A stretch of 64,000 nucleotides of DNA from positions 7,564,001-7,628,000 of the forward strand of contig NW_025963791.1 of assembly GCF_023055435.1 (NCBI RefSeq), read 5' to 3'. Positions 1 through 64,000 of the stretch are shown in pieces. How positions within the stretch are numbered: the stretch's first letter is position 1; every line of letters begins with the position of its first letter. The notes below the pieces were generated by a model. It saw only the letters and a list, made by a program, of their open reading frames with translations, was not told the origin of the DNA and did not search any database. Made by a program: the position numbers and the translations under genes. The DNA is from Haliotis rufescens. Lineage: Eukaryota.

Positions 1-1685
1 CTTATCTTAATTTGCTGAACATATTTTCATGTACACTGTGACCAAATGTCATATTTGTAGAGCCTTAGAAGGCAACAGGGATGATTATCATGATTATTAT
101 AAAAGAATGATGTAGACATGGTAAAGTATTGTTATCATTCATGAACCCTTTATCATTAAAATCAATGGTCCCTTGTCATAACATAAATGTTTAATCTTCA
201 ATATTAAGGGGAGTCCAGTTGCAAAAACATCATGAGCCCTCAGATGACCTTAAATTTATATCACTTGTTATCTAACCAGTAATCTTGAGACAAAGTTTGT
301 CTTTTTCCCTAATTTCTTTTAGACAAGTATGGATTTAAAATTAGCTGAAAGTCTTGTTCAATTCTTGACAGTATGGTGATGTCTTCAAGACCATGTTTTA
401 CACTGAAAACACACAATAGGTTATACCTGTACATATTAAACCCTGCCATGTGTAATGGACTCTACTAGCCAACAAGCGTTGTCCCTAACTGGAGGCAGTC
501 ATATCATAACAGTTATCGTGGTCATGGAGTACACTACAATCAGTGCTTGCATGCCCAACACTCACCAACATCACTGACATTTATGAAATACAGTACCAAA
601 AGAAAACATCGAAATGATACTCAGCTACCTAGTCAATATCCATGAGTTTTAGGTTAGGTGGAAAACAGCTGATCAGCTGTCCCACACGATTCAAACATGT
701 TCTTACCTGATTTTGGTCTCCCTCAATCATTTTCTTTTAGAAGAAATCTTGAAGTGTAACATGTAAAATCCAAAGTACATATGTCATGTTTCCTCAGCAA
801 ACTTCAGTTCAAAATAATATGCTCTATTTCATGCCTGGGTCTCCCCGAAGATTTCTTTGCAAAAATGCGCAAGTCTGTGCACGATTCCACAACATGTCCT
901 ATCACGTGAATATAAAATAGAATTAACTAAAGCATGCTTTGCAATTATTACAGACTCTTCTATTTATCTTCCTTCAAACCATAATTTTGCGAGAAATCAT
1001 GTATAATTCATATCCTAGCATTAACTAATCAGAAATGATATGACATCGCGCCATTTTGAAACAAATGTTGATGCCACGGACCGTCTATATACACGATATC
1101 GTGCAAATAGTGGACCAATGCCGTGCTATATACACGACTGGAAAACTCCCTTCTCCGCCGTGAGACGCGAACGCTGATTGGTCTATTAATTTCCTACACA
1201 CAAACCTGGTTCCCGGTCTCAGTTGCGCTACGCTACATTGTACATTACTCCCCAAAATGTTAACTCTACACTATAGTGCGGACATCGTTTCTAAAGAAAT
1301 ATATCAAAGATAATAAAAATTATTTACTTGTTGTTAAAATTGTAATTTCTTCTCTAAACATCTGTGAAGATATAAAGGTTTGCTGAGGTAGATAAACCAG
1401 GTATCACAGTTAGTTAAAAGTTTTGCAGTCGTACAGACATGTTGTGAATATAGAGATCATAAATATTTGGAGTAAACATACTTTACCAAATGAGATACTA
1501 GTTTAACGAATCAGAATATTTATAGTTTAGTTCTGTTGAACCAATTAAAATCAAAACATAATTTCCCCTCTTAAAATACTACGAACCTTCTGGTAAAACA
1601 AAATTTACGAACTTTCTGTAAAAGAGCAAGCAATCTGAAGCAAGCATCTATTTTCCCACGATTTCGTGCATATTATGGTAAATGT

Positions 1686-1945
1686 TTCATTATTTACACG
1701 ATATATCGTGTTAAAGTTCTGTTATTTACACGATGTCGTGCATATTGTGAGAAATTGTCTGTTATTTACACGATGTCGTGCATATTGTGAGAAATTGTCT
1801 GTTATTTACACGATATCGTGCATATTACGAGAAATTGTCTCTTATTTACACGATATCGTGCATATTGGGAGAAATTGTCTGTTATTTACACGATATCGTG
1901 TACATTGTGGAATATGTTCTCCTTATGTACACGATATCGTGCGAA
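1686..1945. repeat. 40-bp tandem repeat (about 5-6 units) with palindromic core CACGATATCGTG
   Basis: Unit GTTATTTACACGAT(A/G)TCGTGCATATTGTGAGAAATTGTCT at 1721, 1761, 1801, 1841 and 1881; an isolated core copy near 1090. Confidence 0.9.
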
Positions 1946-2145
1946 TAGACACAGCCTTGATGCCATGCATCGTCCTCGGAGGTTTGTAAGGTAGACCCTG
2001 ATTGGTCACAAGCAAAAAGAAATACCAATGAAATGTCTTAACACAGTTTACCTAAACCGGATGTTTACATCACATTTACTTTAATAGTGGTCAATGATTC
2101 CGTAAGAGTAGTAAAAAGCATTGGAGCATAGATGGCGTTCCGAAG

Positions 2146-2304
2146 GAGTGAGTATTGTTTTACGCCGCTTTTAGCAATATTCCAGTAATATCACGGCAGG
2201 GGACACCAGAAATGGACTTCACACATTGTGCCCATGTGAGAAATCGAACCCGGGTCTTCGGCGTGACGAGCGAACGCTTTGACCACTAGGTTACCCGAAC
2301 GCCC
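2146..2304 (-). mobile_element. tRNA-derived SINE, family A
   Basis: Reverse complement of the family A sequence (A/B boxes, GGTGTCCCC body, (CTCA)n tail). An imperfect flanking repeat GCGTT..GAAGGAGT is present. Confidence 0.85.
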
Positions 2305-2451
2305 GCGTTTTGAAGGAGTAGTGGAATATATATATGAATGATATTGTATGACATAATAAACACTTTACTGTTGGCAGAAAAAAATGTCTTTCTGGGCGCC
2401 TGCCTATACCCTTAAAGACAATAAACAAGGACTAAAGACAATAAACAAGGA

Positions 2452-2603
2452 GGGCTGTCGGGTAACCTAGTGGTTAAAGTTTTCGCTCGTCACGCCCGAA
2501 AACTCGGGTTCGATTTCCGGCAAGGGTACAATGTGTGAAGCCCATTTCTGGTGTCCCCCTCCGTGATATTGCTAAAAGCGGCGTAAAACCATACTCACTC
2601 ACT
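2452..2603 (+). mobile_element. tRNA-derived SINE, family A
   Basis: TAGTGGTTAAAG A box, GGGTTCGATT B box, ACTC tail, 13-bp TSD CAATAAACAAGGA. Confidence 0.9.
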
Positions 2604-2649
2604 CAATAAACAAGGACGCAAAACCATGAATACGATGCTGACCAGACGA

Positions 2650-2795
2650 CGGACCAGACACTCCAGTGACTGACATCATGAGCATCTATCCACGCAATTG
2701 GGACACGATGACATGCATGAACAAGTCAGTAAGCCTGACCACCCGATCCCGCTAGTCGCCTCTTACGACAAGCATAGTCGCCTGTTACGGCAAGC
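2650..2795 (-). mobile_element. SINE family B fragment
   Basis: Matches the full-length copy at 58618-58872 (GGACCAGAC..CCAGTGA..GTCGCCTCTTACGACAAGCAT). Confidence 0.8.
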
Positions 2796-3519
2796 ACATT
2801 CCCATGTTTCATAATTGTATCTATACATTATACCTCCCAATAAAGTGCCCGATTCCCAGCACAATAAACAGAAACAGGGTCGTTTCACAATTGTTTTTCC
2901 AGAGATGATATAACATCGTTCACGTGATCATCATGATGTCTGAATAATTGTCCGAAAAATGTTTGCGTAACCCATTCTGTATCATCTATTAAAACGGTAT
3001 AATTGAAAATAGTGCGACTATGCTGTCAAAATACATTGTATAGCTCAAGTTCCAGTGATTTGGGCTTCCATCCCTTCGTCCCTTCAACGCAATGAATGCG
3101 GGCTTGCAATGATGGGGAGGGGACAGTGATTGACAGAATAGACATACATGCCTTGCTAAAAGCGTCTCCAATAATCCAATTGACATTGTTGTGTGATTTT
3201 AGTCACTTCGCATTACAACACAGAAGCTAATTAATTCAAAGAACTAATTAAGTTACATAGTTTATGCCCTTAAACGTTTCAAAGCCGGTAGATTAAAAAG
3301 AAGGCAATATAGAAGTTACGTATGTCGACAGGAATTCGTAGCTGTACACAAATGACCTTTTTTTTTTATTGACGTATGTATTCTAAGAGGCCAAAATGTT
3401 TGAATATGTACGAGCAGATATTCAGGAATTAAATATATGCATTGGATGTATGTTTTCTTTGTGATTGTTAGTGATATATGTTTGGCACATTTATAAATAA
3501 ACTGCAAGTGATTCCATGA

Positions 3520-3620
3520 CATTTGATTGGCTAACCAGGCAATGTTTGGAGTTTATGTTTCCATAAACCGAAACGGTCCACTGTTTCCTGATTGGTTGAT
3601 AATAGGGTGGGCGGGACTAA
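3520..3620 (+). promoter_or_regulatory. Putative FLCN promoter (two reverse CCAAT boxes plus a GC box)
   Basis: TGATTGGCT near 3524, CTGATTGGTT near 3589, GGGTGGGCGGGA near 3605. Possible non-coding-exon donor GAG|GTATAC near 3738 and an acceptor TTATTAG just before the FLCN ATG. Confidence 0.4.
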
Positions 3621-6098
3621 TAAGGAACAATGTCGTTGATTTCGTATTGTTGTCTTCATTTTTTAAAATTAGCAGTGGTTATTATTGTTGACTTATTTGA
3701 CTTGCAGCTGACTTAAGCATATTTTTGCGTTTATGGAGGTATACACGTAAAACCTGGTGTTCACATTTTAGTTAAACCCATAAAAAGATTACACAGTGTG
3801 ATTTCACACAAGAACTCGATATTTATACGTTCTTTAATAAGCTCCACTCACACACGCGGTTTCTAAAGTTTCTTTAGCCATGGTAGACTATTTACGATCT
3901 TCCACGAGAAACCCTTTGCTTTAGTGGACAAAAATGTGTCTTAAAAACTTCTATTACTATAAGCATAACACTGTATGACAAAGAGGTTATTACCGTCATT
4001 TGTTTCCGTATCATAAAAATCTAGAATTAGGAATAAAAAAGCTATGTATTATATGTTAGCTCGCCACATTAAAAAAATTAATTTGCGAATCTATATGCAT
4101 GACGAGTGTGTGCTTGTTGGTCTCAAAATGTACCCAGCTGACCCCACCTATTCCAGAAAACTGTATACCTGTATTTTGTGAAACGTTATGAATCCATCTA
4201 TATGTTTTTACAAACAAGCACATAAGTAATTGACATATTTCAATTCCTGTTTGAAATTATATTCACAACTTTTAAAACCTAGGGGCGTTATAGTAATAAG
4301 TTATAGCTAAAATGCCATGTTTGTGGTCACCAAAATGGGAATCGTGAGATGACAATGAGGACTGAGGCCAAAATTAGAGAGCAGCCTATTTATATATTCC
4401 GACCGCAGTTACAAGCTGGTGAAAGTTATCACAACTGCTTCATTGATCTGGTACTAATACTCTCCTTCGGAACTACACTCAACTGAAATGAAGTATGGAC
4501 ACAGCAGATGCTTGTCAGTATCACATGACCGTCTTCACGTGATTTTACAAAGTGTTTACTTGCCACACCAAGGGATGATCTGGATTAGAATGTAGAGAAG
4601 ATTACATGCAAGCGTTGTATCAAGTTGTAACGTAAGTGGTAGGATGGCTGTCATGACTCTGGACATCGCTCAATTTGTTAACAAGAACTGATAGATTGAC
4701 AGTAAATAACCGATCATTGATGGTTAACCAGGTTTAACCGGCATAATGCATTACTTTATGAATAACTTTATGATTTGTACTTGGACATACATCCAATGTT
4801 ATACTTAGAACATGACAAGGCACGAATAATTTCATCTTAGGTTGGTTACATCAGAAATATTGTCAAAATTCACTATTTCAAAAAAATACTATTACCCACT
4901 GGTAGTAAAAATTGAATTTAGTCAATAACTAATTTTATCTTTTGAGATATGCTTGTCATAACCATCCATGTGCTGCTGATTTTGACCACATGGGGAATCA
5001 GGGTCAGTATAAGTCCTCAGTACACTTAGCTTAGAGAGCAGGGATTCAAATTACAACTTTCAGACAAAGATACATAGAGGATGAATACCATGTTGTACTT
5101 GTGTGTTATGCTTATGGCAATCTCAGGAGTGTGTATATACCTCCAAAATACTACTTATATCCAACATTACCTAAATTTAACTCATTAATGTCTTCAAAAT
5201 TTTTAGAAACTGTTAACAATCTTGCAACGTTTGTATATAAGTCAATGCAACGAAGACAATCATTCGGGCGAACAATGTATATATGCTGTTAGCCTCTCAA
5301 GCAATGATGTAAATGTAGAATGGGCCTATGACCTCTACTTCTTTATGAATAACGATTGAATTGAATTGAAATTACAACGTTCATGATTGAAATAACCAGT
5401 TCTCTTCTCCCCTTGAGGCCAACACTCTCATGTACAAATTGAGAATGGCTAGGAGTATGAGGACTTGATGTCTTCCCTTCCCATCTTAATAATCAGGAAA
5501 ACATCTTTTCCAGCTCACATGTCTAAAACTAAAAGTTAATTTATAACCTTGTTCTGATTTCAAATCTCCATATAGAAAGGGCTCAAATATGAATGTAGAT
5601 CTTAGCAGAACTCGTTGTGAAGAACCATTTTGATTGGTTGCTGATTTTATGCTCAAGAGCGAGAGAAGTTCTGTGCATAGGTAGTGCCATGACAGATGGA
5701 GCAGGTGACATCACTTCTGAAATGAAACTATGGCGGCATATTGGTCCAGGGTACTTATCATAATGGCATAGAGATATATTACCCTGAATAATCAAAGAGG
5801 GGAATATCCTGGATGGGAATAGTTACTGTATTGTTGGCTACTCTTCATTTTGCACGAAATGTGATGGTGACACAACTGAAAGATTTTCTAAATCTGAATT
5901 GTTTTTTATTTAGTTGGATATAGTTTCAGTGTTTTTAACCAACTTATGAAAAATATAAGTCCTAATTACATATATATTCTTCTCCGACTGTAGGTCAGCT
6001 ATTATATGAAACATATCCACCATGATAAAAAATTCATAATAATACTGTATAATGCACCATGATAAATGATGACATGAATTTTCTGTTATTAGGAAACC

Positions 6099-9000
6099 AT
6101 GAACGCCATCATTTCATTGTGTCATTTCTGTGAACTTCATGGACCCAGAATCTTGTTCTGCACTCAACCCTTTCGGCCGCAAGAATCCCGAAATGAGCTG
6201 GATGCGGAAGACTCCGAATCATCATTTCCTCGCAGGGTTAAGTCCCCTTCACTGACTGCTGACTCGCACAACGCGACCCCATCACTGCCCAGCATGAAGA
6301 ATGACATGTGTGAGGTAAGACTAGCAGACTTCCAGATTCCATATAGCTGTAAGACAAACATGTTGTGATGCGGACATTAATTTGCATCTTTTATCAGCTT
6401 CTTTGACTTGTTGCAGGGTTGCTACTCAGTGCAGCCTGGGTACGTGAGCCATGACGAGGAAGCCCATGTGAGCTATGTCAGCACGCAACATCCCTACCAT
6501 CCGCAGGTGTTCAGCCGCATCAGACAGGCTTGTATCAGGAGTCTGAGCTGTGAGGTACAAAAACATATGTAACCATGGTAATTTATAGTATGGTATGCTG
6601 CAGGAATAGATTGTTGTTAGAAAGTGGTCACTGTTAGGGCTGGGATGGGTAACTCGGGTCCCCGGGTTAGGTGGGTACTGAGTAGGACCCGGATCCCCAT
6701 AGGACTACCCGGACCCGTGGTTAGTCATGTGATATATAGTTTAATGACAACAATAATCTAGAACTCTATGGTTACACTACAAGTCACTAATGTTCGCATT
6801 TCTTTCTGACTATGCACCCATTCCTTCTGACTTTTCATATGGTTGAATAAACAGTGTATGCATGGCCAGATCGTTTAATACATGGTTCTAAATACGTTTT
6901 GCAAGAGCTATGGTAAAAGAATGTCCAATCGGACATTTTGTACCTTCTCTTGAGGTGAGGTGAAATTGGGTTTAACGTCGCGTCCAAGATTATTGCACTT
7001 ATATAGCGACGTGCATGCACGTGTATGTGTGTGTGTGGCTGCTTGTACTAGTCCGGACTGATGCCGATTTATAGTGCTAGCTCACTGAGATACCATGCCG
7101 CAGTTTAACATGAATACCCCACTCAGACACAGTATACTGACTCCGAGCCGACCAGTCCTTGTTTTAGCCCCTTAATGCCGAGCGCCAGACAGGGTAACAA
7201 CAAGTACAATCTTTTAACGTCTTTTTGTATGACGCGGCCCGGGATCGAACCCCGGACCTTCCGCTCTCCGGGCGGACGCTCTACCACAAGACCACGGAGG
7301 CGGTCCCTTCTCTTGAGACCTACAGTGGGTACCCGGGTAGGGTCGGGTAATAGGGGGGTGGGTACCCAGGTAGTAAATTTGGACTCGTCCCAGCCCTAGT
7401 GAATGTTGAATTAAATGGATGTACAGCCATATTTGATTTTACGTTTTTTTCGTTGTATCAAGTTGTAACGTAAGTGGTAGGATGGCTGTCATGACTCTGG
7501 ACATCGCTCAATTTGTTAACAAGAACTGATAGATTGACAGTAAATAACCGATCATTGATGGTTAACCAGGTTTAACCGGCATAATGCATTACTTTATGAA
7601 TAACTTTATGATTTGTACTTGGACATACATCCAATGTTATACTTAGAACATGACAAGGCACGAATAATTTCATCTTAGGTTGGTTACATCAGAAGTATTG
7701 TCAAAATTCATTATTTCAAAAAAATACTATTACCCACTGGTAGTAAAAATTGAATTTAGTCAATAACTAATTTTATCTTTTGAGATATGCTTGTCATAAC
7801 CATCCATGTGCTGCTGATTTTGACCACATGGGGAATCAGGGTCAGTATAAGTCCTCAGTACACTTAGCTTAGAGAGAAGGGATTCAAATTACAACTTTCA
7901 GACAAAGATACATAGAGGATGAATACCATGTTGTACTTGTACATTTTGTACCTTCTCTTGAGACCTACAGTGGGTACCCGGGTAGGGTCGGGTAATAGGG
8001 GGGTTGGTACCCAGGTAGTAAATTTGGACTCGTCCCAGCCCTAGTGAATGTTGAATTAAATGGATGTACAGCCATATTTGATTTTACTTTGCTTTGGCAT
8101 ACCGGAAGTCTTCAGAGAAACAAGTTTTTCATGTTGATTGAGTTTGGTTCCCGACCCTTGCTAAAATCTGCATGATTTGCCCTGATCATGATCCTGGGTC
8201 TTTCAGTGTTTTATCATGTTTGTGAGTTCACTAAGTGGTGAATGTCTGTGTCTCTGTGTCTTTGGGCTTTCCTGAACATTTAGGTGGCACACGTATTGAA
8301 CTGAAGTACTGTTCAATGAAGCACACTTTGAGAGGGCCATCAATCATTTCATAAACAGCATTTGTGTAGGCTTGATGTAACAAAACAGGTGACTGTACAG
8401 AGTGTACTGGAAGAGAGTGTACTGCTGGAGTGTGCAGAAAGGGATTTCCCTTGTGTATTAAGTCCACGTTACTTCAGATCTTCCAGTGTTTTAGTATGAC
8501 TTGATGACTACATTTAAACTCAAGTTTAATTATTACAGGTGTGCCCAGGGAGAGAAGGCCCCATATTTTTTGGCGATGAACAGTATGGCTATGTGTTAAG
8601 TTACACGTTCTATGTTGAGGACACACAGGCTCGGGGACTGCAACGTTCCTACAGTATCGTTATTGTTATGATGGACAAGATCTATTTGTTGAACTCGTGG
8701 CCTTTTCTAGTGCCACATTTAAAAACTTTGAAAGAAAATCTTCAAACCAGAGCACACAGAGTATACACAGAGGAACAAACAAAATGTCCGCAGACGACGC
8801 TGCGACTGAACCCCACCATCAACCCGGCTAACTTTATCCAACAGAGGGGAGGCAACAAGCCTGCCCGGTCACTGGTTGAACTCACAGGTCACAAGAATGT
8901 GTTTAAAGTGCTGCATTTCTCGTTTATATGGATCCTGAAAGCTTGCGGGAATCGGATGACAGAGACTTTGCTGGAAGGACCCCCGACAGAGGATTCCATC

Positions 9001-12000
9001 ATCGACATGGAGAAACAGGAAGGTAAGACATTGTAACAGGACACTGGGGATCAGAGATGAATACAGATAGGTATGGATGAGGTTAGTTGTTACCTGATTT
9101 GGTGAAATCAAAATGGTACATTTCAGGTGAGAAAGTGGTTGGGCATTCAGGAAAAGGTGGGTCAGAACTAGGATGCTCAAAAGGCCCTATAATGCACTGT
9201 GCAGAGTTAAGCCTCTTAGACGTGTCATGATCCTGTGATCGAGGGGTTTAATCCCAGGCTTGCCTTGATTAATTACTTGGTTTGACAGCACCATACCCAT
9301 GCTCGTGTGTTTCACCAAAGTATAAATGTCTTACGTCATCGATCTCAATTGTGTGGATCAATGCTCATGATGTCAATCACTGGATTGTCTGGTCCAGACT
9401 CGATTATTTTACAGACAGCCGTCATATAGCTGGAATATTGCTGAGTGTGGCGTTAAACAACAAACAAACAAACATCTGAGTTATGTCCCTTCGTAGTGTC
9501 CAAACTATGTTTAAAGGATCTCAGTCAGCTTATTTTATTAATAACAGTGATTATCCCAGATGACCTGTAAGAGTTATGTTGATAGTTAAATCTGTATATA
9601 AGATGGAACAGGGCAGGTTTTGCATGTATGGGGAACATCTCGTGACAGCCTACTGCTGTGTTGCAGAGACGGAGGAAGGTTTCATCAAGCTGTATTCTCG
9701 AAAGATCAGTGATGATCTCTCCGAGCAGGTGGCGTCGGAGGATGAGGGCTGCGTTGGCAGTGATGTGGAGCAGGAGGACATGAGCAAGGCGCCGTTCATT
9801 AAAGACTTGAGACTGTTTCGCAAGGTCAGGAGAGCAACGTTTGAATCATTTGAACTACAGACAGGAATGCTATATGGTGTTATATTCACAGGGGCTTGTT
9901 ATACAAAAATAGCAGCTACAAATATTGCAAAAATGCTTCTTGAATAAGAATCAGCATGTTAACATATTAAAATTTACCTCTTGATTTGGTTTTGGAGAAA
10001 ATCCAAAATATGCAAATTAGAAACAAATATCTAGATTTCTTACATTTTTGCACATTTCATAAACTATCTAATACTTTTAGGCCCAAAAGGGCCCTTCTCC
10101 TATGTCTTTATTTCAGTTTTGAGGAAACTGTTTTGAACTTTCAGGCCCTTGGAAACAGCAAGTTCCACACCCTGGCTCACCATGTACTCATCGGCAACCA
10201 GGTGATCATCAGTGGTGCCGAAAAGTCACAGGTCAAGACCATTCTGGCAGCTCTGAAGGTAGGATGATGGGAAAACTAATCTCTCCAAATTGAGGTGGTA
10301 AAGAAATTACGCCAAATTGTTTTTAGAAAGTTGAAGAACCCACACATCTATCATACTAGACTAAAAGTTCTGATTTTGATGAGATTGTACAAATACTGTA
10401 AATCAAGAAATAAATATAACCACTGAAGTACTCTTCCTCACATTAATATTAACACTTATCTGGACATGCTGGAGTTAGATGTTGTGTCAGGTTCAGTGCA
10501 CAAACAAGAAATAATGATGTATACTGAACAAAAATAATAAAGATCATGAATAGTTTGGGGATATTTTTATGAAATTGGGTGCTCAGTCTTCACTCTACAC
10601 AAAATATCCCAAAAAATATTCATGATCCCTAACATTTTGTTCAGTAATCATCCAAGCTCCCAATAAACAACCACGAAGCACTGATCTGTCTGGCCGAGAC
10701 TAGATTATCAACAGACTGCCTTGTGATAGCTGGAATATTGCTGACTGCAAAAAAACACCATTTACCCTGTTTCCCTAAAAAAACAGTTTGTTTTTGTGTT
10801 TTAGGCTCACTCTTTGTGTTCTGTAGATACTGCTGAAGAACTGCTAATATTTGCATAAAACCTCCATCCTCAGTGCCACTCAAACTCATACACTCACTCA
10901 CTCACTCATGCTGCAGATGCTGCTGCCAAAGGGCTGCTGTCGGTCCATCACATACAGCAACATATACGAGGAGTCCTGGCGCTGCAACTTCCTCGGCCTG
11001 GCCCTCAACGTCCCTCTTCCAAATCACACGATGTCCACGGAGATGTTTATCCTTGTGGAGGTGCTGAAGGGCGAGGGAGAAGCTACCCCCGACAGCTCAC
11101 TGGAGTCCGAGAAGTCACTCTCAGACAACTGTTTCAGCAGCTTTCATTACCGCCTCAGCAGCCCCGTCCAGCTCCCTGAGAAAGGTGAGTTTGGCAGCCA
11201 CTTTAGCTTATGTTGATCATATAGTGTATTGCTCTTATCTGGGATAGCCTTCTTCTTTGGAATCAGGGCGGTTGGGTAGCCTAGTGGTTAAAGCTTTCGC
11301 TCGTCACGCCGAAGACCCGGGTTCGAATCCCGACATGGGTACAATGTGTGAAGCACATTTCTGGTGTCCCCCGCCGTGATATTGCTGGAATATTGCTAAA
11401 AGCGGCGTAAAACCAAACTCACTCACTCACTCACTTCTTTGGAATCAAATCTAATGGCACATTTTAGGGGGGATAGATTTAATTCCTTAATAATCTGTAC
11501 CTCCAGGGGGCTCTCAGGTCGTCAGTCATCTAAGGCATTGCATTTCGCTGTGCAGCAATGTGTCCCTTGGGGATGCCAGAAACCTGTGATTGTGGATTTG
11601 AATCCCGGTTCGCCCCAGTTATGTTTCTAATTTTGTCAGTATCTTACCCGTGCTCGTGGGTTTCACCAAAGTCGTAGAGACCTGCATCACATTTGTGGTT
11701 TTCTTGCCACATTAAGCTGACACATTATGATATACCCAAGTGGGTAAGTGGAAAACTGTTCAAAGTGGTGTTAAATCAAACTCGCTCACTCACTTTACCC
11801 CAATATGAAGTGAATAAGAGAATGATGTTTTGGTAGTTAGACCCATGGTCAAGAACTATTGGATGATTCATTGTGTGACATGGATGATCTTTAACTCTCA
11901 GATCACATATCTTTATGCCCAGTATTGTTTCAAGTGTTATTGTTAATGACATTTTTCTATTTTTCCTCCAAGGCTAGTGACATGACAAGGGAAAACCTTT

Positions 12001-13575
12001 TTTAAAATTTGTATGAAAAATTCATTCAGGCGTAATTCTTTTGAAAATCACTGATACAGGCTTCAGAGAGTCAAACTGTTCATATTTCAGACATGTATAC
12101 TCAAAGTTGGTGTCAGTTCAGTGTAGCCTGTTGTTGCTTGTGTTAGTAAAGGTCACAGCACTTATTGCTTGTCATAAGAGGTGATGAAGTTGGATCAGGA
12201 CAGGATTGGCGACTTGGTTGATAGCATGTCGTTGTTACCCCCACTGCATGAGTTGCTCACAATATCAATCATTGGTTTGTCTTGCAAGACCTATTTATCT
12301 ACACGCTGCTGTCATATGGCTGAAACATTGCTGACTTGTCTACAGCGAGAAACAAGCATACTGCCGTGAGTAGCGTGTTAAGTAACCTCCTCCTCCTCCT
12401 GTGCCTGCAGCCCCCACCGTGCTGCAGAAGATGGAGATGGCCCTGAGGAACGAGAACCTGAGCGAGGAGGTGGTGGAGCAGTGCTTCATCTGCATCAAGG
12501 AGGAGTGGATGAAGTGAGTACAGGGTCCCTACATCGCCACCGAGTCCATACATATCCACACAGTCCATACATGGCCACAGTGTCCCTCATAGCCACAGAG
12601 TCCATACATGGCCACACTGTCCATACATATCCAAAGAGTCCATACATGGCCACAGTGTCGCTCATAGCCACAGAGTCCATACATATCCACAGAGTCCATA
12701 CATGGCCACAGTGTCCCTCATAGCCACAGAGTCCATACATATCCACAGAGTCCATACATGGCCACAGTGTCCCTCATAGCCACAGAGTCCATACATGGCC
12801 ACAGTGTCCCTCATAGCCACAGAGTCCATACATGGCCACAGAGTCCATACATATCCACAGAGTCCATACATGGCCACAGTGTCCCTCATAGCCACAGTGT
12901 CCATACATGGCCACACTGTCCATACATATCCACAGTGTCCCTCATAGCCAGAGTCCATACATAGCCACACTGTCCATACATATCCACAGTGTCCATACAT
13001 AGCCACAGAGTCCATACATAGCCACAGAGTCCATTCATGGCCACAGGGTCCATACATCACCACACAGTCCATACATAGCCACAGAGTCCATACATAGCCA
13101 TATTGTCCATAGTTAGCCAAGGGGGTCGGGTAGCCTTGTGGTTAAAGCGTTCGCTTGTCACGTCGAATTCCCAACAATGTGTGAAGCCCATTTCTGGTGT
13201 TCCCATTGAATATTGCTAAAAACGGCGTAAAACCATACTCAATCACTCACTCACCCACTCACTCACTCACTCACTCACTCACTCACTCACTCACTCATAG
13301 CTAGCCATGTAGTCCATAGATAGCCATTAGTCCATACAAATAACAATGAAGTTTTTCCAGCTGATCACTTCATTCTTATTTTCCTTTTCAGTAAGGTGAA
13401 GGTGTTGTTTAAGTTCACCAAGGCAGGAGGCAGTCGGTCAAAGGAAGACACAGAGAAATTGTTCAAAGTCGTTAACGCACAGGAGGAAGACAAACAACTA
13501 CTCAAATTCTGGATGACAGGCCTCAGTGTACAGTATCGGACCCACATACTGGCATCCTCCAAGAATCAACACTGA
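6099..13575 (+). CDS. FLCN: Folliculin. Coding exons 6099-6314, 6417-6554, 8539-9022, 9667-9824, 10145-10258, 10917-11184, 12411-12513, 13392-13575 (1665 nt, 554 aa)
   Basis: Diagnostic motifs [93 protein letters not shown] and [10 protein letters not shown]. All introns are GT-AG and the phases join into one open frame. Confidence 0.97.
6635..7398. mobile_element. hAT-like MITE in FLCN intron 2, interrupted by a SINE
   Basis: TIRs TAGGGCTGGGA...TCCCAGCCCTA; degenerate 8-bp flanks GTCACTGT/GTGAATGT; subterminal ACCCGG repeats. Confidence 0.7.
6955..7305 (-). mobile_element. tRNA-derived SINE, family D
   Basis: Minus-strand tRNA-like head (GTGGTAGAGCG..GGGTTCGATCCC); 12-bp TSD CCTTCTCTTGAG at 6943-6954 and 7306-7317; empty site preserved near 7951. 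Confidence 0.9.
7451..8087 (+). repeat. Local duplication: 7451-7940 copies 4613-5102; 7941-8087 copies the pre-SINE MITE end and its flank
   Basis: 490-bp match with only a few substitutions; the second block matches 6933-6954 joined to 7318-7442. Confidence 0.92.
9170..9475 (+). mobile_element. Degraded SINE family C 5' part joined to a family B 3' part
   Basis: CAGCACCATACCCATGCTCGTG (family C) followed by GATCAATGCTCATGATGTCAATCACTGG...GGCGTTAAACAACAAACAAAC (family B). Confidence 0.65.
11266..11794 (+). mobile_element. SINE family A (11266-11433) and SINE family C (about 11506-11794) in FLCN intron 6
   Basis: Family A copy flanked by TSD CTTCTTTGGAATCA; family C copy matches 55979-56257. 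Confidence 0.85.
12535..13110. repeat. Minisatellite of 18-20-bp GCCACAGAGTCCATACAT-type units in FLCN intron 7
   Basis: Roughly 30 variant units, starting about 20 bp after the exon 7 donor. Confidence 0.93.
13121..13296 (+). mobile_element. Degraded SINE family A with expanded (CTCA)n tail
   Basis: GGGTAGCCTTGTGGTTAAAGCGTTCGC...GGCGTAAAACCATACTC followed by the tetranucleotide run. Confidence 0.85.
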
Positions 13576-13893
13576 AACATGTGATACGATATTGTTTCTA
13601 CCATCGAGACCTCAGTGTACAGTATCGGACCCACATACTGGCATCCTCCAAGAATCAACACTGAAACATGTGATACGATATTGTTTCTACCATCGAGACC
13701 TCAGTGTACAGTATCGGACCCACATACTGGCATCCTCCAAGAATCAACACTGAAACATGTGATACGATATTGTTTCTACCATCGAGACCTCAGTGTACAG
13801 TATCGGACCCACATACTGGCATCCTCCAAGAATCAACACTGAAACATGTGATACGATATTGTTTCTACCATCGAGACCTCAGTGTACAGTATC
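13521..13893 (+). repeat. 89-bp tandem repeat (4 full units plus a partial) spanning the FLCN stop codon
   Basis: Units at 13521, 13610, 13699, 13788 and a partial at 13877, identical by eye. Each contains codons [17 protein letters not shown] and the stop. Confidence 0.95.
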
Positions 13894-15664
13894 AGATCAA
13901 CAGAAAGGTTCAACACTGTAATCGAAACAGCGTCACGAGTGAAGGCTTTTACCACTAGGCTACCCGACCACCCCGGAATAATACTTGACACCACAAGAAA
14001 AACCAAAGTCACTCACTCATTCAACCCAAGGTCATCACTGAAACTGAGGATGCAAAATATGTTCCACCCTATTGAGTTGAAGGCTTAGGTCATGACAGGC
14101 CTCGTTGTATGTTATAATTCCTATAGTATCATCTCCCAAATCACAGCTAAGTCAATGTCCATCCAAGTCAAGCTTGCATAATACAGGACAATCAAACTAG
14201 AATTTGTTTTACCATTGCATTTAACCTGATGTACAGATCTGTAACATATTGTTTCACTGCGTAGTCAATGTTATTACTGGATTGACAGTCTAATGTTAAA
14301 CATTGTCCCATCTCAGTCACCTCAATCAGCGGGGGGAAAGGGGGACACAGGGGGCCTAGTTGTCTGAGGTGCCACAAATCCCTGTGCAGAGTTGTGTCCC
14401 TTAGGCTTGACAGAAACCTATGATCATGGGGTTGAATCCTGGATTCACCCTGATTATGTTTCAAGGTTTGTCAGCACCATACCAGTGCTTATGGGCTTCA
14501 CAAGAAGAGAAAAGGATATCCAGTTTTGTACCCACCTTGCCTTCATTTTGTTTGTTTGAAATCTGTATTTTGAATGTTGTTATTAATGTCTTTCCCATAA
14601 AATGCACCTGTGATTTTGTTAGATATGATGTAAATATTTTTGGCTCTATACAATAATAAAATGTTACGAGTTTTGTTGTAGTTCCTCCTTTGCATAGGCT
14701 GTATGTGTGGTCAGAATGTTGGTACATTGTTTGTTTGTTTGTTTTGTTTGTTGTTTACGCTGCACACAGCAATATTCCAGCTACCGGTATATGATGGTGG
14801 TCTGTAAATAATCGAGTCTTGACTAGACGATCCAGTGATTGACATCATGAGCATCTATCAACTGGGATCGATGACATGCATCAACCAAGTCAGTGAACCT
14901 GATGGTATGCAGAATAATAATTGTTGCAGGTTGATGGAATATTGTTGACCTTGGGCAGTCTATAGTTCTAATTACAGAAACTTGTATTGCTGGCACAGTG
15001 TCTCATCTGTGTTCCCTGTGCAGTAGGAGGTTGTTCCCCACTGTGTTGTATCATGTGCCATTGAAACGTATCAGACTGCTAAACTTATCCGTTACATAGT
15101 ATCAAACACATAGTTTGATGCAAGTTGACTGAATATGAACCCATTATTTACAGCGAGAAGTGATGGTGTTCTCAATACACCAGCAACATGTTCCCCACAA
15201 TCATTAGTAGAAATTCTATTTTACAAATTTATATTTCCAGGAGGCGACTTGATGGTAGGGACACTGTTGATACTACGTGTTTACACAATCACATCATGCA
15301 CTGATCATATTCTATCTTTAATAAGTACTTATGTAACTTGGGGTGTTTCCTGTCATTAAGGGGCATTGGGGAGCTTAATGGGTAAAGCGTTCTCTCTTCC
15401 CATGTATAGGTACACTCTATGAAAGTCCACCTTTGGTGTCCCTGCCTCGATAGTGGAAGGATACTTCTAAAAGCACCATTTAAATCACTAATGAATGGAA
15501 GGTGAACCATTGTCAATTTGTTCAAATTAATGGAACACATGTCCAATACATGTTGACAGATCTCTTGTAACTAGTGAAAACCAACCATTGTTAACAAATA
15601 ACGAAGACGTGGATATTGAACTGAAACAATTGTTATTACCACCATTAAAAAGGACTGAATTACA

Positions 15665-18600
15665 TTAACATTTGTTTCTTCTGAACAGTTTTGTAAAACG
15701 ACCAAAGAAAGATTTTGACTTTTGTACATTTTGTTTCTGATTACAAGTTTCTATTAAATTAGTTGTGCTTGATGACATATGTTTCTTTGATGACAGACTA
15801 CTTTGAGAGAGTTCATGATGTCTACTTTGAGAGAGTTCATGATGTCTTGTTGACCCTTTGTCTTGTTCACGAGGCATGTCATTCTTTGATTGAACAATGT
15901 GGTCAAAACACGTGGTCTGTGTAGCCCCTGACCTCTGGACAAGCCCTACACCCTCTCCCTCTCCTGAATGTACACGCAGTCTTTCAACTCTCAACATGTC
16001 CACCTCCTTCACCAAGCGATCCACCTGCTCCCTGAGGGAGACTTTCTCCCCCGAGAGTTGTCTGGCTTGTCTCTGAAGATGTTGGTTCTTCAGTTTCAGA
16101 CATTGGGAACGGAGTCGAGCATCTCGTAGGTCAGCCCGGAGAATGTCCACATCAACCAGGACAGCCGTCAGCTGCACGTGAAGGTCGAGCTCTTTGCCAA
16201 GTTGTTTGTCCTTTTTACTACAGTCCCATTGGAATGGTGGCTCGGGACGAATAGGTCTTGGTTTTATTGTGACGTGTTTGGGAACCAAATTGTGGAACTC
16301 TGAAAACGCAATAATCGAATTTAGTACATAATCAATCAATCCAATTAACCGGGGGTTACAACAAGCACATTTGGAAATAGGGTCCTTTTGGATCAATCCC
16401 TTGAAATAGGTCAAATTACAAGTTTCTAGTATGCAGTCACAGGTAATACCACAAGGATCTAAACAATGTATTTGTAACGTTCTGCGCCCACTTCGGCCAG
16501 GTTCAATGTCTGCGCTCGGATTTTTATTTATTTTGTTTTTTACTCTTTGTCCCATTTCCAAACTTGGCCTTTCCCTTGTATTCAGATTACTGCCCATGGT
16601 CTGCTCTTTCCGCAGATACCATACTGTTAGCGGTTTTTGATATTGGTCTTGGGGTAAAAAGGCCTACTGATCACTGAAAATCACCGAATATTTTGATTTT
16701 TGCACACCTTCTAATGGCTATAAAGTCATTATGTTGGTGATTATTCATTTATTTTACTGATACTGTCGAATCCACATTTCCAAGAGCTTTCAATATATCT
16801 TAAACAGATTGTAAGTTTTCCAAAAAGGGTAACATGACTAGCCCCTAAGCATTATGGTCGGAAACGTTTGGACCCGGCGTGGACATGCAGATGATATACA
16901 TCTACCGTATAAAATGAAGAGAATGGTAGACATAAAGTGGTTTATTCGGAAAACGTTTTCAACTGTAAGAATTAAAGTTGGAGAGTCGAATGCTGTTATG
17001 ATATATAACGGCACATACCTGACGGTTCTGTACGTGAAAAACACTCCGCCACCTCGGAATCAAACCCCTCACACCCGGACACGGTCAGATGCCTGGCGAC
17101 TGGTTTTGGTTTTATTGTGACGTATTTGGGAACCGAATCATGAAACTCTGAAATAGCAATAACCGGATTAAGTATAGAATCAGTCCAACTGGCAAGACTA
17201 AATCAAATATCACATATGGGTGAAAATCTCAACACCGTAACAATTTCCCACTTGACCTGTACATCAGTAGTTTGTTTGCAGAAATGTATTTTAAAATATT
17301 TGATTTCCTTTTCAAGACTATTCACAAGTAGATTACCTTTCTTCAAATGTAAAATGCTAAAAAAATGTACTTTCAAGTTAATATTTCTTTGTTTATAAGC
17401 AAATATTTTCTGGATTTACTAAAAACATGGCTGTCCCTCAGCTGGACCAGAATAAAAAATAATACCTAATCTATATCTTAATATTCTAAAAATGTAACAA
17501 ATTTTGTTTTTCACACTCTCAAATGACCATTAATTACATGTATCCTATCATTATTATCTAAAACCTAATTGAAAAAAAAATAAATAAGAAAAAAAAGATG
17601 TCCCTCAAAAGGCACTCAACTCCGTTACAACGTACCAATACTAAAAAAATAACTGTGCTATGGGAGATAACTCTCATACGCTTCCTCTTTTGGCAACATG
17701 TGTATGAAGTTCATCTGCTGGTGATAGATAGATGCCACATTTATGTACAATGTTCAAGCCAATGACATCAAGATATGTCTGTTAAGTACAGTATGTTTTC
17801 TGAGCCTCAACTCTGTTACACTGTCTATAGATCTATATCTCATTCTAATTTCCTTCACTTTTCCAAGAGAAATTTGTTAGCAAGACCATGTTAGCAGTGA
17901 GTATTTTAATTTCCATAAAAAGCAAAGCATGCTGGGATATGAGCCATTTATAGTAAGGTTTCTCAACTCCGTTACACTCAACTCTGTAATGCTGTACAGC
18001 GTAACGGAGAGGAAAAATTTGTGCATCTGCACAATTTCGATAGTTATTGTCAGTACATAGCTTTGTTCTTCACGAATATTTTATTTTATTTTAACCCTAT
18101 ACCTGACAAATAATTTTCCCAGTCTGGAGTAAGAACTTTTTTTTTAAATAGTCACTCAGACTGCTCTGATGTTTTGGATGAACAAGATGTTAGGACCTGT
18201 GCAAAATGTGGATTTGATTCTATTGATAGCGCTCTTTCCGACAGTGGACTAATTATTGAAGACAGAACTGTTGTCTTTTACATTGATGGGAGTGCCTGGC
18301 TATTGTGTTTTGGCTGCAGAAAGCAATTTCATTATGCATGTATAAACAACATATTTTCTGACAGTGTTGATGATATGATTGATCTGAAATTTGATCTTGA
18401 AGTTTTATAATATATTATAGTGATCTAAAATGGCATTTTAAGCAACTTTGTGCTTATTTATTTCAACGTCTATACAAAGGGTTGAACATTAGTAATTTAG
18501 TAGACCCACTTTTGTATGCCATTACTGCAGTAACTGGCTCATAAACCATGAGTACCAAAGTCATGACAAGTAACACAACACAGTGCATATATTTTCACAT

Positions 18601-19459
18601 TTCATCTCAAAAGGGATGAAAAGGTTGTTATTTTATGCTAGAGAGCAATAACAAAATATATGAGTTACAACTCCGTTACAACAAACTCAACTCTGTTACG
18701 TCAGGATTTTTTTAATAGATGACTTCTTTTGACAACTGACGAAAAACTTTGTTGTTTTTATGAGTTTTAACTTAAGATTAGGACTAATGATAATATATGT
18801 TGTGACAAAAGATGAAAAATACTATATTTTGGATACCGTCTTTCATGTAAATGACTTTGTTGTCTAGGCAAACTTTTGAAATATGGAGCGAGCACTTACA
18901 AATGTCCAATCATACATTTTATTTAGCCAGTTTGCATTTGTTTAACACTGAATTGTATTCACACTTAATGTTAATTGCTGAATACGATTTTATATTTCAA
19001 AGCAACCTAGCGCTATTAAAATTACTTTCCATTTTGTGATCCGTAACGGAGTTGAATGTCCTAGCAGATTAGGCTAATTCATTAATTATTTTCTAATTAA
19101 TTAAACACATCACTGCACTGCATTGAAATAGAAAGTACTTCTCAAGTATCATATTCTCTAATATCAAGAGAAAAATTATATTAGGGACACTTTTATTTTT
19201 GCAAGTTGATATCAGAAAATTTGTCGGTTTTGAGATTTTTACCCATATACATCTATGGCATAAAATTAAGGAAGTGGTGCAAATGAAGTGGTTGATTCTG
19301 AAACCCTTTTCAATTTAGAGAATTGAAGTTGTAGAGTTGAACTCTGTTTTTACATATAAATGCATACACACCTGTCGGTTCTGTACGTGAAAAACACTCC
19401 GCCACCTCGGAATCAAAGCCCTCACACTCGGACACGGTCAGACGTCTGGTGACTGGCAT
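15665..19459 (-). CDS. Orphan repeat/coiled-coil protein, copy 1. Exons 19459-19372, 17147-17019, 16299-15665 (283 aa)
   Basis: ATG CCA GTC start, GT-AG introns that are both phase 1, open frame; in-frame 24-bp duplication (RHHELSQS twice). Confidence 0.78.
17218..19244. mobile_element. Non-autonomous TIR DNA transposon, Sola-like (tentative), in intron 1 of copy 1
   Basis: About 30-bp imperfect TIRs GGGTGAAAATCTCAACACCG / CGGTTTTGAGATTTTTACCC; TSD ATAT (or TA); absent from units 2-4 (empty site CACATATACATC); internal CAACTCCGTTACA repeats. Confidence 0.85.
18174..18410 (+). pseudogene. PHD-finger-like fragment carried by the transposon
   Basis: CAKC...WLLCFGCRKQFHYAC fits the C-x2-C...W-x2-C-x2-C-x4-H-x2-C pattern; the last Cys pair is missing. 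Confidence 0.45.
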
Positions 19460-20849
19460 AATGCTTCGATAATCTCGATAAATGAAGAGAGTACTGCAGT
19501 GCTGCTGTAGCTAGCTGAGACAATGTCAGACAATGGCGTGACATCACAATATCGCCTAATGACGTCATAGTGACGTCTAGTCGGTAGATGTCGCTGTCCG
19601 TTCGGCGAAAATACCTTCGGAAGAAATCGGCATATTTCGTCTTGAGTGTGTTCCGATTGGTACACAGCCGAAACATACTATGATCATGAGATGCGCCTTG
19701 TTCTTTGGTATTATTTCATGGGCTTATATCAAATGATTATGAACAATATCAATCCAAAAACTGTAAAAGGAATTGGCGATATTTTCATGTGTTTTTTCAA
19801 ATGTATTTCTTTTCTGAAAGAGATTTTTTTTTTATTGTGATCTATCAGTGGCATTTCACAATTGTATTTATATCTGTAAACATGTGCTTGCGCAGGAAAG
19901 CAACAGGGAAATAGTTTGGTCAAGGCCAGATGAAAGTGTTGAAAAAACCCATTAAGGGTTGAAAAGTCCCTTCTGTGTTATCGGTAAAATGAGTGATTCA
20001 GTTGGGTTTTAAGGACGCATTTAACATAATTTCGGTTAAATAGCGGCGTGTCAGATGAATTATGTTTTTTTCTTAAACGTTTGTGAGGATGAAAACTCAG
20101 CATCGCTTCAAACTTCTTAGTTCGATACACGTCACTGAGTTACTCAAATATGGAAACTTCTACATCCTTCCGTATCTCTATTTTAGGTCTCAATTTGAAA
20201 ACTGAAAATGACATGGACCAGTTATCCTTTTAAATTTCCCACCCTTTTTCTTGTTATTTTACGCCATGCACTGTTCATGATTATAGCAGATGGACCAGTT
20301 GTCTCGCGCGAGGCAAGACGCTGTGCAGACATGCGTCCTTCTTAGACGTACCATATACAGAATTCTCTGGTCGTCGGTTCTTGATTTGTAAGCACCATAC
20401 AATAGGCTGGAGAATTCTCACTTAGCTTATGATAACATATGAATATGTTCCCGTGTTTGTTCAGGAGAACGCTTGACTTGCCTTTGTGTGTGTTTGTGAC
20501 CGGTGAGGCAGGATATACTCCCCTTTTCGCCAACATCTGGTGTCATCACTATTTATTAGTGATTCAGAAATACATCTTTATAATACATTCGGAATCGTAC
20601 AATGGACGCTGCTTTTAGCAGAACTTTCTTATGATTATGGATAGAGTTTTGTCTATTATTTATGGAAGATATATATATATGTATATATGTTTTGTGTAGC
20701 CATCAATTCAACTAGCACCAAGGCCAGTACTAAGGGTATGCCCCCAGCCGATCACACAGGTCATCAAAGGGTGTTGAATGAATCTAAAATATGTTGTATT
20801 CTTGTCCTGAAAAGATTAGTTTCAATTGAGTAGCCTCGTGGTTAAAGCT

Positions 20850-21102
20850 GTATTTGTTTGTTTGTTTGAGTTGTTGTTTAACGCTGCTCTCAGCAATAAT
20901 CCAGTTATATGACGGCGGTCTGTAAAATATCGAGTCTGGACCAGACAATCCAGTGATTGACATCATGAAGATCGATACACGGAATTGTAATACGATGATA
21001 TGCATCAACCAAGTCAGCGAGCCTGACCACCCGATCCCGTTAGTCGCCTTTTCGGCAAGCATGGGTTGCTGAAGACCTATTTTAACCAGGATCTTCACGG
21101 GT
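20850..21102 (-). mobile_element. SINE family B (also at about 27390, 33910 and at 22830, 29370, 35890, 51515)
   Basis: CCCGTGAAGATCCTGG head and (AAAC)n tail on the minus strand. Confidence 0.85.
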
Positions 21103-21689
21103 GAGTGGTAAAAGCGTTCTTAATGCCATAATAAATGTACAGTTGTAGGTGATTTAAAAAACAGAACAAAGAATATAACAGTATAATAAGACCATCCATT
21201 ACAACACCATGTGTAGCAAAAGTTCAGTATGCAGTTTTCTTCAAACTGAAAGAAAACTGGTCAACTTCACATGTCAATGCTGGAGAGATGTCCTGTTCAA
21301 TTACTACGATTGTGGATGGTGGACATAAGTAGCATAGCTTTTGATGTAACCTGGTGTAGAAAAGAAACGTTACCACCTGAAATTTGGACACGTTGTTTCC
21401 GAACCTTGAGCAGTGTTACATGCAAAATGGATGAGAATCAATCGCCTAAACACAACCAAAATAATCTGCTGAGTGACACAGTACCCAGATCAATGGAAAT
21501 TGAGTCTGAAGTGAAGATGCTGCTACAGGTGCAGCATGGCAACCAACAAACATACGGTTATTAAAGGAACGATGTACTGTTCATGCATACCCTAACCATT
21601 GGACAGTGACAAATAGCATGCCAAGATTAACGCTGCACCTGAGAGAACAAGGCGGAGATATGATACATCAAGGAGCAATACATGACCAG

Positions 21690-21777
21690 GGCCCACTTGC
21701 AGAAAGCGATCTTAGCTCTACGACTATTGTAAGCCTATGTTAAAGAATAAGATTAGATCGCTTTGTGTAAGTGGGCC
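21690..21777. mobile_element. 88-bp PIF/Harbinger-type MITE, present in every unit; it is the Polinton target in unit 4
   Basis: TIRs GGCCCACTTGCAGAAAGCGATCT / AGATCGCTTTGTGTAAGTGGGCC; 3-bp TSD CAG. Confidence 0.8.
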
Positions 21778-22095
21778 CAGGTCGCAAGGAGCTTTGCTGT
21801 AGCCGAATAACAGTCACCAGGCTCATGGCCCGTTTGGCCATCAATATTTTGTTATGTGTTTCTAATCTCCAACCTTAACCAACAAGAGAGCGGGCGGACC
21901 AACTTTGTAAAAAAGTAAACAATTTAAAAAGTGTTTTCAAATAATTGCGTAACATATTTTATGAAATTTTAAAGTTTAGAACACTTGGTAACAGCTCTTA
22001 CTTTAATTTACTTCGAACCGTTAAATGTAGCGGCGTAATGGTTTGGGCCAAGTTAAGACAGACCTTGTGATTTATGAAGGCAAATATATACTTCT

Positions 22096-22330
22096 GGACA
22101 GCGTTACATTGACCAAGTTCTCCGCCCTGTTGTACTACCGTTCTCATAAGAAAAATCCGGATCCTGTTTCAGCACGATAACACAAGGCCACATACAACGT
22201 CTCGCCTTCATCAGATAAGACTTATCACCCATAGAACACTCGTGGACCTCCTTGACCGTCAAATTAGAGCACGGCCAGTTAGCCCTAAAACAGGGATCAC
22301 AGAGCCCCGAGAAGACTGGCGTCGAATCCG
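22096..22330 (+). pseudogene. Tc1/mariner transposase relic (also near 28635, 35155 and 50365-50660)
   Basis: Fragments YIDQVLRPVVLPF, FQHDNTRPHT and DLSPIEH; the unit 4 copy also has the Tc1-type C-terminus AVCIDARCGHTRY. Confidence 0.8.
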
Positions 22331-24247
22331 TTAAAAACATGACTTTGCACACGAAATATTCGTTAATTATACGACAAAACAGGACTTTCTCGCGAATCCA
22401 AATTTGAATGTTGGTGCTGAAAAAGAAGAACAGTGTGTGTATCTTCTTCCGACATCAGGGGGAAGTCTCTTAGGGTGTCCTTACTTATGTTTGTGTTTCT
22501 CATCTACAAGATTTTCCAAGAGGGGGCCGGCGAGTGGGAAAAGAGAAAATAAGGAGAAAATAAATGTTTATCTGCGACGTTACGAAGATTTAGTCATGGT
22601 CAAAGGGAGACAATTCAATCTATTTTTAATTCCATTGGGTAACGCTGTGGTCATTGTGGCACAATGAATATCATAGTTACTGCAGTGCCGATTTACCCAA
22701 ATGCATTTTGGCATAAACCCATATCCCATTAGATCAAAACTTTGACGACGGTACAATATATTTTTTTAGAATGGCAAGTGCAGACGACATGACGTATGCT
22801 TTAGGATTTAACGATCTAAAGCCTGGCATTGTTTGTTTGTTTAACGCCGCACTCAGTAATATTCCAGCTATATATCGGCCGTCTGTAAATAATCGAGTTT
22901 GGACCAGACAATCGAGTATTTGACATGAGCATCGATTCAATTCAACTGGGATACGATGACATGCATCAACCAAGTCAGCGAGCCTGACACCCGATCCCAT
23001 GAGGCGCCTCTTAGGACAAACATAGTTCCCTTTTAGCGCAAGCATGGCTTGCTGAAGACCTATTCTACCCAGGATCTTCACCGGTATGTATCTATATTAT
23101 GAAATTGCTCAGTGGATGACCTTAGAAAATATGAGTATTGGTAAGTCCAGTCAGAGTTGATCTGTCATATATACTACTCATCATTTGCTAAGGACCACCC
23201 TTTGCCTAAAGATGACTTGTTTGGTTCTTAGCAAATGTTGAGTAGCATATATACACCAGGGAAAAGTCCAAGTCTTATCTTGCAGCTGTGTAAGTTTGCT
23301 ATTATTTACCAACCGGAAGTCATGATTGGTTGGTTTATTGTTTAACGCTGCACTCAGCAATATTCCAGCTATATGACGGCGTTCTGTAAATAATCGAGTC
23401 TGGACCAGACGATCCAGTGATTGAAATCATGAGCATCGATCAATTGGGATCGATGACATACATCAACCAAGTCAGTGAACCTGATGGTATGCAGAATAAT
23501 ATATGTTGCAGGTTGATGGAATATTGTTGACCTTGGGCAGTCTATAGTTCTAATTACAGAAACTTGTATTGCTGGCACAGTGTCTCATCTGTGTTCCCTG
23601 TGCAGAAGGAGGTTGTTCCCCACTGAGTTGTATCATGTGCCATTGAAACGTATCAGACTGCTGAAATTATCCGTTACATAGTATCAAACACATAGGTTGA
23701 TGCAAGTTGACTGAATATGAACCCATTATCTTCATCGGCAAGTGATGGTGTTCTCAATACACCAGCTACATGTTCCCCACCATAGTTAGTAGAACGTCTA
23801 TTTTACAAATTTATTTTTCCAGGAGACGACTTGATGGTAGAGACACTGTTGATACTACGTGTTTCCACGAATCACATCATGCACTGATCATATTCTATCT
23901 TTAATAAGTACTTATGTAACTTGGGGTGTTTCCTGTCATTAAGGGGCATTGGGGAGCTTAGTGGGTAAAGCGTTCTCTCTTCCCATGTATAGGTACACTC
24001 TATGAAAGTCCACCTTCGGTGTCCCTGCCTCGATAGTGGAAGGATACTTCTAAAAGCACCATTTAAATCACTAATGAATGGAAGGTGAACCATTGTCAAT
24101 TTGTTCAAATTAATGGAACACATGTCCAATACATGTTGACAGATCTCTTGTAACTAGTGAAAACCAACCATTGTTAACAAATAACGAAGACGTGGATATT
24201 AAACTGAAACAATTGTTATTACCACCATTAAAAAGGACTGAATTACA

Positions 24248-25987
24248 TTAACATTTGTTTCTTCTGAACAGTTTTGTAAAACGACCAAAGAAAGATTTTG
24301 ACTTTTGTACATTTTGTTTCTGATTACAAGTTTCTATTAAATTAGTTGTGCTTGATGACATATGTTTCTTTGATGACAGACTACTTTGAGAGAGTTCATG
24401 ATGTCTTGTTGACCTATTGCCTTGTTCACGAGGCATGTCATTCTTTGATTGAACAATGTGGTCAAAACACGTGGTCTGTGTAGCCCCTGACCTCTGGACA
24501 AGCCCAACACCCTCTCCCTCTCCTGAATGTACACGCAGTCTTTCAACTCTCAACATGTCCCTCTCCTTCACCAAGCGATCCACCTGCTCCCCAAGGGAGA
24601 CTTTCTCCCCCGAGAGTTGTCTGACTTGTCTCTGAAGATGTTGGTTCTTCAGTTTCAGACATTGGGAACGGAGTCGAGCATCTCGTAGGTCAGCCCGGAG
24701 AATGTCCACATCAACCAGGACAGCCGTCAGCTGCACGTGAAGGTCGAGCTCTTTGCCAAGTTGTTTGTCCTTTTTACTACAGTCCCATTGGAATGGTGGC
24801 TCGGGACGAATAGGTCTTGGTTTTATTGTGACGTGTTTGGGAACCAAATTGTGGAACTCTGAAAACGCAATAATCGAATTTAGTATATAATCAATCAATC
24901 CAATTAACCGGGGGTTACAACAAGCACATTTGGAAATAGGGTCCTTTTGGATCAATCCCTTGAAATAGGTCAAATTACAAGTTTCTAGTATGCAGTCACA
25001 GGTAATACCACAAGGATCTAAACAATGTATTTGGAACGTTCTGCGCCCACTTCGGCCAGGTTCAATGTCTGCGCTCGGATTTTTATTTATTTTGTTTTTT
25101 ACTCTTTGTCCCATTTCCAAACTTGGCCTTTCCCTTGTATTCAGATTACTGCCCATGGTCTGCTCTTTCCGCAGATACCATACTGTTAGCGGTTTTGTAT
25201 ATTGGTCTAGGGGTATAAAGGCCTACTGATCACTAAAAATCACCGAATATTTAGATTTTTCCAAGCCTTCTAATGGCTATAAAGTCATTATTTTGGTGGT
25301 TGTTTATTTATTTCACTGATACTGTCGAATCCACATTTCCAAGAGCTTTCAATATATCTTTAACAGATTGTATGGTTGCCAAAAAGGGTAACATGAGCAG
25401 CCCCTAAGCATTATGGTCGGAAACGTTTGGACCCGGCTTGGACATGCAGATGATATATATCTACCGTATAAAATGAAGGAAATGGTAGACATAAAGTGGT
25501 TTATTCGGAAAACTTTTTCAATTGAAAAAATTGAAGTTGGAGAGTCGAATGCTGTTATGATATATAACGGCACATACCTGACGGTTCTGTACGTGAAAAA
25601 CACTCCGCCACCTCGGAATCAAACCCCTCACACCCGGACACGGTCAGATGCCTGGCGACTGGTTTTGGTTTTATTGTGACGTATTTGGGAACCGAATCAT
25701 GAAACTCTGAAATAGCAATAACCGGATTAAGTATAGAATCAGTCCAACTGGCAAGACTAAATCAAATATCACATATACATCTATGGCATAAAATTAAGGA
25801 AGTGGTGCAAATGAAGTGGTTGATTCTGAAACCCTTTTCAATTTAGAGAATTGAAGTTGTAGAGTTGAACTCTGTTTTTACATATAAATGCATACACACC
25901 TGTCGGTTCTGTACGTGAAAAACACTCCGCCACCTCGGAATCAAAGCCCTCACACTCGGACACGGTCAGACGTCTGGTGACTGGCAT
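24248..25987 (-). CDS. Orphan repeat/coiled-coil protein, copy 2. Exons 25987-25900, 25706-25578, 24858-24248 (275 aa)
   Basis: Same splice sites and phases as copy 1; open frame. Confidence 0.78.
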
Positions 25988-28900
25988 AATGCTTCGATAA
26001 TCTCGATAAATGAAGAGAGTACTGCAGTGCTGCTGTAGCTAGCTGAGACAATGTCAGACAATGGCGTGACATCACAATATCGCCTAATGACGTCATAGTG
26101 ACGTCTAGTCGGTAGATGTCGCTGTCCGTTCGGCGAAAATACCTTCGGAAGAAATCGGCATATTTCGTCTTGAGTGTGTTCCGATTGGTACACAGCCGAA
26201 ACATACTATGATCATGAGATGCGCCTTGTTCTTTGGTATTATTTCATGGGCTTATATCAAATGATTATGAACAATATCAATCCAAAAACTGTAAAAGGAA
26301 TTGGCGATATTTTCATGTGTTTTTTCAAATGTATTTCTTTTCTGAAAGAGATTTTTTTTTTATTGTGATCTATCAGTGGCATTTCACAATTGTATTTATA
26401 TCTGTAAACATGTGCTTGCGCAGGAAAGCAACAGGGAAATAGTTTGGTCAAGGCCAGATGAAAGTGTTGAAAAAACCCATTAAGGGTTGAAAAGTCCCTT
26501 CTGTGTTATCGGTAAAATGAGTGATTCAGTTGGGTTTTAAGGACGCATTTAACATAATTTCGGTTAAATAGCGGCGTGTCAGATGAATTATGTTTTTTTC
26601 TTAAACGTTTGTGAGGATGAAAACTCAGCATCGCTTCAAACTTCTTAGTTCGATACACGTCACTGAGTTACTCAAATATGGAAACTTCTACATCCTTCCG
26701 TATCTCTATTTTAGGTCTCAATTTGAAAACTGAAAATGACATGGACCAGTTATCCTTTTAAATTTCCCACCCTTTTTCTTGTTATTTTACGCCATGCACT
26801 GTTCATGATTATAGCAGATGGACCAGTTGTCTCGCGCGAGGCAAGACGCTGTGCAGACATGCGTCCTTCTTAGACGTACCATATACAGAATTCTCTGGTC
26901 GTCGGTTCTTGATTTGTAAGCACCATACAATAGGCTGGAGAATTCTCACTTAGCTTATGATAACATATGAATATGTTCCCGTGTTTGTTCAGGAGAACGC
27001 TTGACTTGCCTTTGTGTGTGTTTGTGACCGGTGAGGCAGGATATACTCCCCTTTTCGCCAACATCTGGTGTCATCACTATTTATTAGTGATTCAGAAATA
27101 CATCTTTATAATACATTCGGAATCGTACAATGGACGCTGCTTTTAGCAGAACTTTCTTATGATTATGGATAGAGTTTTGTCTATTATTTATGTCTATTAT
27201 ATAAGATATATATATATGTATATATGTTTTGTGTAGCCATCAATTCAACTAGCACCAAGGCCAGTACTAAGGGTATGCCCCCAGCCGATCACACAGGTCA
27301 TCAAAGGGTGTTGAATGAATCTAAAATATGTTGTATTCTTGTCCTGAAAAGATTAGTTTCAATTGAGTAGCCTCGTGGTTAAAGCTGTATTTGTTTGTTT
27401 GTTTGAGTTGTTGTTTAACACTGCTCTCAGCAATAATCCAGTTATATGACGGCGGTCTGTAAAATATCGAGTCTGGACCAGACAATCCAGTGATTGACAT
27501 CATGAAGATCGATACACGGAATTGTAATACGATGATATGCATCAACCAAGTCAGCGAGCCTGACCACCCGATCCCGTTAGTCGCCTTTTCGGCAAGCATG
27601 GGTTGCTGAAGACCTATTTTAACCAGGATCTTCACGGGTGAGTGGTAAAAGCGTTCTTAATGCCATAATAAATGTACAGTTGTAGGTGATTTAAAAAACA
27701 GAACAAAGAATATAACAGTATAATAAGACCATCCATTACAACACCATGTGTAGCAAAAGTTCAGTATGCAGTTTTCTTCAAACTGAAAGAAAACTGGTCA
27801 ACTTCACATGTCAATGCTGGAGAGATGTCCTGTTCAATTACTACGATTGTGGATGGTGGACATAAGTAGCATAGCTTTTGATATAACCTGGTGTAGAAAA
27901 GAAACGTTACCACCTGAAATTTGGACACGTTGTTTCCGAACCTTGAGCAGTGTTACATGCAAAATGGATGAGAATCAATCGCCTAAACACAACCAAAATA
28001 ATCTGCTGAGTGACACAGTACCCAGATCAATGGAAATTGAGTCTGAAGTGAAGATGCTGCTACAGGTGCAGCATGGCAACCAACAAACATACGGTTATTA
28101 AAGGAACGATGTACTGTTCATGCATACCCTAACCATTGGACAGTGACAAATAGCATGCCAAGATTAACGCTGCACCTGAGAGAACAAGGCGGAGATATGA
28201 TACATCAAGGAGCAATACATGACCAGGGCCCACTTGCAGAAAGCGATCTTAGCTCTACGACTATTGTAAGCCTATGTTAAAGAATAAGATTAGATCGCTT
28301 TGTGTAAGTGGGCCCAGGTCGCAAGGAGCTTTGCTGTAGCCGAATAACAGTCACCAGGCTCATGGCCCGTTTGGCCATCAATATTTTGTTATGTGTTTCT
28401 AATCTCCAACCTTAACCAACAAGAGAGCGGGCGGACCAACTTTGTAAAAAAGTAAACAATTTAAAAAGTGTTTTCAAATAATTGCGTAACATATTTTATG
28501 AAATTTTAAAGTTTAGAACACTTGGTAACAGCTCTTACTTTAATTTACTTCGAACCGTTAAATGTAGCGGCGTAATGGTTTGGGCCAAGTTAAGACAGAC
28601 CTTGTGATTTATGAAGGCAAATATATACTTCTGGACAGCGTTACATTGATCAAGTTCTCCGCCCTGTTGTACTACCGTTCTCATAAGAAAAATCCGGATC
28701 CTGTTTCAGCACGATAACACAAGGCCACATACAACGTCTCGCCTTCATCAGATAAGACTTATCACCCATAGAACACTCGTGGACCTCCTTGACCGTCAAA
28801 TTAGAGCACGGCCAGTTAGCCCTAAAACAGGGATCACAGAGCCCCGAGAAGACTGGCGTCGAATCCGTTAAAAACATGACTTTGCACACGAAATATTCGT

Positions 28901-30784
28901 TAATTATACGACAAAACAGGACTTTCTCGCGAATCCAAATTTGAATGTTGGTGCTGAAAAAGAAGAACAGTGTGTGTATCTTCTTCCGACATCAGGGGGA
29001 AGTCTCTTAGGGTGTCCTTACTTATGTTTGTGTTTCTCATCTACAAGATTTTCCAAGAGGGGGCCGGCGAGTGGGAAAAGAGAAAATAAGGAGAAAATAA
29101 ATGTTTATCCGCGACGTTACGAAGATTTAGTCATGGTCAAAGGGAGACAATTCAATCTATTTTTAATTCCATTGGGTAACGCTGTGGTCATTGTGGCACA
29201 ATGAATATCATAGTTACTGCAGTGCCGATTTACCCAAATGCATTTTGGCATAAACCCATATCCCATTAGATCAAAACTTTGACGACGGTACAATATATTT
29301 TTTTAGAATGGCAAGTGCAGACGACATGACGTATGCTTTAGGATTTAACGATCTAAAGCCTGGCATTGTTTTTTTGTTTAACGCCGCACTCAGTAATATT
29401 CCAGCTATATATCGGCCGTCTGTAAATAATCGAGTTTGGACCAGACAATCGAGTATTTGACATGAGCATCGATTCAATTCAACTGGGATACGATGACATG
29501 CATCAACCAAGTCAGCGAGCCTGACACCCGATCCCATGAGGCGCCTCTTAGGACAAACATAGTTCCCTTTTAGCGCAAGCATAGCTTGCTGAAGACCTAT
29601 TCTACCCAGGATCTTCACCGGTATGTATCTATATTATGAAATTGCTCAGTGGATGACCTTAGAAAATATGAGTATTGGTAAGTCCAGTCAGAGTTGATCT
29701 GTCATATATACTACTCATCATTTGCTAAGGACCACCCTTTGCCTAAAGATGACTTGTTTGGTTCTTAGCAAATGTTGAGTAGCATATATACACCAGGGAA
29801 AAGTCCAAGTCTTATCTTGCAGCTGTGTAAGTTTGCTATTATTTACCAACCGGAAGTCATGATTGGTTGGTTTATTGTTTAACGCTGCACTCAGCAATAT
29901 TCCAGCTATATGACGGCGGTCTGTAAATAATCGAGTCTGGACCAGACGATCCAGTGATTGAAATCATGAGCATCGATCAATTGGGATCGATGACATGCAT
30001 CAACCAAGTCAGTGAACCTGATGGTATGCAGAATAATATATGTTGCAGATTGATGGAATATTGTTGACCTTGGGCAGTCTATAGTTCTAAGTACAGAAAC
30101 TTGTATTGCTGGCACAGTGTCTCATCTGTGTTCCCTGTGCAGTAGGAGGTTGTTCCCCACTGTGTTGTATCATGTGCCATTGAAACGTTTTAGACTGCTG
30201 AAATTATCCATTACATAGTATCAAACACATAGGTTGATGCAAGTTGACTGAATATGAACCCATTATCTACATCGGCAAGTGATGGTGTTCTCAATACACC
30301 AGCTACATGTTCCCCACCATAGTTAGTAGAACGTCTATTTTACAAATTTATTTTTCCAGGAGGCGACTTGATGGTAGAGACACTGTTGATACTACGTGTT
30401 TCCACGAATCACATCATGCACTGATCATATTCTATCTTTAATAAGTACTTATGTAACTTGGGGTGTTTCCTGTCATTAAGGGGCATTGGGGAGCTTAGTG
30501 GGTAAAGCGTTCTCTCTTCCCATGTATAGGTACACTCTATGAAAGTCCACCTTCGGTGTCCCTGCCTCGATTGTGGAAGGATACTTCTAACAGCATAATT
30601 TAAATCACTAATGAATGGAAGGTGAACCATTGTCAATTTGTTCAAATTAATGGAACACATGTCCAATACATGTTGACAGATCTCTTGTAACTAGTGAAAA
30701 CCAACCATTGTTAACAAATAACGAAGACGTGGATATTGAACTGAAACAATTGTTATTACCACCATTAAAAAGGACTGAATTACA

Positions 30785-32515
30785 TTAACATTTGTTTCTT
30801 CTGAACAGTTTTGTAAAACGACCAAAGAAAGATTTTGACTTTTGTACATTTTGTTTCTGAATACAAGTTTCTATTAAATTAGTTGTGCTTGATGACATAT
30901 GTTTCTTTGATGACAGACTACTTTGAGAGAGTTCATGATGTCTTGTTGACCTATTGCCTTGTTCACGAGGCATGTCATTCTTTGATTGAACAATGTGGTC
31001 AAAACACGTGGTCTGTGTAGCCCCTGACCTCTGGACAAGCCCAACACCCTCTCCCTCTCCTGAATGTACACGCAGTCTTTCAGCTCTCAACATGTCCCTC
31101 TCCTTCACCAAGCGATCCACCTGCTCCCCAAGGGAGACTTTCTCCCCCGAGAGTTGTCTGACTTGTCTCTGAAGATGTTGGTTCTTCAGTTTCAGACATT
31201 GGGAACGGAGTCGAGCATCTCGTAGGTCAGCCCGGAGAATGTCCACATCAACCAGGACAGCCGTCAGCTGCACGTGAAGGTCGAGCTCTTTGCCAAGTTG
31301 TTTGTCCTTTTTACTACAGTCCCATTGGAATGGTGGCTCGGGACGAATAGGTCTTGGTTTTATTGTGACGTGTTTGGGAACCAAATTGTGGAATTCTGAA
31401 AACGCAATAATCGAATTTAGTATATAATCAATCAATCCAATTAACCGGGGGTTACAACAAGCACATTTGGAAATAGGGTCCTTTTGGATCAATCCCTTGA
31501 AATAGGTCAAATTACAAGTTTCTAGTATGCAGTCACAGGTAATACCACAAGGATCTAAACAATGTATTTGGAACGTTCTGCGCCCACTTCGGCCAGGTTC
31601 AATGTCTGCGCTCGGATTTTTATTTATTTTGTTTTTTACTCTTTGTCCCATTTCCAAACTTGGCCTTTCCCTTGTATTCAGATTACTGCCCATGGTCTGC
31701 TCTTTCCGCAGATACCATACCGTTAGCGGTTTTGTATATTGGTCTAGGGGTATAAAGGCCTACTGATCACTAAAAATCACCGAATATTTAGATTTTTCCA
31801 AGCCTTCTAATGGCTATAAAGTCAATATTTTGGTGGTTGTTTATTTATTTGACTGATACTGTCGAATGCACATTTCCAAGAGCTTTCAATATATCTATAA
31901 GTGATTGTATGGTTGCCAAAAAGGGTAACATGAGCAGCCCCTAAGCATTATGGTCGGAAACGTTTGGACCCGGCTTGGACATGCAGATGATATACATCTA
32001 CCGTATAGAATGAAGGAAATGGTAGACATAAAGTGGTTTATTCGGAAAACTTTTTCAATTGAAAAAATTGAAGTTGGAGAGTCGAATGCTGTTATGATAT
32101 ATAACGGCACATACCTGTCGGTTCTGTACGTGAAAAACACTCTGCCACCTCGGAATCAAACCCCTCACACCTCAGACGCCTAGCGACTGGTCTTGGCTTT
32201 ATTGTGGCGTATTTGGGAACCGAATCATGAAACTCTGAAATAGCAATAACCGGATTTAGTATAGAATCAATCCAACTGGCAAGACTAAATCAAATATCAC
32301 ATATACATCTATGGCATAAAATTAAGGAAGTGGTGCAAATGAAGTGGTTGATTCTGAAACCCTTTTCAATTTAGAGAATTAAAGTTGTAGAGTTGAACTC
32401 TGTTTTTACATATAAATGCATACACACCTGTCGGTTCTGTACGTGAAAAACACTCCGCCACCTCGGAATCAAAGCCCTCACACTCGGACACGGTCAGACG
32501 TCTGGTGACTGGCAT
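30785..32515 (-). CDS. Orphan repeat/coiled-coil protein, copy 3. Exons 32515-32428, 32234-32115, 31395-30785 (272 aa)
   Basis: Exon 2 carries an in-frame 9-bp deletion (120 bp); frame stays open. Confidence 0.78.
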
Positions 32516-35500
32516 AATGCTTCGATAATCTCGATAAATGAAGAGAGTACTGCAGTGCTGCTGTAGCTAGCTGAGACAATGTCAGACAATGGCGTGACGT
32601 CACAATATCGCCAAATGACGTCATAGTGACGTCTAGTCGGTAGATGGCGCTGTCCTTTCGGCGAAAATACTTTCGGAAGAAATCGGCATATTTCGTCTTG
32701 AGTGTGTTCCGATTGGTACATAACCGAAACATACCATGATCATGAGATGCTCTTTGTTATTTGGTATAATATCATGGGCTTATATCAAATGATTATGAAC
32801 AATATCAATCCAAAAACTGTAAAAGGAATTGGCGATATTTTCATGTGTTTTTTCAAATGTATTTCTTTTCTGAAAGAGATTTTTTTTTATTGTGAGCTAT
32901 CAGTGGCATTTCACAATAGTATTTATATCTGTAAACATATGCTTGCGCAGGAAAGCAACAGGGAAATAGTTTGGTCAAGGCCAGATGAAAGTGTTGAAAA
33001 AACTCATTAAGGGTTGAAAAGTCCCTTCTGTGTTACAGGTAAAATGAGTGATTCAGTTGGGTTTTAAGGACGCATGTAACATAATTTCGGTTAAATAGCG
33101 GCGTGTCAGATGGATTATGTTTTTTTCTTAAACGTTTGTGAGGATGAAACCTCAGCATCGCTTCAAACTTCTTAGTTCGATACACGTCACTGAGTTACTC
33201 AAATATGGAAACTTCTACATCCTTCCGTATCTATATTTTAGGTCTCAATTTGAAAACTGAAAATGACAAGGACCAGTTATCCTTTTAAATTTCCCACCCT
33301 TTTTCCTTGTTTTTTTACGCCATGCACTGTTCATGATTATAGCAGATGGACCAGTTGTCTCGCGCGCGTCAAGACGCTGTGCAGACATGCGTCCTTCTTA
33401 GACGTACCATATACAGAATTCTCTGGTCGTTGGTTCTTGATTTGTCAGCACCATACAATAGGCTGGAGAATTCTCACTTAGCTTATGATAACATATGAAT
33501 ATGTTCCCGTGTTTGTTCAGGCGAACGCTTGACTTGCCTTTGTGTGTGTTTGTGACCGCTGAGGCAGGATATACTCCCCTTTTCGCCATCATCTGGTGTC
33601 ATCACTATTTATTAGTGATTCAGAAATACATGTTTATAATACATTCGGAATCGTACAATGGACTCTGCTTTTAGCAGAACTTTCTTATGATTATGGAAAG
33701 AGTTTTGTCTATTATTTATGGAAGCTATATATGTATATATATATATGTTTTGTGTAGCCATCAATTCAACTAGCACCAAGGCCAGTACTAAGGGTATGCC
33801 CCCAGCCGATCACACAGGTCATCAAAGGGTGTTGAATGAATCTAAAATATGTTGTATTCTTGTCCTGAAAAGATTAGTTTCAATTGAGTAGCCTCGTGGT
33901 TAAAGCTGTATTTGTTTGTTTGTTTGAGTTGTTGTTTAACGCTGCTCTCAGCAATAATCCAGTTATATGACGGCGGTCTGTAAAATATCGAGTCTGGACC
34001 AGACAATCCAGTGATTGACATCATGAAGATCGATACACGGAATTGTAATACGATGATATGCATCAACCAAGTCAGCGAGCCTGACCACCCGATCCCGTTA
34101 GTCGCCTTTTCGGCAAGCATGGGTTGCTGAAGACCTATTTTTTTACCAGGATCTTCACGGGTGAGTGGTTAAAGCGTTCTTAATGCCATAATAAATGTAC
34201 AGTTGTAGGTGATTTAAAAAACAGAACAAAGAATATAACAGTATAATAAGACCATCCATTACAACACCATGTGTAGCAAAAGTTCAGTATGCAGTTTTCT
34301 TCAAACTGAAAGAAAACTGGTCAACTTCACATGTCAATGCTGGAGAGATGTCCTGTTCAATTACTACGATTGTGGATGGTGGACATAAGTAGCATAGCTT
34401 TTGATGTAACCTGGTGTAGAAAAGAAACGTTACCACCTGAAATTTGGACACGTTGTTTCCGAACCTTGAGCAGTGTTACATGCAAAATGGATGAGAATCA
34501 ATCGCCTAAACACAACCAAAATAATCTGCTGAGTGACACAGTACCCAGATCAATGGAAATTGAGTCTGAAGTGAAGATGCTGCTACAGGTGCAGCATGGC
34601 AACCAACAAACATACGGTTATTAAAGGAACGATGTACTGTTCATGCATACCCTAACCATTGGACAGTGACAAATAGCATGCCAAGATTAACGCTGCACCT
34701 GAGAGAACAAGGCGGAGATATGATACATCAAGGAGCAATACATGACCAGGGCCCACTTGCAGAAAGCGATCTTAGCTCTACGACTATTGTAAGCCTATGT
34801 TAAAGAATAAGATTAGATCGCTTTGTGTAAGTGGGCCGAGGTCGCAAGGAGCTTTGCTGTAGCCGAATAACAGTCACCAGGCTCATGGCCCGTTTGGCCA
34901 TCAATATTTTGTTATGTGTTTCTAATCTCCAACCTTAACCAACAAGAGAGCGGGCGGACCAACTTTGTAAAAAAGTAAACAATTTAAAAAGTGTTTTCAA
35001 ATAATTGCGTAACATATTTTATGAAATTTTAAAGTTTAGAACACTTGGTAACAGCTCTTACTTTAATTTACTTCGAACCGTTAAATGTAGCGGCGTAATG
35101 GTTTGGGCCAAGTTAAGACAGACCTTGTGATTTATGAAGGCAAATATATACTTCTGGACAGCGTTACATTGACCAAGTTCTCCGCCCTGTTGTACTATCG
35201 TTCTCATAAGAAAAATCCGGATCCTGTTTCAGCACGATAACACAAGGCCACATACAACGTCTTGCCTTCATCAGATAAGACTTATCACCCATAGAACACT
35301 CGTGGACCTCCTTGACCGTCAAATTAGAGCACGGCCAGTTAGCCCTAAAACAGGGATCACAGAGCCACGAGAAGACTGGCGTCGAATCCGTTAAAAACAT
35401 GACTTTGCACACGAAATATTCGTTAATTATACGACAAAACAGGACTTTCTCGCGAATCCAAATTTGAATGTTGGTGCTGAAAAAGAAGAACAGTGTGTGT

Positions 35501-37306
35501 ATCTTCTTCCGACATCAGGGGGAAGTCTCTTAGGGTGTCCTTACTTATGTTTGTGTTTCTCATCTACAAGATTTTCCAAGAGGGAGCCGGCGAGTGGGAA
35601 AAGAGAAAATAAGGAGAAAATAAATGTTTATCTGCGACGTTACGAAGATTTAGTCATGGTCAAAGGGAGACAATTCAATCTATTTTTAATTCCATTGGGT
35701 AACGCTGTGGTCATTGTGGCACAATGAATATCATAGTTACTGCAGTGCCGATTTACCCAAATGCATTTTGGCATAAACCCATATCCCATTAGATCAAAAC
35801 TTTGACGACGGTACAATATATTTTTTTAGAATGGCAAGTGCAGACGACATGACGTATGCTTTAGGATTTAACGATCTAAAGCCTGGCATTGTTTGTTTGT
35901 TTAACGCCGCACTCAGTAATATTCCAGCTATATATCGGCCGTCTGTAAATTATCGAGTTTGGACCAGACAATCGAGTATTTGACATGAGCATCGATTCAA
36001 TTCAACTGGGATACGATGACATGCATCAACCAAGTCAGCGAGCCTGACACCCGATCCCATGAGGCGCCTCTTAGGACAAACATAGTTCCCTTTTACGGCA
36101 AGCATGGGTTGCTGAAGACCTATTCTACCCAGGATCTTCACGGGTATGTATCTATATTATGAAATTGCTCAGTGGATGACCTTAGAAAATATGAGTATTG
36201 GTAAGTCCAGTCAGAGTTGATCTGTCATATATACTACTCATCATTTGCTAAGGACCACCCTTTGCCTAAAGATGACTTGTTTGGTTCTTAGCAAATGTTG
36301 AGTAGCATATATACACCAGGGAAAAGTCCAAGTCTTATCTTGCAGCTGTGTAAGTTTGCTATTATTTACCAACCGGAAGTCATGATTGGTTGGTTTGTTG
36401 TTTAACGCTGCACTCAGCAATATTCCAGCTATATGACGGCGGTCTGTAAAAAATCGAGTCTTGACCAGACGATCCAGTGATTGAAATCATGAGCATCGAT
36501 CAACTGGGATCGATGACATGCATCAACCAAGTCAGTGAACCTGATGGTATGCAGAATAATATATGTTGCAGATTGATGGAATATTGTTGACCTTGGGCAG
36601 TCTATAGTTCTAATTACAGAAACTTGTATTGCTGGCACAGTGTCTCATCTGTGTTCCCTGTGCAGTAGGAGGTTGTTCCCCACTGTGTTGTATCATGTGC
36701 CATTGAAACGTTTCAGACTGCTGAAATTATCCATTACATAGTATCAAACACATAGGTTGATGCAAGTTGACTGAATATGAACCCATTATCTACATCGGCA
36801 AGTGATGGTGTTCTCAATACACCAGCTACATGTTCCCCACCATAGATAGTAGAACGTCTATTTTACAAATTTGTATTTCCAGGAGACGACTTGATGGTAG
36901 AGACACTGTTGATACTACGTGTTTACACAATCACATCATGCACTGATTATATTCTATCTTTAATAAGTACTTATGTAACTTGGGGTGTTTCGTGTCATTA
37001 AGGGGCATTGGGGAGCTTAGTGGGTAAAGCGTTCTCTCTTCCCATGTATAGGTACACTCTATGAAAGTCCACCTTCGTAGTCCCTGCCTCGATAGTGAAA
37101 GGATACTTCTAAAAGCACCATTTAAATCACTAATGAATGGAAGGTGAACCATTGTCAATATGTTAAAATTAATGGAACACATGTCCAATACATGTTGACA
37201 GATCTCTTGTAACTAGTGAAAACCAACCATTGTTAACAAATAACGAAGACAATGCTCTTGAACTGAAACAATTGTTATTACCATCATTAAAAAGGACTGA
37301 ATTACA

Positions 37307-39044
37307 TTAACATTTGTTTCTTCTGAACAGTTTCGTAAAACGACCAAAGAAAGATTTTGACTTTTGTACATTTTGTTTCTGATTACAAGTTTCTATTAAA
37401 TTGGTTGTGCTTGATGACATATGTTTCTTTGATGACAGACTACTTTGAGAGAGTTCATGATGTCTTGTTGACCTGTTGTCTTGTTCACGAGGTATGTCAT
37501 TCTTTGATTGGACAATGTGGTCAAAGCACGTGGTCTGTGTAGCCCCTGACCACTGAACAAGTCCAATGCCCTCTCCCTCTCCTGAATGTACAAGTAGTCT
37601 TTCAGCTCTCAACATGTCCACCTCCTTCACCAAGCGATCCACCTGCTCCCCAAGGGAGACTTTCTCCCCCGAGAGTTGTCTGACTTGTCTCTGAAGATTT
37701 TGGTTCTTCAGTTTCAGACATTGGGAACGAAGTCGTGCATCTTGTAGGTCAGCCCGGAGAATATCCACATCAACCAGGACAGCCGTAAGCTGAACGTGGA
37801 GTTCGAGCTCTTTGCCAAGTTGTTTGTCCTTTTTACTACAGTCCCATTGGAATGGTGGCTCGGGACGAATATGTCTTGGTTTTATTGTGACGTGTTTGGG
37901 AACCAAATCGTGGAACTCTGAAAACGCAATAATCGAATTTAGTATATAATCAATTAATCCAATTAACCGGGGGTTACAACAAGGACATTTGGAAATAGGG
38001 TCCTTTTGGATCAATCCCTTGAAATAAGTCAAATTACAAGTTTCTAGTATGCAGTCACAGGTAATACCACAAGGATCTAAACAATGTATTTGGAACGTTG
38101 TGCGCTCACTTCGGCCAGGTTCATTGTCTGCGCTCGGATTTTTATTTATTTTGTTTTTTACTCTTTGTCCCATTTCCCAAATTCGCCTTTCCCTTGTATT
38201 CAGATTACAGCCCATGGTCTGCTCTTTCCGCAGATACCATACTGTTAGCGGTTTTGTATATTGGTCTTGGGCTAAAAAGGCCTACTGATCACTGAAAATC
38301 ACCGAATATTTTGATTTTTGCACACCTTCTAATGCCTATAAAGTCATTATGTTAGTGATTGTTCATTTATTTTACTGATACTGTCGAATCCACATGTCCA
38401 AGAGCTTTAAATATATCTTTAACAGATTGTAAGGTTTCTAAAAAGGGTAACTTGAGCAGCCCCTAAGCATTATGGTCGGAAACGTTTGGACCCGGCTTGG
38501 ACATGCAGATGATATACATCTACCGTATAAAATGAAGAGAATGGTAGACATAAAGTGGTTTATTCGGAAAACGTTTTCAATTGTAAGAATTACAGTTGGA
38601 GAGTCGAATGCTGTTATGATATATAACGGCACATACCTGACGGTTCTGTACGTGAAAAACACTCCGCCACCTCGGAATCAAACCCCTCACACCCGGACAC
38701 GGTCAGATGCCTGGCGACTGGTTTTGGTTTTATTGTGACGTATTTGGGAACCGAATCATGAAACTCTGAAATAGCAATAACCGGATTAAGTATAGAATCA
38801 ATCCAACTGGCAAGTCTAAATCAAATATCACATATACATCTATGGCATAAAATTAAGGAAGTGATGCAAATGAAGTGGTTGATTCTGAAAACCTTTTCAA
38901 TTTAAAGAATTGAAGTTGTAGAGTTGAACTCTGTTATTATATATAACGGCACACACCTGTCGGTTCTGTACGTGAAAAACACTCCTCCACCTCGGAATCA
39001 AAGCCCTCACACTCGGACACGGTCAGACGTCTGGTGACTGGCAT
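37307..39044 (-). CDS. Orphan repeat/coiled-coil protein, copy 4. Exons 39044-38957, 38765-38637, 37917-37307 (275 aa)
   Basis: Most diverged tandem copy, still open, with conserved splice sites. Confidence 0.78.
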
Positions 39045-40496
39045 AATGCTTCGATAATCTCGATAAATGAAGAGCGTACTGCAGGGCTGCTGTAGCTAGC
39101 TGAGACAATGTCAGACAATGTCGTGACGTCACAAGATCGCCCAATGACGTCATAGTGACGTCTAGTCGGTAGATGGCGCTGTCCTTCGGAAGATATCGGC
39201 ATATTTCGTCTTGAGTGTGTTCCGATTGGTACACAGCCGAAACATACCATGATCATGAGATGTGCTTTGTTATTTGCTATAATATCATGGGCTTATATCA
39301 AATCATTTTGAACAATATCAATCCAAAAACTGTAAAAGGAATTGGCGATGTTTTCATGTGTTTTTTCAAATGTATTTCTTTTCTGGAAGAGATTTTTTTT
39401 TTATTGTGAGCTATCAGTGGCATTTCACAATTGTATTTATATCTGTAAACATATGCTTGCGCAGGAAAGCAACAGGGAGATAGTTTGATCAAGGCCAGAT
39501 GGAAGTGTTGAAAAAACTCATTAAGGGTTGAAAAGTCCCTTCTGTGTTACAGGTAAAATGAGTGATTCAGTTGGGTTTTAAGGACGCATTTAACATAATT
39601 TCGGTTAAATAGCGGCAAGATGAATTATGTTTTTTTCTTAAACGTTTGTGAGGATGAAAACTCAGCATCGCTTCAAACTTCTTAGTTCGATACACGTCAC
39701 TGAGTTACTCAAATATGGAAACTTCTACATCCTTCCGTATCACTATTTTAAGTCTCAATTTGAAAACTGAAAATGACATGGACCAGTTATCCTTTTAAAT
39801 TTCCCACCCTTTTTCTTTGTATTTTACGCCATGCACTGTTCATGATTATAGCAGATGGACCAGTTGTCTCGCGCGCGTCAAGACACTGTGCAGACATGCG
39901 TCCTTCCTAGACGTACCATACACAGAATACTCTGGTCGTTGGTTCTTGATTTGTCAGCACCATACAATAGGCTGGAGAATTCTCACTTAGCTTATGATAA
40001 CATATGAATATGTTATCGTGTTTGTTCAGGCGAACGCTTGACTTGCATTTGTGTGTGTTTGTGACCGGTGAGGCAGTATATACCCCCATTTTAGCCAACA
40101 TCTGGTGTCATCACTATTTATTAGTGATTCACAAATACATGTTTATAATACATTCGGAATCGTACAATGGACTCTGCTTTTAGCAGAACTTTCTAATGAT
40201 TATGGAGTTTTGTCTATTATGTATTGAAGCTATATATATGTTTTGTGTAGCCATCAATTCAACTGTCACCAAGGCCAGTACTAAGGGTATGCCCCCAGCC
40301 GATCACACAGGTCATCCAAGGGTGTTGAATAAATCTAAAATATGTTGTATTCTTGTCCTGAATAGATTAGTTTCAATTTAGTAGCCTCGTGGTTAAAGCT
40401 GTATTTGTTCGTCTTTGTTTTTTGTTGTTTAACGCAATGCATGACCAGGGCCCACTTGCACAAATCTTAGCTCTACGACTATTGTAAGCCTATGTT

Positions 40497-40785
40497 AGTA
40501 GTTGTGTACATCTGTCTGGAACCGCTCAGGATTACAGAACTGCTCAGGATTACAGAACCGCTCAGGATTTCAGAACCGCTCCTGGCTTCTGATTGGTCGA
40601 GAGGATCACGTGACCTCTGTGACGTCACTTCCGGTCACGTGACCTGCGCATGCGCGCGGGGCATGATGGGACTTGCGCGCGCATCCAAGATGGCGGCACT
40701 TCCGTTTCCGGTCACGTGACCTGCACAGTGCATGATGGGTCCTGCGTGCGCCTCCAGTAGGGCGTCACATCCTTTTCCGGTGGCA
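40497..40785 (+). repeat. Left TIR of the Polinton (truncated internally)
   Basis: Reverse complement of 49756-50008, plus two extra copies of the 18-mer GAACCGCTCAGGATTACA. Confidence 0.95.
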
Positions 40786-41153
40786 ATACGAAAGAAGAAG
40801 AAACCGAAGTGCTGCGATGGTTCACCAAGAAAAGTCATCACCGAAACACATCTGTGCTGTATCTCACTCAGAACTTGTTTGCTCAATCGCCGCAACATCG
40901 CACCATCAGTCTGAATGCTCACTACATGGTCCTCTTTAAAAATCCGAGAGATGCATCGCAGATCGACAGTCTGGCTCGCCAGGTGTTTCCAGGCAAAGTT
41001 CCTTTTCTGAGTGAAGCCTATGAAGACGCTACCCGAGAGCCTTACACTTACCTGTTCTTGGACTTGAAGCCCACCACGTTGCAAGACCATCGCGTACACG
41101 CCGGCCTGTTTTCGAGATCCGAATTACCCCTCGTGTATGTGCCGATCCTATGA
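40786..41153 (+). pseudogene. FtsK/A32-like packaging ATPase, C-terminal half only
   Basis: FTKKSHHRNTSVLYLTQNLF..RTISLNAHYMVLFKNPRDASQI..LARQVFP..AYEDAT..PYTYLFLDL. Walker A and B are missing; the fragment is fused directly to the TIR. Confidence 0.92.
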
Positions 41154-41218
41154 GATGAAGAGATTTTCATAAAAGGAGGTGAAACCTCAGACCTTCCTTC
41201 AGTTGACCTACATCCATC

Positions 41219-42169
41219 ATGGGGCAAAGACGGAAACAGGTTCATCCTACGAAGGGAAAGAACAAAGACAAAGAGATGGTGAATGATGACAGTATGGTCT
41301 CCCCCTCATCGCTACAGGGACTTGTGACCTCTGTATTTCACAAGACTCCTTCACCTCCAGGATCGTCTCCCTCTTCAATGGTACCCGTGAACATACATTG
41401 TCAGCAGCAGCCATCACCACGTCCTTCAACATCATCAGCACCTTCGCCACCCTCGTCACCACATGATCTTCAACGCTTTCAACCTCTGCAACAGCAACAG
41501 CAGCAGCAGCAGAAGTCCACGCCAGGTACGTCTTACTCTTCGATGGTACCCTTGAACAAGCATCGTCAGGAACAACAACGGCCTTCCTCATCAGCACCCT
41601 CACCCCCACTCGATCTTCAACGCTTTAAATGTCTGCAGCAGCAGGAGCCCCCATGAAGTAAGAAAAAAGACAAGAGACCGCCTATTTTTCCGACAAGGGA
41701 TGCAACAACCCTTGCCGTCAAAGGAAGAAATCGTCTTTTGCAGTGGTTTGCGATTGTCATGCGGAACCTGAGAGCAGGACACATCCCATTGAAAGCTCAA
41801 CATAAGACGTGGTTGCAGAGACATAATGATACCCTGACTAAAATTGTCAATCCACGTCTGCCTATGGATGAACGTCTTGACTACCTGATGCAACGCAGTG
41901 GTAGTGGAACACTTGCAGGGGTCTTGACACGCATTCTGTTGCAATGGCAACATTATCTTCAAGCACCACTCCTCAAACAGGGTAACACCAGGCGTCACCG
42001 ACCTACAACAACAACAACGATGACTACTAAGCCAAAAGTAAAGGCTCATGAAAATGTCATGAAAGCATATCAAGCTGATGCTCTCAGACGATTGGTGCAC
42101 ATGCGGACCCAAAGAAAGTCCAAGAAGGCAGATCAACAGTTGCAACTCCCTCCTGCCACTGCCTGGTAA
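41219..42169 (+). pseudogene. Polinton protein: S/P/Q-rich N-terminus plus a helical domain paralogous to the next gene; one premature TGA at 41654
   Basis: ORFs 41219-41656 and 41738-42169 are in the same frame, and the sequence between them is open. Confidence 0.7.
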
Positions 42170-42226
42170 AAGAGAGAAGCTGCAGATCAGGTGACTCATT
42201 CAGGCTTTCACCTCCATGCAAGAAAG

Positions 42227-42557
42227 ATGTCTCAGTGCCTAAGGAAACAGAAACACGCTCTGTGTCATTTGTGTGCTGCCGCTCCAGCGATGCGCAAAGT
42301 CATTCTCAAACATGCTCCTACTGATCTCATCCGTGCCCTTTGTGAATGTGTGGTGAACTTGTATGCAGGTAATATTCCCATGACAACGACGCAACGTCAA
42401 AACTTGCAACGACCCGGTAAAGTCTTGAATACGCTCATGAAAAAAACAAGTACCTCTAAGCAAGAAACGTAAACTTCTTCAACATGGAGGAGGATTATTA
42501 GGAGGACTCATACCTCTTATTGGTTCTGCCCTAGCCTCTTTGTTTGGAGGAAAGTAA
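42227..42557 (+). pseudogene. Small basic Polinton virion protein with a Gly-rich amphipathic tail; frameshift near 42460
   Basis: RKVILKHAPTDLIRALCECVVNLYAGNIPMT, then the shifted frame KKRKLLQHGGGLLGGLIPLIGSALASLFGGK and stop. Confidence 0.8.
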
Positions 42558-42606
42558 TAAATGGTCTGACACCAGGAAGGTTGGGATCAGTGTGTGGTGT
42601 GCCACC

Positions 42607-43538
42607 ATGAAGTACGCACGCAAGATGGTGTTGATGTCTGAAGACACATGGCAAAGTCTACAGGCCACCAAACAACGTCATCGTCATACCCCTCTCTTGG
42701 AAAAGAAACGTCTCCAAAATTTGGAAGAGATGGACGCGTTGATGCAGAGGTCACAGCAGCCTTTCCACATGCGGGAACAACAATACAACCAACTGTTGCA
42801 ACACATGCTAGAGTTGCAGCGCCAACAGCACAACAACAACAACAACAGCAACAACAACACCATCAAACCACTACAACCCAAAGTGACACCACCACTACCA
42901 CCGTCATCACCATCAACAATGGACACCACAGGTAGACCTGCCCCTCCTCAACAAGTGATAGACGAAGTGGTCATGAGTGTTCCTAAAGCCATGTCCAGTA
43001 AAGCCATGAATTTTATGACAAGGATCTCGACTTGAGTTGGACTCCAGAGGGAACCCTGACCATGGAAGGGAAACCTGTCCCTTGCACACACATGGTGGAC
43101 TTGATCAACGATTTAGTGCGCCACCAGAAAACCAAAGAGGGACCTGCAGGTTGGACCATTTTGAGTCACCATTTGGCCAGCAGTCATGTCCCTCATGAAA
43201 TAATTGAAAATCCTCAACGATGGCAATTGATGCAGAAGCAGCAGCAGCAGCAACACCATCCTCATGCCATACCAGAAACACCCATAACCCTGTTCTCCCT
43301 CCCCACGTTCTCCCCGCAAAGTCACAATGAGAGAAGAAGAAGGAGGCGGCAGCTGGATCCACAAGCGGAAGAAGAAGAAGAAGAAGATGAGATGCCACCC
43401 CCACCTCCTTCGTGGCAACTGGATCCACCAGTGGAGGAAGAAAAAGATGTGATGTCAACCCCATGGTTGATGACTCCACCTCCATCTGATACCAAACAGG
43501 ACAGTCATCAACAGGCGAGGTTCATGGATACCCTTTAG
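42607..43538 (+). pseudogene. Conserved Polinton protein of unknown function; frameshift near 43030
   Basis: Kozak GCCACCATG; MKYARKMVL...QQYNQLLQ...SWTPEGTLTMEGKPVPCTHMVDLINDLVR...PAGW...HVPHEIIENPQRW. I am not sure which PW/PZ label applies. Confidence 0.75.
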
Positions 43539-43619
43539 CACCACCTAAGAAAAAAATAAATCTCTCCCCTTCTCTATAAAAAGGCCATTCATGTAGGAAG
43601 TGGCATCAGTCTGAGAGAA

Positions 43620-44874
43620 ATGAAGCGACAGACCAAGACGTGACAGCGCATTCTTCCCTCTGCTGCTGCTGCAGGGAAACAAAACAAAGGATTTCCTACT
43701 TCCCTTTGGACGGCCTGGTTGGAAAAAACCTACTTTCATCCTGAACATCCTGCAAGTTTTGGAGGCTGGCGACCTTTGTGGAAAGCAGAACGCATCCACG
43801 CTCAAGATGCAAGAACCAGTAAAAGCAAGAAGAAAACCAAGCCATCGCAAAGTCAAATCAAGCGTTGGTTGCAAACCAAAAGTACCTACACCTTGCACAC
43901 ACCAGCCAGACGCTCCTTTCCGAGAGACCACTATTCATGTGGGAGGGGTCGATGAACTGTGGCAAGCAGACTTGAGTGACATGATTGCCTTTCAAGACGA
44001 CAACGAAGGATTCAAATATCTGCTGTGCGTGATCGATGTGTTTTCAAAGATGGCATGGGTGCAACCCCTGAAGGCCAAGAGGAGTTCTGCTTTGACCGAA
44101 GGTTTTCAAACCTTGCTGATGCAACAAGCCAAAGATTGACTCCCTGCTCAATTGCAAACAGACAAAGGCAGAGAATTTGTCAACCGTCCTTTCCAGGCTC
44201 TCATGACGAAGCATGGCATTCATTTCTACACCAGTCAAAATCCTGAAACGAAAGCAGCCGTGGTGAAACGGTTTCAAAGGAAAATGTGGCGATACTTTAC
44301 ACAGCATGGGGCCAGACACTATTTGAAAGTCTTACCCCAGTTGATCAAGTCATACAACCGTCGTGTGCATCGGACCATTGGCCAGCGACCTGTGGACGTC
44401 CTCCCAGGAGATCCCCTGTCAGAAATTCGGGTGTTAGACTACATGGAGGAAAAACAACAACAACGGCTTCAGCGCAAAAAGAAAATAACAACACAAAGAC
44501 AAGACCCCAAGACAAGACCCCCCTCTCTTTTACTGCCGGGCACCCGTGTACGTCTGAACAAAACCAAAGGCACCTTTGAGAAAGGTTATCTCCCCAATTG
44601 GACCACTGAACTGTTTACGGTGGACCGGTTGGTAACAGGGAGAACACCTCCTGTGTATCGGATCAAAGATGATCATGGTGAAGTCCTCCAAGGAACTTTT
44701 TACCCTGAAGAAATACAACCCATCTTGAAAACAGACGATGTGTATGCCGTGGATCACGTGCTAAAAAGACGTCAACGACCGAAACAGGGTCAAGAAGAGG
44801 TCTTGGTGAAATGGACTGGCTACCCTGCCAGTTTTAATTCTTGGATCGCTGCAGATCATTTACAGATAAAATAA
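43620..44874 (+). pseudogene. Retroviral-type (rve) integrase with a C-terminal chromodomain, inactivated
   Basis: YFHPEHPASFGG, WQADLSDM..YLLCVIDVFSK, LQTDKGREF, FEKGYLPNWT, VLVKWTGYPASFNSW. Stops at 43641 and 44137, a frameshift near 43925, and the catalytic E replaced by K (KAAVVKRF). Confidence 0.95.
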
Positions 44875-44919
44875 GGAGCATGCTGTCTCTCAGACTCATT
44901 CAGAGGGTGGACACACGTG

Positions 44920-45375
44920 ATGACAGAACCGCCACCACCACCACCACCGTCATCACCTCTGCAGAGAAGCCTCTCAGCATCCGTGGGTACCGATGAACCT
45001 ACCCTTGCTGCTGCACCTCGTCATCACCAGCGCCGACACTCACCTTGGTGTTGTTTTGGCATGACGTTACACCGCAGTGAAGTTGTGTTTTTTGCTCAGA
45101 TCATTGTGATATATGGCGTGATCATCATGAGCATGGTACAGTTGGCCTTGGATCACGGAGAGAAACAGTTGTGGACAGCCCTGCTCTCAAGTTGTTTAGG
45201 ATACATACTTCCACCACCCACCTTGGCCGCCTCACCAGGCATACCCACGACAACCCACCCACCAGAAGACTTCAACTTGATACCTCATCCACCCAGAGTT
45301 TTCTACCTTAGCTCATGTCATCATGGCTGTCACCTTTTTTTCGAAACAAGACTTTTACATGACCCTACCCAGTGA
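44920..45375 (+). CDS. Small two-transmembrane Polinton protein
   Basis: Hydrophobic segments VVFFAQIIVIYGVIIMSMVQL and LWTALLSSCLGYILPPP; has its own TATA-like/Inr pair upstream. Confidence 0.65.
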   Translation: MTEPPPPPPPSSPLQRSLSASVGTDEPTLAAAPRHHQRRHSPWCCFGMTLHRSEVVFFAQIIVIYGVIIMSMVQLALDHGEKQLWTALLSSCLGYILPPPTLAASPGIPTTTHPPEDFNLIPHPPRVFYLSSCHHGCHLFFETRLLHDPTQ

Positions 45376-46343
45376 TGCCTCCATGGACATCTATCCAAAC
45401 AACACCATCAATGCGTATGAAATCAAGTTGCCTTATCCTCTGATTCTGGACCGTCAACAGTGGGAGGTTGGCGTCAGCAAAATTCACTTTCCGATGACAT
45501 GGTACAACGTCGCCCCACCCTTTGACTGGTTTGCGCTGAACCTCAAACTGAAAAAAGACACCCTTGTGTATGAAAGCATGGGGAGCGCTATACCACAGCC
45601 ACAGTATGGTATCGTCCGTTACGAAAGCAAGAAGATTCCAATCGAGAAAGGCGTCTCTTCATCTGAAGATTTGGTGAAAACCCTCAACCGTTTGATTCAG
45701 GAACATATTACGGATGTCTTGAAAGAACAGCCCTCAGACAGAGTCCAAAGTGATGGAAGACGGTTTGTCATTGATGTCAGGTATCCCAAAGATAGTCTTC
45801 GATTTGACATGCTTGAAGATGGAAAGGTGCGATTACAAGCCCCTCAAGAAGTAGCAATCAATCATCCTCTCCTGGGAAATACTGGTGGACCACTCTATTC
45901 CACGGAAGTGATCATGCCAAGTCCACTCTCGAGAATGCTCGCATTTGTTCAACTACCGATCCTCGGTGAGGAGGACTATAAAACCTACACAGAGACGCCC
46001 GTTCCCTTGACTGCCTTGGCCCAGTGGCAAGTGGGGGCTACTCCCATGACAAGTGGCTATGTGGAAATCACAGCTGATACAAAAGCACATCGTCTGTCAG
46101 GATTTGATACTGTGTACATTTACACCAACCTGGTCGAAGATCAAATTGTGGGCAACACAGATGTCAAAGAAGATGATGCAAGACAGTGTGGTGATTAAAA
46201 GCCCTCAGCACATTCACTACCTTGGGCTGCGTCATGGTTCCTTTGACGGTATTAAACTCTATATCATGGACGACACGGGGCAACCCGTGCCATTTCAAAT
46301 GGGGAAAGCCATCGTGACACTTCACTTCAGACGCCGCTACTAA
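45323..46343 (+). pseudogene. Minor capsid protein (penton, PX); frameshift/deletion near 46165
   Basis: FYMTLPSDASMDIYPNNT..WEVGV..IHFPMTW, VYIYTNLVEDQIVG, IMDDTGQPVPF..GKAIVTLHFRR. Confidence 0.9.
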
Positions 46344-46356
46344 CGCAGAAAGCAAC

Positions 46357-46731
46357 ATGTTGGGACACGCATTGGCACACCAGATGAATCGAGGACAGTT
46401 TGGCCAGTGTGGGAGTGGTATCAAAGTATACAAAGGACGTTATCATCAACGTGGCAGTGGTCTTGGAGGTATCTTGAAGATGGCGTTGCCTTTCCTTAAA
46501 TCTGCCGGAACATCAGTGCTCAAGATGGGTAAAAAGATCCTGCCTGGGTTGGTGAGTGATGTGGTTGGAGGCAAACGCAAATGGTCAGAGAGTCTGAAAC
46601 ATCGCGGCACAGCAGCCCTGATGGATGTCTTGGAGGAACGTGAGGAGCCGAGACCCCCTGAAAGCCGTAAAGTCGTCCCAACCACCATCACCCACCAGAA
46701 ACAGCGTAAAAGGAAAAGAAAAACGGTTTAA
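46357..46731 (+). CDS. Basic core/cement-like virion protein with QxGxG motifs
   Basis: QCGSGIKVYKGRYHQRGSGLGGILKMALPFLK and a basic C-terminus KRKRKRK; lies between penton and hexon. Confidence 0.8.
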   Translation: MLGHALAHQMNRGQFGQCGSGIKVYKGRYHQRGSGLGGILKMALPFLKSAGTSVLKMGKKILPGLVSDVVGGKRKWSESLKHRGTAALMDVLEEREEPRPPESRKVVPTTITHQKQRKRKRKTV

Positions 46732-46806
46732 AGGTCAGTCCTCATCAGACTTTCAACCTGACCAGACGTCCTTCAAGGCAGAGAAAAGGGTGAAACATCC
46801 ATCATC

Positions 46807-48136
46807 ATGATGCGCCGAGATGCTTGCGAATGTTCAAAGGCCCAGTTGGATCTCTTTACTGTACCCCCTGTGTCCACCTCTGTGCAAGAGGGTCAGTGGA
46901 TTTGTTATAGTCCCATGGCACCACCCTCTGTAGCAGGACCACTCCAGTTTAACATTTCCAATCCCGTGAACGCTTACATTGATTTGAAACAGTGCTACCT
47001 GAGAGTATGTCTACGTGTGATGAAAGATGATGGCACGGATACCGTTCTAGCGGATTACCCTGTATCGACAGTCAACAATGTGATACATTCCCTGTTTCGC
47101 GAAGTGCGGCTGCAAGTGGGACACAATCAGTTGGAGATCACACCCTCCATGGGCACTTACCCTTACAGAGCCTACTTGGAAACCCTGGAAAGTTATGGTA
47201 CAGGAGCCAAAACATCTCACCTTCGATGTCCTGGATGGTTCACCAACGATGCTAGTAAAATGGACGTCTTCAATCCTGATGCAGATGCGAACACAAGAAA
47301 CACAGGTGTCAGAACGCGACGCGATCTTATCATATCCAGCCAAAGAAGTGGAACTGACAGGCCGTCTACACTGTGACCTGTTTCTTCAAGACCGTTATCT
47401 GCTGGATGGTGTCCCTATGAAACTGGAATTGTTACGAAGTCCCGATGAGTTCTTCTTCATGTGTGCTGCTGATGGTGTCTACAAACTAGCGCTGACCAAA
47501 GCCGAATTCTATGTCCGTCAGCTCAACATCGATCCTGCTGTCCGAGAAACACACGTGTCCAGTCTGAACGCTGGGGTGACTGCCAAGTATCCCCTTTCAC
47601 GTGTGCATGGGACTGCCCATGACATCCCGAGAGGCGGTAGGGACTTTCACAAGGATCACCTAATCAGTGGCCAATTACCAAAATGCGTGGTCCTGGGACT
47701 GGTGGACAATAGTGCCTACGTAGGAAGCAAAGAGAAGAATCTGTACAACTTCAAACACAATCATGTCACCATGATGAAGCTCAAAGTCAATGGCCAGGAA
47801 GTCCATGGCACGGAAATGAAAAGCGACTTCAGCAACAACAGTGCCCATTTGAAACAAGTCTACATGAATCTGTTCCGAAACACGGGGCAGCTATGGCGAC
47901 CTGAGACCTGCGAACTGACTCCCAAGGCCTTTACTCAAGGTTACACCTTGTGGGTGGTGGATCTCACCCCAGACCTTGGCGCTGATGAAGGCATCAACTA
48001 CCCTCAACACACTGGCAAGTCGGGTTTGGAAATCCAGTTTGGACAAGCTCTCGAGGACCCAGTCACCCTCATCTGCCATGAGGAATACGAAAATGTTCTG
48101 GAAATAGATCGTTTCCGGAATGCGATGATGGTATAA
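46807..48136 (+). pseudogene. Major capsid protein (hexon-like double jelly roll, PY); frameshift near 47335
   Basis: CECSKAQLDLFTVPP, NNVIHSLF, TYPYRAYLETL, GRLHCDLFLQDRYLLDGV, AKYPL, GQLPKCVVLGLVDNSAY, GYTLWVVDLTPD. Confidence 0.93.
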
Positions 48137-48189
48137 AAAGAGCAGCGACAGACGGTCATGCCACACTTTTTCTCCTCCTACAAGGAACC

Positions 48190-48757
48190 ATGGATGAACC
48201 ACTCGGGTTGAGCACCTTGGATTTAGAAGCCCTCGTGGCTGATGACGAACCACTTCATGCCATCTACCGGGGCACCCTGGCCAGAGATGAATTTGCCAGA
48301 CTGGGATGGCCCCTTTTACCCCAAAGCCTACGTGATCAACACAGATTTAAGCGATCAACCTGGCACACACTGGGTGAGCATCTATCGTCCAGCTCCTGGA
48401 TCCGTGGAAATGATGGATAGCTATGGACTGTATTCATTACCCCTGTTTAAAGAGACTTTGAATCGCATGGGTCAGATTCAACAACGATGGAATACACGCC
48501 CCTTACAACATGGATACAGCACGTTGTATGGGGTGTACTGTCTCTACATGCTGACCTATCGCGTGCGTGGGTGGACTTTTAATCAAGTGTTAGATACGTT
48601 GGACTGGAAGGACACCGCCAAGAATGATGCCACGGTATTAGCATGGTTTCATACCAAAGTGTCTACCTCCGTACCTGTGGATGAGATGCCTGCCTTTCGA
48701 CTGAGTGCCCAGACGCGTACCCTACATCAAAAGAACCAACCTTTCTGCCCTTATTGA
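48190..48757 (+). pseudogene. Adenain-like cysteine protease; frameshifted near 48300, catalytic Cys replaced by Tyr
   Basis: YVINTD..PGTHWV (His), DSYG (Asp), PLQ (oxyanion Gln), and STLYGVYC where STxCG is expected. Confidence 0.9.
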
Positions 48758-49604
48758 CAGGACACTTGTTCACTGAACCTACGATCACCTGACTGTCAAC
48801 ATTCCTGATTGAGGAGTGTACATACGTTCACTGCGTTTTAGGAATGTACATACGTTCACTATCAAAGTGGCAAATGTTCTTTTTTTTCAAACTGTACATA
48901 CGTTCACATACGTGTACATACGTTCATGTTCACAAAAGTCACAGGGACGCCCCTAATCCTGTGACTTTTGTTTTGTTGTGTTTGTTCATGTGAGCGGGGC
49001 ATTAAAAAAAGTTGAACCCATAGTAGTGTTGTGTTGTCTGTAAGATGAAGAAAAACAAAACAGGATCGCCATGCACACCCCAGAGAAAACCAAAACCAAA
49101 ACAAAACAAGATCGACATCTGACCGCTTCCTGCATTCCTACACCACGTCCATGTCTGTCGATTCACCTTTAGAAATTCAGGCAACACCTTTAGCACCTTT
49201 AAATTCACTTTCCGACTGTCACTTAGACGAACGACTGTCATAGTGGGCTACAATACACGATCGCCTTGTGGAACGAAACCTTACAACTCAAAGTTTACAA
49301 TCACATGACATGATTTGTGGAATGTTGTTGCAAGATTCTTCGCCGATATGACGTCAACCTAGCAACAAAGTGGCAGAGTCGTCGACTGTGTATGATAACT
49401 TTGATAAGCTCGTCTCAGTGAGCTATCATCTCCACATGCCATCACCCCACACCCACCAAAACAAAACAAAACAAAGAACCCGACTCCCCTCCCTCCTTCT
49501 TCCCTCCCTTCACCACCACCCTCCCTTCACCACCACCACGTCAATGTTTAGAACAACAACAAAAGATTTTTGACGCGCTTCTTTCAATGTCGATCCTGTT
49601 CACC

Positions 49605-50008
49605 TTTTACGTGCGCTTCTCCGGGTTTTCCCCTCCTCCCCGGAAACGGAGGCGACGCCCTCTTGGAGGGGCGCACGCCACCGGACACGGATGCGACGTC
49701 CTCTTGGAGGTGCGAACGCCACCGGACACGGATGCGACGCCATCTTGGATGCGCGTGCCACCGGAAAAGGATGTGACGCCCTCTTGGAGGCGCACGCAGG
49801 ACCCATCATGCACTGTGCAGGTCACGTGACCGGAAACGGAAGTGCCGCCATCTTGGATGCGAACGCAAGTCCCATCATGCCCCGCGCGCATGCGCAGGTC
49901 ACGTGACCGGGAGTGACGTCACAGAGGTCACGTGATCATCTCGACCAATCAGAAGCCAGGAGCGGTTCTGTAATCCTGAGCGGTTCCAGACAGATGTACA
50001 CAACTACT
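49605..50008 (-). repeat. Right TIR plus three further 41-bp GC-rich subterminal repeats
   Basis: 49756-50008 pairs with the left TIR; CCACCGGACACGGATGCGACG..CTCTTGGAGG units continue inward. Confidence 0.92.
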
Positions 50009-53000
50009 TATGTTAAAGAATGAGATCGCTTTGTGCAAGTGGGCCCAGGTCGCAAGGAGCTTTGCTGTAGCCGTATAACAGTCACCAGGCTCATGGCCCG
50101 TTTGGTCATCCATATTTTGTTATGTGTTTCTAATCTCCAACCTTAACCAACAAGAGAGCGGGCGGACCAACTTTTTTAAAAGTAAACAATTAAAAAAAAT
50201 GGTTTCAAATAATTGCGTAACATATTTTATGAATTTTTAAAGTTTAGAACACTTGGTAACAGCTCTTACTTTAATTTACTTTGAAACGTTTTAATGTAGC
50301 AGCGTAATGGATTGGGCCAAGTTAAGACAGACCTTGTGATTTATGAAGGCAAATATATATTTCTGGACATCGTTACATTGACCAAGTTCTCCGCCCTGTT
50401 GTACTACCGTTCTCATGAGAAAAATCCGGATCCTGTTTCAGGACGATAACACAAGGCCACATACAACGTCTTGCCTTCATCAGATAAGCAGACTTATCAC
50501 CCATAGAACACTCGTAGACCACCTTGACCGTCAAATTAGAGCACAAGTTAGCCCTTATAGCAAGTGAAGACTGGCGTCGAATCCCCACATCTTCTTCCTA
50601 TCCCGTCGTCGACTTGGCAGGCCGTGTGCATTGATGCCCGATGTGGACACACGCGATATTGCCTGAAACCTGTGACATTCTGAAGTGTCATGTCTTGACT
50701 TCAGTCTTGATGGTTGATCGTCTACTGAACAATGAACCCCAACCTCAAAACCGTCGATACAATACCTACGATACAATGTTCTCATCCTCGGCATTACTTG
50801 TAATGACGTTAATTCATGTCTTTTGAGTAAACAAGTATCTTCCATGACATTCGTCCTGTTCTCATTTTAGGAACACTGTTAGTCGTTAACGCTTCTTTTT
50901 CTCATCAGTTTAGGCTGTTGCAGTACATATAATGTTTATGTTGTATTTTCTTTTCCAAGTAAGGATAAATGATGCTTAATGGGCGTTTCATATCACAGTC
51001 AACAACTATTTCACTCACATCACAGCGGCACAATTGAGTCAATAACCTTGTCCAATCATATGACAGAGTGGCTTGTTTGGTGTGGCTTCTTGAAATGGAA
51101 GAATTGAAATGATTATTAATAAATTAATAATGTGTTACAGGCATGGTTTCGCTCCTGCTCACGTCTCTACGTCAAAAACATGACTTTGGTCACGAAATAC
51201 TCGTTAATTATACGTTAATTATATGTTTCTCATCTAAAGATTTTCACCGAGAAAATAAATGTTTAGCCGCGACGTTACGAAGTTTTAGCCATGGTCAAAG
51301 GGAGACAATTCAATCTATTTTAATTCCATTGGGTAACGCTATGGTCATTGTAGCACAATGAATATCATTGTTACTGCAGTGCCGATTTACCCAATTTGGC
51401 ATAAGCCCATATCACATTAAATCAAAAACGACGGTACAATATATTTTTTTATGATGGCAAGTGCAGACGACATGACGTATGCTTTAGGATTTACCGATCT
51501 AAAGCCTGGACCTGTTTGTTTGCCACTCAGCAATATTCCATCTATATGACGGCCGTCTGTAAATAATCGAGTCTGGACCAGACAATCCAGTAATTGACAT
51601 GAGCATCGATCTACGCAACTGGGATATGATGACATGCATCAACCAAGTCAGCAAGCCTGTCAGTGACCACCCGATCCCGTACGTCCTCTCTTACAAGCAT
51701 AGTCAGTCGCCTCTTGAGACAGGCATTGATTGCGGAAAGGCAATTCTAACCCGGATCTTCACCCGTCTAAATCCTTGCGGTTAGTAGCAGTTAACAGCAG
51801 TAAGGTCGTCTTTACTTATTTTTGTGTTTCTCATCTCCAAGGTTTTCCTAGAGGGGCGAGCGGGCGGGAAGAAAAGGTTCATTATTGCAGAATACTTATT
51901 TGAGGCTTTGACGAACTATACCAAATATTTAGACATATGTCTGGTCGGCTATTATGTTTTAGGAATATTTTTTTTATTCATTAAATAAGAATGACCTTAT
52001 CTTGTTAGGTTTAAATTTTACGACAAAGAAATATTATTTCCTTAGTGAAGAAAGATATATTTTAAAAGCATTCGCAAATTCCAGAACTATTTTATTTTAT
52101 AAGCATAGAATTAAACTGAGTTTTATGCAAATATGCATTAGAATGTATTGAACGTTCTGGAGATAAGACAGTAAATCGAAGCATGCACTGGTGTATATTT
52201 GTAATAGTGGTATTTGCCCGATACGGTTGGCTACCCTATCAGTTTCATCTATATTTATATGAAGTATGAAATGACAAACTATACGTACGTATAGATGGAA
52301 TCATTGTTAATGTTACCAAATTGGATCATTGCAAGTGAACCAGCTTGGGATGTGTTTGTGTTGGTTTGAACCGACCTTTTCTGGTACAAAGTCACTTTTA
52401 CTCGGAGTTTTTCAAAAGTGGTAGTAACTTACGTCCACTTAAACGACAAAGGCTGCACAACCCCGAACTTTATAAATAACATAGATGACCGTCTATGTGA
52501 TTGCAATTGTAGCAGGTTTTCGTGACAATTACTTTATCAAATATCAGGAGGTAGGGGGAGACGAGAAACACAAAAATAAGTAAGGACGCTTACGACACGT
52601 ATCAGGTACAGAGGTCTTAATCTAACCAGGAATACTGCAATGTAATTGATGAATTTCAAGCAAGAATGAAACAAACACTTCAGAACAGAACAAACACACA
52701 CTTTATAAAGCCTATAACAAAACATTGATAGAAGTAACAAAAAAATATATTTTATTGCAATGTACTTTGTATCACATGCCCAAAATTGTTTATTTAAATT
52801 TATGGATACTTAAGACTGATTTGTCAAATTGTAATAAAACAGGATCGTTGTTCTAAAAAGTTCTAAACTATTTCTATAATTCATATCAATATTAACAGTT
52901 CATCTAGCACAAGAATAATTTCTTGATCCATCTGAAGACACACGAGCAGCAGGCTGCAACAAATGATTGTGTCTGCACAGACACCATAGAGGGCTGAGGG

Positions 53001-53301
53001 CGTTCTGTGTCATCAAGGTCACTCAGATCAATCTCCACAAAGTCAGCTGTGATGACAATGGGAACATAGGCTGGCTGAGGGGATGGGTCAGAGAGGGGGA
53101 TCTCGGTTATGGGCAGGGATGTCAGGGGGGTGGACCAAAACTCAGATTCAACCCTAGGGTGCTTGAAAGTAAAGAGACAGGCAACTTAACGATTAACTCT
53201 CCGCAAAAGCAAAATTGATGAATAGTACACAAACTGAGGTTCCAACGATCCGAAAAAGGAGAAAAACAAAAGACACTTTATGGCAGGTATCCACTGTTAG
53301 A

Positions 53302-53342
<41 letters not shown>
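53302..53342. repeat. (ATT)n microsatellite
   Basis: About 13 ATT units. Confidence 0.95.
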
Positions 53343-53984
53343 GATGTGTGCAATTACAGAAACAGTAGATTTAACAAAAGAAGTTAATATTAGTAGCTAC
53401 AGAAAGGGTGTTAGAAAGTGCAAGTTTAATGTCGTAGGTCTTTGAATGCCTGTAACTCGAACAAGAATACCAAATACAATTGATGCGAAACAGCCTACGG
53501 TTGGTTATAAGAGTAAATTATTGTGGCCCCCTGATATCTACAATATTGGCAATATTGCTGCTACAAGACGTGCTCATAGAAATAATGTCGGTACAAAATG
53601 GCTACCGTGGGTTCCTAGACAGGCCTAATGATAAACAAGAGTTTGCCACTAACGTGGCTATATCCCCCGTCACTGTTGCAGAATTTATGACATAATTAGA
53701 TCTAAACAAACCCTAACTTTTTTTAACCGAGGTGGAACTTGTCATAGAAATTGTAAAAAAAAGAAGAGTTTGGAACCTAAGTCCATCTTGTTCAACAACA
53801 CAAAATCAACAAAATGAAATACAGTTTTGGAAATGATAAGGAAATGTGGGTATCTTTGTGGGTAGCATCGGTAATGGTGACGAAGTTTTGATAAGTCACT
53901 TGCTTGGTAATTGTACGATTTTCGTTTACACTATGGAAACGTAAAAAATAAAAATTTCTAGAATTTCTAAATAGCAAAAGGCAC

Positions 53985-54128
53985 CAGTTCAGCATGTACT
54001 TGACAAACCTGCAAAGTTTCATTAAAAAATATTGAACGGTTTCTGAGTTATGCTCCGGAAACGAAACGTGACGGACGGACGGAGCCCGTTTCTATTTCCC
54101 CGCCAACTTTGCTGGGCGGGGGATAATA
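53985..54128 (+). mobile_element. 3' end of a Helentron-associated (HINE/DINE-1-like) element
   Basis: AAAGTTTCAT..GAGTTATGCTCCGGAAACG, a (GACG)n microsatellite and a terminal hairpin CCCCGCC..GGCGGGG. Confidence 0.6.
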
Positions 54129-55978
54129 AGATTTGCTAAGTATAATAAGCAAATCGCCTGTGAAAAAAACAGAGCAAGCGTGCCCCCGTGGTGACCTACT
54201 GGATTTGGGAAGGAATGGTCCATTTGGGAAACAGCCAGGCTGGGTGGAGGAGTCTTTGGCTTGACTAGTTCATCGTGAGCTGAGGCAAAAACGCAACATT
54301 GTAGCTCAGTGCATTCATGCTAAACGTGTTTTCTATTACTCACCTGTCATATGATTTATTGTTTTAATCACACCTTACAATCCATCACACGCAACGTGAG
54401 CAATACATTGAGTAATGGCAACTGGAAATATGAAATATGCATTTTTTAAAGTTTGTGAATGAAAAACGGGATAGCCTTTATCCAGACTAAGGTGAGAAAT
54501 GAATTAAATAGAAAACAAAGATTAACCTAGAATGTTGTATACGTATCACAGCTCTGGTAGAAGAAATTCTAAACAAAACGTTTACATAAAAAGACTCATA
54601 ACAAAACCGTGGGTTTACATCCAAGCAGATTATGAATAAATAGCAAAATCAAAGAATCTAAAAGCCAAATTCAATACCTTGGTAATACACGCTTGCTACA
54701 TTCGCAAACATGATTCACCAAAACGGGATAAACTGTCAGAAAGCAAAATGCAGCGGAGAGTAAGATTATTGAAGTAGTGAAGTCAACAACAAAATGGCGT
54801 CGTTTGAACTGACAATGTCACCATGGAGACTTGATCTCGCGAGAGTAAAGGAAATCGCGTTTTTGGTGGTTCTCGGATGTCTTGGCGCTTCGAAACACTT
54901 GCGCAAAACCGTCGCCAAGTCGCTTGTCTTCGACTTTCCATTTCTGTTTCGGTCGACCTTTATAATTGAGGACCACAAAGTTTACCATCAGGTCACAATA
55001 CAATACAGTTTTGGACATTTTGTTGGAAGACATACGGCGAAACTGAGCTGCCAGCTCCTCTCTGTGATCTATCATCTCTACATGCAATGTCATTGAATAA
55101 GGCAAAAGATGTTGCGAGATTTCAATATTTGTTTAGTAGAGACCGCCTGAGGCGGCGCACTTTATAGCAACCGCTTGTTTACGAAAGTATTTTCATTTTC
55201 AATAAATTAAACAAACATAATATTATTTTTTTCGATTCAATAATTTTAATTATTATACACAGGCATGCAGTCCAATATGTAGCCTATTTGTTTATTGACG
55301 CTGCAGACATCAGAACACTATCTAACGTGGGACATCTTTGTATTTAATCAATTAGGTTTGTAGACTCCGGTTTGTCAATTACGGGTATTGCTTTTACATT
55401 TTTAGTTGCAGTTATTCTCCACACAACAACGTCGAGATAGTGAGCACTTTCACATACATTTTTCAGTGATGAGAAATAAAAGACATATTTGGAAGGATGT
55501 ACAAGTTTCCATATTTCAGTCACTCGGTGTCGTGTATGTAGGTATGCTGGACTTTCCAAACTTGTGGGAAAACATTCATCTGACACGCCTATATAACTGA
55601 AAGATTGTTAAGTGCTGCCTAACCTAAACCTAACTCACGCACTAACTGTACATGTCATACAGATGGTTATTTTCAACCCTTTATGATTTGTTTAATCATA
55701 ATGGACTTAATGAGCCCATTGTAAGATTTCGAGCATGTCACAAACAAACAATCACGTCGAATATATTGATTATACCAGGTGTAGGATGTACAGCTTTCCA
55801 TATTTCAGTCACTCAGTGTCGTGCACGGAAGTAAGAAGTTAGAAGCTAGACTTTGGGAATAAACATTCACCTGGCACTGACGTGCCGCCTTTCAACTGAG
55901 ATATTGTTAAAGGCAATGTTAACCCAACTAGCTCGCTTGCTCACTCTACCTGTAGACAAAGAAGGTTCTTTTCAACCT

Positions 55979-56257
55979 GGGGGGCACGGGTGGCCCAGTC
56001 GTCTAAGGCGCCGCGATTCGCTGTGCAGAGTTGCGTCCCATGGACACGCCAGAAAACTATGATTGTGGGGTTCGAATCCCGGTTTTTCCCGATTATGTTT
56101 CTAGGTTTGTCAGCACCATACCCGTGCTCGTGGGTTTCACCGAAGTGGTAAACGTCTGAGACCTGCATCACTTCGGGCTTTCCTCCCATATTAAGCTGAT
56201 ACGCCGCGATATAACTGGAATACTGTTAAAAGCAGCGTTAAACACAACTCACTCACA
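55979..56257 (+). mobile_element. tRNA-derived SINE, family C (other copies near 14340, 59153 and 61197-61464)
   Basis: GTGGCCCAGTCGTCTAAGGCG A box, GGTTCGAATCC B box after a long spacer, and an ACTC tail. Confidence 0.85.
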
Positions 56258-56783
56258 CTTTTCAACCCGTAATCATTTCTTTGTAACATTTTTGTGGTGT
56301 TGACCAAACGTCTTCCATGTTGTACAAACACATGTTTACAGATAAATAAACAATTGTGAAATGCTAAAATGACCGATGACAATATCACAAAGCTCACAAT
56401 TCAAATCCCTTCCAGGATTAAAGCCAATTCCTTTTACGGCTTTCGGATAAATATTCTTAATAATGATTTGATATTAGCCAATGATATGATTGTTGAGAAG
56501 GAGGCATCGACATAATACAAAAGAACAAAGAGCGTCTATAACGATCTAAATTTCGGCTGATATGTAGCAATCGGAACACACTCAAAACGAAGTCTTCCGA
56601 AGGTAGGGACGACAGTGAAATCTACAAGCTGCCAACAGAGAGCGCTGACATAATCAGTCATTTTTGTCCAGACTTGTCTGAAATAGCCGAATCTAAACTG
56701 GTTCCACAGTTGGTACGCGACGCAAGCTTAGGACGATTTAGTGTAGGTAGACATATAAGAAATCTAGACAAGACGGGTCGCTA

Positions 56784-56812
56784 TGACGTCATTAGGCAAT
56801 ATTGTGACGTCA
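56784..56812 (+). promoter_or_regulatory. Paired full CRE palindromes upstream of orphan gene copy 5
   Basis: TGACGTCA at 56784 and 56805, about 90-110 bp before the ATG. Both are intact in copies 3 and 4; one is TGACATCA in copies 1 and 2. Confidence 0.55.
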
Positions 56813-56891
56813 CGCCATTGTCTGACATTGTCTCAGCTAGCTACAGCAGCACTGCAGTACACTCTTCATTTATCGAGATTATCGAAGCATT

Positions 56892-58054
56892 ATGCCAGTC
56901 ACCAGACGTCTGACCGTGTCCGAGTGTGAAGGGTTTGATTCCGAGGTAGCGGAGTGTTTTTCACGTACAGAACTGATAGGTATGTGCCGTTATATATAAT
57001 GCCAGAATTTAACTTCAAAGAGGGTTTAAGAATCAACCACTGTATATCCACCACTTCCTTATATTAATTTTATATGAGATATTTGATTTACACTTGCCAA
57101 AAGGGTGGTGATTCTATACTAAATCCGGTTATTGCTATTTCAGAGTTTCATGATTCGGTTCCCAAACACGTCACAGTAAAACCAAGACCAGTGGCAAGGC
57201 GTCTGACCGTGTCCGAGTGTGAGGGCTTTGATTCCGAGGTAGCGGAGTGTTTTTCACGTACAGAACCGACAGGTATGTGTGCCGTTCGTACGTTTAACTT
57301 TCGTATCCCTGCAACTTCATTTGAAACAATAGTTTCTGTATCAACTTATTTTTCTTTCACTTATTTAATACAGTAAATGCATATGTGCTGATGTTAGACC
57401 TACCATTGAGTTAATTATAGACTAAATACCATAATTGTGCTTTCAGAGTTCCATGATTTGGTTCCCAGACACGTCACAATAAAACCAAGACCTATTCGTC
57501 CCGAGCCACCATTCCAATGGGACTGTAGTAAAAACGAAAAACAAGCCAAGGAGCACGAGCTCCACGTTCAGCTGACGGCGGTCCTGGTTGAGGTGGACAT
57601 TCTCCGGGCTGACCTACGAGATGCACGACTCCGTTCCCAATGTCTGAAACTGAAGAACCAACATCTTCAGAGACAAGCCAGACAACTCTCGGAGGAGAAA
57701 GTCTCCCTCGGGGAGCAGGTGGATCGCTTGGTGAAGGAGGTGGACATGTTGAGAGGTGAAAGACTGCGTGTACATTCAGGAGAGGGAGAGGGTGTTGGAC
57801 TTGTTCAGAGGTCAGGGGCTACACAGACCACGTGTTTTGACCACATTATCCAATCAAAGAATGGAATGCCTCGTGAACAAGACAATAGGTCAACAAGACA
57901 TCATGAACTCTCTCAAAGTAGTCTGTCATCAAAGAAACGTATGTCATCAAGCACAACCAATTTAATAGAAAACTGTAATCAGAAACAAAATGTACAAAAG
58001 TCAAAATCTTTTTTTGGTCGTTTTACAAAACTGTTCAGAAGAAACAAATGTTAA
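56892..58054 (+). CDS. Orphan repeat/coiled-coil protein, inverted copy 5. Exons 56892-56979, 57144-57272, 57447-58054 (274 aa)
   Basis: First ATG after an in-frame TAG (56838). Donors AG|GTATGT and acceptors TTTCAG|AG. Exons are conserved with copies 1-4 while introns diverge. Confidence 0.8.
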
Positions 58055-58474
58055 TGTAATTCAATCCTTCCTTTTATAAACCAAATATCAATTATATGTT
58101 CAACCCCAAAGCAATGTCTTCGTTATTTGTTCACACTTTTTGTTTGAGAGACCGATTTATACAAGCGATATACATAACTACCATATTAACATAATGACAA
58201 CGGTTCACCGTCCATTCTTGGGTGAGTAAGAAGGGTTTGACGCCACATTTAGCAGTATTGTGTGTAGGGACACACTGGGGCTTAACGTGTATTATATGCA
58301 CGGATAATCAAACCCGAGACTTTAGCGTGAAGAGCGTAACCACTATGTTACTCTATTAATTACTCTTATCCACTCAGGACATAAATGTGTCAGATTACGT
58401 TTGATTAGTCTCTCATTCATTATGGAAAGAAAAACTAACATCCCAGTAACCCTCAACCACGTGGGTATGTTTTG

Positions 58475-58872
58475 TCGTTTGTTTGTTGCTTAACACCGCA
58501 CTCAGAGATATTCCAGCTATATGACGGCGATCTGTACGTAATCAAGTCTGGACCAGATAATCCAGTGATTGACAACATGAGCATCGATCCACGCAATTGG
58601 GTTGGTTGGTTGGTTGGTTTGTTGTTTAACGCCGCACTCAGCAATATTCCAGCTATATGACGGCGGTCTGTAAATAATCGAGTCTGGACCAGACAATCCA
58701 GTGATTAATATCATGAGCATCGATCCACGCAATTGGGATCGATGACATGCATCAACCAAGTCAGCGAACCTGACCACCCGATCCCGCTAGTCGCCTCTTA
58801 CGACAAGCATAGTCGCCTTTTACAGCAAGCATGGGTTGCTGAAGACCTATTCTACCCCAGATCTTCACGGGT
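58475..58872 (-). mobile_element. SINE family B, full length (58618-58872), plus a tandem 3' fragment
   Basis: GACCCGTGAAGATC head, doubled TGCTTGTCGTAAGAGGCGACTA hairpin and (AACC)n tail. Confidence 0.9.
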
Positions 58873-61800
58873 CACGTTGGTATGTAAGTGATTGTCTAAA
58901 TCGTGGTTTCTCTATTGTCAATAAAGGTAAAAACAAAAACAACATTTATGATAAGTCGAGATATATCGTCAAGTACGTAGCCTTCGTGCATCCGAGAATC
59001 CATTGCTGCATTGGGCATCTATATAACGTATCCGCTGCATCATGTAGAACTTCAGGCCTGGACACAGAAGGAGATAACTGCTATAGACAAAGATGGTCCT
59101 CAGTTAGTGTCGTGTTATGCTCAACGCACTCACGTGTTATTCTAGTCTGAATGGGGGCGCGGGGGGCGTAGTTGTCTAAGGTGCCTCACTTGGTTGTGTA
59201 GAGTTGCACCATTAGGTGTGCAAGAAACCTATGATCGTGGGTTCGAATCCCACATTCGTCCTATTTATGTTTCTATATTTTTATGTTTCTACATGTGCTT
59301 GTGCATGGGTTTCATCTAAGTGGTTAACGTCTAAAACATGCATCACTTTGGGCTTTCCTCCCACATTAAGTTGACATGCCGTGATACATCTTCCCGAGGC
59401 AAGTGAGTTAACTGACTATAAAAGTCAGTGATTGACATCATGAGCATCGATTCACGCAATTGGGATCGATTATATGTATCAATCAAGTCAGCGAGCCTCA
59501 CCACCCGATCCCGTTAGTCGCCTTTTACGGCAAGTATGGGTTGCTGAAGACCTATTCTCCAACTTAGTAGCTATTTATTCTCAGCAGGTATTTCAAGTTT
59601 AGTTATCGGATGTCCGTCTATGCGTGGTTCAGACTTCACAGCTTTTTGCACCGGCAAACAATTAAGTGCTGTCGTATATATGGATGAATAGCATGTCTGA
59701 CTCTGATGGCGTTTATCCCGTATCAGAACATACAGGATACTTTGAGTGATCATCATACCTAACAAATAAATCGCAAACTACCTGCATGTGTCGACCTCCA
59801 TATGGATTTGATATTAATGTCTATATTGGTTCCATGCTTTAATCGGTCATAATGTATGTGGCACTGTTAACACCATCGGTTCCAGATGACATTTCCGGGT
59901 ATGAAATACTCAAGAACAGCCGCAAATATGAGAATTAATGATCATAGTTAAAATCATAGTACATGTGACAGAATCGATGAGCCTATGGTAACACCCGTCT
60001 TCTGCTAAAAATTGTGTTCGTATTGATTTCAACAGCATACGTGTGTACAAACTTCGAATGTAATTTATCTTCCTTGCAAATCTCTCCTTATGTACAGCAG
60101 TATAAAGTATCAATGTGCTCTGTTGACGAGTTCTATAGTTGATGCATCTGTTGCATTTACATATCCACGAACTATTTGAGGACGCGCAACCACGCTGTGT
60201 AACCATCCAAATGAAATGGTTGAAGTGATTCTTCTTTGTGGTATATCGATGACTTCAATTTGAGTGAGTATCTCTTAACCTGTTTTAGGCATATTTCAGC
60301 CTTATCATGGTGGAGGGGTGTGCGATAGGGGGATGGGGTGGGGGTGTATGTGTGTGAGAGTGTGTGTGTTATGGGGGGGGGGGGGGGGGGGGGGGGGTGT
60401 TGAGTGGTATGCGGGCACAGAGAATAGGCTTCACGAATTACACCCTCGTAGGAAAGTTGTCGTTATGACAGTGATGCTTCTCATACTTCCTGAAGTTCGT
60501 GTACAGTTCAAGTGATCTCTCTCGTGTTATTCTGCAGCTTTACCATATTCTCTCTATTATTCAGTGATTCTCCGTTAATCCAGACTGAATCGTGCGAAGT
60601 GAAATCTTCCGAATTAACAAATAACCGGTTTAACTAATGACGGATCCACACGTACTGGTATCGCTTCAAATAAATATCCATGGACTTTCCCAACAGCAGT
60701 TAGCATAATTTCGGATTAACGGGGTTCCACTTTAACACATAACTCTATATCTGCAGCCGTGGGTAAGCCTAATGTTAAAGCGTTTTCTTGTTATTCCGTA
60801 GACCGGGGTCCTATTCCTCACATGGGTACATTGTATAAAGACCAATTTAGTGTTCCCCATGCGGTTGTGATATGGCAAATTGCTAAATGTGACATGAAGT
60901 TCTAATTATTCGTAGCCTTATTTACTTCTGAGTAACCTATCTAAAAAGGTTACTATCTTTCACCGACCTCAGATCACGCAGACATGCATGTGGTAGACAT
61001 GGGGGAAGTCATCAAGAGAATATACCAGTCCTGTTGAAATAAATTCGTGATTCAGTGCATCCTCAACTATCCGGGGAATTATATCTCCATGCCATTATGA
61101 TAAATACCATTCCCCACCATTTGCATATAGCTCCGTTTCTGATAAGACGTCATCTTCTCCATCGCTAACTCATGAGAGTTGGACTTCTTTGCCATCGGGT
61201 GTCCCAGTTGTCCAGGGCGCAGCAAGTCGCTGTGCGGAGTTGCGTCCCTTGGGCACGCCAGAAACTTATGTTCGTGGGTTCGAATCATGATTGGCCCGAT
61301 TATGTTTATAGGTTTGTCAGCACCATACCTGTGCTCATGGATTTCACCAAAGTGGAACGTCTCTGAGATATGCATCACTTCGGGCTTTCCTCCCACATTA
61401 AGCTGATACGCCGTGACATAACTGGAAAACTGTTCAAAGCGGCGTTAAACCCAAATCACTCACTTTTAGTACTGGGTTAGTTTATGGAGTGCAAGCTGAC
61501 TATCCACAAAGTACAGATTGGTTCTTCCACTGTAGTCAACTGTATGGGGGTTAGTTGACTCATCACACAGTGAACAACTTCCCATTAGAGTGCAGCACAT
61601 CCAGATTACACAGGGAACTCCTATCTTCATTTCCCGAAAACAGTAAAGTTTAACTCACGCGTGAGAACTATGATAACACGGAGTTTAACCAAAGATAATT
61701 AATTGTGTCTAAATTGTATTTACACTAGAATTATGATTCCTCGTAGTATAGTGTTAAGACAATAGGACCAAGTAACTAATGTTCAACACTAACAAACTGT

Positions 61801-63209
61801 GACCACGGGATCATGTAACTAATAGGCTACACTAACAATTTGACCACTTTCTAAATGGCATTGTGTATTCATAGCTTTCGGCCATGGGAGCCGTGCCAAT
61901 TTACACTTGTCAGAGGGGTACTCAAAGTACGTGATCTAGACTACCAGTTGTCGGACTTTCATTTTTGTGGAAGCCTCGGTGGCTGAGTGGGTTAGATCGC
62001 TGACTTTGCCTCATTAGGTGCCTCACACTGGCAGTGTGGGTTCGAATCCCGCACGGGTCTCAACCCAAAAAGTACGAGAATCTGTACTTTCCTAAGAAAG
62101 TGTTATCCCAAATATAACATTTTCTAAATGGCATTGTGTATTCATATATCAACAAACTCTCGAAACATATGATCAGTCGTAAAAAGTATTTTAAACGGAG
62201 TATATCTTCTTTCACGAGATCCTTGCTGAGTGTATATAACTGCATGAACTTAGTAGGTATTATTATTGTTATCATTTTAAGACATGTTAGTTGTTTAAAA
62301 AAATCAACTGTATTTAATATTCAACCTATATCAGTATGGCAAGATTTGTTTTTTATAAATAAATTAGTGTTACCAAATAAATACTATGTGTTAACTGAGA
62401 TAAATAATAAAGTATTATGTATACTCATTTATGTTGCCCTTATATGATTTATAGTAGACCGACGTTATGAATTGTTGTTGGGCCCCAGGGACCAGGTTAG
62501 AATGGATTGTAGGAGGCGCTTCTGATCACGTGGTCAGGCTCGGTGACTTGGTTGATTGCGTGACATCGTACCACGACGGCGTAAGACGTTGTTCATAATA
62601 TCAACCATTGGTTCGTCTGTCCCGGACTCGATTATTTACGAATAGAGATTAGGAAAGTTGACGACACCTTTGTCATCCTAAAACAAGACAAAAACCCAAC
62701 CCTGCTACTACAACATCTTAACAAACAACACGCCCGAGAACAGTTCACCATCGAAATAGAAAAGAACAACCAACTACCCATCCTAGATGTCCTCGTCTCC
62801 AGAAGCCCAACAAACAGAATCCAAACCAGTGTCTGCCGGTGGCCCACCCACACCAAACAGTATATCCACTTCAACTCCCACTACCCCCCTTAGAACTAAG
62901 ACTGGCATCATCTCCACCCTCACCAAACGACCCATCAACCTTTCTTCTGCTGGCCCCAAACCTGAGATCGAACACCTCCGCCAAGTCTTCGCCCACCTCA
63001 ACAATTACCCACCCAATCTCGTTGACAAAGTCATCTCCTCTGTACTCAATCCCACACCCAGATCTGCGACCCCTAAACCCGAATCAGCGTCCTTCCGCAT
63101 CGCCCTCCCGTTCATAGGAAAAGCCTCCCACATCATCAGTCGCCTCCTCAAACAGCAAGCTATTATTGACACCCACTTCACCAGCTCCCACTCCCTCAAC
63201 ACCCTGCTG

Positions 63210-63375
63210 GAGGCGGTCGGGTAGCCTAGTGGTTAAAGCGTTCACTCGTCACGCCGAAGACCCGGGTTCGATTCCCGACATGGGTACAATGTGCGAAGCC
63301 CATTTCTGGTGTCCCCAGCCGTGATATTGCTGGAAAATTGCTAAAAGCGGCGTAAAACCATACTCACTCACTCAC
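63210..63375 (+). mobile_element. SINE family A inserted in the Penelope ORF
   Basis: Near-consensus copy with a short TSD CTGCT; removing it restores LNTLLRANGR. Confidence 0.9.
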
Positions 63376-63946
63376 TCTGCTAAGAGCCAACGGCAGGAAC
63401 ACAACCAAACCCCAAGAGCCTAAAGGTGTAGTTTACAAAATTGACTGCAACTTTGGAAATCTTACGTAGGTGAAACAACCCGCCCTATCAACACCAGAAT
63501 CAAAGAGCACAAAACCTCAACCATTCAATCAGACAGTAAATCAGCCATCTCGAACTATATGAGCAACTGTCCTAAACACAACATCAACTGGGACAACGTT
63601 CAAATCCTCCCCAACAACTTCATGATTTCACTTAAAGAAAACTAACAGAAGCAGTCCACATCCGCCGCCACAAGCCATCAATCAACACAGATCAAGGGTA
63701 TATCATCCCTTCCACCTGCTATGAACTCATCAAGCATAAACACTTATCCTGTTTATTTGGCTTCATGTCCCATTGGCTTCTACCTGTGTGTTCTCTGTCC
63801 ATCGTGTTGTGACAGTATTATCTTTCTGTTGTCAACAGTTACTCATGTTATCCCACTCATGTTTGCTATTGTTGTTACTGTTAATCCTCTACCGTTAATC
63901 CTCCACCTACTATATATATTATGTACTTTGTCCCTCATTCAGTCTT

Positions 63947-63984
63947 GCTTGACAACGGTATATGCATCTATACCGAAACGTCGC
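63947..63984 (+). ncRNA. Minimal hammerhead ribozyme, U3-A8 variant
   Basis: gc-TTGACAA-c-GGTATA tgcatc TATACC-GAAA-CGTC-gc at the 3' end of a Penelope-like element. Confidence 0.7.
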
Positions 63985-64000
63985 TTTTTTCAGTATTAAA

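Follow-up and report, generated by a model that had tools for sequence, protein, structure and literature searches.

A previously undescribed Haliotis gene family encoding predicted coiled-coil proteins

The 64,000-nucleotide stretch of Haliotis rufescens DNA analysed here (the window) carries five intact copies of a genuine spliced protein-coding host gene. The family to which they belong was previously undescribed, is restricted to the genus as far as searched and is of a familiar kind, and the data support its maintenance by purifying selection. Its product may be an intracellular, membrane-anchored, non-enzymatic dimeric adaptor or tether, a reading to which we give roughly even chances.

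Gene models, coding constraint and transcripts

The original prediction of a three-exon gene was borne out, as all five copies could be rebuilt where it had placed them, each with an ATG, GT donors, AG acceptors and no internal stops (Table 1). Exon 1 measured 88 nt, exon 2 129 nt (120 in copy 3) and exon 3 611 nt, except in copy 1 (635 nt) and copy 5 (608 nt). The predicted copy-5 junctions (56979/57144 and 57272/57447) were correct, as were the coding indels of +24 in exon 3 of copy 1 (a 24-nt tandem duplication), −9 in exon 2 of copy 3 (a deletion) and −3 in copy 5. A tblastn search of the window revealed no further copy, whole or broken.

Table 1. Features of the window. Strand is given where assigned.
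Feature	Position	Strand	Details
Copy 1	15665..19459	-	Exon 1 19459-19372, exon 2 17147-17019, exon 3 16299-15665; 283 aa; LOC125378056, RefSeq model ends in a different tail
Copy 2	24248..25987	-	Exon 1 25987-25900, exon 2 25706-25578, exon 3 24858-24248; 275 aa; XP_046380346.2, LOC124151757, full identity
Copy 3	30785..32515	-	Exon 1 32515-32428, exon 2 32234-32115, exon 3 31395-30785; 272 aa; XP_046380348.2, LOC124151758 isoform X2, full identity
Copy 4	37307..39044	-	Exon 1 39044-38957, exon 2 38765-38637, exon 3 37917-37307; 275 aa
Copy 5, inverted	56892..58054	+	Exon 1 56892-56979, exon 2 57144-57272, exon 3 57447-58054; 274 aa; XP_046380300.2, LOC124151739, full identity
Perfect CRE palindrome TGACGTCA	19560..19567		108 nt upstream of copy-1 ATG
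Perfect CRE palindrome	26088..26095		108 nt upstream of copy-2 ATG
Two perfect CRE palindromes, 21 bp apart	32595..32623		-108 and -87, upstream of copy 3
Two perfect CRE palindromes, 21 bp apart	39124..39152		Upstream of copy 4
Two perfect CRE palindromes, 21 bp apart	56784..56812		Upstream of copy 5
Head-to-tail tandem array, copies 1-4	19244..40435		Period 6528-6529 bp; unit resumes 50009-51870
Polinton/Maverick-type insertion	40497..50008		In fourth unit
2027-bp AT-rich insertion	17218..19244		Copy 1 intron 1; empty site in copy 2
Extra ~545 bp of intron 2, copies 1-4	24930..25449 (copy 2, approximate)

The comparison of dN/dS among copies proposed earlier indicated purifying selection. 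Pooled over the copies, of which copies 1−3 differ by only 1−2% in CDS and are not independent evidence, 43 non-synonymous and 35 synonymous changes on 634 and 191 sites, respectively, gave a pN/pS of 0.37 (binomial p 2e-5; about 0.001−0.002 with transition bias). The lack of stops alone was weaker evidence (p 0.02−0.06). Indels were multiples of 3 in three of three coding cases versus 1 of 11 nearby non-coding cases in copies 1−4 (Fisher p 0.011).

The spliced models of copies 2, 3 and 5 were letter-identical to ‘uncharacterized’ H. rufescens proteins in RefSeq, so the genes are not ‘hidden’ as originally described; the RefSeq entries assign them neither family nor function. For copies 1 and 4 the RefSeq models disagree with the original ones. 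Copy 4 had no identical protein among those fetched and is represented in RefSeq only as a chimera merged with copy 3. Literature searches for 12 of the family's LOC ids and for six accession stems yielded no paper, and topical searches likewise gave nothing on this family.

Spliced transcripts, as GT-AG joints, were found in three RNA-type runs (the RNA label was guessed by software, not recorded). In copy 2 coordinates, the joint 24858/25900 was present in contigs of runs X1, X4 and X8, and 25706/25900 in those of X1 and X8; neither occurred in the DNA-type run X15. Exons 1 and 2 are nearly alike over their final 76 nt, with only five differences, so the 24858/25900 joint may represent either form, and the exon 2-exon 3 joint, 24858/25578, was not among the joints listed (15 of 53). 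Because most contigs (140 of 187 in X1) were <95% alike, splicing is established for the family and not for each copy. Together, purifying selection, the spliced joints and the RefSeq isoforms uphold the earlier description of the gene as functional.

Array, promoters and distribution within Haliotis

The Polinton-type insertion has AGTAGT termini, long inverted repeats and a 6-bp TATGTT target duplication. It is a later arrival, since the empty site is present in other units, and is a passenger unrelated to the gene. The 2027-bp insertion in copy 1 is a non-coding DNA transposon: its terminal inverted repeats are imperfect, with GGG...CCC ends, and its target duplication is the 4-bp ATAT. The extra intron-2 segment contains an interspersed repeat, and a spurious single-exon ORF of 302−310 aa starts within it; in copy 2 the segment shows loose ends at 25160 and 25347, and rearranged joints were numerous in the DNA-type run. 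Intron 2 of copies 1−4 has 56 variable sites and zero indels across 719 bp.

Eight of the 11 occurrences of the CRE palindrome in the window lie in the five promoters, with 1.1 expected in the entire window, a count that represents a single event because the promoters share one ancestor. The 130 nt before the ATG diverged by 4−6% between copy 5 and copies 2/4; for the same pairs, dS was 0.12−0.13 and intron 1 divergence 13−15%. This promoter conservation could stem from gene conversion. If the CRE sites function as such, the TATA-less promoter with its tandem sites would place the genes under CREB/ATF/CREM-type control.

At least 14 family loci were counted in H. rufescens from protein databases only, making ‘five-copy’ an undercount, and further members occur in H. 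cracherodii, H. rubra and H. asinina. Paralogues are about 28% identical, and each such subfamily has orthologues across the genus. Single-copy orthologue groups span four species, and a multicopy subfamily common to four Haliotis species shows that the family is older than the amplification originally called recent, which holds for the local array only. Species-specific clades and fast copy turnover were also seen. Only the array is recent, and turnover is by unequal exchange; the family as a whole would have evolved by birth-and-death with unequal exchange under purifying selection. A recent, species-specific orphan was rejected, given the presence of the family in three further Haliotis species and the deep orthologue groups.

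Homologue matches were to Haliotis in 17 of 17, 6 of 6 new and 5 of 7 (E ≤ 1e-10) cases. The remaining two of the seven were unnamed coil-only matches (E 8e-4), and no homologue outside Haliotis was found, nor any longer homologue by a weak search. Pfam, PDB sequences, Atlas, viral contigs and Rfam (0 hits) assigned no family, and no transposase, integrase, capsid or other mobile-element domain was found. The searches support restriction of the family to Haliotis as far as they reached; ‘lineage-specific’ is therefore apt at the genus level, and the match to a known transposon ORF or gene family that could have overturned it was looked for and not found. These genes are absent from the two top-10 appendix tables of abalone copy-number variation in PMC9936805.

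Predicted architecture, proposed function and alternatives

AlphaFold2 gave one confident helix, residues 99−183, with low confidence elsewhere, and the same plan for a paralogue about 30% identical. Residues 104−181 are predicted to form a parallel homodimeric coiled coil of 11 zipper-like heptads, with 77% hydrophobic a/d positions and a nearly invariant core Asn (N143). The homodimer prediction scored 0.59 versus 0.15 for the best control, with ≥78% of contacts shared between runs and a partner pLDDT of ≥68. In the benchmark, 17 of 29 eukaryote homodimers attained the mark and none of 30 monomers did; as only one of seven without an older solved relative attained it, the score may mirror resemblance to coiled coils of known structure.

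N-terminal to the coil is a conserved motif of ~40 residues, FDxEVxxxF...EF...IKPxPxR..PPFxWD, doubled through exon duplication; its copy number varies among RefSeq isoforms, from one in the 232-aa form to two in the 275-aa and three in the 318-aa form. It had no confident fold (pLDDT 40−54) and no library match. It may resemble the LZTS ‘SAFKPV’ motif and SH3-, Siah- and kinesin-light-chain-binding motifs, a likeness that is not claimed here. The C-terminal tail, preceded by a disordered Ser-rich linker, is predicted to be a basic amphipathic helix of the FFGRFTKLFRR type. In 20 of 21 proteins no other 11-residue window was more amphipathic, and a high hydrophobic moment together with positive charge (net +2 to +5) was found in all 21. 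In the deep alignment, identity was 0.54 for the motif, 0.43 for the tail, 0.41 for the coil and 0.28 for the linker. Hydropathy indicated no signal peptide or transmembrane segment (maximum 19-residue mean ≤1.13, 21/21 proteins).

In the proposed adaptor, two chains would pair in register through the coiled coil, and the tail helix of each would bind an anionic membrane surface, the two helices per dimer providing avidity. The N-terminal motif would dock a partner protein, with the number of motifs per chain (one to three) set by exon duplication and skipping and the dose by the tandem gene copies. The tail could equally bind nucleic acid, microtubules or calmodulin, or act as a nuclear segment.

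The same features can be read in other ways. An amplified male-germline family like Speer/Takusan, expanded for spermatid dosage or by genetic conflict, is possible if doubtful. The species-specific clades and rapid copy turnover agree with it, as does the tandem CRE promoter, which mammalian CREM-driven spermatid genes likewise possess, and a Takusan cluster was among the Atlas feature neighbours (0.88; a lead only). However, neuronal and stress-inducible genes are likewise driven from CRE sites, there was no Takusan Pfam match, and a pN/pS of 0.37 indicates constraint, unlike the positive selection known for abalone sperm proteins (PMC9022041). A germline role for the family is a guess. It is unlikely that the family is a germline conflict gene of a broadcast spawner, encoding a CRE-driven spermatid protein co-amplified independently in each abalone species, its strength set by copy and motif number and its copy differences contributing to transmission bias or hybrid incompatibility. 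The male-germline reading is compatible with the adaptor anatomy, to which it adds tissue and cause. The CRE promoter, the zipper-like heptads and N143 would also suit a zipper-only bZIP regulator, CRE-induced, pairing with CREB/ATF/C/EBP-type factors in negative feedback and using the tail as a nuclear signal. In PDB, the Fos and C/EBP-beta zippers matched weakly (E 0.2−0.8), at noise level among 35 unrelated coiled coils; for bZIP_1, one of 11 proteins gave E 0.025. With 11 heptads, twice the bZIP zipper, and self-pairing predicted along the full length, such a regulator is quite improbable.

Two further readings concern the gene itself. The 302−310 aa ORF, comprising 99 intron-2 codons and exon 3, is very unlikely to be the real product of copies 1−4. 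Its 99 codons are open in all four, which is uncommon (0.00035 in shuffles, 0.008 in neighbouring intergenic DNA), in an intron free of indels, but the stretch has a pN/pS of 1.41 (10 versus 2 changes) against 0.36 in the spliced CDS, is spliced across in contigs of three runs, is missing from copy 5 and appears in none of the fetched RefSeq proteins. Derivation from a transposon or Polinton, with the ORF carried by mobile DNA, might be suggested by the Polinton-type element and two smaller insertions inside the array. It is nevertheless largely refuted, and its probability is slight indeed: the Polinton came later, the gene has no similarity to Polinton ORFs, viral contigs held no relative (0 of 17 pattern matches confirmed), and spliceosomal introns and single-copy orthologue groups over four species characterize the family.

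Comparison with known families

The best Atlas comparisons (0.90−0.91) were to unnamed clusters, and PDB sequence matches (best E 0.014) were all coiled coils. LZTS/Fez1, kazrin and Chibby reached 0.88−0.90 in Atlas, with 127−137 of 256 features shared, and were rejected as Pfam Fez1, Kazrin and Chibby were unmatched. Also rejected were the Takusan domain PF04822 (0/11 proteins at E 0.1; 0/14 at E 0.001) and a bZIP transcription factor (bZIP_1 15.1 bits versus a cut-off of 27.6, in 1/11 proteins and for the zipper part only).

Terminal amphipathic helices anchor MinD, FtsA (membrane-targeting helices) and yeast Nbp1. The abalone proteins resemble them in their basic, aromatic, amphipathic terminal helix, an analogy of design and not homology; they differ in having no enzyme domain, and their own membrane binding is inferred only. 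The NBP1 cluster scored 0.87−0.88 in both Atlas comparisons, a lead only. Speer/Takusan proteins of mouse (PF04822) also contain a coiled coil, and the likeness lies in lineage-restricted, multicopy, small coiled-coil proteins. That spermatid family has ~215 copies and Takusan derived from Dlg5, according to PMC7743899, whereas no parent gene was found for the abalone family, which also gave no sequence match to Takusan.

Within Haliotis, the abalone lysin/sp18 genes form a tandem array with recurrent species-specific duplication, and abalone sperm proteins are under positive selection (PMC9022041). The array and species-specific duplication are shared with the present family; however, lysin/sp18 are secreted and positively selected, whereas the coiled-coil family has no signal peptide and is under purifying selection. 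Its sequence matched none of the solved lysin/sp18 chains.

Scattered ‘uncharacterized’ RefSeq entries are here united in a single family that has a defined architecture and shares both a conserved motif and a conserved promoter element. Many genus-restricted multicopy genes exist in animal genomes, and on present data this family is an ordinary example of them.

Gene models and array layout

Self-comparison of the window revealed a head-to-tail tandem array with a period of 6528–6529 bp, plus a single relative in inverted orientation at about 57 kb. Five three-exon genes were rebuilt by shared-motif anchoring, all with the ATG, GT–AG splice sites and uninterrupted reading frames. The proteins of copies 1 to 5 were 283, 275, 272, 275 and 274 aa long, with three coding indels among the copies (+24, −9 and −3), and introns 1 and 2 were both in phase 1. 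Exon 2 is a 129-nt duplicate of the exon 1/exon 3-start unit, which accounts for the 43-aa protein repeat. The original prediction of five intact three-exon copies with these indels and this repeat was accurate, and no sixth or broken copy was found elsewhere within the window.

The exon-3 frame of copy 5 gave a 100% match to a 274-aa Haliotis rufescens RefSeq protein, and spliced copies 2, 3 and 5 equalled XP_046380346.2, XP_046380348.2 and XP_046380300.2, respectively. The loci had therefore already been annotated, all as 'uncharacterized', and were not hidden as had been proposed. The RefSeq model of copy 1 is the same for 230 residues and then splices within the 24-nt duplication to a different tail, while copy 4 appears in RefSeq only as the front part of a chimera with copy 3. 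None of the Pfam, PDB, Atlas or viral families fits these proteins, and no paper naming the genes was found in the openly readable literature.

Positions of the gene copies and other features in the window
Feature	Position	Strand	Details
Copy 1	15665–19459	−	
Copy 2	24248–25987	−	
Copy 3	30785–32515	−	
Copy 4	37307–39044	−	
Copy 5	56892–58054	+	inverted
Intron-2 open stretch	24859–25156		equivalents in copies 1, 3 and 4; 99 codons, in frame with exon 3
Polinton/Maverick-type element	40497–50008		9.5 kb; AGTAGT termini; inverted repeats 97–98% alike; 6-bp target duplication
Non-coding 2-kb element	17218–19244		intron 1 of copy 1; GGG...CCC ends; 4-bp target duplication
Short ORFs	62585–63224		
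Folliculin (FLCN) large exon	8530–9036		Pfam Folliculin E 9e-39; handy synteny marker for the array
Direct duplication	4613–5102 / 7451–7940		490 bp, 99.4% identity; upstream of folliculin exon
Duplication	7303–7445 / 7948–8090		143 bp; near the 490-bp one
Minisatellite	12520–13119		19-bp unit ×32
Minisatellite	13521–13893		89-bp unit ×4.2, perfect

Pfam searches of the Polinton-type element gave weak integrase-core matches, a chromodomain and a weak capsid match, the integrase and capsid regions being broken across frames. Judging by their motifs, further ORFs are presumably packaging-ATPase-like and protease-like; no polymerase ORF was seen in the element. The insertion lies in the fourth unit of the array and the other units retain the empty site, so the element landed later. 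The ends of the 2-kb element may resemble those of Sola2-type transposons. By their motifs, the short ORFs near the window's end presumably resemble Penelope-type reverse transcriptases in their C-terminal part, and no Pfam match there supported this. A mobile-element origin of the gene itself is unlikely.

Splicing, constraint and promoter

For the splice check, contigs of 4 of 24 sequencing runs were aligned to copy 2 with a likeness threshold of 85%. Runs X1, X4 and X8, which come from three studies with three different organism labels and are presumed to be RNA from a guessed rather than recorded label, showed a GT-AG joint linking the end of exon 1 with exon 3; because the ends of exons 1 and 2 are nearly identical, it may equally be an exon 2–exon 3 joint. 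An exon 1–exon 2 joint was present in X1 and X8. Neither joint was found in X15, a large DNA-type run. Most aligned contigs were less than 95% alike to copy 2 and therefore came from paralogues or related species.

Pooled over the five copies, there were 43 non-synonymous changes at 634 sites and 35 synonymous changes at 191 sites, giving a pN/pS of 0.37 (binomial p 2e-5; p about 0.001–0.002 when transition bias was simulated). In the seven comparisons that include copy 4 or 5 the ratio was 0.27–0.37, and in the three among copies 1–3, with few changes, 0.50–1.06. Indels were multiples of 3 in 3/3 coding cases versus 1/11 adjacent non-coding cases (p 0.011); stop-free frames alone are weak evidence (p 0.02–0.06). 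The single-exon ORF of copies 1–4 begins with 99 intron-2 codons, an open stretch that is uncommon. However, this stretch showed no codon-level constraint (pN/pS 1.41), and the ORF is unlikely to be a real product. Across copies 1–4, intron 2 contained no indel. The Cys-rich stretch starts with MGS (MGC in copy 4), resembling an acylation signal.

The CRE palindrome TGACGTCA was located at −108 from the ATG in all five copies, with a second at −87 in copies 3–5 and a near-site at −118 in copies 1–4. These promoters hold 8 of the window's 11 such sites, with 1.1 expected overall, and no TATA-like box was seen in the 300 nt upstream of the ATG. Over the last 130 nt before the ATG, copy 5 differed from copies 2 and 4 by 4–6%, compared with a dS of 0.12–0.13 and 13–15% in intron 1. 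This suggests a constrained CREB/ATF/CREM-type promoter, counted as one ancestral event whose conservation could be mimicked by conversion. The N-terminal extensions of the H. asinina and H. rufescens protein models P0009 and P0033 translate sequence resembling the window's 5' leader, a likeness that suggests conservation of the leader between species.

Family history

In H. rufescens, 14 loci were found: nine on this scaffold, four on another and one on a small one. Other members comprised 12 H. cracherodii proteins, six H. rubra loci and seven H. asinina proteins. A profile search over 1.84 billion representatives matched five Haliotis sequences (E<=1e-10) and two unnamed coil-only sequences (E 8e-4), the deepest profile being run on a less than exhaustive library. 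In the databases searched, whose coverage of related snail genera may be sparse, the family is by sequence an orphan at the level of the genus, bearing out the lineage-specific claim.

The tree was built from 41 rows with the first repeat trimmed; seven isoforms, a single fragment and both coil-only matches were excluded. Two deep groups were single-copy and had orthologues from three or four of the species, and the one-motif genes formed a group of their own. A multicopy subfamily of 27 rows (support 86/77) was made up mostly of species-specific clades, one of which comprised copies 1–4 (99/91). The deep groups share about 28% identity with the window's genes and have long connecting branches. 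Based on the shared orthologue groups, the family predates the split of the four Haliotis species; recent amplification, as originally predicted, applies to the local array only. Upstream, 18 informative sites grouped copies 1 and 2, but the 18 such sites within intron 2 grouped copies 1 and 4, and copy 3 had seven private changes in its exon 2. This points to unequal crossing-over or conversion within the array.

Protein architecture and possible function

AlphaFold2 predicted a single confident helix at residues 99–183, with low confidence for the rest; a deep paralogue followed this plan too, with an additional helix at the C terminus. Two chains of residues 45–190 were predicted to form an in-register parallel coiled coil across 104–181 (dimer score 0.59 versus 0.15 for the best control; at least 78% of contacts agreeing between runs; partner pLDDT at least 68). 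This mark was reached by 17/29 eukaryote homodimers and 0/30 monomers, and a pass may reflect likeness to solved coils. Hydropathy gave no signal peptide or transmembrane segment. The tail was the most amphipathic 11-residue window in 20/21 proteins and basic in all. Over the deep alignment, identity was 0.54 for the N-terminal motif, 0.43 for the tail, 0.41 for the coil and 0.28 for the Ser-rich linker, so that the best-conserved region is also the duplicated one. Among RefSeq isoforms, the number of motif copies varies from one to three. The paralogue LOC124114538 (P0013) has its own internal duplication of the second motif half and the coil start.

The best reading, to which we give an even chance, is a dimeric membrane-anchored adaptor, with dimer and amphipathic tail predicted and binding inferred. 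A zipper-only bZIP regulator is unlikely. CREM drives spermatid genes, and by analogy with these a male-germline role would be plausible. The Speer/Takusan genes, as described in PMC7743899, offer a further analogy; however, constraint was seen rather than positive selection. In the adaptor reading, paired amphipathic tails would hold the dimer on an anionic membrane, the coil would pair and space both chains, and the N-terminal motifs would dock a partner protein. Avidity and dose would be set by the numbers of motifs and genes. The genes form a real, previously undescribed, genus-restricted family; the kind itself is familiar.

Follow-up and report, generated by a model that had tools for sequence, protein, structure and literature searches.

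The window, a 64,000-nt stretch of Haliotis rufescens contig NW_025963791.1, contains a Polinton-like element that begins with AGTAGT at 40497 and ends with ACTACT at 50008, with the 6-bp target-site duplication (TSD) TATGTT flanking each end. In the surrounding 6.5-kb host tandem repeat, a flank search identified three sister units with a single TATGTT, which represent empty sites. The element carries 10 co-oriented genes, most of them interrupted (Table 1). A profile search of the whole window for a protein-primed polymerase (pPolB) gave no match at E ≤ 0.1. The first-pass annotation, made from the sequence alone, had described AGTAGT...ACTACT terminal inverted repeats (TIRs), a 6-bp TSD with its empty site in the window, nine or ten co-oriented genes and no pPolB, and our searches bore out each of these points.

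Table 1. Features of the element and its target site (window positions)
Feature	Position	Strand	Remarks
Empty site, sister unit of host tandem repeat	21736..21741		
Empty site, sister unit of host tandem repeat	28273..28278		
Empty site, sister unit of host tandem repeat	34796..34801		
Left TSD, TATGTT	40491..40496		
Left TIR, begins AGTAGT	40497..40785	+	Shortened by private deletion
A32/FtsK-like packaging ATPase, 3′ half	40786..41153	+	PF04665 over cut-off in a relative
Low-complexity ORF	41219..42169	+	Relatives have about 317 aa; window copy has one internal stop
Small conserved ORF	42227..42556	+	109 aa in relatives, 81 aa in window copy; end approximate; homologue in all three monopartite families
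ORF, about 320 aa in relatives	42607..43538	+	Frameshift splits window copy
rve integrase with C-terminal chromodomain	43620..44874	+	PF00665 and PF00385 over cut-off in a relative; frameshift and stops in window copy
Small ORF with hydrophobic stretch	44920..45375	+	Putative membrane protein, by inspection
Probable penton (minor capsid protein)	45323..46343	+	Label from gene position and Atlas lead; frameshift close to 3′ end
Small basic ORF, probable core protein	46357..46731	+	No informative Pfam match
Double jelly-roll major capsid protein (MCP)	46807..48136	+	Assigned from modelled fold; one frameshift in window copy
Adenain-like protease	48190..48757	+	192 aa in relatives; frameshifted in window copy
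Non-coding stretch common to class B2	48924..49089		82-88%
Subterminal stretch, part of class B1 long TIR	49090..49490		In a minority of A copies only
Right TIR with internal tandem units	49488..50008	-	Inner limit approximate
Right TSD, TATGTT	50009..50014		

Judging by its modelled fold, the MCP gene encodes a double jelly-roll capsid protein: an alignment-based fold of a relative's ORF (pLDDT 89) matched the Sputnik MCP with E 2e-16 and TM 0.66, and was used in place of a single-sequence fold of pLDDT 28. The protease assignment draws on PF00770, which did not reach cut-off (its E-value was 0.0016 in a one-piece homologue), and on an Atlas lead. The probable penton, in Polintons a single jelly-roll protein, has no Pfam match, and an Atlas lead points to the Sputnik V18/19 cluster, at 26% of members and with recognition short of the threshold. 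A PDB sequence search for capsid and protease returned nothing informative. The small basic ORF upstream of the MCP is what we take to be the core protein, following adintovirus maps.

The left TIR is shorter than the right and runs into the ATPase mid-gene, as the first-pass annotation had noticed. It is 289 nt long, compared with about 430-650 nt in relatives, and the junction lies at 40785/40786 with an overlap of 2 nt. Between the left end and the junction base the window copy has 288 nt, whereas all 10 relatives that were measured have 1328-1590 nt. The loss is small, about 1.0-1.3 kb, and comprises the inner left TIR, the 5′ half of the ATPase and an upstream reverse zinc-knuckle-like frame. 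The junction has a single match in the 1.33-Gb genome and was found in 0 of 16 relatives, so the deletion is private to this copy; its use as the tag of a mobile defective lineage is thereby ruled out. A unique junction had been expected to indicate an ordinary post-insertion deletion. That reading stands for the left end but fails for the polymerase, since the deletion took TIR and ATPase only and all 16 relatives of the window copy are likewise without pPolB; the private deletion therefore did not cause its absence.

These relatives belong to a class, here called A, comprising 16 independent insertions with 16 different 6-bp TSDs, mostly 9.2-10.5 kb long. Independent TSD-bounded copies on many contigs rule out an assembly artefact. 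Class A elements encode the ATPase, integrase, capsid genes and protease, and the pPolB profile matched 0 of 34 class A stretches. They contain no helicase, primase or other polymerase ORF, and no unassigned long ORF that could be a candidate pPolB replacement as in PLVs or Tlr1; the NS1 family, a feature of Bidnaviridae, was absent among the scanned ORFs. The other option raised at first pass, a helper-dependent lineage with capsid plus integrase only, thus appears to be the right one.

A second class, B, shares the TIR family of A, has its own TSDs and carries pPolB with accessory genes on elements of mostly 9.5-11.9 kb. Both ends and a 6-bp TSD were recovered for 13 elements, the TSD being exact in 10 and having one mismatch in 3. 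Two subtypes occur, B1 and B2, the accessory genes of the latter including two BIR proteins and a zinc knuckle. The pPolB profile matches 43 of 49 class B stretches and six A-gene profiles match 0 of 49, with integrase, capsid, ATPase and protease absent. Another 20 young pPolB loci all have B1 or B2 genes downstream and no A gene, and in 19 of the 20 a TIR stands at most 5 kb away. Young B2 elements keep both flanks of the ATPase gene, but the gene itself is gone. Full-length pPolB-positive relatives had been proposed as a target for a search with the TIR; relatives with pPolB and that TIR do exist, but they are the capsid-less, integrase-less class B. The likely helper of class A, on this pattern of genes and termini, would itself be a half: class B with the same ends.

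Several comparisons tie the two classes together. Over the outer 200 nt of the TIR, the median difference is 12.5% for A-B, 13.9% for A-A and 10.7% for B-B pairs, and a TIR tree needs 8 class changes where the minimum is 2, indicating that A and B ends are intermixed; some A copies also contain B1 end DNA. Left-right TIR difference, a measure of insertion age, is 2.8% in A and 2.7% in B (p=0.79). Nucleotides 7-26 of the TIR differ at about 8 of 20 positions between elements versus 0-2 between the ends of one element (23 of 25 pairs, the remaining two being out of register), as panhandle copying predicts; those of the window copy's left TIR are the same as at its right end. Shared variants are under purifying selection in both classes, with omega of 0.17-0.28 in four A genes and 0.15-0.29 in pPolB; private variants gave 0.3-0.9, a difference with p<0.001 for A and B alike.

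On young copies the two gene sets also lie apart. A B-type pPolB was found within 20 kb of 0 of 35 young class A loci (at least 90% identity), and in the one assembly covered neither the 35 young A loci nor the 49 young B loci included a joined copy. Two young B elements have A remnants at most 20 kb away, but a TIR stands between and they are separate. For the ATPase, 0 of 31 young loci were near pPolB by distance, and direct reading then found two exceptions, both ATPase loci at 92% with a decayed pPolB upstream. The essential genes are thus divided without overlap between A and young B, while the ATPase is still common to older B forms. These genome searches scored the best 131-150 of 216-1949 candidates, and weak remnants were consequently missed.

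From all these comparisons, we consider it probable that an originally monopartite Polinton divided into two segments that complement each other, A with integrase and capsid and B with the polymerase. With similar confidence, we favor reading the window element as a degraded A segment from this split Polinton/adintovirus lineage. Segment A (about 10 kb) would supply packaging ATPase, integrase, minor and major capsid proteins, core protein and protease, and segment B the protein-primed polymerase and accessory genes. We infer that priming by the pPolB of B takes place at the AGTAGT termini of A and B alike and that this polymerase uses a panhandle to copy one TIR onto its partner; the integrase of A would insert both. 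The weakest step is packaging, in which the capsid of A probably encloses both A and B. Historically, a one-piece ancestor may have given rise to A and a pPolB+ATPase form, the latter then losing an ATPase that it no longer needed; recombination probably took place at a CCAAT-rich module of 110-130 nt that recurs between genes. A further proposal, which we hold tentatively and at somewhat less than even chances, is that A and B are co-infecting segments of a bipartite dsDNA abalone virus, both in A-encoded double jelly-roll capsids, replicated by B's polymerase and integrated by A's integrase. The host genome would then keep a fossil series from joined forms through pPolB+ATPase to pPolB alone.

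The best-surviving alternative, although we think it unlikely, is that A and B are ordinary non-autonomous families mobilised by a complete one-piece helper. This could be another member of the lineage, exogenous or missing from the assembly, or else the distant one-piece Polintons that the genome carries. One-piece forms of the lineage did exist: six decayed joined relics are present, together with about ten decayed pPolB+ATPase forms, and both branch earlier. Two trees speak for the split: in the hexon tree four joined relics fall outside the young A clade (82/89), and in the pPolB tree, a quick search in which decayed rows are pulled rootwards, the young B clade sits above a ladder of old pPolB+ATPase forms (SH-aLRT 96). 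The ATPase tree resolves little, with 1 of 23 branches starred. The six joined relics may instead be A x B recombinants, in which case one-piece forms would recur. Three one-piece families in the genome carry pPolB, the A genes in A's order and BIR, a point in favor of the split; their 1239-1296-aa pPolB frames and AGTAGT ends mean that they could help in trans. However, blastn found no TIR similarity to A or B beyond that hexamer, and these families are few relative to A and B copies. Of 11 A-type capsid accessions on record for H. cracherodii, 1 adjoins a B-type pPolB accession, and polB-less polintons are reported to be mobile beside complete relatives in Pieris mannii (10.1101/2025.02.07.637071). 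Against a complete helper stand the young A and B loci without a joined copy and the exactly complementary gene sets under purifying selection, which parasites of such a helper need not keep.

We give far less credence to A being copied by host enzymes without pPolB, with B a separate capsid-less polymerase element that borrows integrase. A does have its own integrase and capsid, and the genome holds many other integrases, but A lacks a helicase, primase or polymerase ORF, keeps AGTAGT at its ends with the panhandle-like pattern at nt 7-26, and has ends intermixed with those of B, including B1 end DNA in some copies. Loss of the polymerase from an ordinary Polinton after insertion, suggested by the unique junction and the mostly interrupted genes, is refuted by a deletion that held no pPolB and by 15 other independent insertions with different TSDs and the same pPolB-less plan, and holds only for the small left-end deletion.

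A resembles Polintons/Mavericks in its AGTAGT TIRs, 6-bp TSD, rve integrase with chromodomain, A32-like ATPase, double jelly-roll capsid and adenain-like protease, and its gene order is that of the three one-piece families in the same genome; B resembles them in its PF03175-type pPolB. Unlike in Polintons, pPolB and integrase are never together on one young A or B element. Yeast pGKL1 and pGKL2 are also two protein-primed linear DNAs maintained together, one depending on the other, although each has its own pPolB and neither has a capsid or integrates. The A and B pieces are about 10-12 kb each versus about 17 kb ± 10% for intact vertebrate Polintons (PMC8097293). Like A, the polB-less polintons of Pieris mannii are TIR-bounded and mobile with capsid and integrase; there, polB stays in highly similar, more complete polintons and its loss coincides with TE cargo. 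The available text of that account describes no capsid-less polB class (10.1101/2025.02.07.637071), whereas in the abalone there is a complementary class, and no young complete relative was found. Bidnaviruses and Drosophila Vesanto virus likewise have segmented genomes in which one segment bears pPolB and the termini match from segment to segment (PMC8502044, PMC8363768). Their genomes, however, are ssDNA, their NS1 and capsid are of parvovirus type, and they have no integrase; the A/B lineage is dsDNA, integrating and double jelly-roll. Tlr1 elements, PLVs and transpovirons are Polinton-related and lack pPolB or the capsid module (PMC11071308), with pPolB replaced by another replication protein or with dependence on giant viruses. 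In contrast, A has no replacement gene and B's ends are those of A.

Polintons are defined by pPolB and integrase in a single molecule. A survey rule requires the two at most 20 kb apart (10.1101/2024.01.15.575659), and under it the halves of a split pair would be taken for debris with no connection to each other. We found no description of a split Polinton in the literature outside subscription journals, Repbase and supplements. If correct, an integrating virus with two segments and a double jelly-roll capsid would bring a new genome plan to the Polinton group and be a dsDNA parallel to bidnaviruses, and because intermediates are kept as dated insertions, the origin of segmentation would be testable from genomes. 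The split also bears on Polinton virions, as A's capsid genes are under purifying selection though A cannot copy itself, and B is similar in length to A though pPolB needs only about 4 kb.

A point against the split is that the nearest one-piece relative by capsid, in H. asinina at 73%, has a pPolB only 44-48% identical to that of B, which implies that one lineage swapped its polymerase. Among viral contigs there were two pattern matches, none of them confirmed. In two sequencing runs that we guess to be RNA but are possibly DNA, contigs cover 28-29 of 30 bins, and 15 of the 23 joints listed do not include the left junction; in a small-RNA run 6 reads matched the element.

The termini, 6-bp TSD and in-window empty site claimed by the first-pass annotation are confirmed for the window copy (table), and a flank search found the empty site, with a single TATGTT, in three sister units of the 6.5-kb host repeat. 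The element was also said to lack pPolB, and a profile search of the whole 64-kb window indeed gave no match. The left TIR (289 nt) differs from the right end by a 36-nt tandem insertion and six mismatches in 215 inner nt, and is followed by ten genes, all in one orientation. Relative to the frames that occur naturally in other copies, the ATPase is missing the 5′ half, a 317-aa ORF has one stop, and frameshifts split a 320-aa ORF, the integrase, penton, capsid and protease. In relatives, the integrase with its chromodomain and the A32-like ATPase score above Pfam cut-offs, and the predicted fold of one capsid (pLDDT 89; best structural match Sputnik, E 2e-16, TM 0.66) matches the double jelly-roll type. 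Protease and penton labels are weaker leads, and one further gene we take to be a 'core protein'.

Coordinates of the window copy and of other features in the window and at related loci
Feature	Sequence	Position	Description
Window copy	window	40497-50008	AGTAGT at 40497 to ACTACT at 50008; TATGTT flanking both sides (TSD)
Host tandem repeat, ~6.5 kb	window	14736-40435, 50009-51659; inverted copy ~56760-58135	93-98% alike from unit to unit; every unit has an open frame of 324-332 codons (weak coiled-coil match only, no clear family)
Folliculin gene exon	window	8530-9036	PF11704, E 9e-39
Minisatellite	window	12476-13130	19-nt period
Minisatellite	window	13429-13962	89-nt period
Different Polinton-like gene cluster	L005 (oriented)	191-5845	just beyond left TSD of a class A copy
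Three class A copies without left terminus	L007, L008, L014 (contig C60, oriented)	~6180-7460	each downstream of a 427-aa RING/B-box (TRIM-like) gene, inside a duplicated block
Class A copy	L066	5764-6837	N-terminal C2H2 zinc finger extends ATPase frame

In the 1.33-Gb genome, the left TIR/ATPase junction is found at a single place. Searching with the element's DNA identified 16 other loci at 88-96% identity (17 of 1857 candidates scored), and in 13 of the 16 the alignment starts at the exact junction base. Read upstream of this point, all 16 relatives continue into the 5′ part of the ATPase (where that is present) and from there into the left TIR, leaving no space for a 4-kb gene. Between the left end and the junction base, all ten relatives measured have 1328-1590 nt and the window copy 288 nt; these lengths and upstream reads indicate that the window copy privately lost ~1.0-1.3 kb and that the polymerase was not within that deletion. 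The first-pass expectation that a unique junction would mark an ordinary deletion therefore stands, but not as an account of polymerase loss.

These relatives belong to class A, ~10-kb elements with ATPase, integrase, capsid genes and protease. Both ends and the TSD were resolved in 13 of 15 paired loci (two C60 copies lack the left terminus), two of the 13 being one duplicated insertion; counting the window copy and three more, the total is 16 independent insertions, no two of which share a TSD. Paired loci measure 9.2-10.5 kb, except one of 18.2 kb carrying an insert, and internal deletions shorten some copies. The pPolB profile matched none of 34 A stretches and the capsid profile 18, a count excluding L005, where another Polinton-like element lies in the far flank outside the TSD. 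Three TIR-bounded loci of ~0.9-5.8 kb (L052, L060, L064), in which no pPolB or capsid genes were detected, are small non-autonomous derivatives.

The genome contains 171 copies of a 22-nt motif from the inner TIR, and among the 100 motif sites listed several facing pairs flank pPolB matches without a capsid match. Such pairs bound class B elements, whose pPolB frames reach 1303-1461 codons and contain exonuclease and polymerase motifs. Subtype B1 has long TIRs and also encodes a 400-aa low-complexity ORF; in B2, pPolB is accompanied by two BIR proteins, a zinc-knuckle protein and two unknown ORFs. Thirteen B elements were resolved at both ends and have a TSD (10 TSDs exact), and nine of the 13 computed lengths are 9.5-11.9 kb, the remainder being deleted or duplicated. 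Two B elements of 17.2 and 14.0 kb (L041/L042, L043/L044) carry a tandem duplication of pPolB. Profiles for ATPase, integrase, penton, capsid, protease and core protein, built from class A and from homologues in Polintons holding pPolB and A-type genes on one DNA (one-piece families), matched 0 of 49 B stretches. Downstream reading of 20 further young pPolB loci gave 17 B2 and 3 B1, no A gene downstream of pPolB, and a TIR within 5 kb in 19. Since B elements have 6-bp TSDs but no integrase, they were inserted in trans.

Over the outer 200 nt of the TIR, the median difference is 12.5% between A and B (156 pairs), 13.9% within A and 10.7% within B. Left and right TIRs differ by 2.8% in 12 A versus 2.7% in 13 B elements (p=0.79), which argues that both classes inserted over the same period. 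Directly behind AGTAGT, nt 7-26 show ~8 of 20 differences between elements of any class, though their genes are 95% alike, whereas the two ends of a single element differ at 0-2 positions in 23 of 25 pairs (the script left 4 of the 29 elements unpaired); turnover of origin specificity and escape from host silencing are candidate causes. By these nucleotides the nearest end to that of the window copy is from a B1 element, and the right subterminal 400 nt of the window copy are part of the long B1 TIR and found in few A copies. On the TIR tree, class has to change 8 times, against a minimum of 2 and a mean of 10 on shuffling. A 110-130-nt CCAAT-rich module, a putative promoter, is repeated between the genes of all three element types (A, B1, B2); we did not find it in the one-piece families. 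From natural copies, using two-allele columns only and with small counts, omega for variants in at least two loci was 0.17-0.28 in four A genes and 0.15-0.29 in pPolB, versus 0.32-0.89 for private variants (Fisher p 0.0005 and 0.0008).

The analysis shows complementary gene sets, common ends, TSDs, matched ages and selection, and we consider it probable that A and B complement each other. The pPolB of B would copy both DNAs, a panhandle would make the two ends of each element equal, and the integrase of A would insert both alike; polinton pPolB is described as fused to a terminal protein (PMC11071308), and end repeats as permitting jumping-back priming (PMC8097293). Packaging of B in A capsids, which the similar lengths fit, is the least supported step, and a true two-segment virion is a tentative possibility at somewhat under even odds.

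A hidden complete helper mobilising both classes is unlikely. In genome-wide lists of capsid, integrase and both pPolB ends (one coordinate per locus, distant families omitted), 5 of 70 A loci lay within 20 kb of one of 148 listed B-type pPolB loci, and none of the 35 at ≥90% identity did; two of 49 young B loci lay that close to A, both as separate elements with a TIR in between. Six decayed joined relics (L075/76, L077/78, L082/83, L087, L092, L135) each have a different internal deletion and a pPolB at ~70-83% nucleotide identity to young B. At about ten more decayed loci, an A-type ATPase follows pPolB or the B genes that neighbour it, with no capsid nearby among the matches listed. By distance, 0 of 31 young ATPase loci were near pPolB, but reading showed two at 92% to be of this decayed kind; upstream of 20 ATPase loci, 9 had a clean A arm and 4 a B arm, and 7 were uninformative. 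Young B2 keeps both ATPase flanks, the gene itself being gone. Copying of A without pPolB is very improbable, set against ends held in common with a pPolB-bearing class. On many contigs, another abundant family has a near-identical ~600-codon ATPase-like frame (35% to A ATPase) and integrases (~40%) that often face each other at a distance of a few kb.

A single A or B element fails the definition of a Polinton, whereas under mutual complementation the pair would work like one, and the novelty is this reciprocal pair. We found no split Polinton in the literature, where supplements, Repbase and subscription papers may hold similar cases. Mobile polB-less polintons have been reported alongside complete relatives (10.1101/2025.02.07.637071), a C. 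elegans preprint legend mentions pPolB near TIRs without integrase (10.1101/2024.01.15.575659), and the ssDNA bidnaviruses include segmented viruses with pPolB (PMC8502044, PMC8363768).

Three one-piece families occur in the genome, two measured end to end (16.3 and 16.5 kb). Each has pPolB followed by the A genes, ordered as in A, and finally BIR; identity is 31-54%, and there is no TIR match. In the pPolB tree (quick search), 10 old rows linked to an ATPase or capsid branch off one after another below a 17-row young B clade (SH-aLRT 96); in the capsid tree, four joined relics and one old A copy fall outside the young A clade (82/89) and within the family (100/100). Sequence breaks were entered as unknown residues, and because decayed rows tend to fall basally, it is likely rather than proven that joined or ATPase-linked forms branched first; the joined relics may instead have arisen by recombination at the shared ATPase or at the module.

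The closest database homologues carry Haliotis names, which makes an abalone the probable host. Capsids of A type (95%) and pPolBs of B type (~90% to B2) both occur in H. cracherodii, where 1 of 11 listed capsid accessions is near a pPolB-cluster accession. Among the capsid accessions listed for H. asinina (~70-73% to A), 11 of 18 are no more than 4 numbers away from such an accession, which suggests a one-piece family, accession order being only a proxy in both species. Identity between the pPolB of H. asinina and that of B is 44-48%, pointing to a polymerase swap in one of the two, an event also reported from nematode Polintons (10.1101/2023.08.22.554363).

Follow-up and report, generated by a model that had tools for sequence, protein, structure and literature searches.

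Host-type TATA-like box and initiator pairs as putative gene promoters of a decayed Polinton from Haliotis rufescens

Results

Most genes of a decayed Polinton/Maverick from Haliotis rufescens are associated with pairs of a TATA-like box and an initiator word. We conclude that these pairs are likely host-type Pol II core promoters that probably start most genes of this Polinton separately and that are packed into the ends of the upstream genes. The element lies in a window of 64,000 nucleotides (contig NW_025963791.1, positions 7,564,001 to 7,628,000), to which all coordinates refer. In the following, D is the distance from the box to the A of the initiator, and this A is the predicted transcription start (+1).

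The element is flanked by the 6-bp target duplication TATGTT (40491-40496 and 50009-50014), and the alignment of its terminal inverted repeats (TIRs) extends to the element termini, as in other Polintons/Mavericks (Table 1). The window copy has lost the 5' part of the packaging ATPase, the ATPase promoter and a leftward small gene; in addition, orf1/2 is interrupted by a stop, the integrase (rve and chromodomain) is broken and the gene of the major capsid protein (MCP) is frameshifted. Domain matches were obtained from another copy for the ATPase (Pox_A32, Pfam, E=1.4e-6) and for the rve integrase (PF00665, E=7e-12), of which fragments are present in the window. The MCP assignment is based on a Capsid_N match (E=0.015 only) and on the labels of homologues, the nearest matches being labelled Haliotis 'F54H12.2-like'; a PDB search for the MCP gave no match. 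The penton, core and protease genes are presumably what their position and familiar motifs indicate, and for several conserved ORFs no function is known. Protein-primed DNA polymerase B was found neither in the window element nor between the TIRs of the fetched family-A copies, and family A is thus likely a non-autonomous derivative. The polymerase was found in the B and D families. The MCPs of the non-A families are 25–53% identical to that of family A.

Table 1. Position of the element, the box/initiator pairs and the candidate polyadenylation signals in the window
Feature	Position	Strand	Details
Polinton/Maverick, decayed, family A	40497..50008	+	~9.5 kb; termini AGTAGT...ACTACT; without DNA polymerase gene
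Left terminal inverted repeat	40497..40785	+	partner 49756-50008; 231 nt, 97% complementary
A32-like packaging ATPase, 3' remnant	40790..41153	+	
CATAAAAG + TCAGT	41168..41203	+	predicted +1 41201, D=33; before orf1/2, ATG 41219
Box over orf1/2 stop + TCATT	42165..42200	+	predicted +1 42198, D=33; before orf3
Triple of stop TAA, AATAAA and box AATAAATG + TCAGT	42555..42591	+	predicted +1 42589, D=33; before orf4, ATG 42607; GU-rich behind
AATAAA, candidate polyA signal after orf4	43555..43560	+	apart from next box
TATAAAAA + TCAGT	43575..43610	+	predicted +1 43608, D=33; before integrase, ATG 43620
GATAAAAT in final integrase codons + TCATT	44865..44900	+	predicted +1 44898, D=33; before small hydrophobic ORF, ATG 44920
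Possible hidden pair GATATATG + ACAGT within hydrophobic ORF	45108..45144	+	predicted +1 45140, D=32; ~183 nt before penton ATG 45323
Hidden pair TATATCAT + CCATT in final penton codons	46260..46295	+	predicted +1 46292; 65 nt before core-like gene ATG 46357
CGTAAAAG in final core codons + TCAGT	46705..46739	+	predicted +1 46737, D=32; before MCP, ATG 46807
TATAAAAA with MCP stop inside + ACACT	48132..48167	+	predicted +1 48165, D=33; before protease-like gene, ATG 48190
ATTAAA, candidate shared polyA signal of right-hand gene block	49001..49006	+	in 5/5 copies checked

The initial annotation of this DNA described seven pairs with a spacing of 31 nt between the starts of box and initiator (30 nt for the MCP pair). 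All seven boxes and seven initiator words are present to the letter at the positions given, and the spacing was confirmed at every pair. From the initiator word to the first ATG there are 14–27 nt, or 72 nt for the MCP pair; at orf3, the gene starts at ATG 42227 and an earlier ATG at 42216 is out of frame. As expected of a Pol II core promoter, a TATA-like box lies about 30–33 nt upstream of an initiator word on the strand of the gene, with an ATG behind. The boxes vary in their first base, which is T, as in canonical TATAWA, in only two of the seven. The spacing of the pair before orf1/2 is unchanged in all nine copies in which the site is present.

Between the TIRs (8970 nt, forward strand), there are 29 TAAA and 20 TCAKT words, which form nine pairs at distances of 5–60, five of them at 29 and one at 28. 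Five pairs at one spacing were reached by none of 500 dinucleotide shuffles (maximum 2), and the reverse strand between the TIRs contains no TAAA/TCAKT pair at 28–30. In the 54.5 kb outside the element, pairs at 28–30 number zero on the forward and seven on the reverse strand.

Genes that were held out when the pairs were described also have them. In other family-A copies, the ATPase is preceded by a pair at D=32, and the leftward conserved small gene, which is 34% identical to a D-family gene (E=2e-13), has a pair at D=32 in seven of nine copies searched. The initial annotation had proposed motif discovery in intergenic regions of related Polintons against shuffled controls; distant families of the same genome keep the spacing: among 88 upstream windows of non-A families, NNTAAA and CAKT occur at D=33 in 12 (shuffle mean 0.75; matched by 0/1000 shuffles), and TATAWA and CAKT at D=33 occur in eight (0.12 in shuffles). 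When genes were not hand-picked, 11 of 109 labelled ORFs had the pair, compared to one on the reverse strand. For penton, MCP and protease, stop-start coupling prevails in the B and D families, mostly without a detectable pair. Of three loci from a metagenome scan, the analysis drew on L170 and L171 but not on L172; L170 has a similar pair upstream of the MCP (counted by hand). Scans of viral_contigs gave no locus, so that support from beyond the host genome is thin. A genome-wide count of TATAAAAG-N17-28-TCAGTY was discarded as evidence (1323 matches compared to 1109 in the control; the 100 matches listed are mostly repeats).

These controls bear on the possibility that the pairs arise by chance, or that protein motifs and A-rich gene ends happen to produce them. 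The rule was originally derived from the window copy alone, Lys/Ile-rich gene ends produce TAAA words, and coding sequence by itself often gives site scores of 10–13 per gene and once 19.4. However, at the junctions and at the core-gene site this explanation is largely refuted by the shuffle and strand controls, the held-out genes and a uniform synonymous base beneath three different amino acids (see below). It may still apply to the penton site at 45140, but as an account of the pairs as a whole we regard it as extremely unlikely. A site of similar score is located inside the ATPase (40968), with no evident target.

No pair had been seen for the penton and core genes by the initial annotation. 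For the core gene this was wrong, as a pair at 46260/46292 lies within the penton coding sequence, in an identical position in eight of eight families. The penton-end codon before a conserved Phe is CCA, GCA or TCA in all eight, so that the third-base A is synonymous under three different amino acids (background third-base A 0.245); since the families share ancestry, the eight are not independent events. A TATA-like word is found 30–32 nt upstream of this CA codon. None of 89 four-fold control columns was uniform; the target column is not among them, owing to a terminal frameshift in the family-A penton of that set, and was counted separately. At the core-gene site only, the sequence is thus constrained beyond the needs of the protein, which shows dual coding of a putative core-gene promoter in penton codons. 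In family A, an ATG is located 7 nt past the predicted +1. In L171, which is from another source, the codon is CCT and an intergenic TATAAAAG is present instead. For the penton, the candidate pair at 45108/45140 would go against the initial annotation. Its score is within the coding-sequence background; because coding sequence alone often gives sizeable scores, single-family hidden sites like this one are not secure. The pair is no more than suggestive of a penton promoter; the putative leader is ATG-free in nine of ten other copies. Two further conserved words, CAG-TGG at the end of the integrase and CAT(T/C)GAA at that of the MCP, lack an upstream box and were dismissed as protein-driven.

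The fusion of boxes with stop codons is a recurrent design across families: among 19 hand-chosen junctions, eight have a box that overlaps the stop, and the TAA of the box is the stop at five of these. Of the four overlaps claimed in the window, the stop at 48134 is inside the box and that at 44872 shares one base only with it. The stop at 42167 exists in the window copy; the unbroken copy measured stops at a TGA just before, which still overlaps the box. Position 42555 is the orf3 stop solely in unbroken copies, as orf3 is frameshifted in the window copy. Of the proposed grammar of stop codon, polyA signal and TATA box, the TATA/initiator pair and the stop fusion are supported, whereas a general polyA function is not shown: canonical AATAAA occurs at just two family-A junctions, the combination of AATAAA or ATTAAA with a GU- or U-rich stretch behind it is present at one of nine sites (42556/42589), and the T fraction is ≤0.33 behind all nine. 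Strictly monocistronic transcription is consequently not established, and nested RNAs with common 3' ends fit as well. Four RNA-like contig sets, none of them on record as RNA, covered 27–30 of 30 bins and bridged several junctions. Contigs reveal neither the starts and ends of RNAs nor single transcripts, and these sets were therefore counted neither for nor against.

The stop overlaps could also mean that the pair is a 3'-end signal, with the N-ATAAA box acting as a polyA hexamer, or a variant of it, and cleavage of the upstream RNA occurring at the CA. Weak polyA variants include TATAAA, CATAAA and GATAAA, and CA is the favoured site of cleavage. The location of boxes at or just behind stop codons, the GU-rich run behind 42589 and the occurrence of AATAAA as the box at junctions of A, D1, D2, D4 and L171 fit such a signal. 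However, the ATPase and the leftward gene have no upstream gene on their strand that could be terminated, the boxes of the core gene and the MCP lie upstream of the previous stop (the core-gene CA ~50 nt before it), and GU-rich sequence is found behind just one of the nine sites. Furthermore, the distance is sharp at 32–33 nt, compared to polyadenylation 11–19 nt after the signal in white spot syndrome virus (WSSV), as given in the accessible text of PMC1550435. We consider a 3'-end signal very unlikely.

In eight histone and heat-shock genes of the host, whose +1 positions were inferred from motifs, D is 33 (H2B and one H2A), 34, 31, 31, 31, 31 and 30. Three of 17 printed heat-shock loci were counted; the others were near-duplicates, incomplete genes or loci without CAKT 24–40 nt behind a proximal TATA. 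Since these distances (30–34 nt) are similar to those of the Polinton pairs, the latter are likely ordinary host Pol II core promoters, and a Polinton-specific 33-nt ruler was dropped because H2A and H2B give 33–34. No shared upstream activator 5- or 6-mer was detected (116 and 50 of 300 shuffles were as good).

Alternatively, the pair might be read by, or need, a virus-specific factor of the element or of a helper virus, in the manner of the giant-virus promoters used by virophages; the sharp 33-nt distance and the variable first base would then be its signature. Helper promoters are present in Mavirus, Sputnik and PgVV (PMC6723459; 10.1101/2022.07.28.501842), and the ORFs without known function would leave room for such a factor. 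Moreover, the Polinton D peaks sharply at 33, with 30–31 in five of the eight host genes, and the boxes are often non-canonical. This explanation is nevertheless unlikely given that host H2B and H2A have D=33–34 with TATAAA boxes, that the initiator is of the Drosophila and WSSV-early type (accessible text of PMC1550435) and that a common upstream 5- or 6-mer is lacking.

Discussion

The reading of the pairs as Pol II promoters is supported by the conservation of their spacing in distant families, the held-out genes and the host spacing, whereas strictly monocistronic transcription is not shown. The promoter would consist of an N-ATAAA box and, ~33 nt downstream, a CA(G/T)T initiator. TBP/TFIID would bind the box, RNA would start at the initiator A, and the capped RNAs would each be translated mainly for the first good ATG. 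Many RNAs may be nested with 3' ends in common rather than stopping at every junction, because canonical polyA signals are found only after orf3, orf4 and the protease; an AATAAA box at a stop codon may at the same time terminate the upstream RNA.

The motif belongs to a textbook class. As in Drosophila and in early WSSV and baculovirus promoters, a TATA-like box is located ~30 nt before CAGT or CATT, with a short leader to the ATG. In the accessible texts, the WSSV early consensus is (a/c)TCANT, 20–30 nt behind the TATA box (PMC1550435), and the mean TATA-to-start distance in AcMNPV is 32 nt (PMC8789824). Unlike the early promoters of WSSV and baculoviruses, the Polinton pair also precedes late-type genes (capsid, packaging ATPase, protease), its box has a relaxed first base and is often stop-fused, one site is embedded in synonymous codon positions, and the starts here are predicted. 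The element resembles animal Polintons/Mavericks (adintoviruses) in its 6-bp duplication, AGTAGT termini, long TIRs, rve and chromodomain, A32-like ATPase and capsid homologue; it differs in that family-A copies lack pPolB between the TIRs. We found no description of animal Polinton promoters in the literature searched, which included Polinton papers and work on Maverick transcription. In virophages and Polinton-like viruses (mavirus/CroV, Sputnik/mimivirus, PgVV/PgV), the capsid module is related and many genes are likewise preceded by one short motif; however, their motifs copy giant-virus promoters, whereas the Polinton motif resembles host histone and heat-shock promoters.

The pairs yield base-exact predicted start sites, and dual coding in the penton end can bias selection estimates for these genes. 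At stake is whether Polintons of animals act as self-sufficient viruses of the nucleus or parasitize the transcription system of a helper virus. The putative host-type promoter in front of the capsid, ATPase and protease genes is kept across families whose MCPs have diverged as described above, which argues for nuclear Pol II expression. More tentatively, animal Polintons may rely on host Pol II for the whole virion programme, with a promoter for each gene that is compressed by fusion to stop codons or by placement in synonymous codons, and would therefore be transcribed without any helper virus; family A could then be a polymerase-less satellite that keeps the full expression programme. We regard this wider proposal as plausible, though somewhat short of probable.

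Conservation of the box and initiator

The seven pairs of a TATA-like box and an initiator word reported in the initial annotation are present letter for letter at their positions. The fixed spacing claimed for them (30 nt for the pair of the major capsid protein, MCP) was also confirmed; expressed as D, the distance between the start of the 8-nt box and the initiator A, it is 33 for six pairs and 32 for the MCP pair. Between the terminal inverted repeats (TIRs), six of the nine TAAA-to-TCAKT pairs at distances of 5-60 are spaced by 28-29, and the opposite strand has none at 28-29. None of 500 dinucleotide shuffles reached five pairs at a single spacing.

Genes missing from the window carry the pair as well. 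The ATPase, whose 5' end is deleted in the window, has it in other copies of the same Polinton family (family A), and a leftward 86-aa gene, deleted from the window and related to a D-family gene, has it in 7/9 family-A copies searched. Neither gene has an upstream gene on its own strand. The motif also recurs in more distant Polinton families: NNTAAA+CAKT at D=33 was found in 12 of the 88 upstream windows taken from 12 non-A copies (shuffle mean 0.75; 0/1000 shuffles as good) and TATAWA+CAKT in 8/88 (shuffle mean 0.12). The strict TCAKT form occurs in only 3/88 (3/1000 shuffles as good, 57/1000 at any distance). The gene starts of this test were chosen by hand from ORF tables after some upstream sequence had been seen, and we thus repeated the spacing test without picking. 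Here, 10 non-A copies supplied 109 ORFs labelled by homologues, of which 11 have D=33, compared to one on the reverse strand; among unlabelled ORFs it was found for 6/161. Binned by D, the labelled ORFs include 8 at 27-29, 9 at 30-31, 16 at 32-34, 6 at 35-37 and 5 at 38-40. We conclude that the box/initiator feature is real and conserved.

Putative promoters within coding sequence

The initial annotation had found no pair for the core and penton genes. This does not hold for core, whose pair lies in the last codons of penton; for penton, there is only a suggestive candidate. At the penton end, 8/8 families have CCA, GCA or TCA directly before a conserved Phe. This creates a CATT 51-81 nt ahead of the core ATG, and a TATA-like word precedes that CATT by 30-32 nt. 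Third-base A has a background frequency of 0.245 among 2212 codons of this kind, and 0/89 other four-fold sites in five genes form a uniform column (best 7/8). The metagenome locus L170 has the same site; a second one, L171, has CCT at the penton-end codon and an intergenic TATAAAAG in its place. Judged from these alignments, a core-gene promoter appears to be kept in synonymous codons.

The penton candidate was picked by a matrix trained without family A, and its leader is ATG-free in 9/10 copies. We consider it only suggestive because coding sequence alone often gives best per-gene scores of 10-13, and once 19.4. For orf4, six families and L171 have candidate hidden pairs within orf3, 115-190 nt upstream, whose scores are close to background. 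A box/initiator-like pair inside MCP reaches 19.4 in family B3 but just about 8 in families A and B2; it may reflect the protein sequence or act as an internal promoter.

Features located in the window
Feature	Position	Strand	Description
Polinton/Maverick	40497-50008	+	AGTAGT termini, 6-bp duplication, TIRs
Pair inside ATPase	40935-40972		TTTAAAAA...ACAGT, D=33; likely false positive; no evident target gene, not seen in other families
Penton candidate pair	45108/45140
Core-gene pair	46260/46292
Pair inside MCP	47416-47452		same position in L059/L060 and L069/L070; in-frame ATG 10-11 nt later, which would give the C-terminal 196-226 aa
Probable secondary insertion	49050-49750		before right TIR; differs from the one other copy compared; high contig depth at 49148-49471
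Host tandem repeat	~14800-50300		~6.5 kb unit, present four times; every copy has one unnamed ORF of 302-310 aa (- strand)
Break of the host array by the Polinton	near 40464/50023		inside a short high-copy repeat
Minisatellites	12476-13140 and 13429-13962		periods 19-nt and 89-nt

The element and its families

The window copy is decayed, with stops or frameshifts in most genes. At least 151 MCP matches were found in the searched genome, and 40 regions of 20 kb were fetched around chosen matches (10 of family A, 30 of more distant families), yielding 11 clusters at 85% MCP identity. The nearest MCP homologues carry Haliotis labels, which makes an abalone the probable host. Pfam supports the ATPase and integrase, as well as the protein-primed polymerase (pPolB) in family B1; the genes that we take to be penton, core and protease were labelled from position and known motifs. 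Where the duplication is recognisable, three of four checked family-A copies measure 10.2-10.5 kb, and no pPolB was found between the TIRs of family-A copies. Family A (the window element and L031-L050) has many copies, each about 10.3 kb long, which retain integrase and virion genes but no pPolB between the TIRs; the family is likely a satellite of others that do bear a polymerase. An older A-related copy (L173/L174) has pPolB remains adjoining.

Stop codons and polyadenylation signals

The proposed overlap of box and upstream stop was borne out as a recurrent pattern. We chose by hand 19 junctions that have a clear box: at five of them (families A, B2, D1 and D2) the TAA of the box is the upstream stop, at three the box overlaps the stop in another way, and 11 lack overlap. 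Each of the family-A copies checked (5/5) carries AATAAA at three places (the stop of orf3, downstream of the orf4 stop and once within integrase) and ATTAAA at two (within penton and about 240 nt past protease). Because AATAAA is found at few junctions and a GU-rich stretch follows CA at only 1/9 sites, the suggested triple use as stop, polyadenylation signal and TATA box is a pattern at few junctions and not a rule.

In families B and D, the starts of penton, MCP and protease mostly lie within a few bases of the previous stop and have no scoring pair; these genes may be expressed from longer RNAs. In loci L051-L090 of these families, the stop and start codons that link integrase, penton, core, MCP and protease often overlap or nearly touch (TAATG, TGATG, TAATCATG), which suggests termination-reinitiation.

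Transcription model and comparison with known promoters

From the observed pattern and its constraint, we infer binding, start sites and RNA ends. Most likely, host TBP/TFIID and Pol II would start capped RNA at each initiator A; the leaders would be short, translation would begin mainly at the first good ATG, and several RNAs would share downstream 3' ends. RNA-like contigs extend over the element and run across its junctions, which is compatible with either separate or joined RNAs.

The range of D in host histone and heat-shock genes covers the Polinton value: with starts inferred from motifs in eight genes, D is 33 for H2B, 33 and 34 for two H2A forms, 31 for H3, H4 and two HSP70, and 30 for one HSP20. 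No common upstream word was found in 23 promoter sites. These sites show a purine (A/G) bias at +25 to +30, which might loosely resemble a downstream promoter element.

Early genes of WSSV combine TATA with (a/c)TCANT, an arrangement compared to the core promoter of Drosophila (PMC1550435); AcMNPV has a mean TATA distance of 32 nt, a CAGT initiator and many polycistronic RNAs (PMC8789824); virophages and PgVV use helper-virus promoters (PMC6723459; 10.1101/2022.07.28.501842). A term search did not find 'promoter' in PMC8502044, PMC11296320, PMC5803895, 10.1101/2023.08.22.554363 or PMC4028283. Among the literature matches listed, we found no description of animal Polinton promoters; subscription papers, Repbase reports or supplements may contain one. 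The promoter type is one already known, in a setting for which no description was found, with two additions: the recurrent fusion of stop and TATA box, and a putative promoter in synonymous codons.
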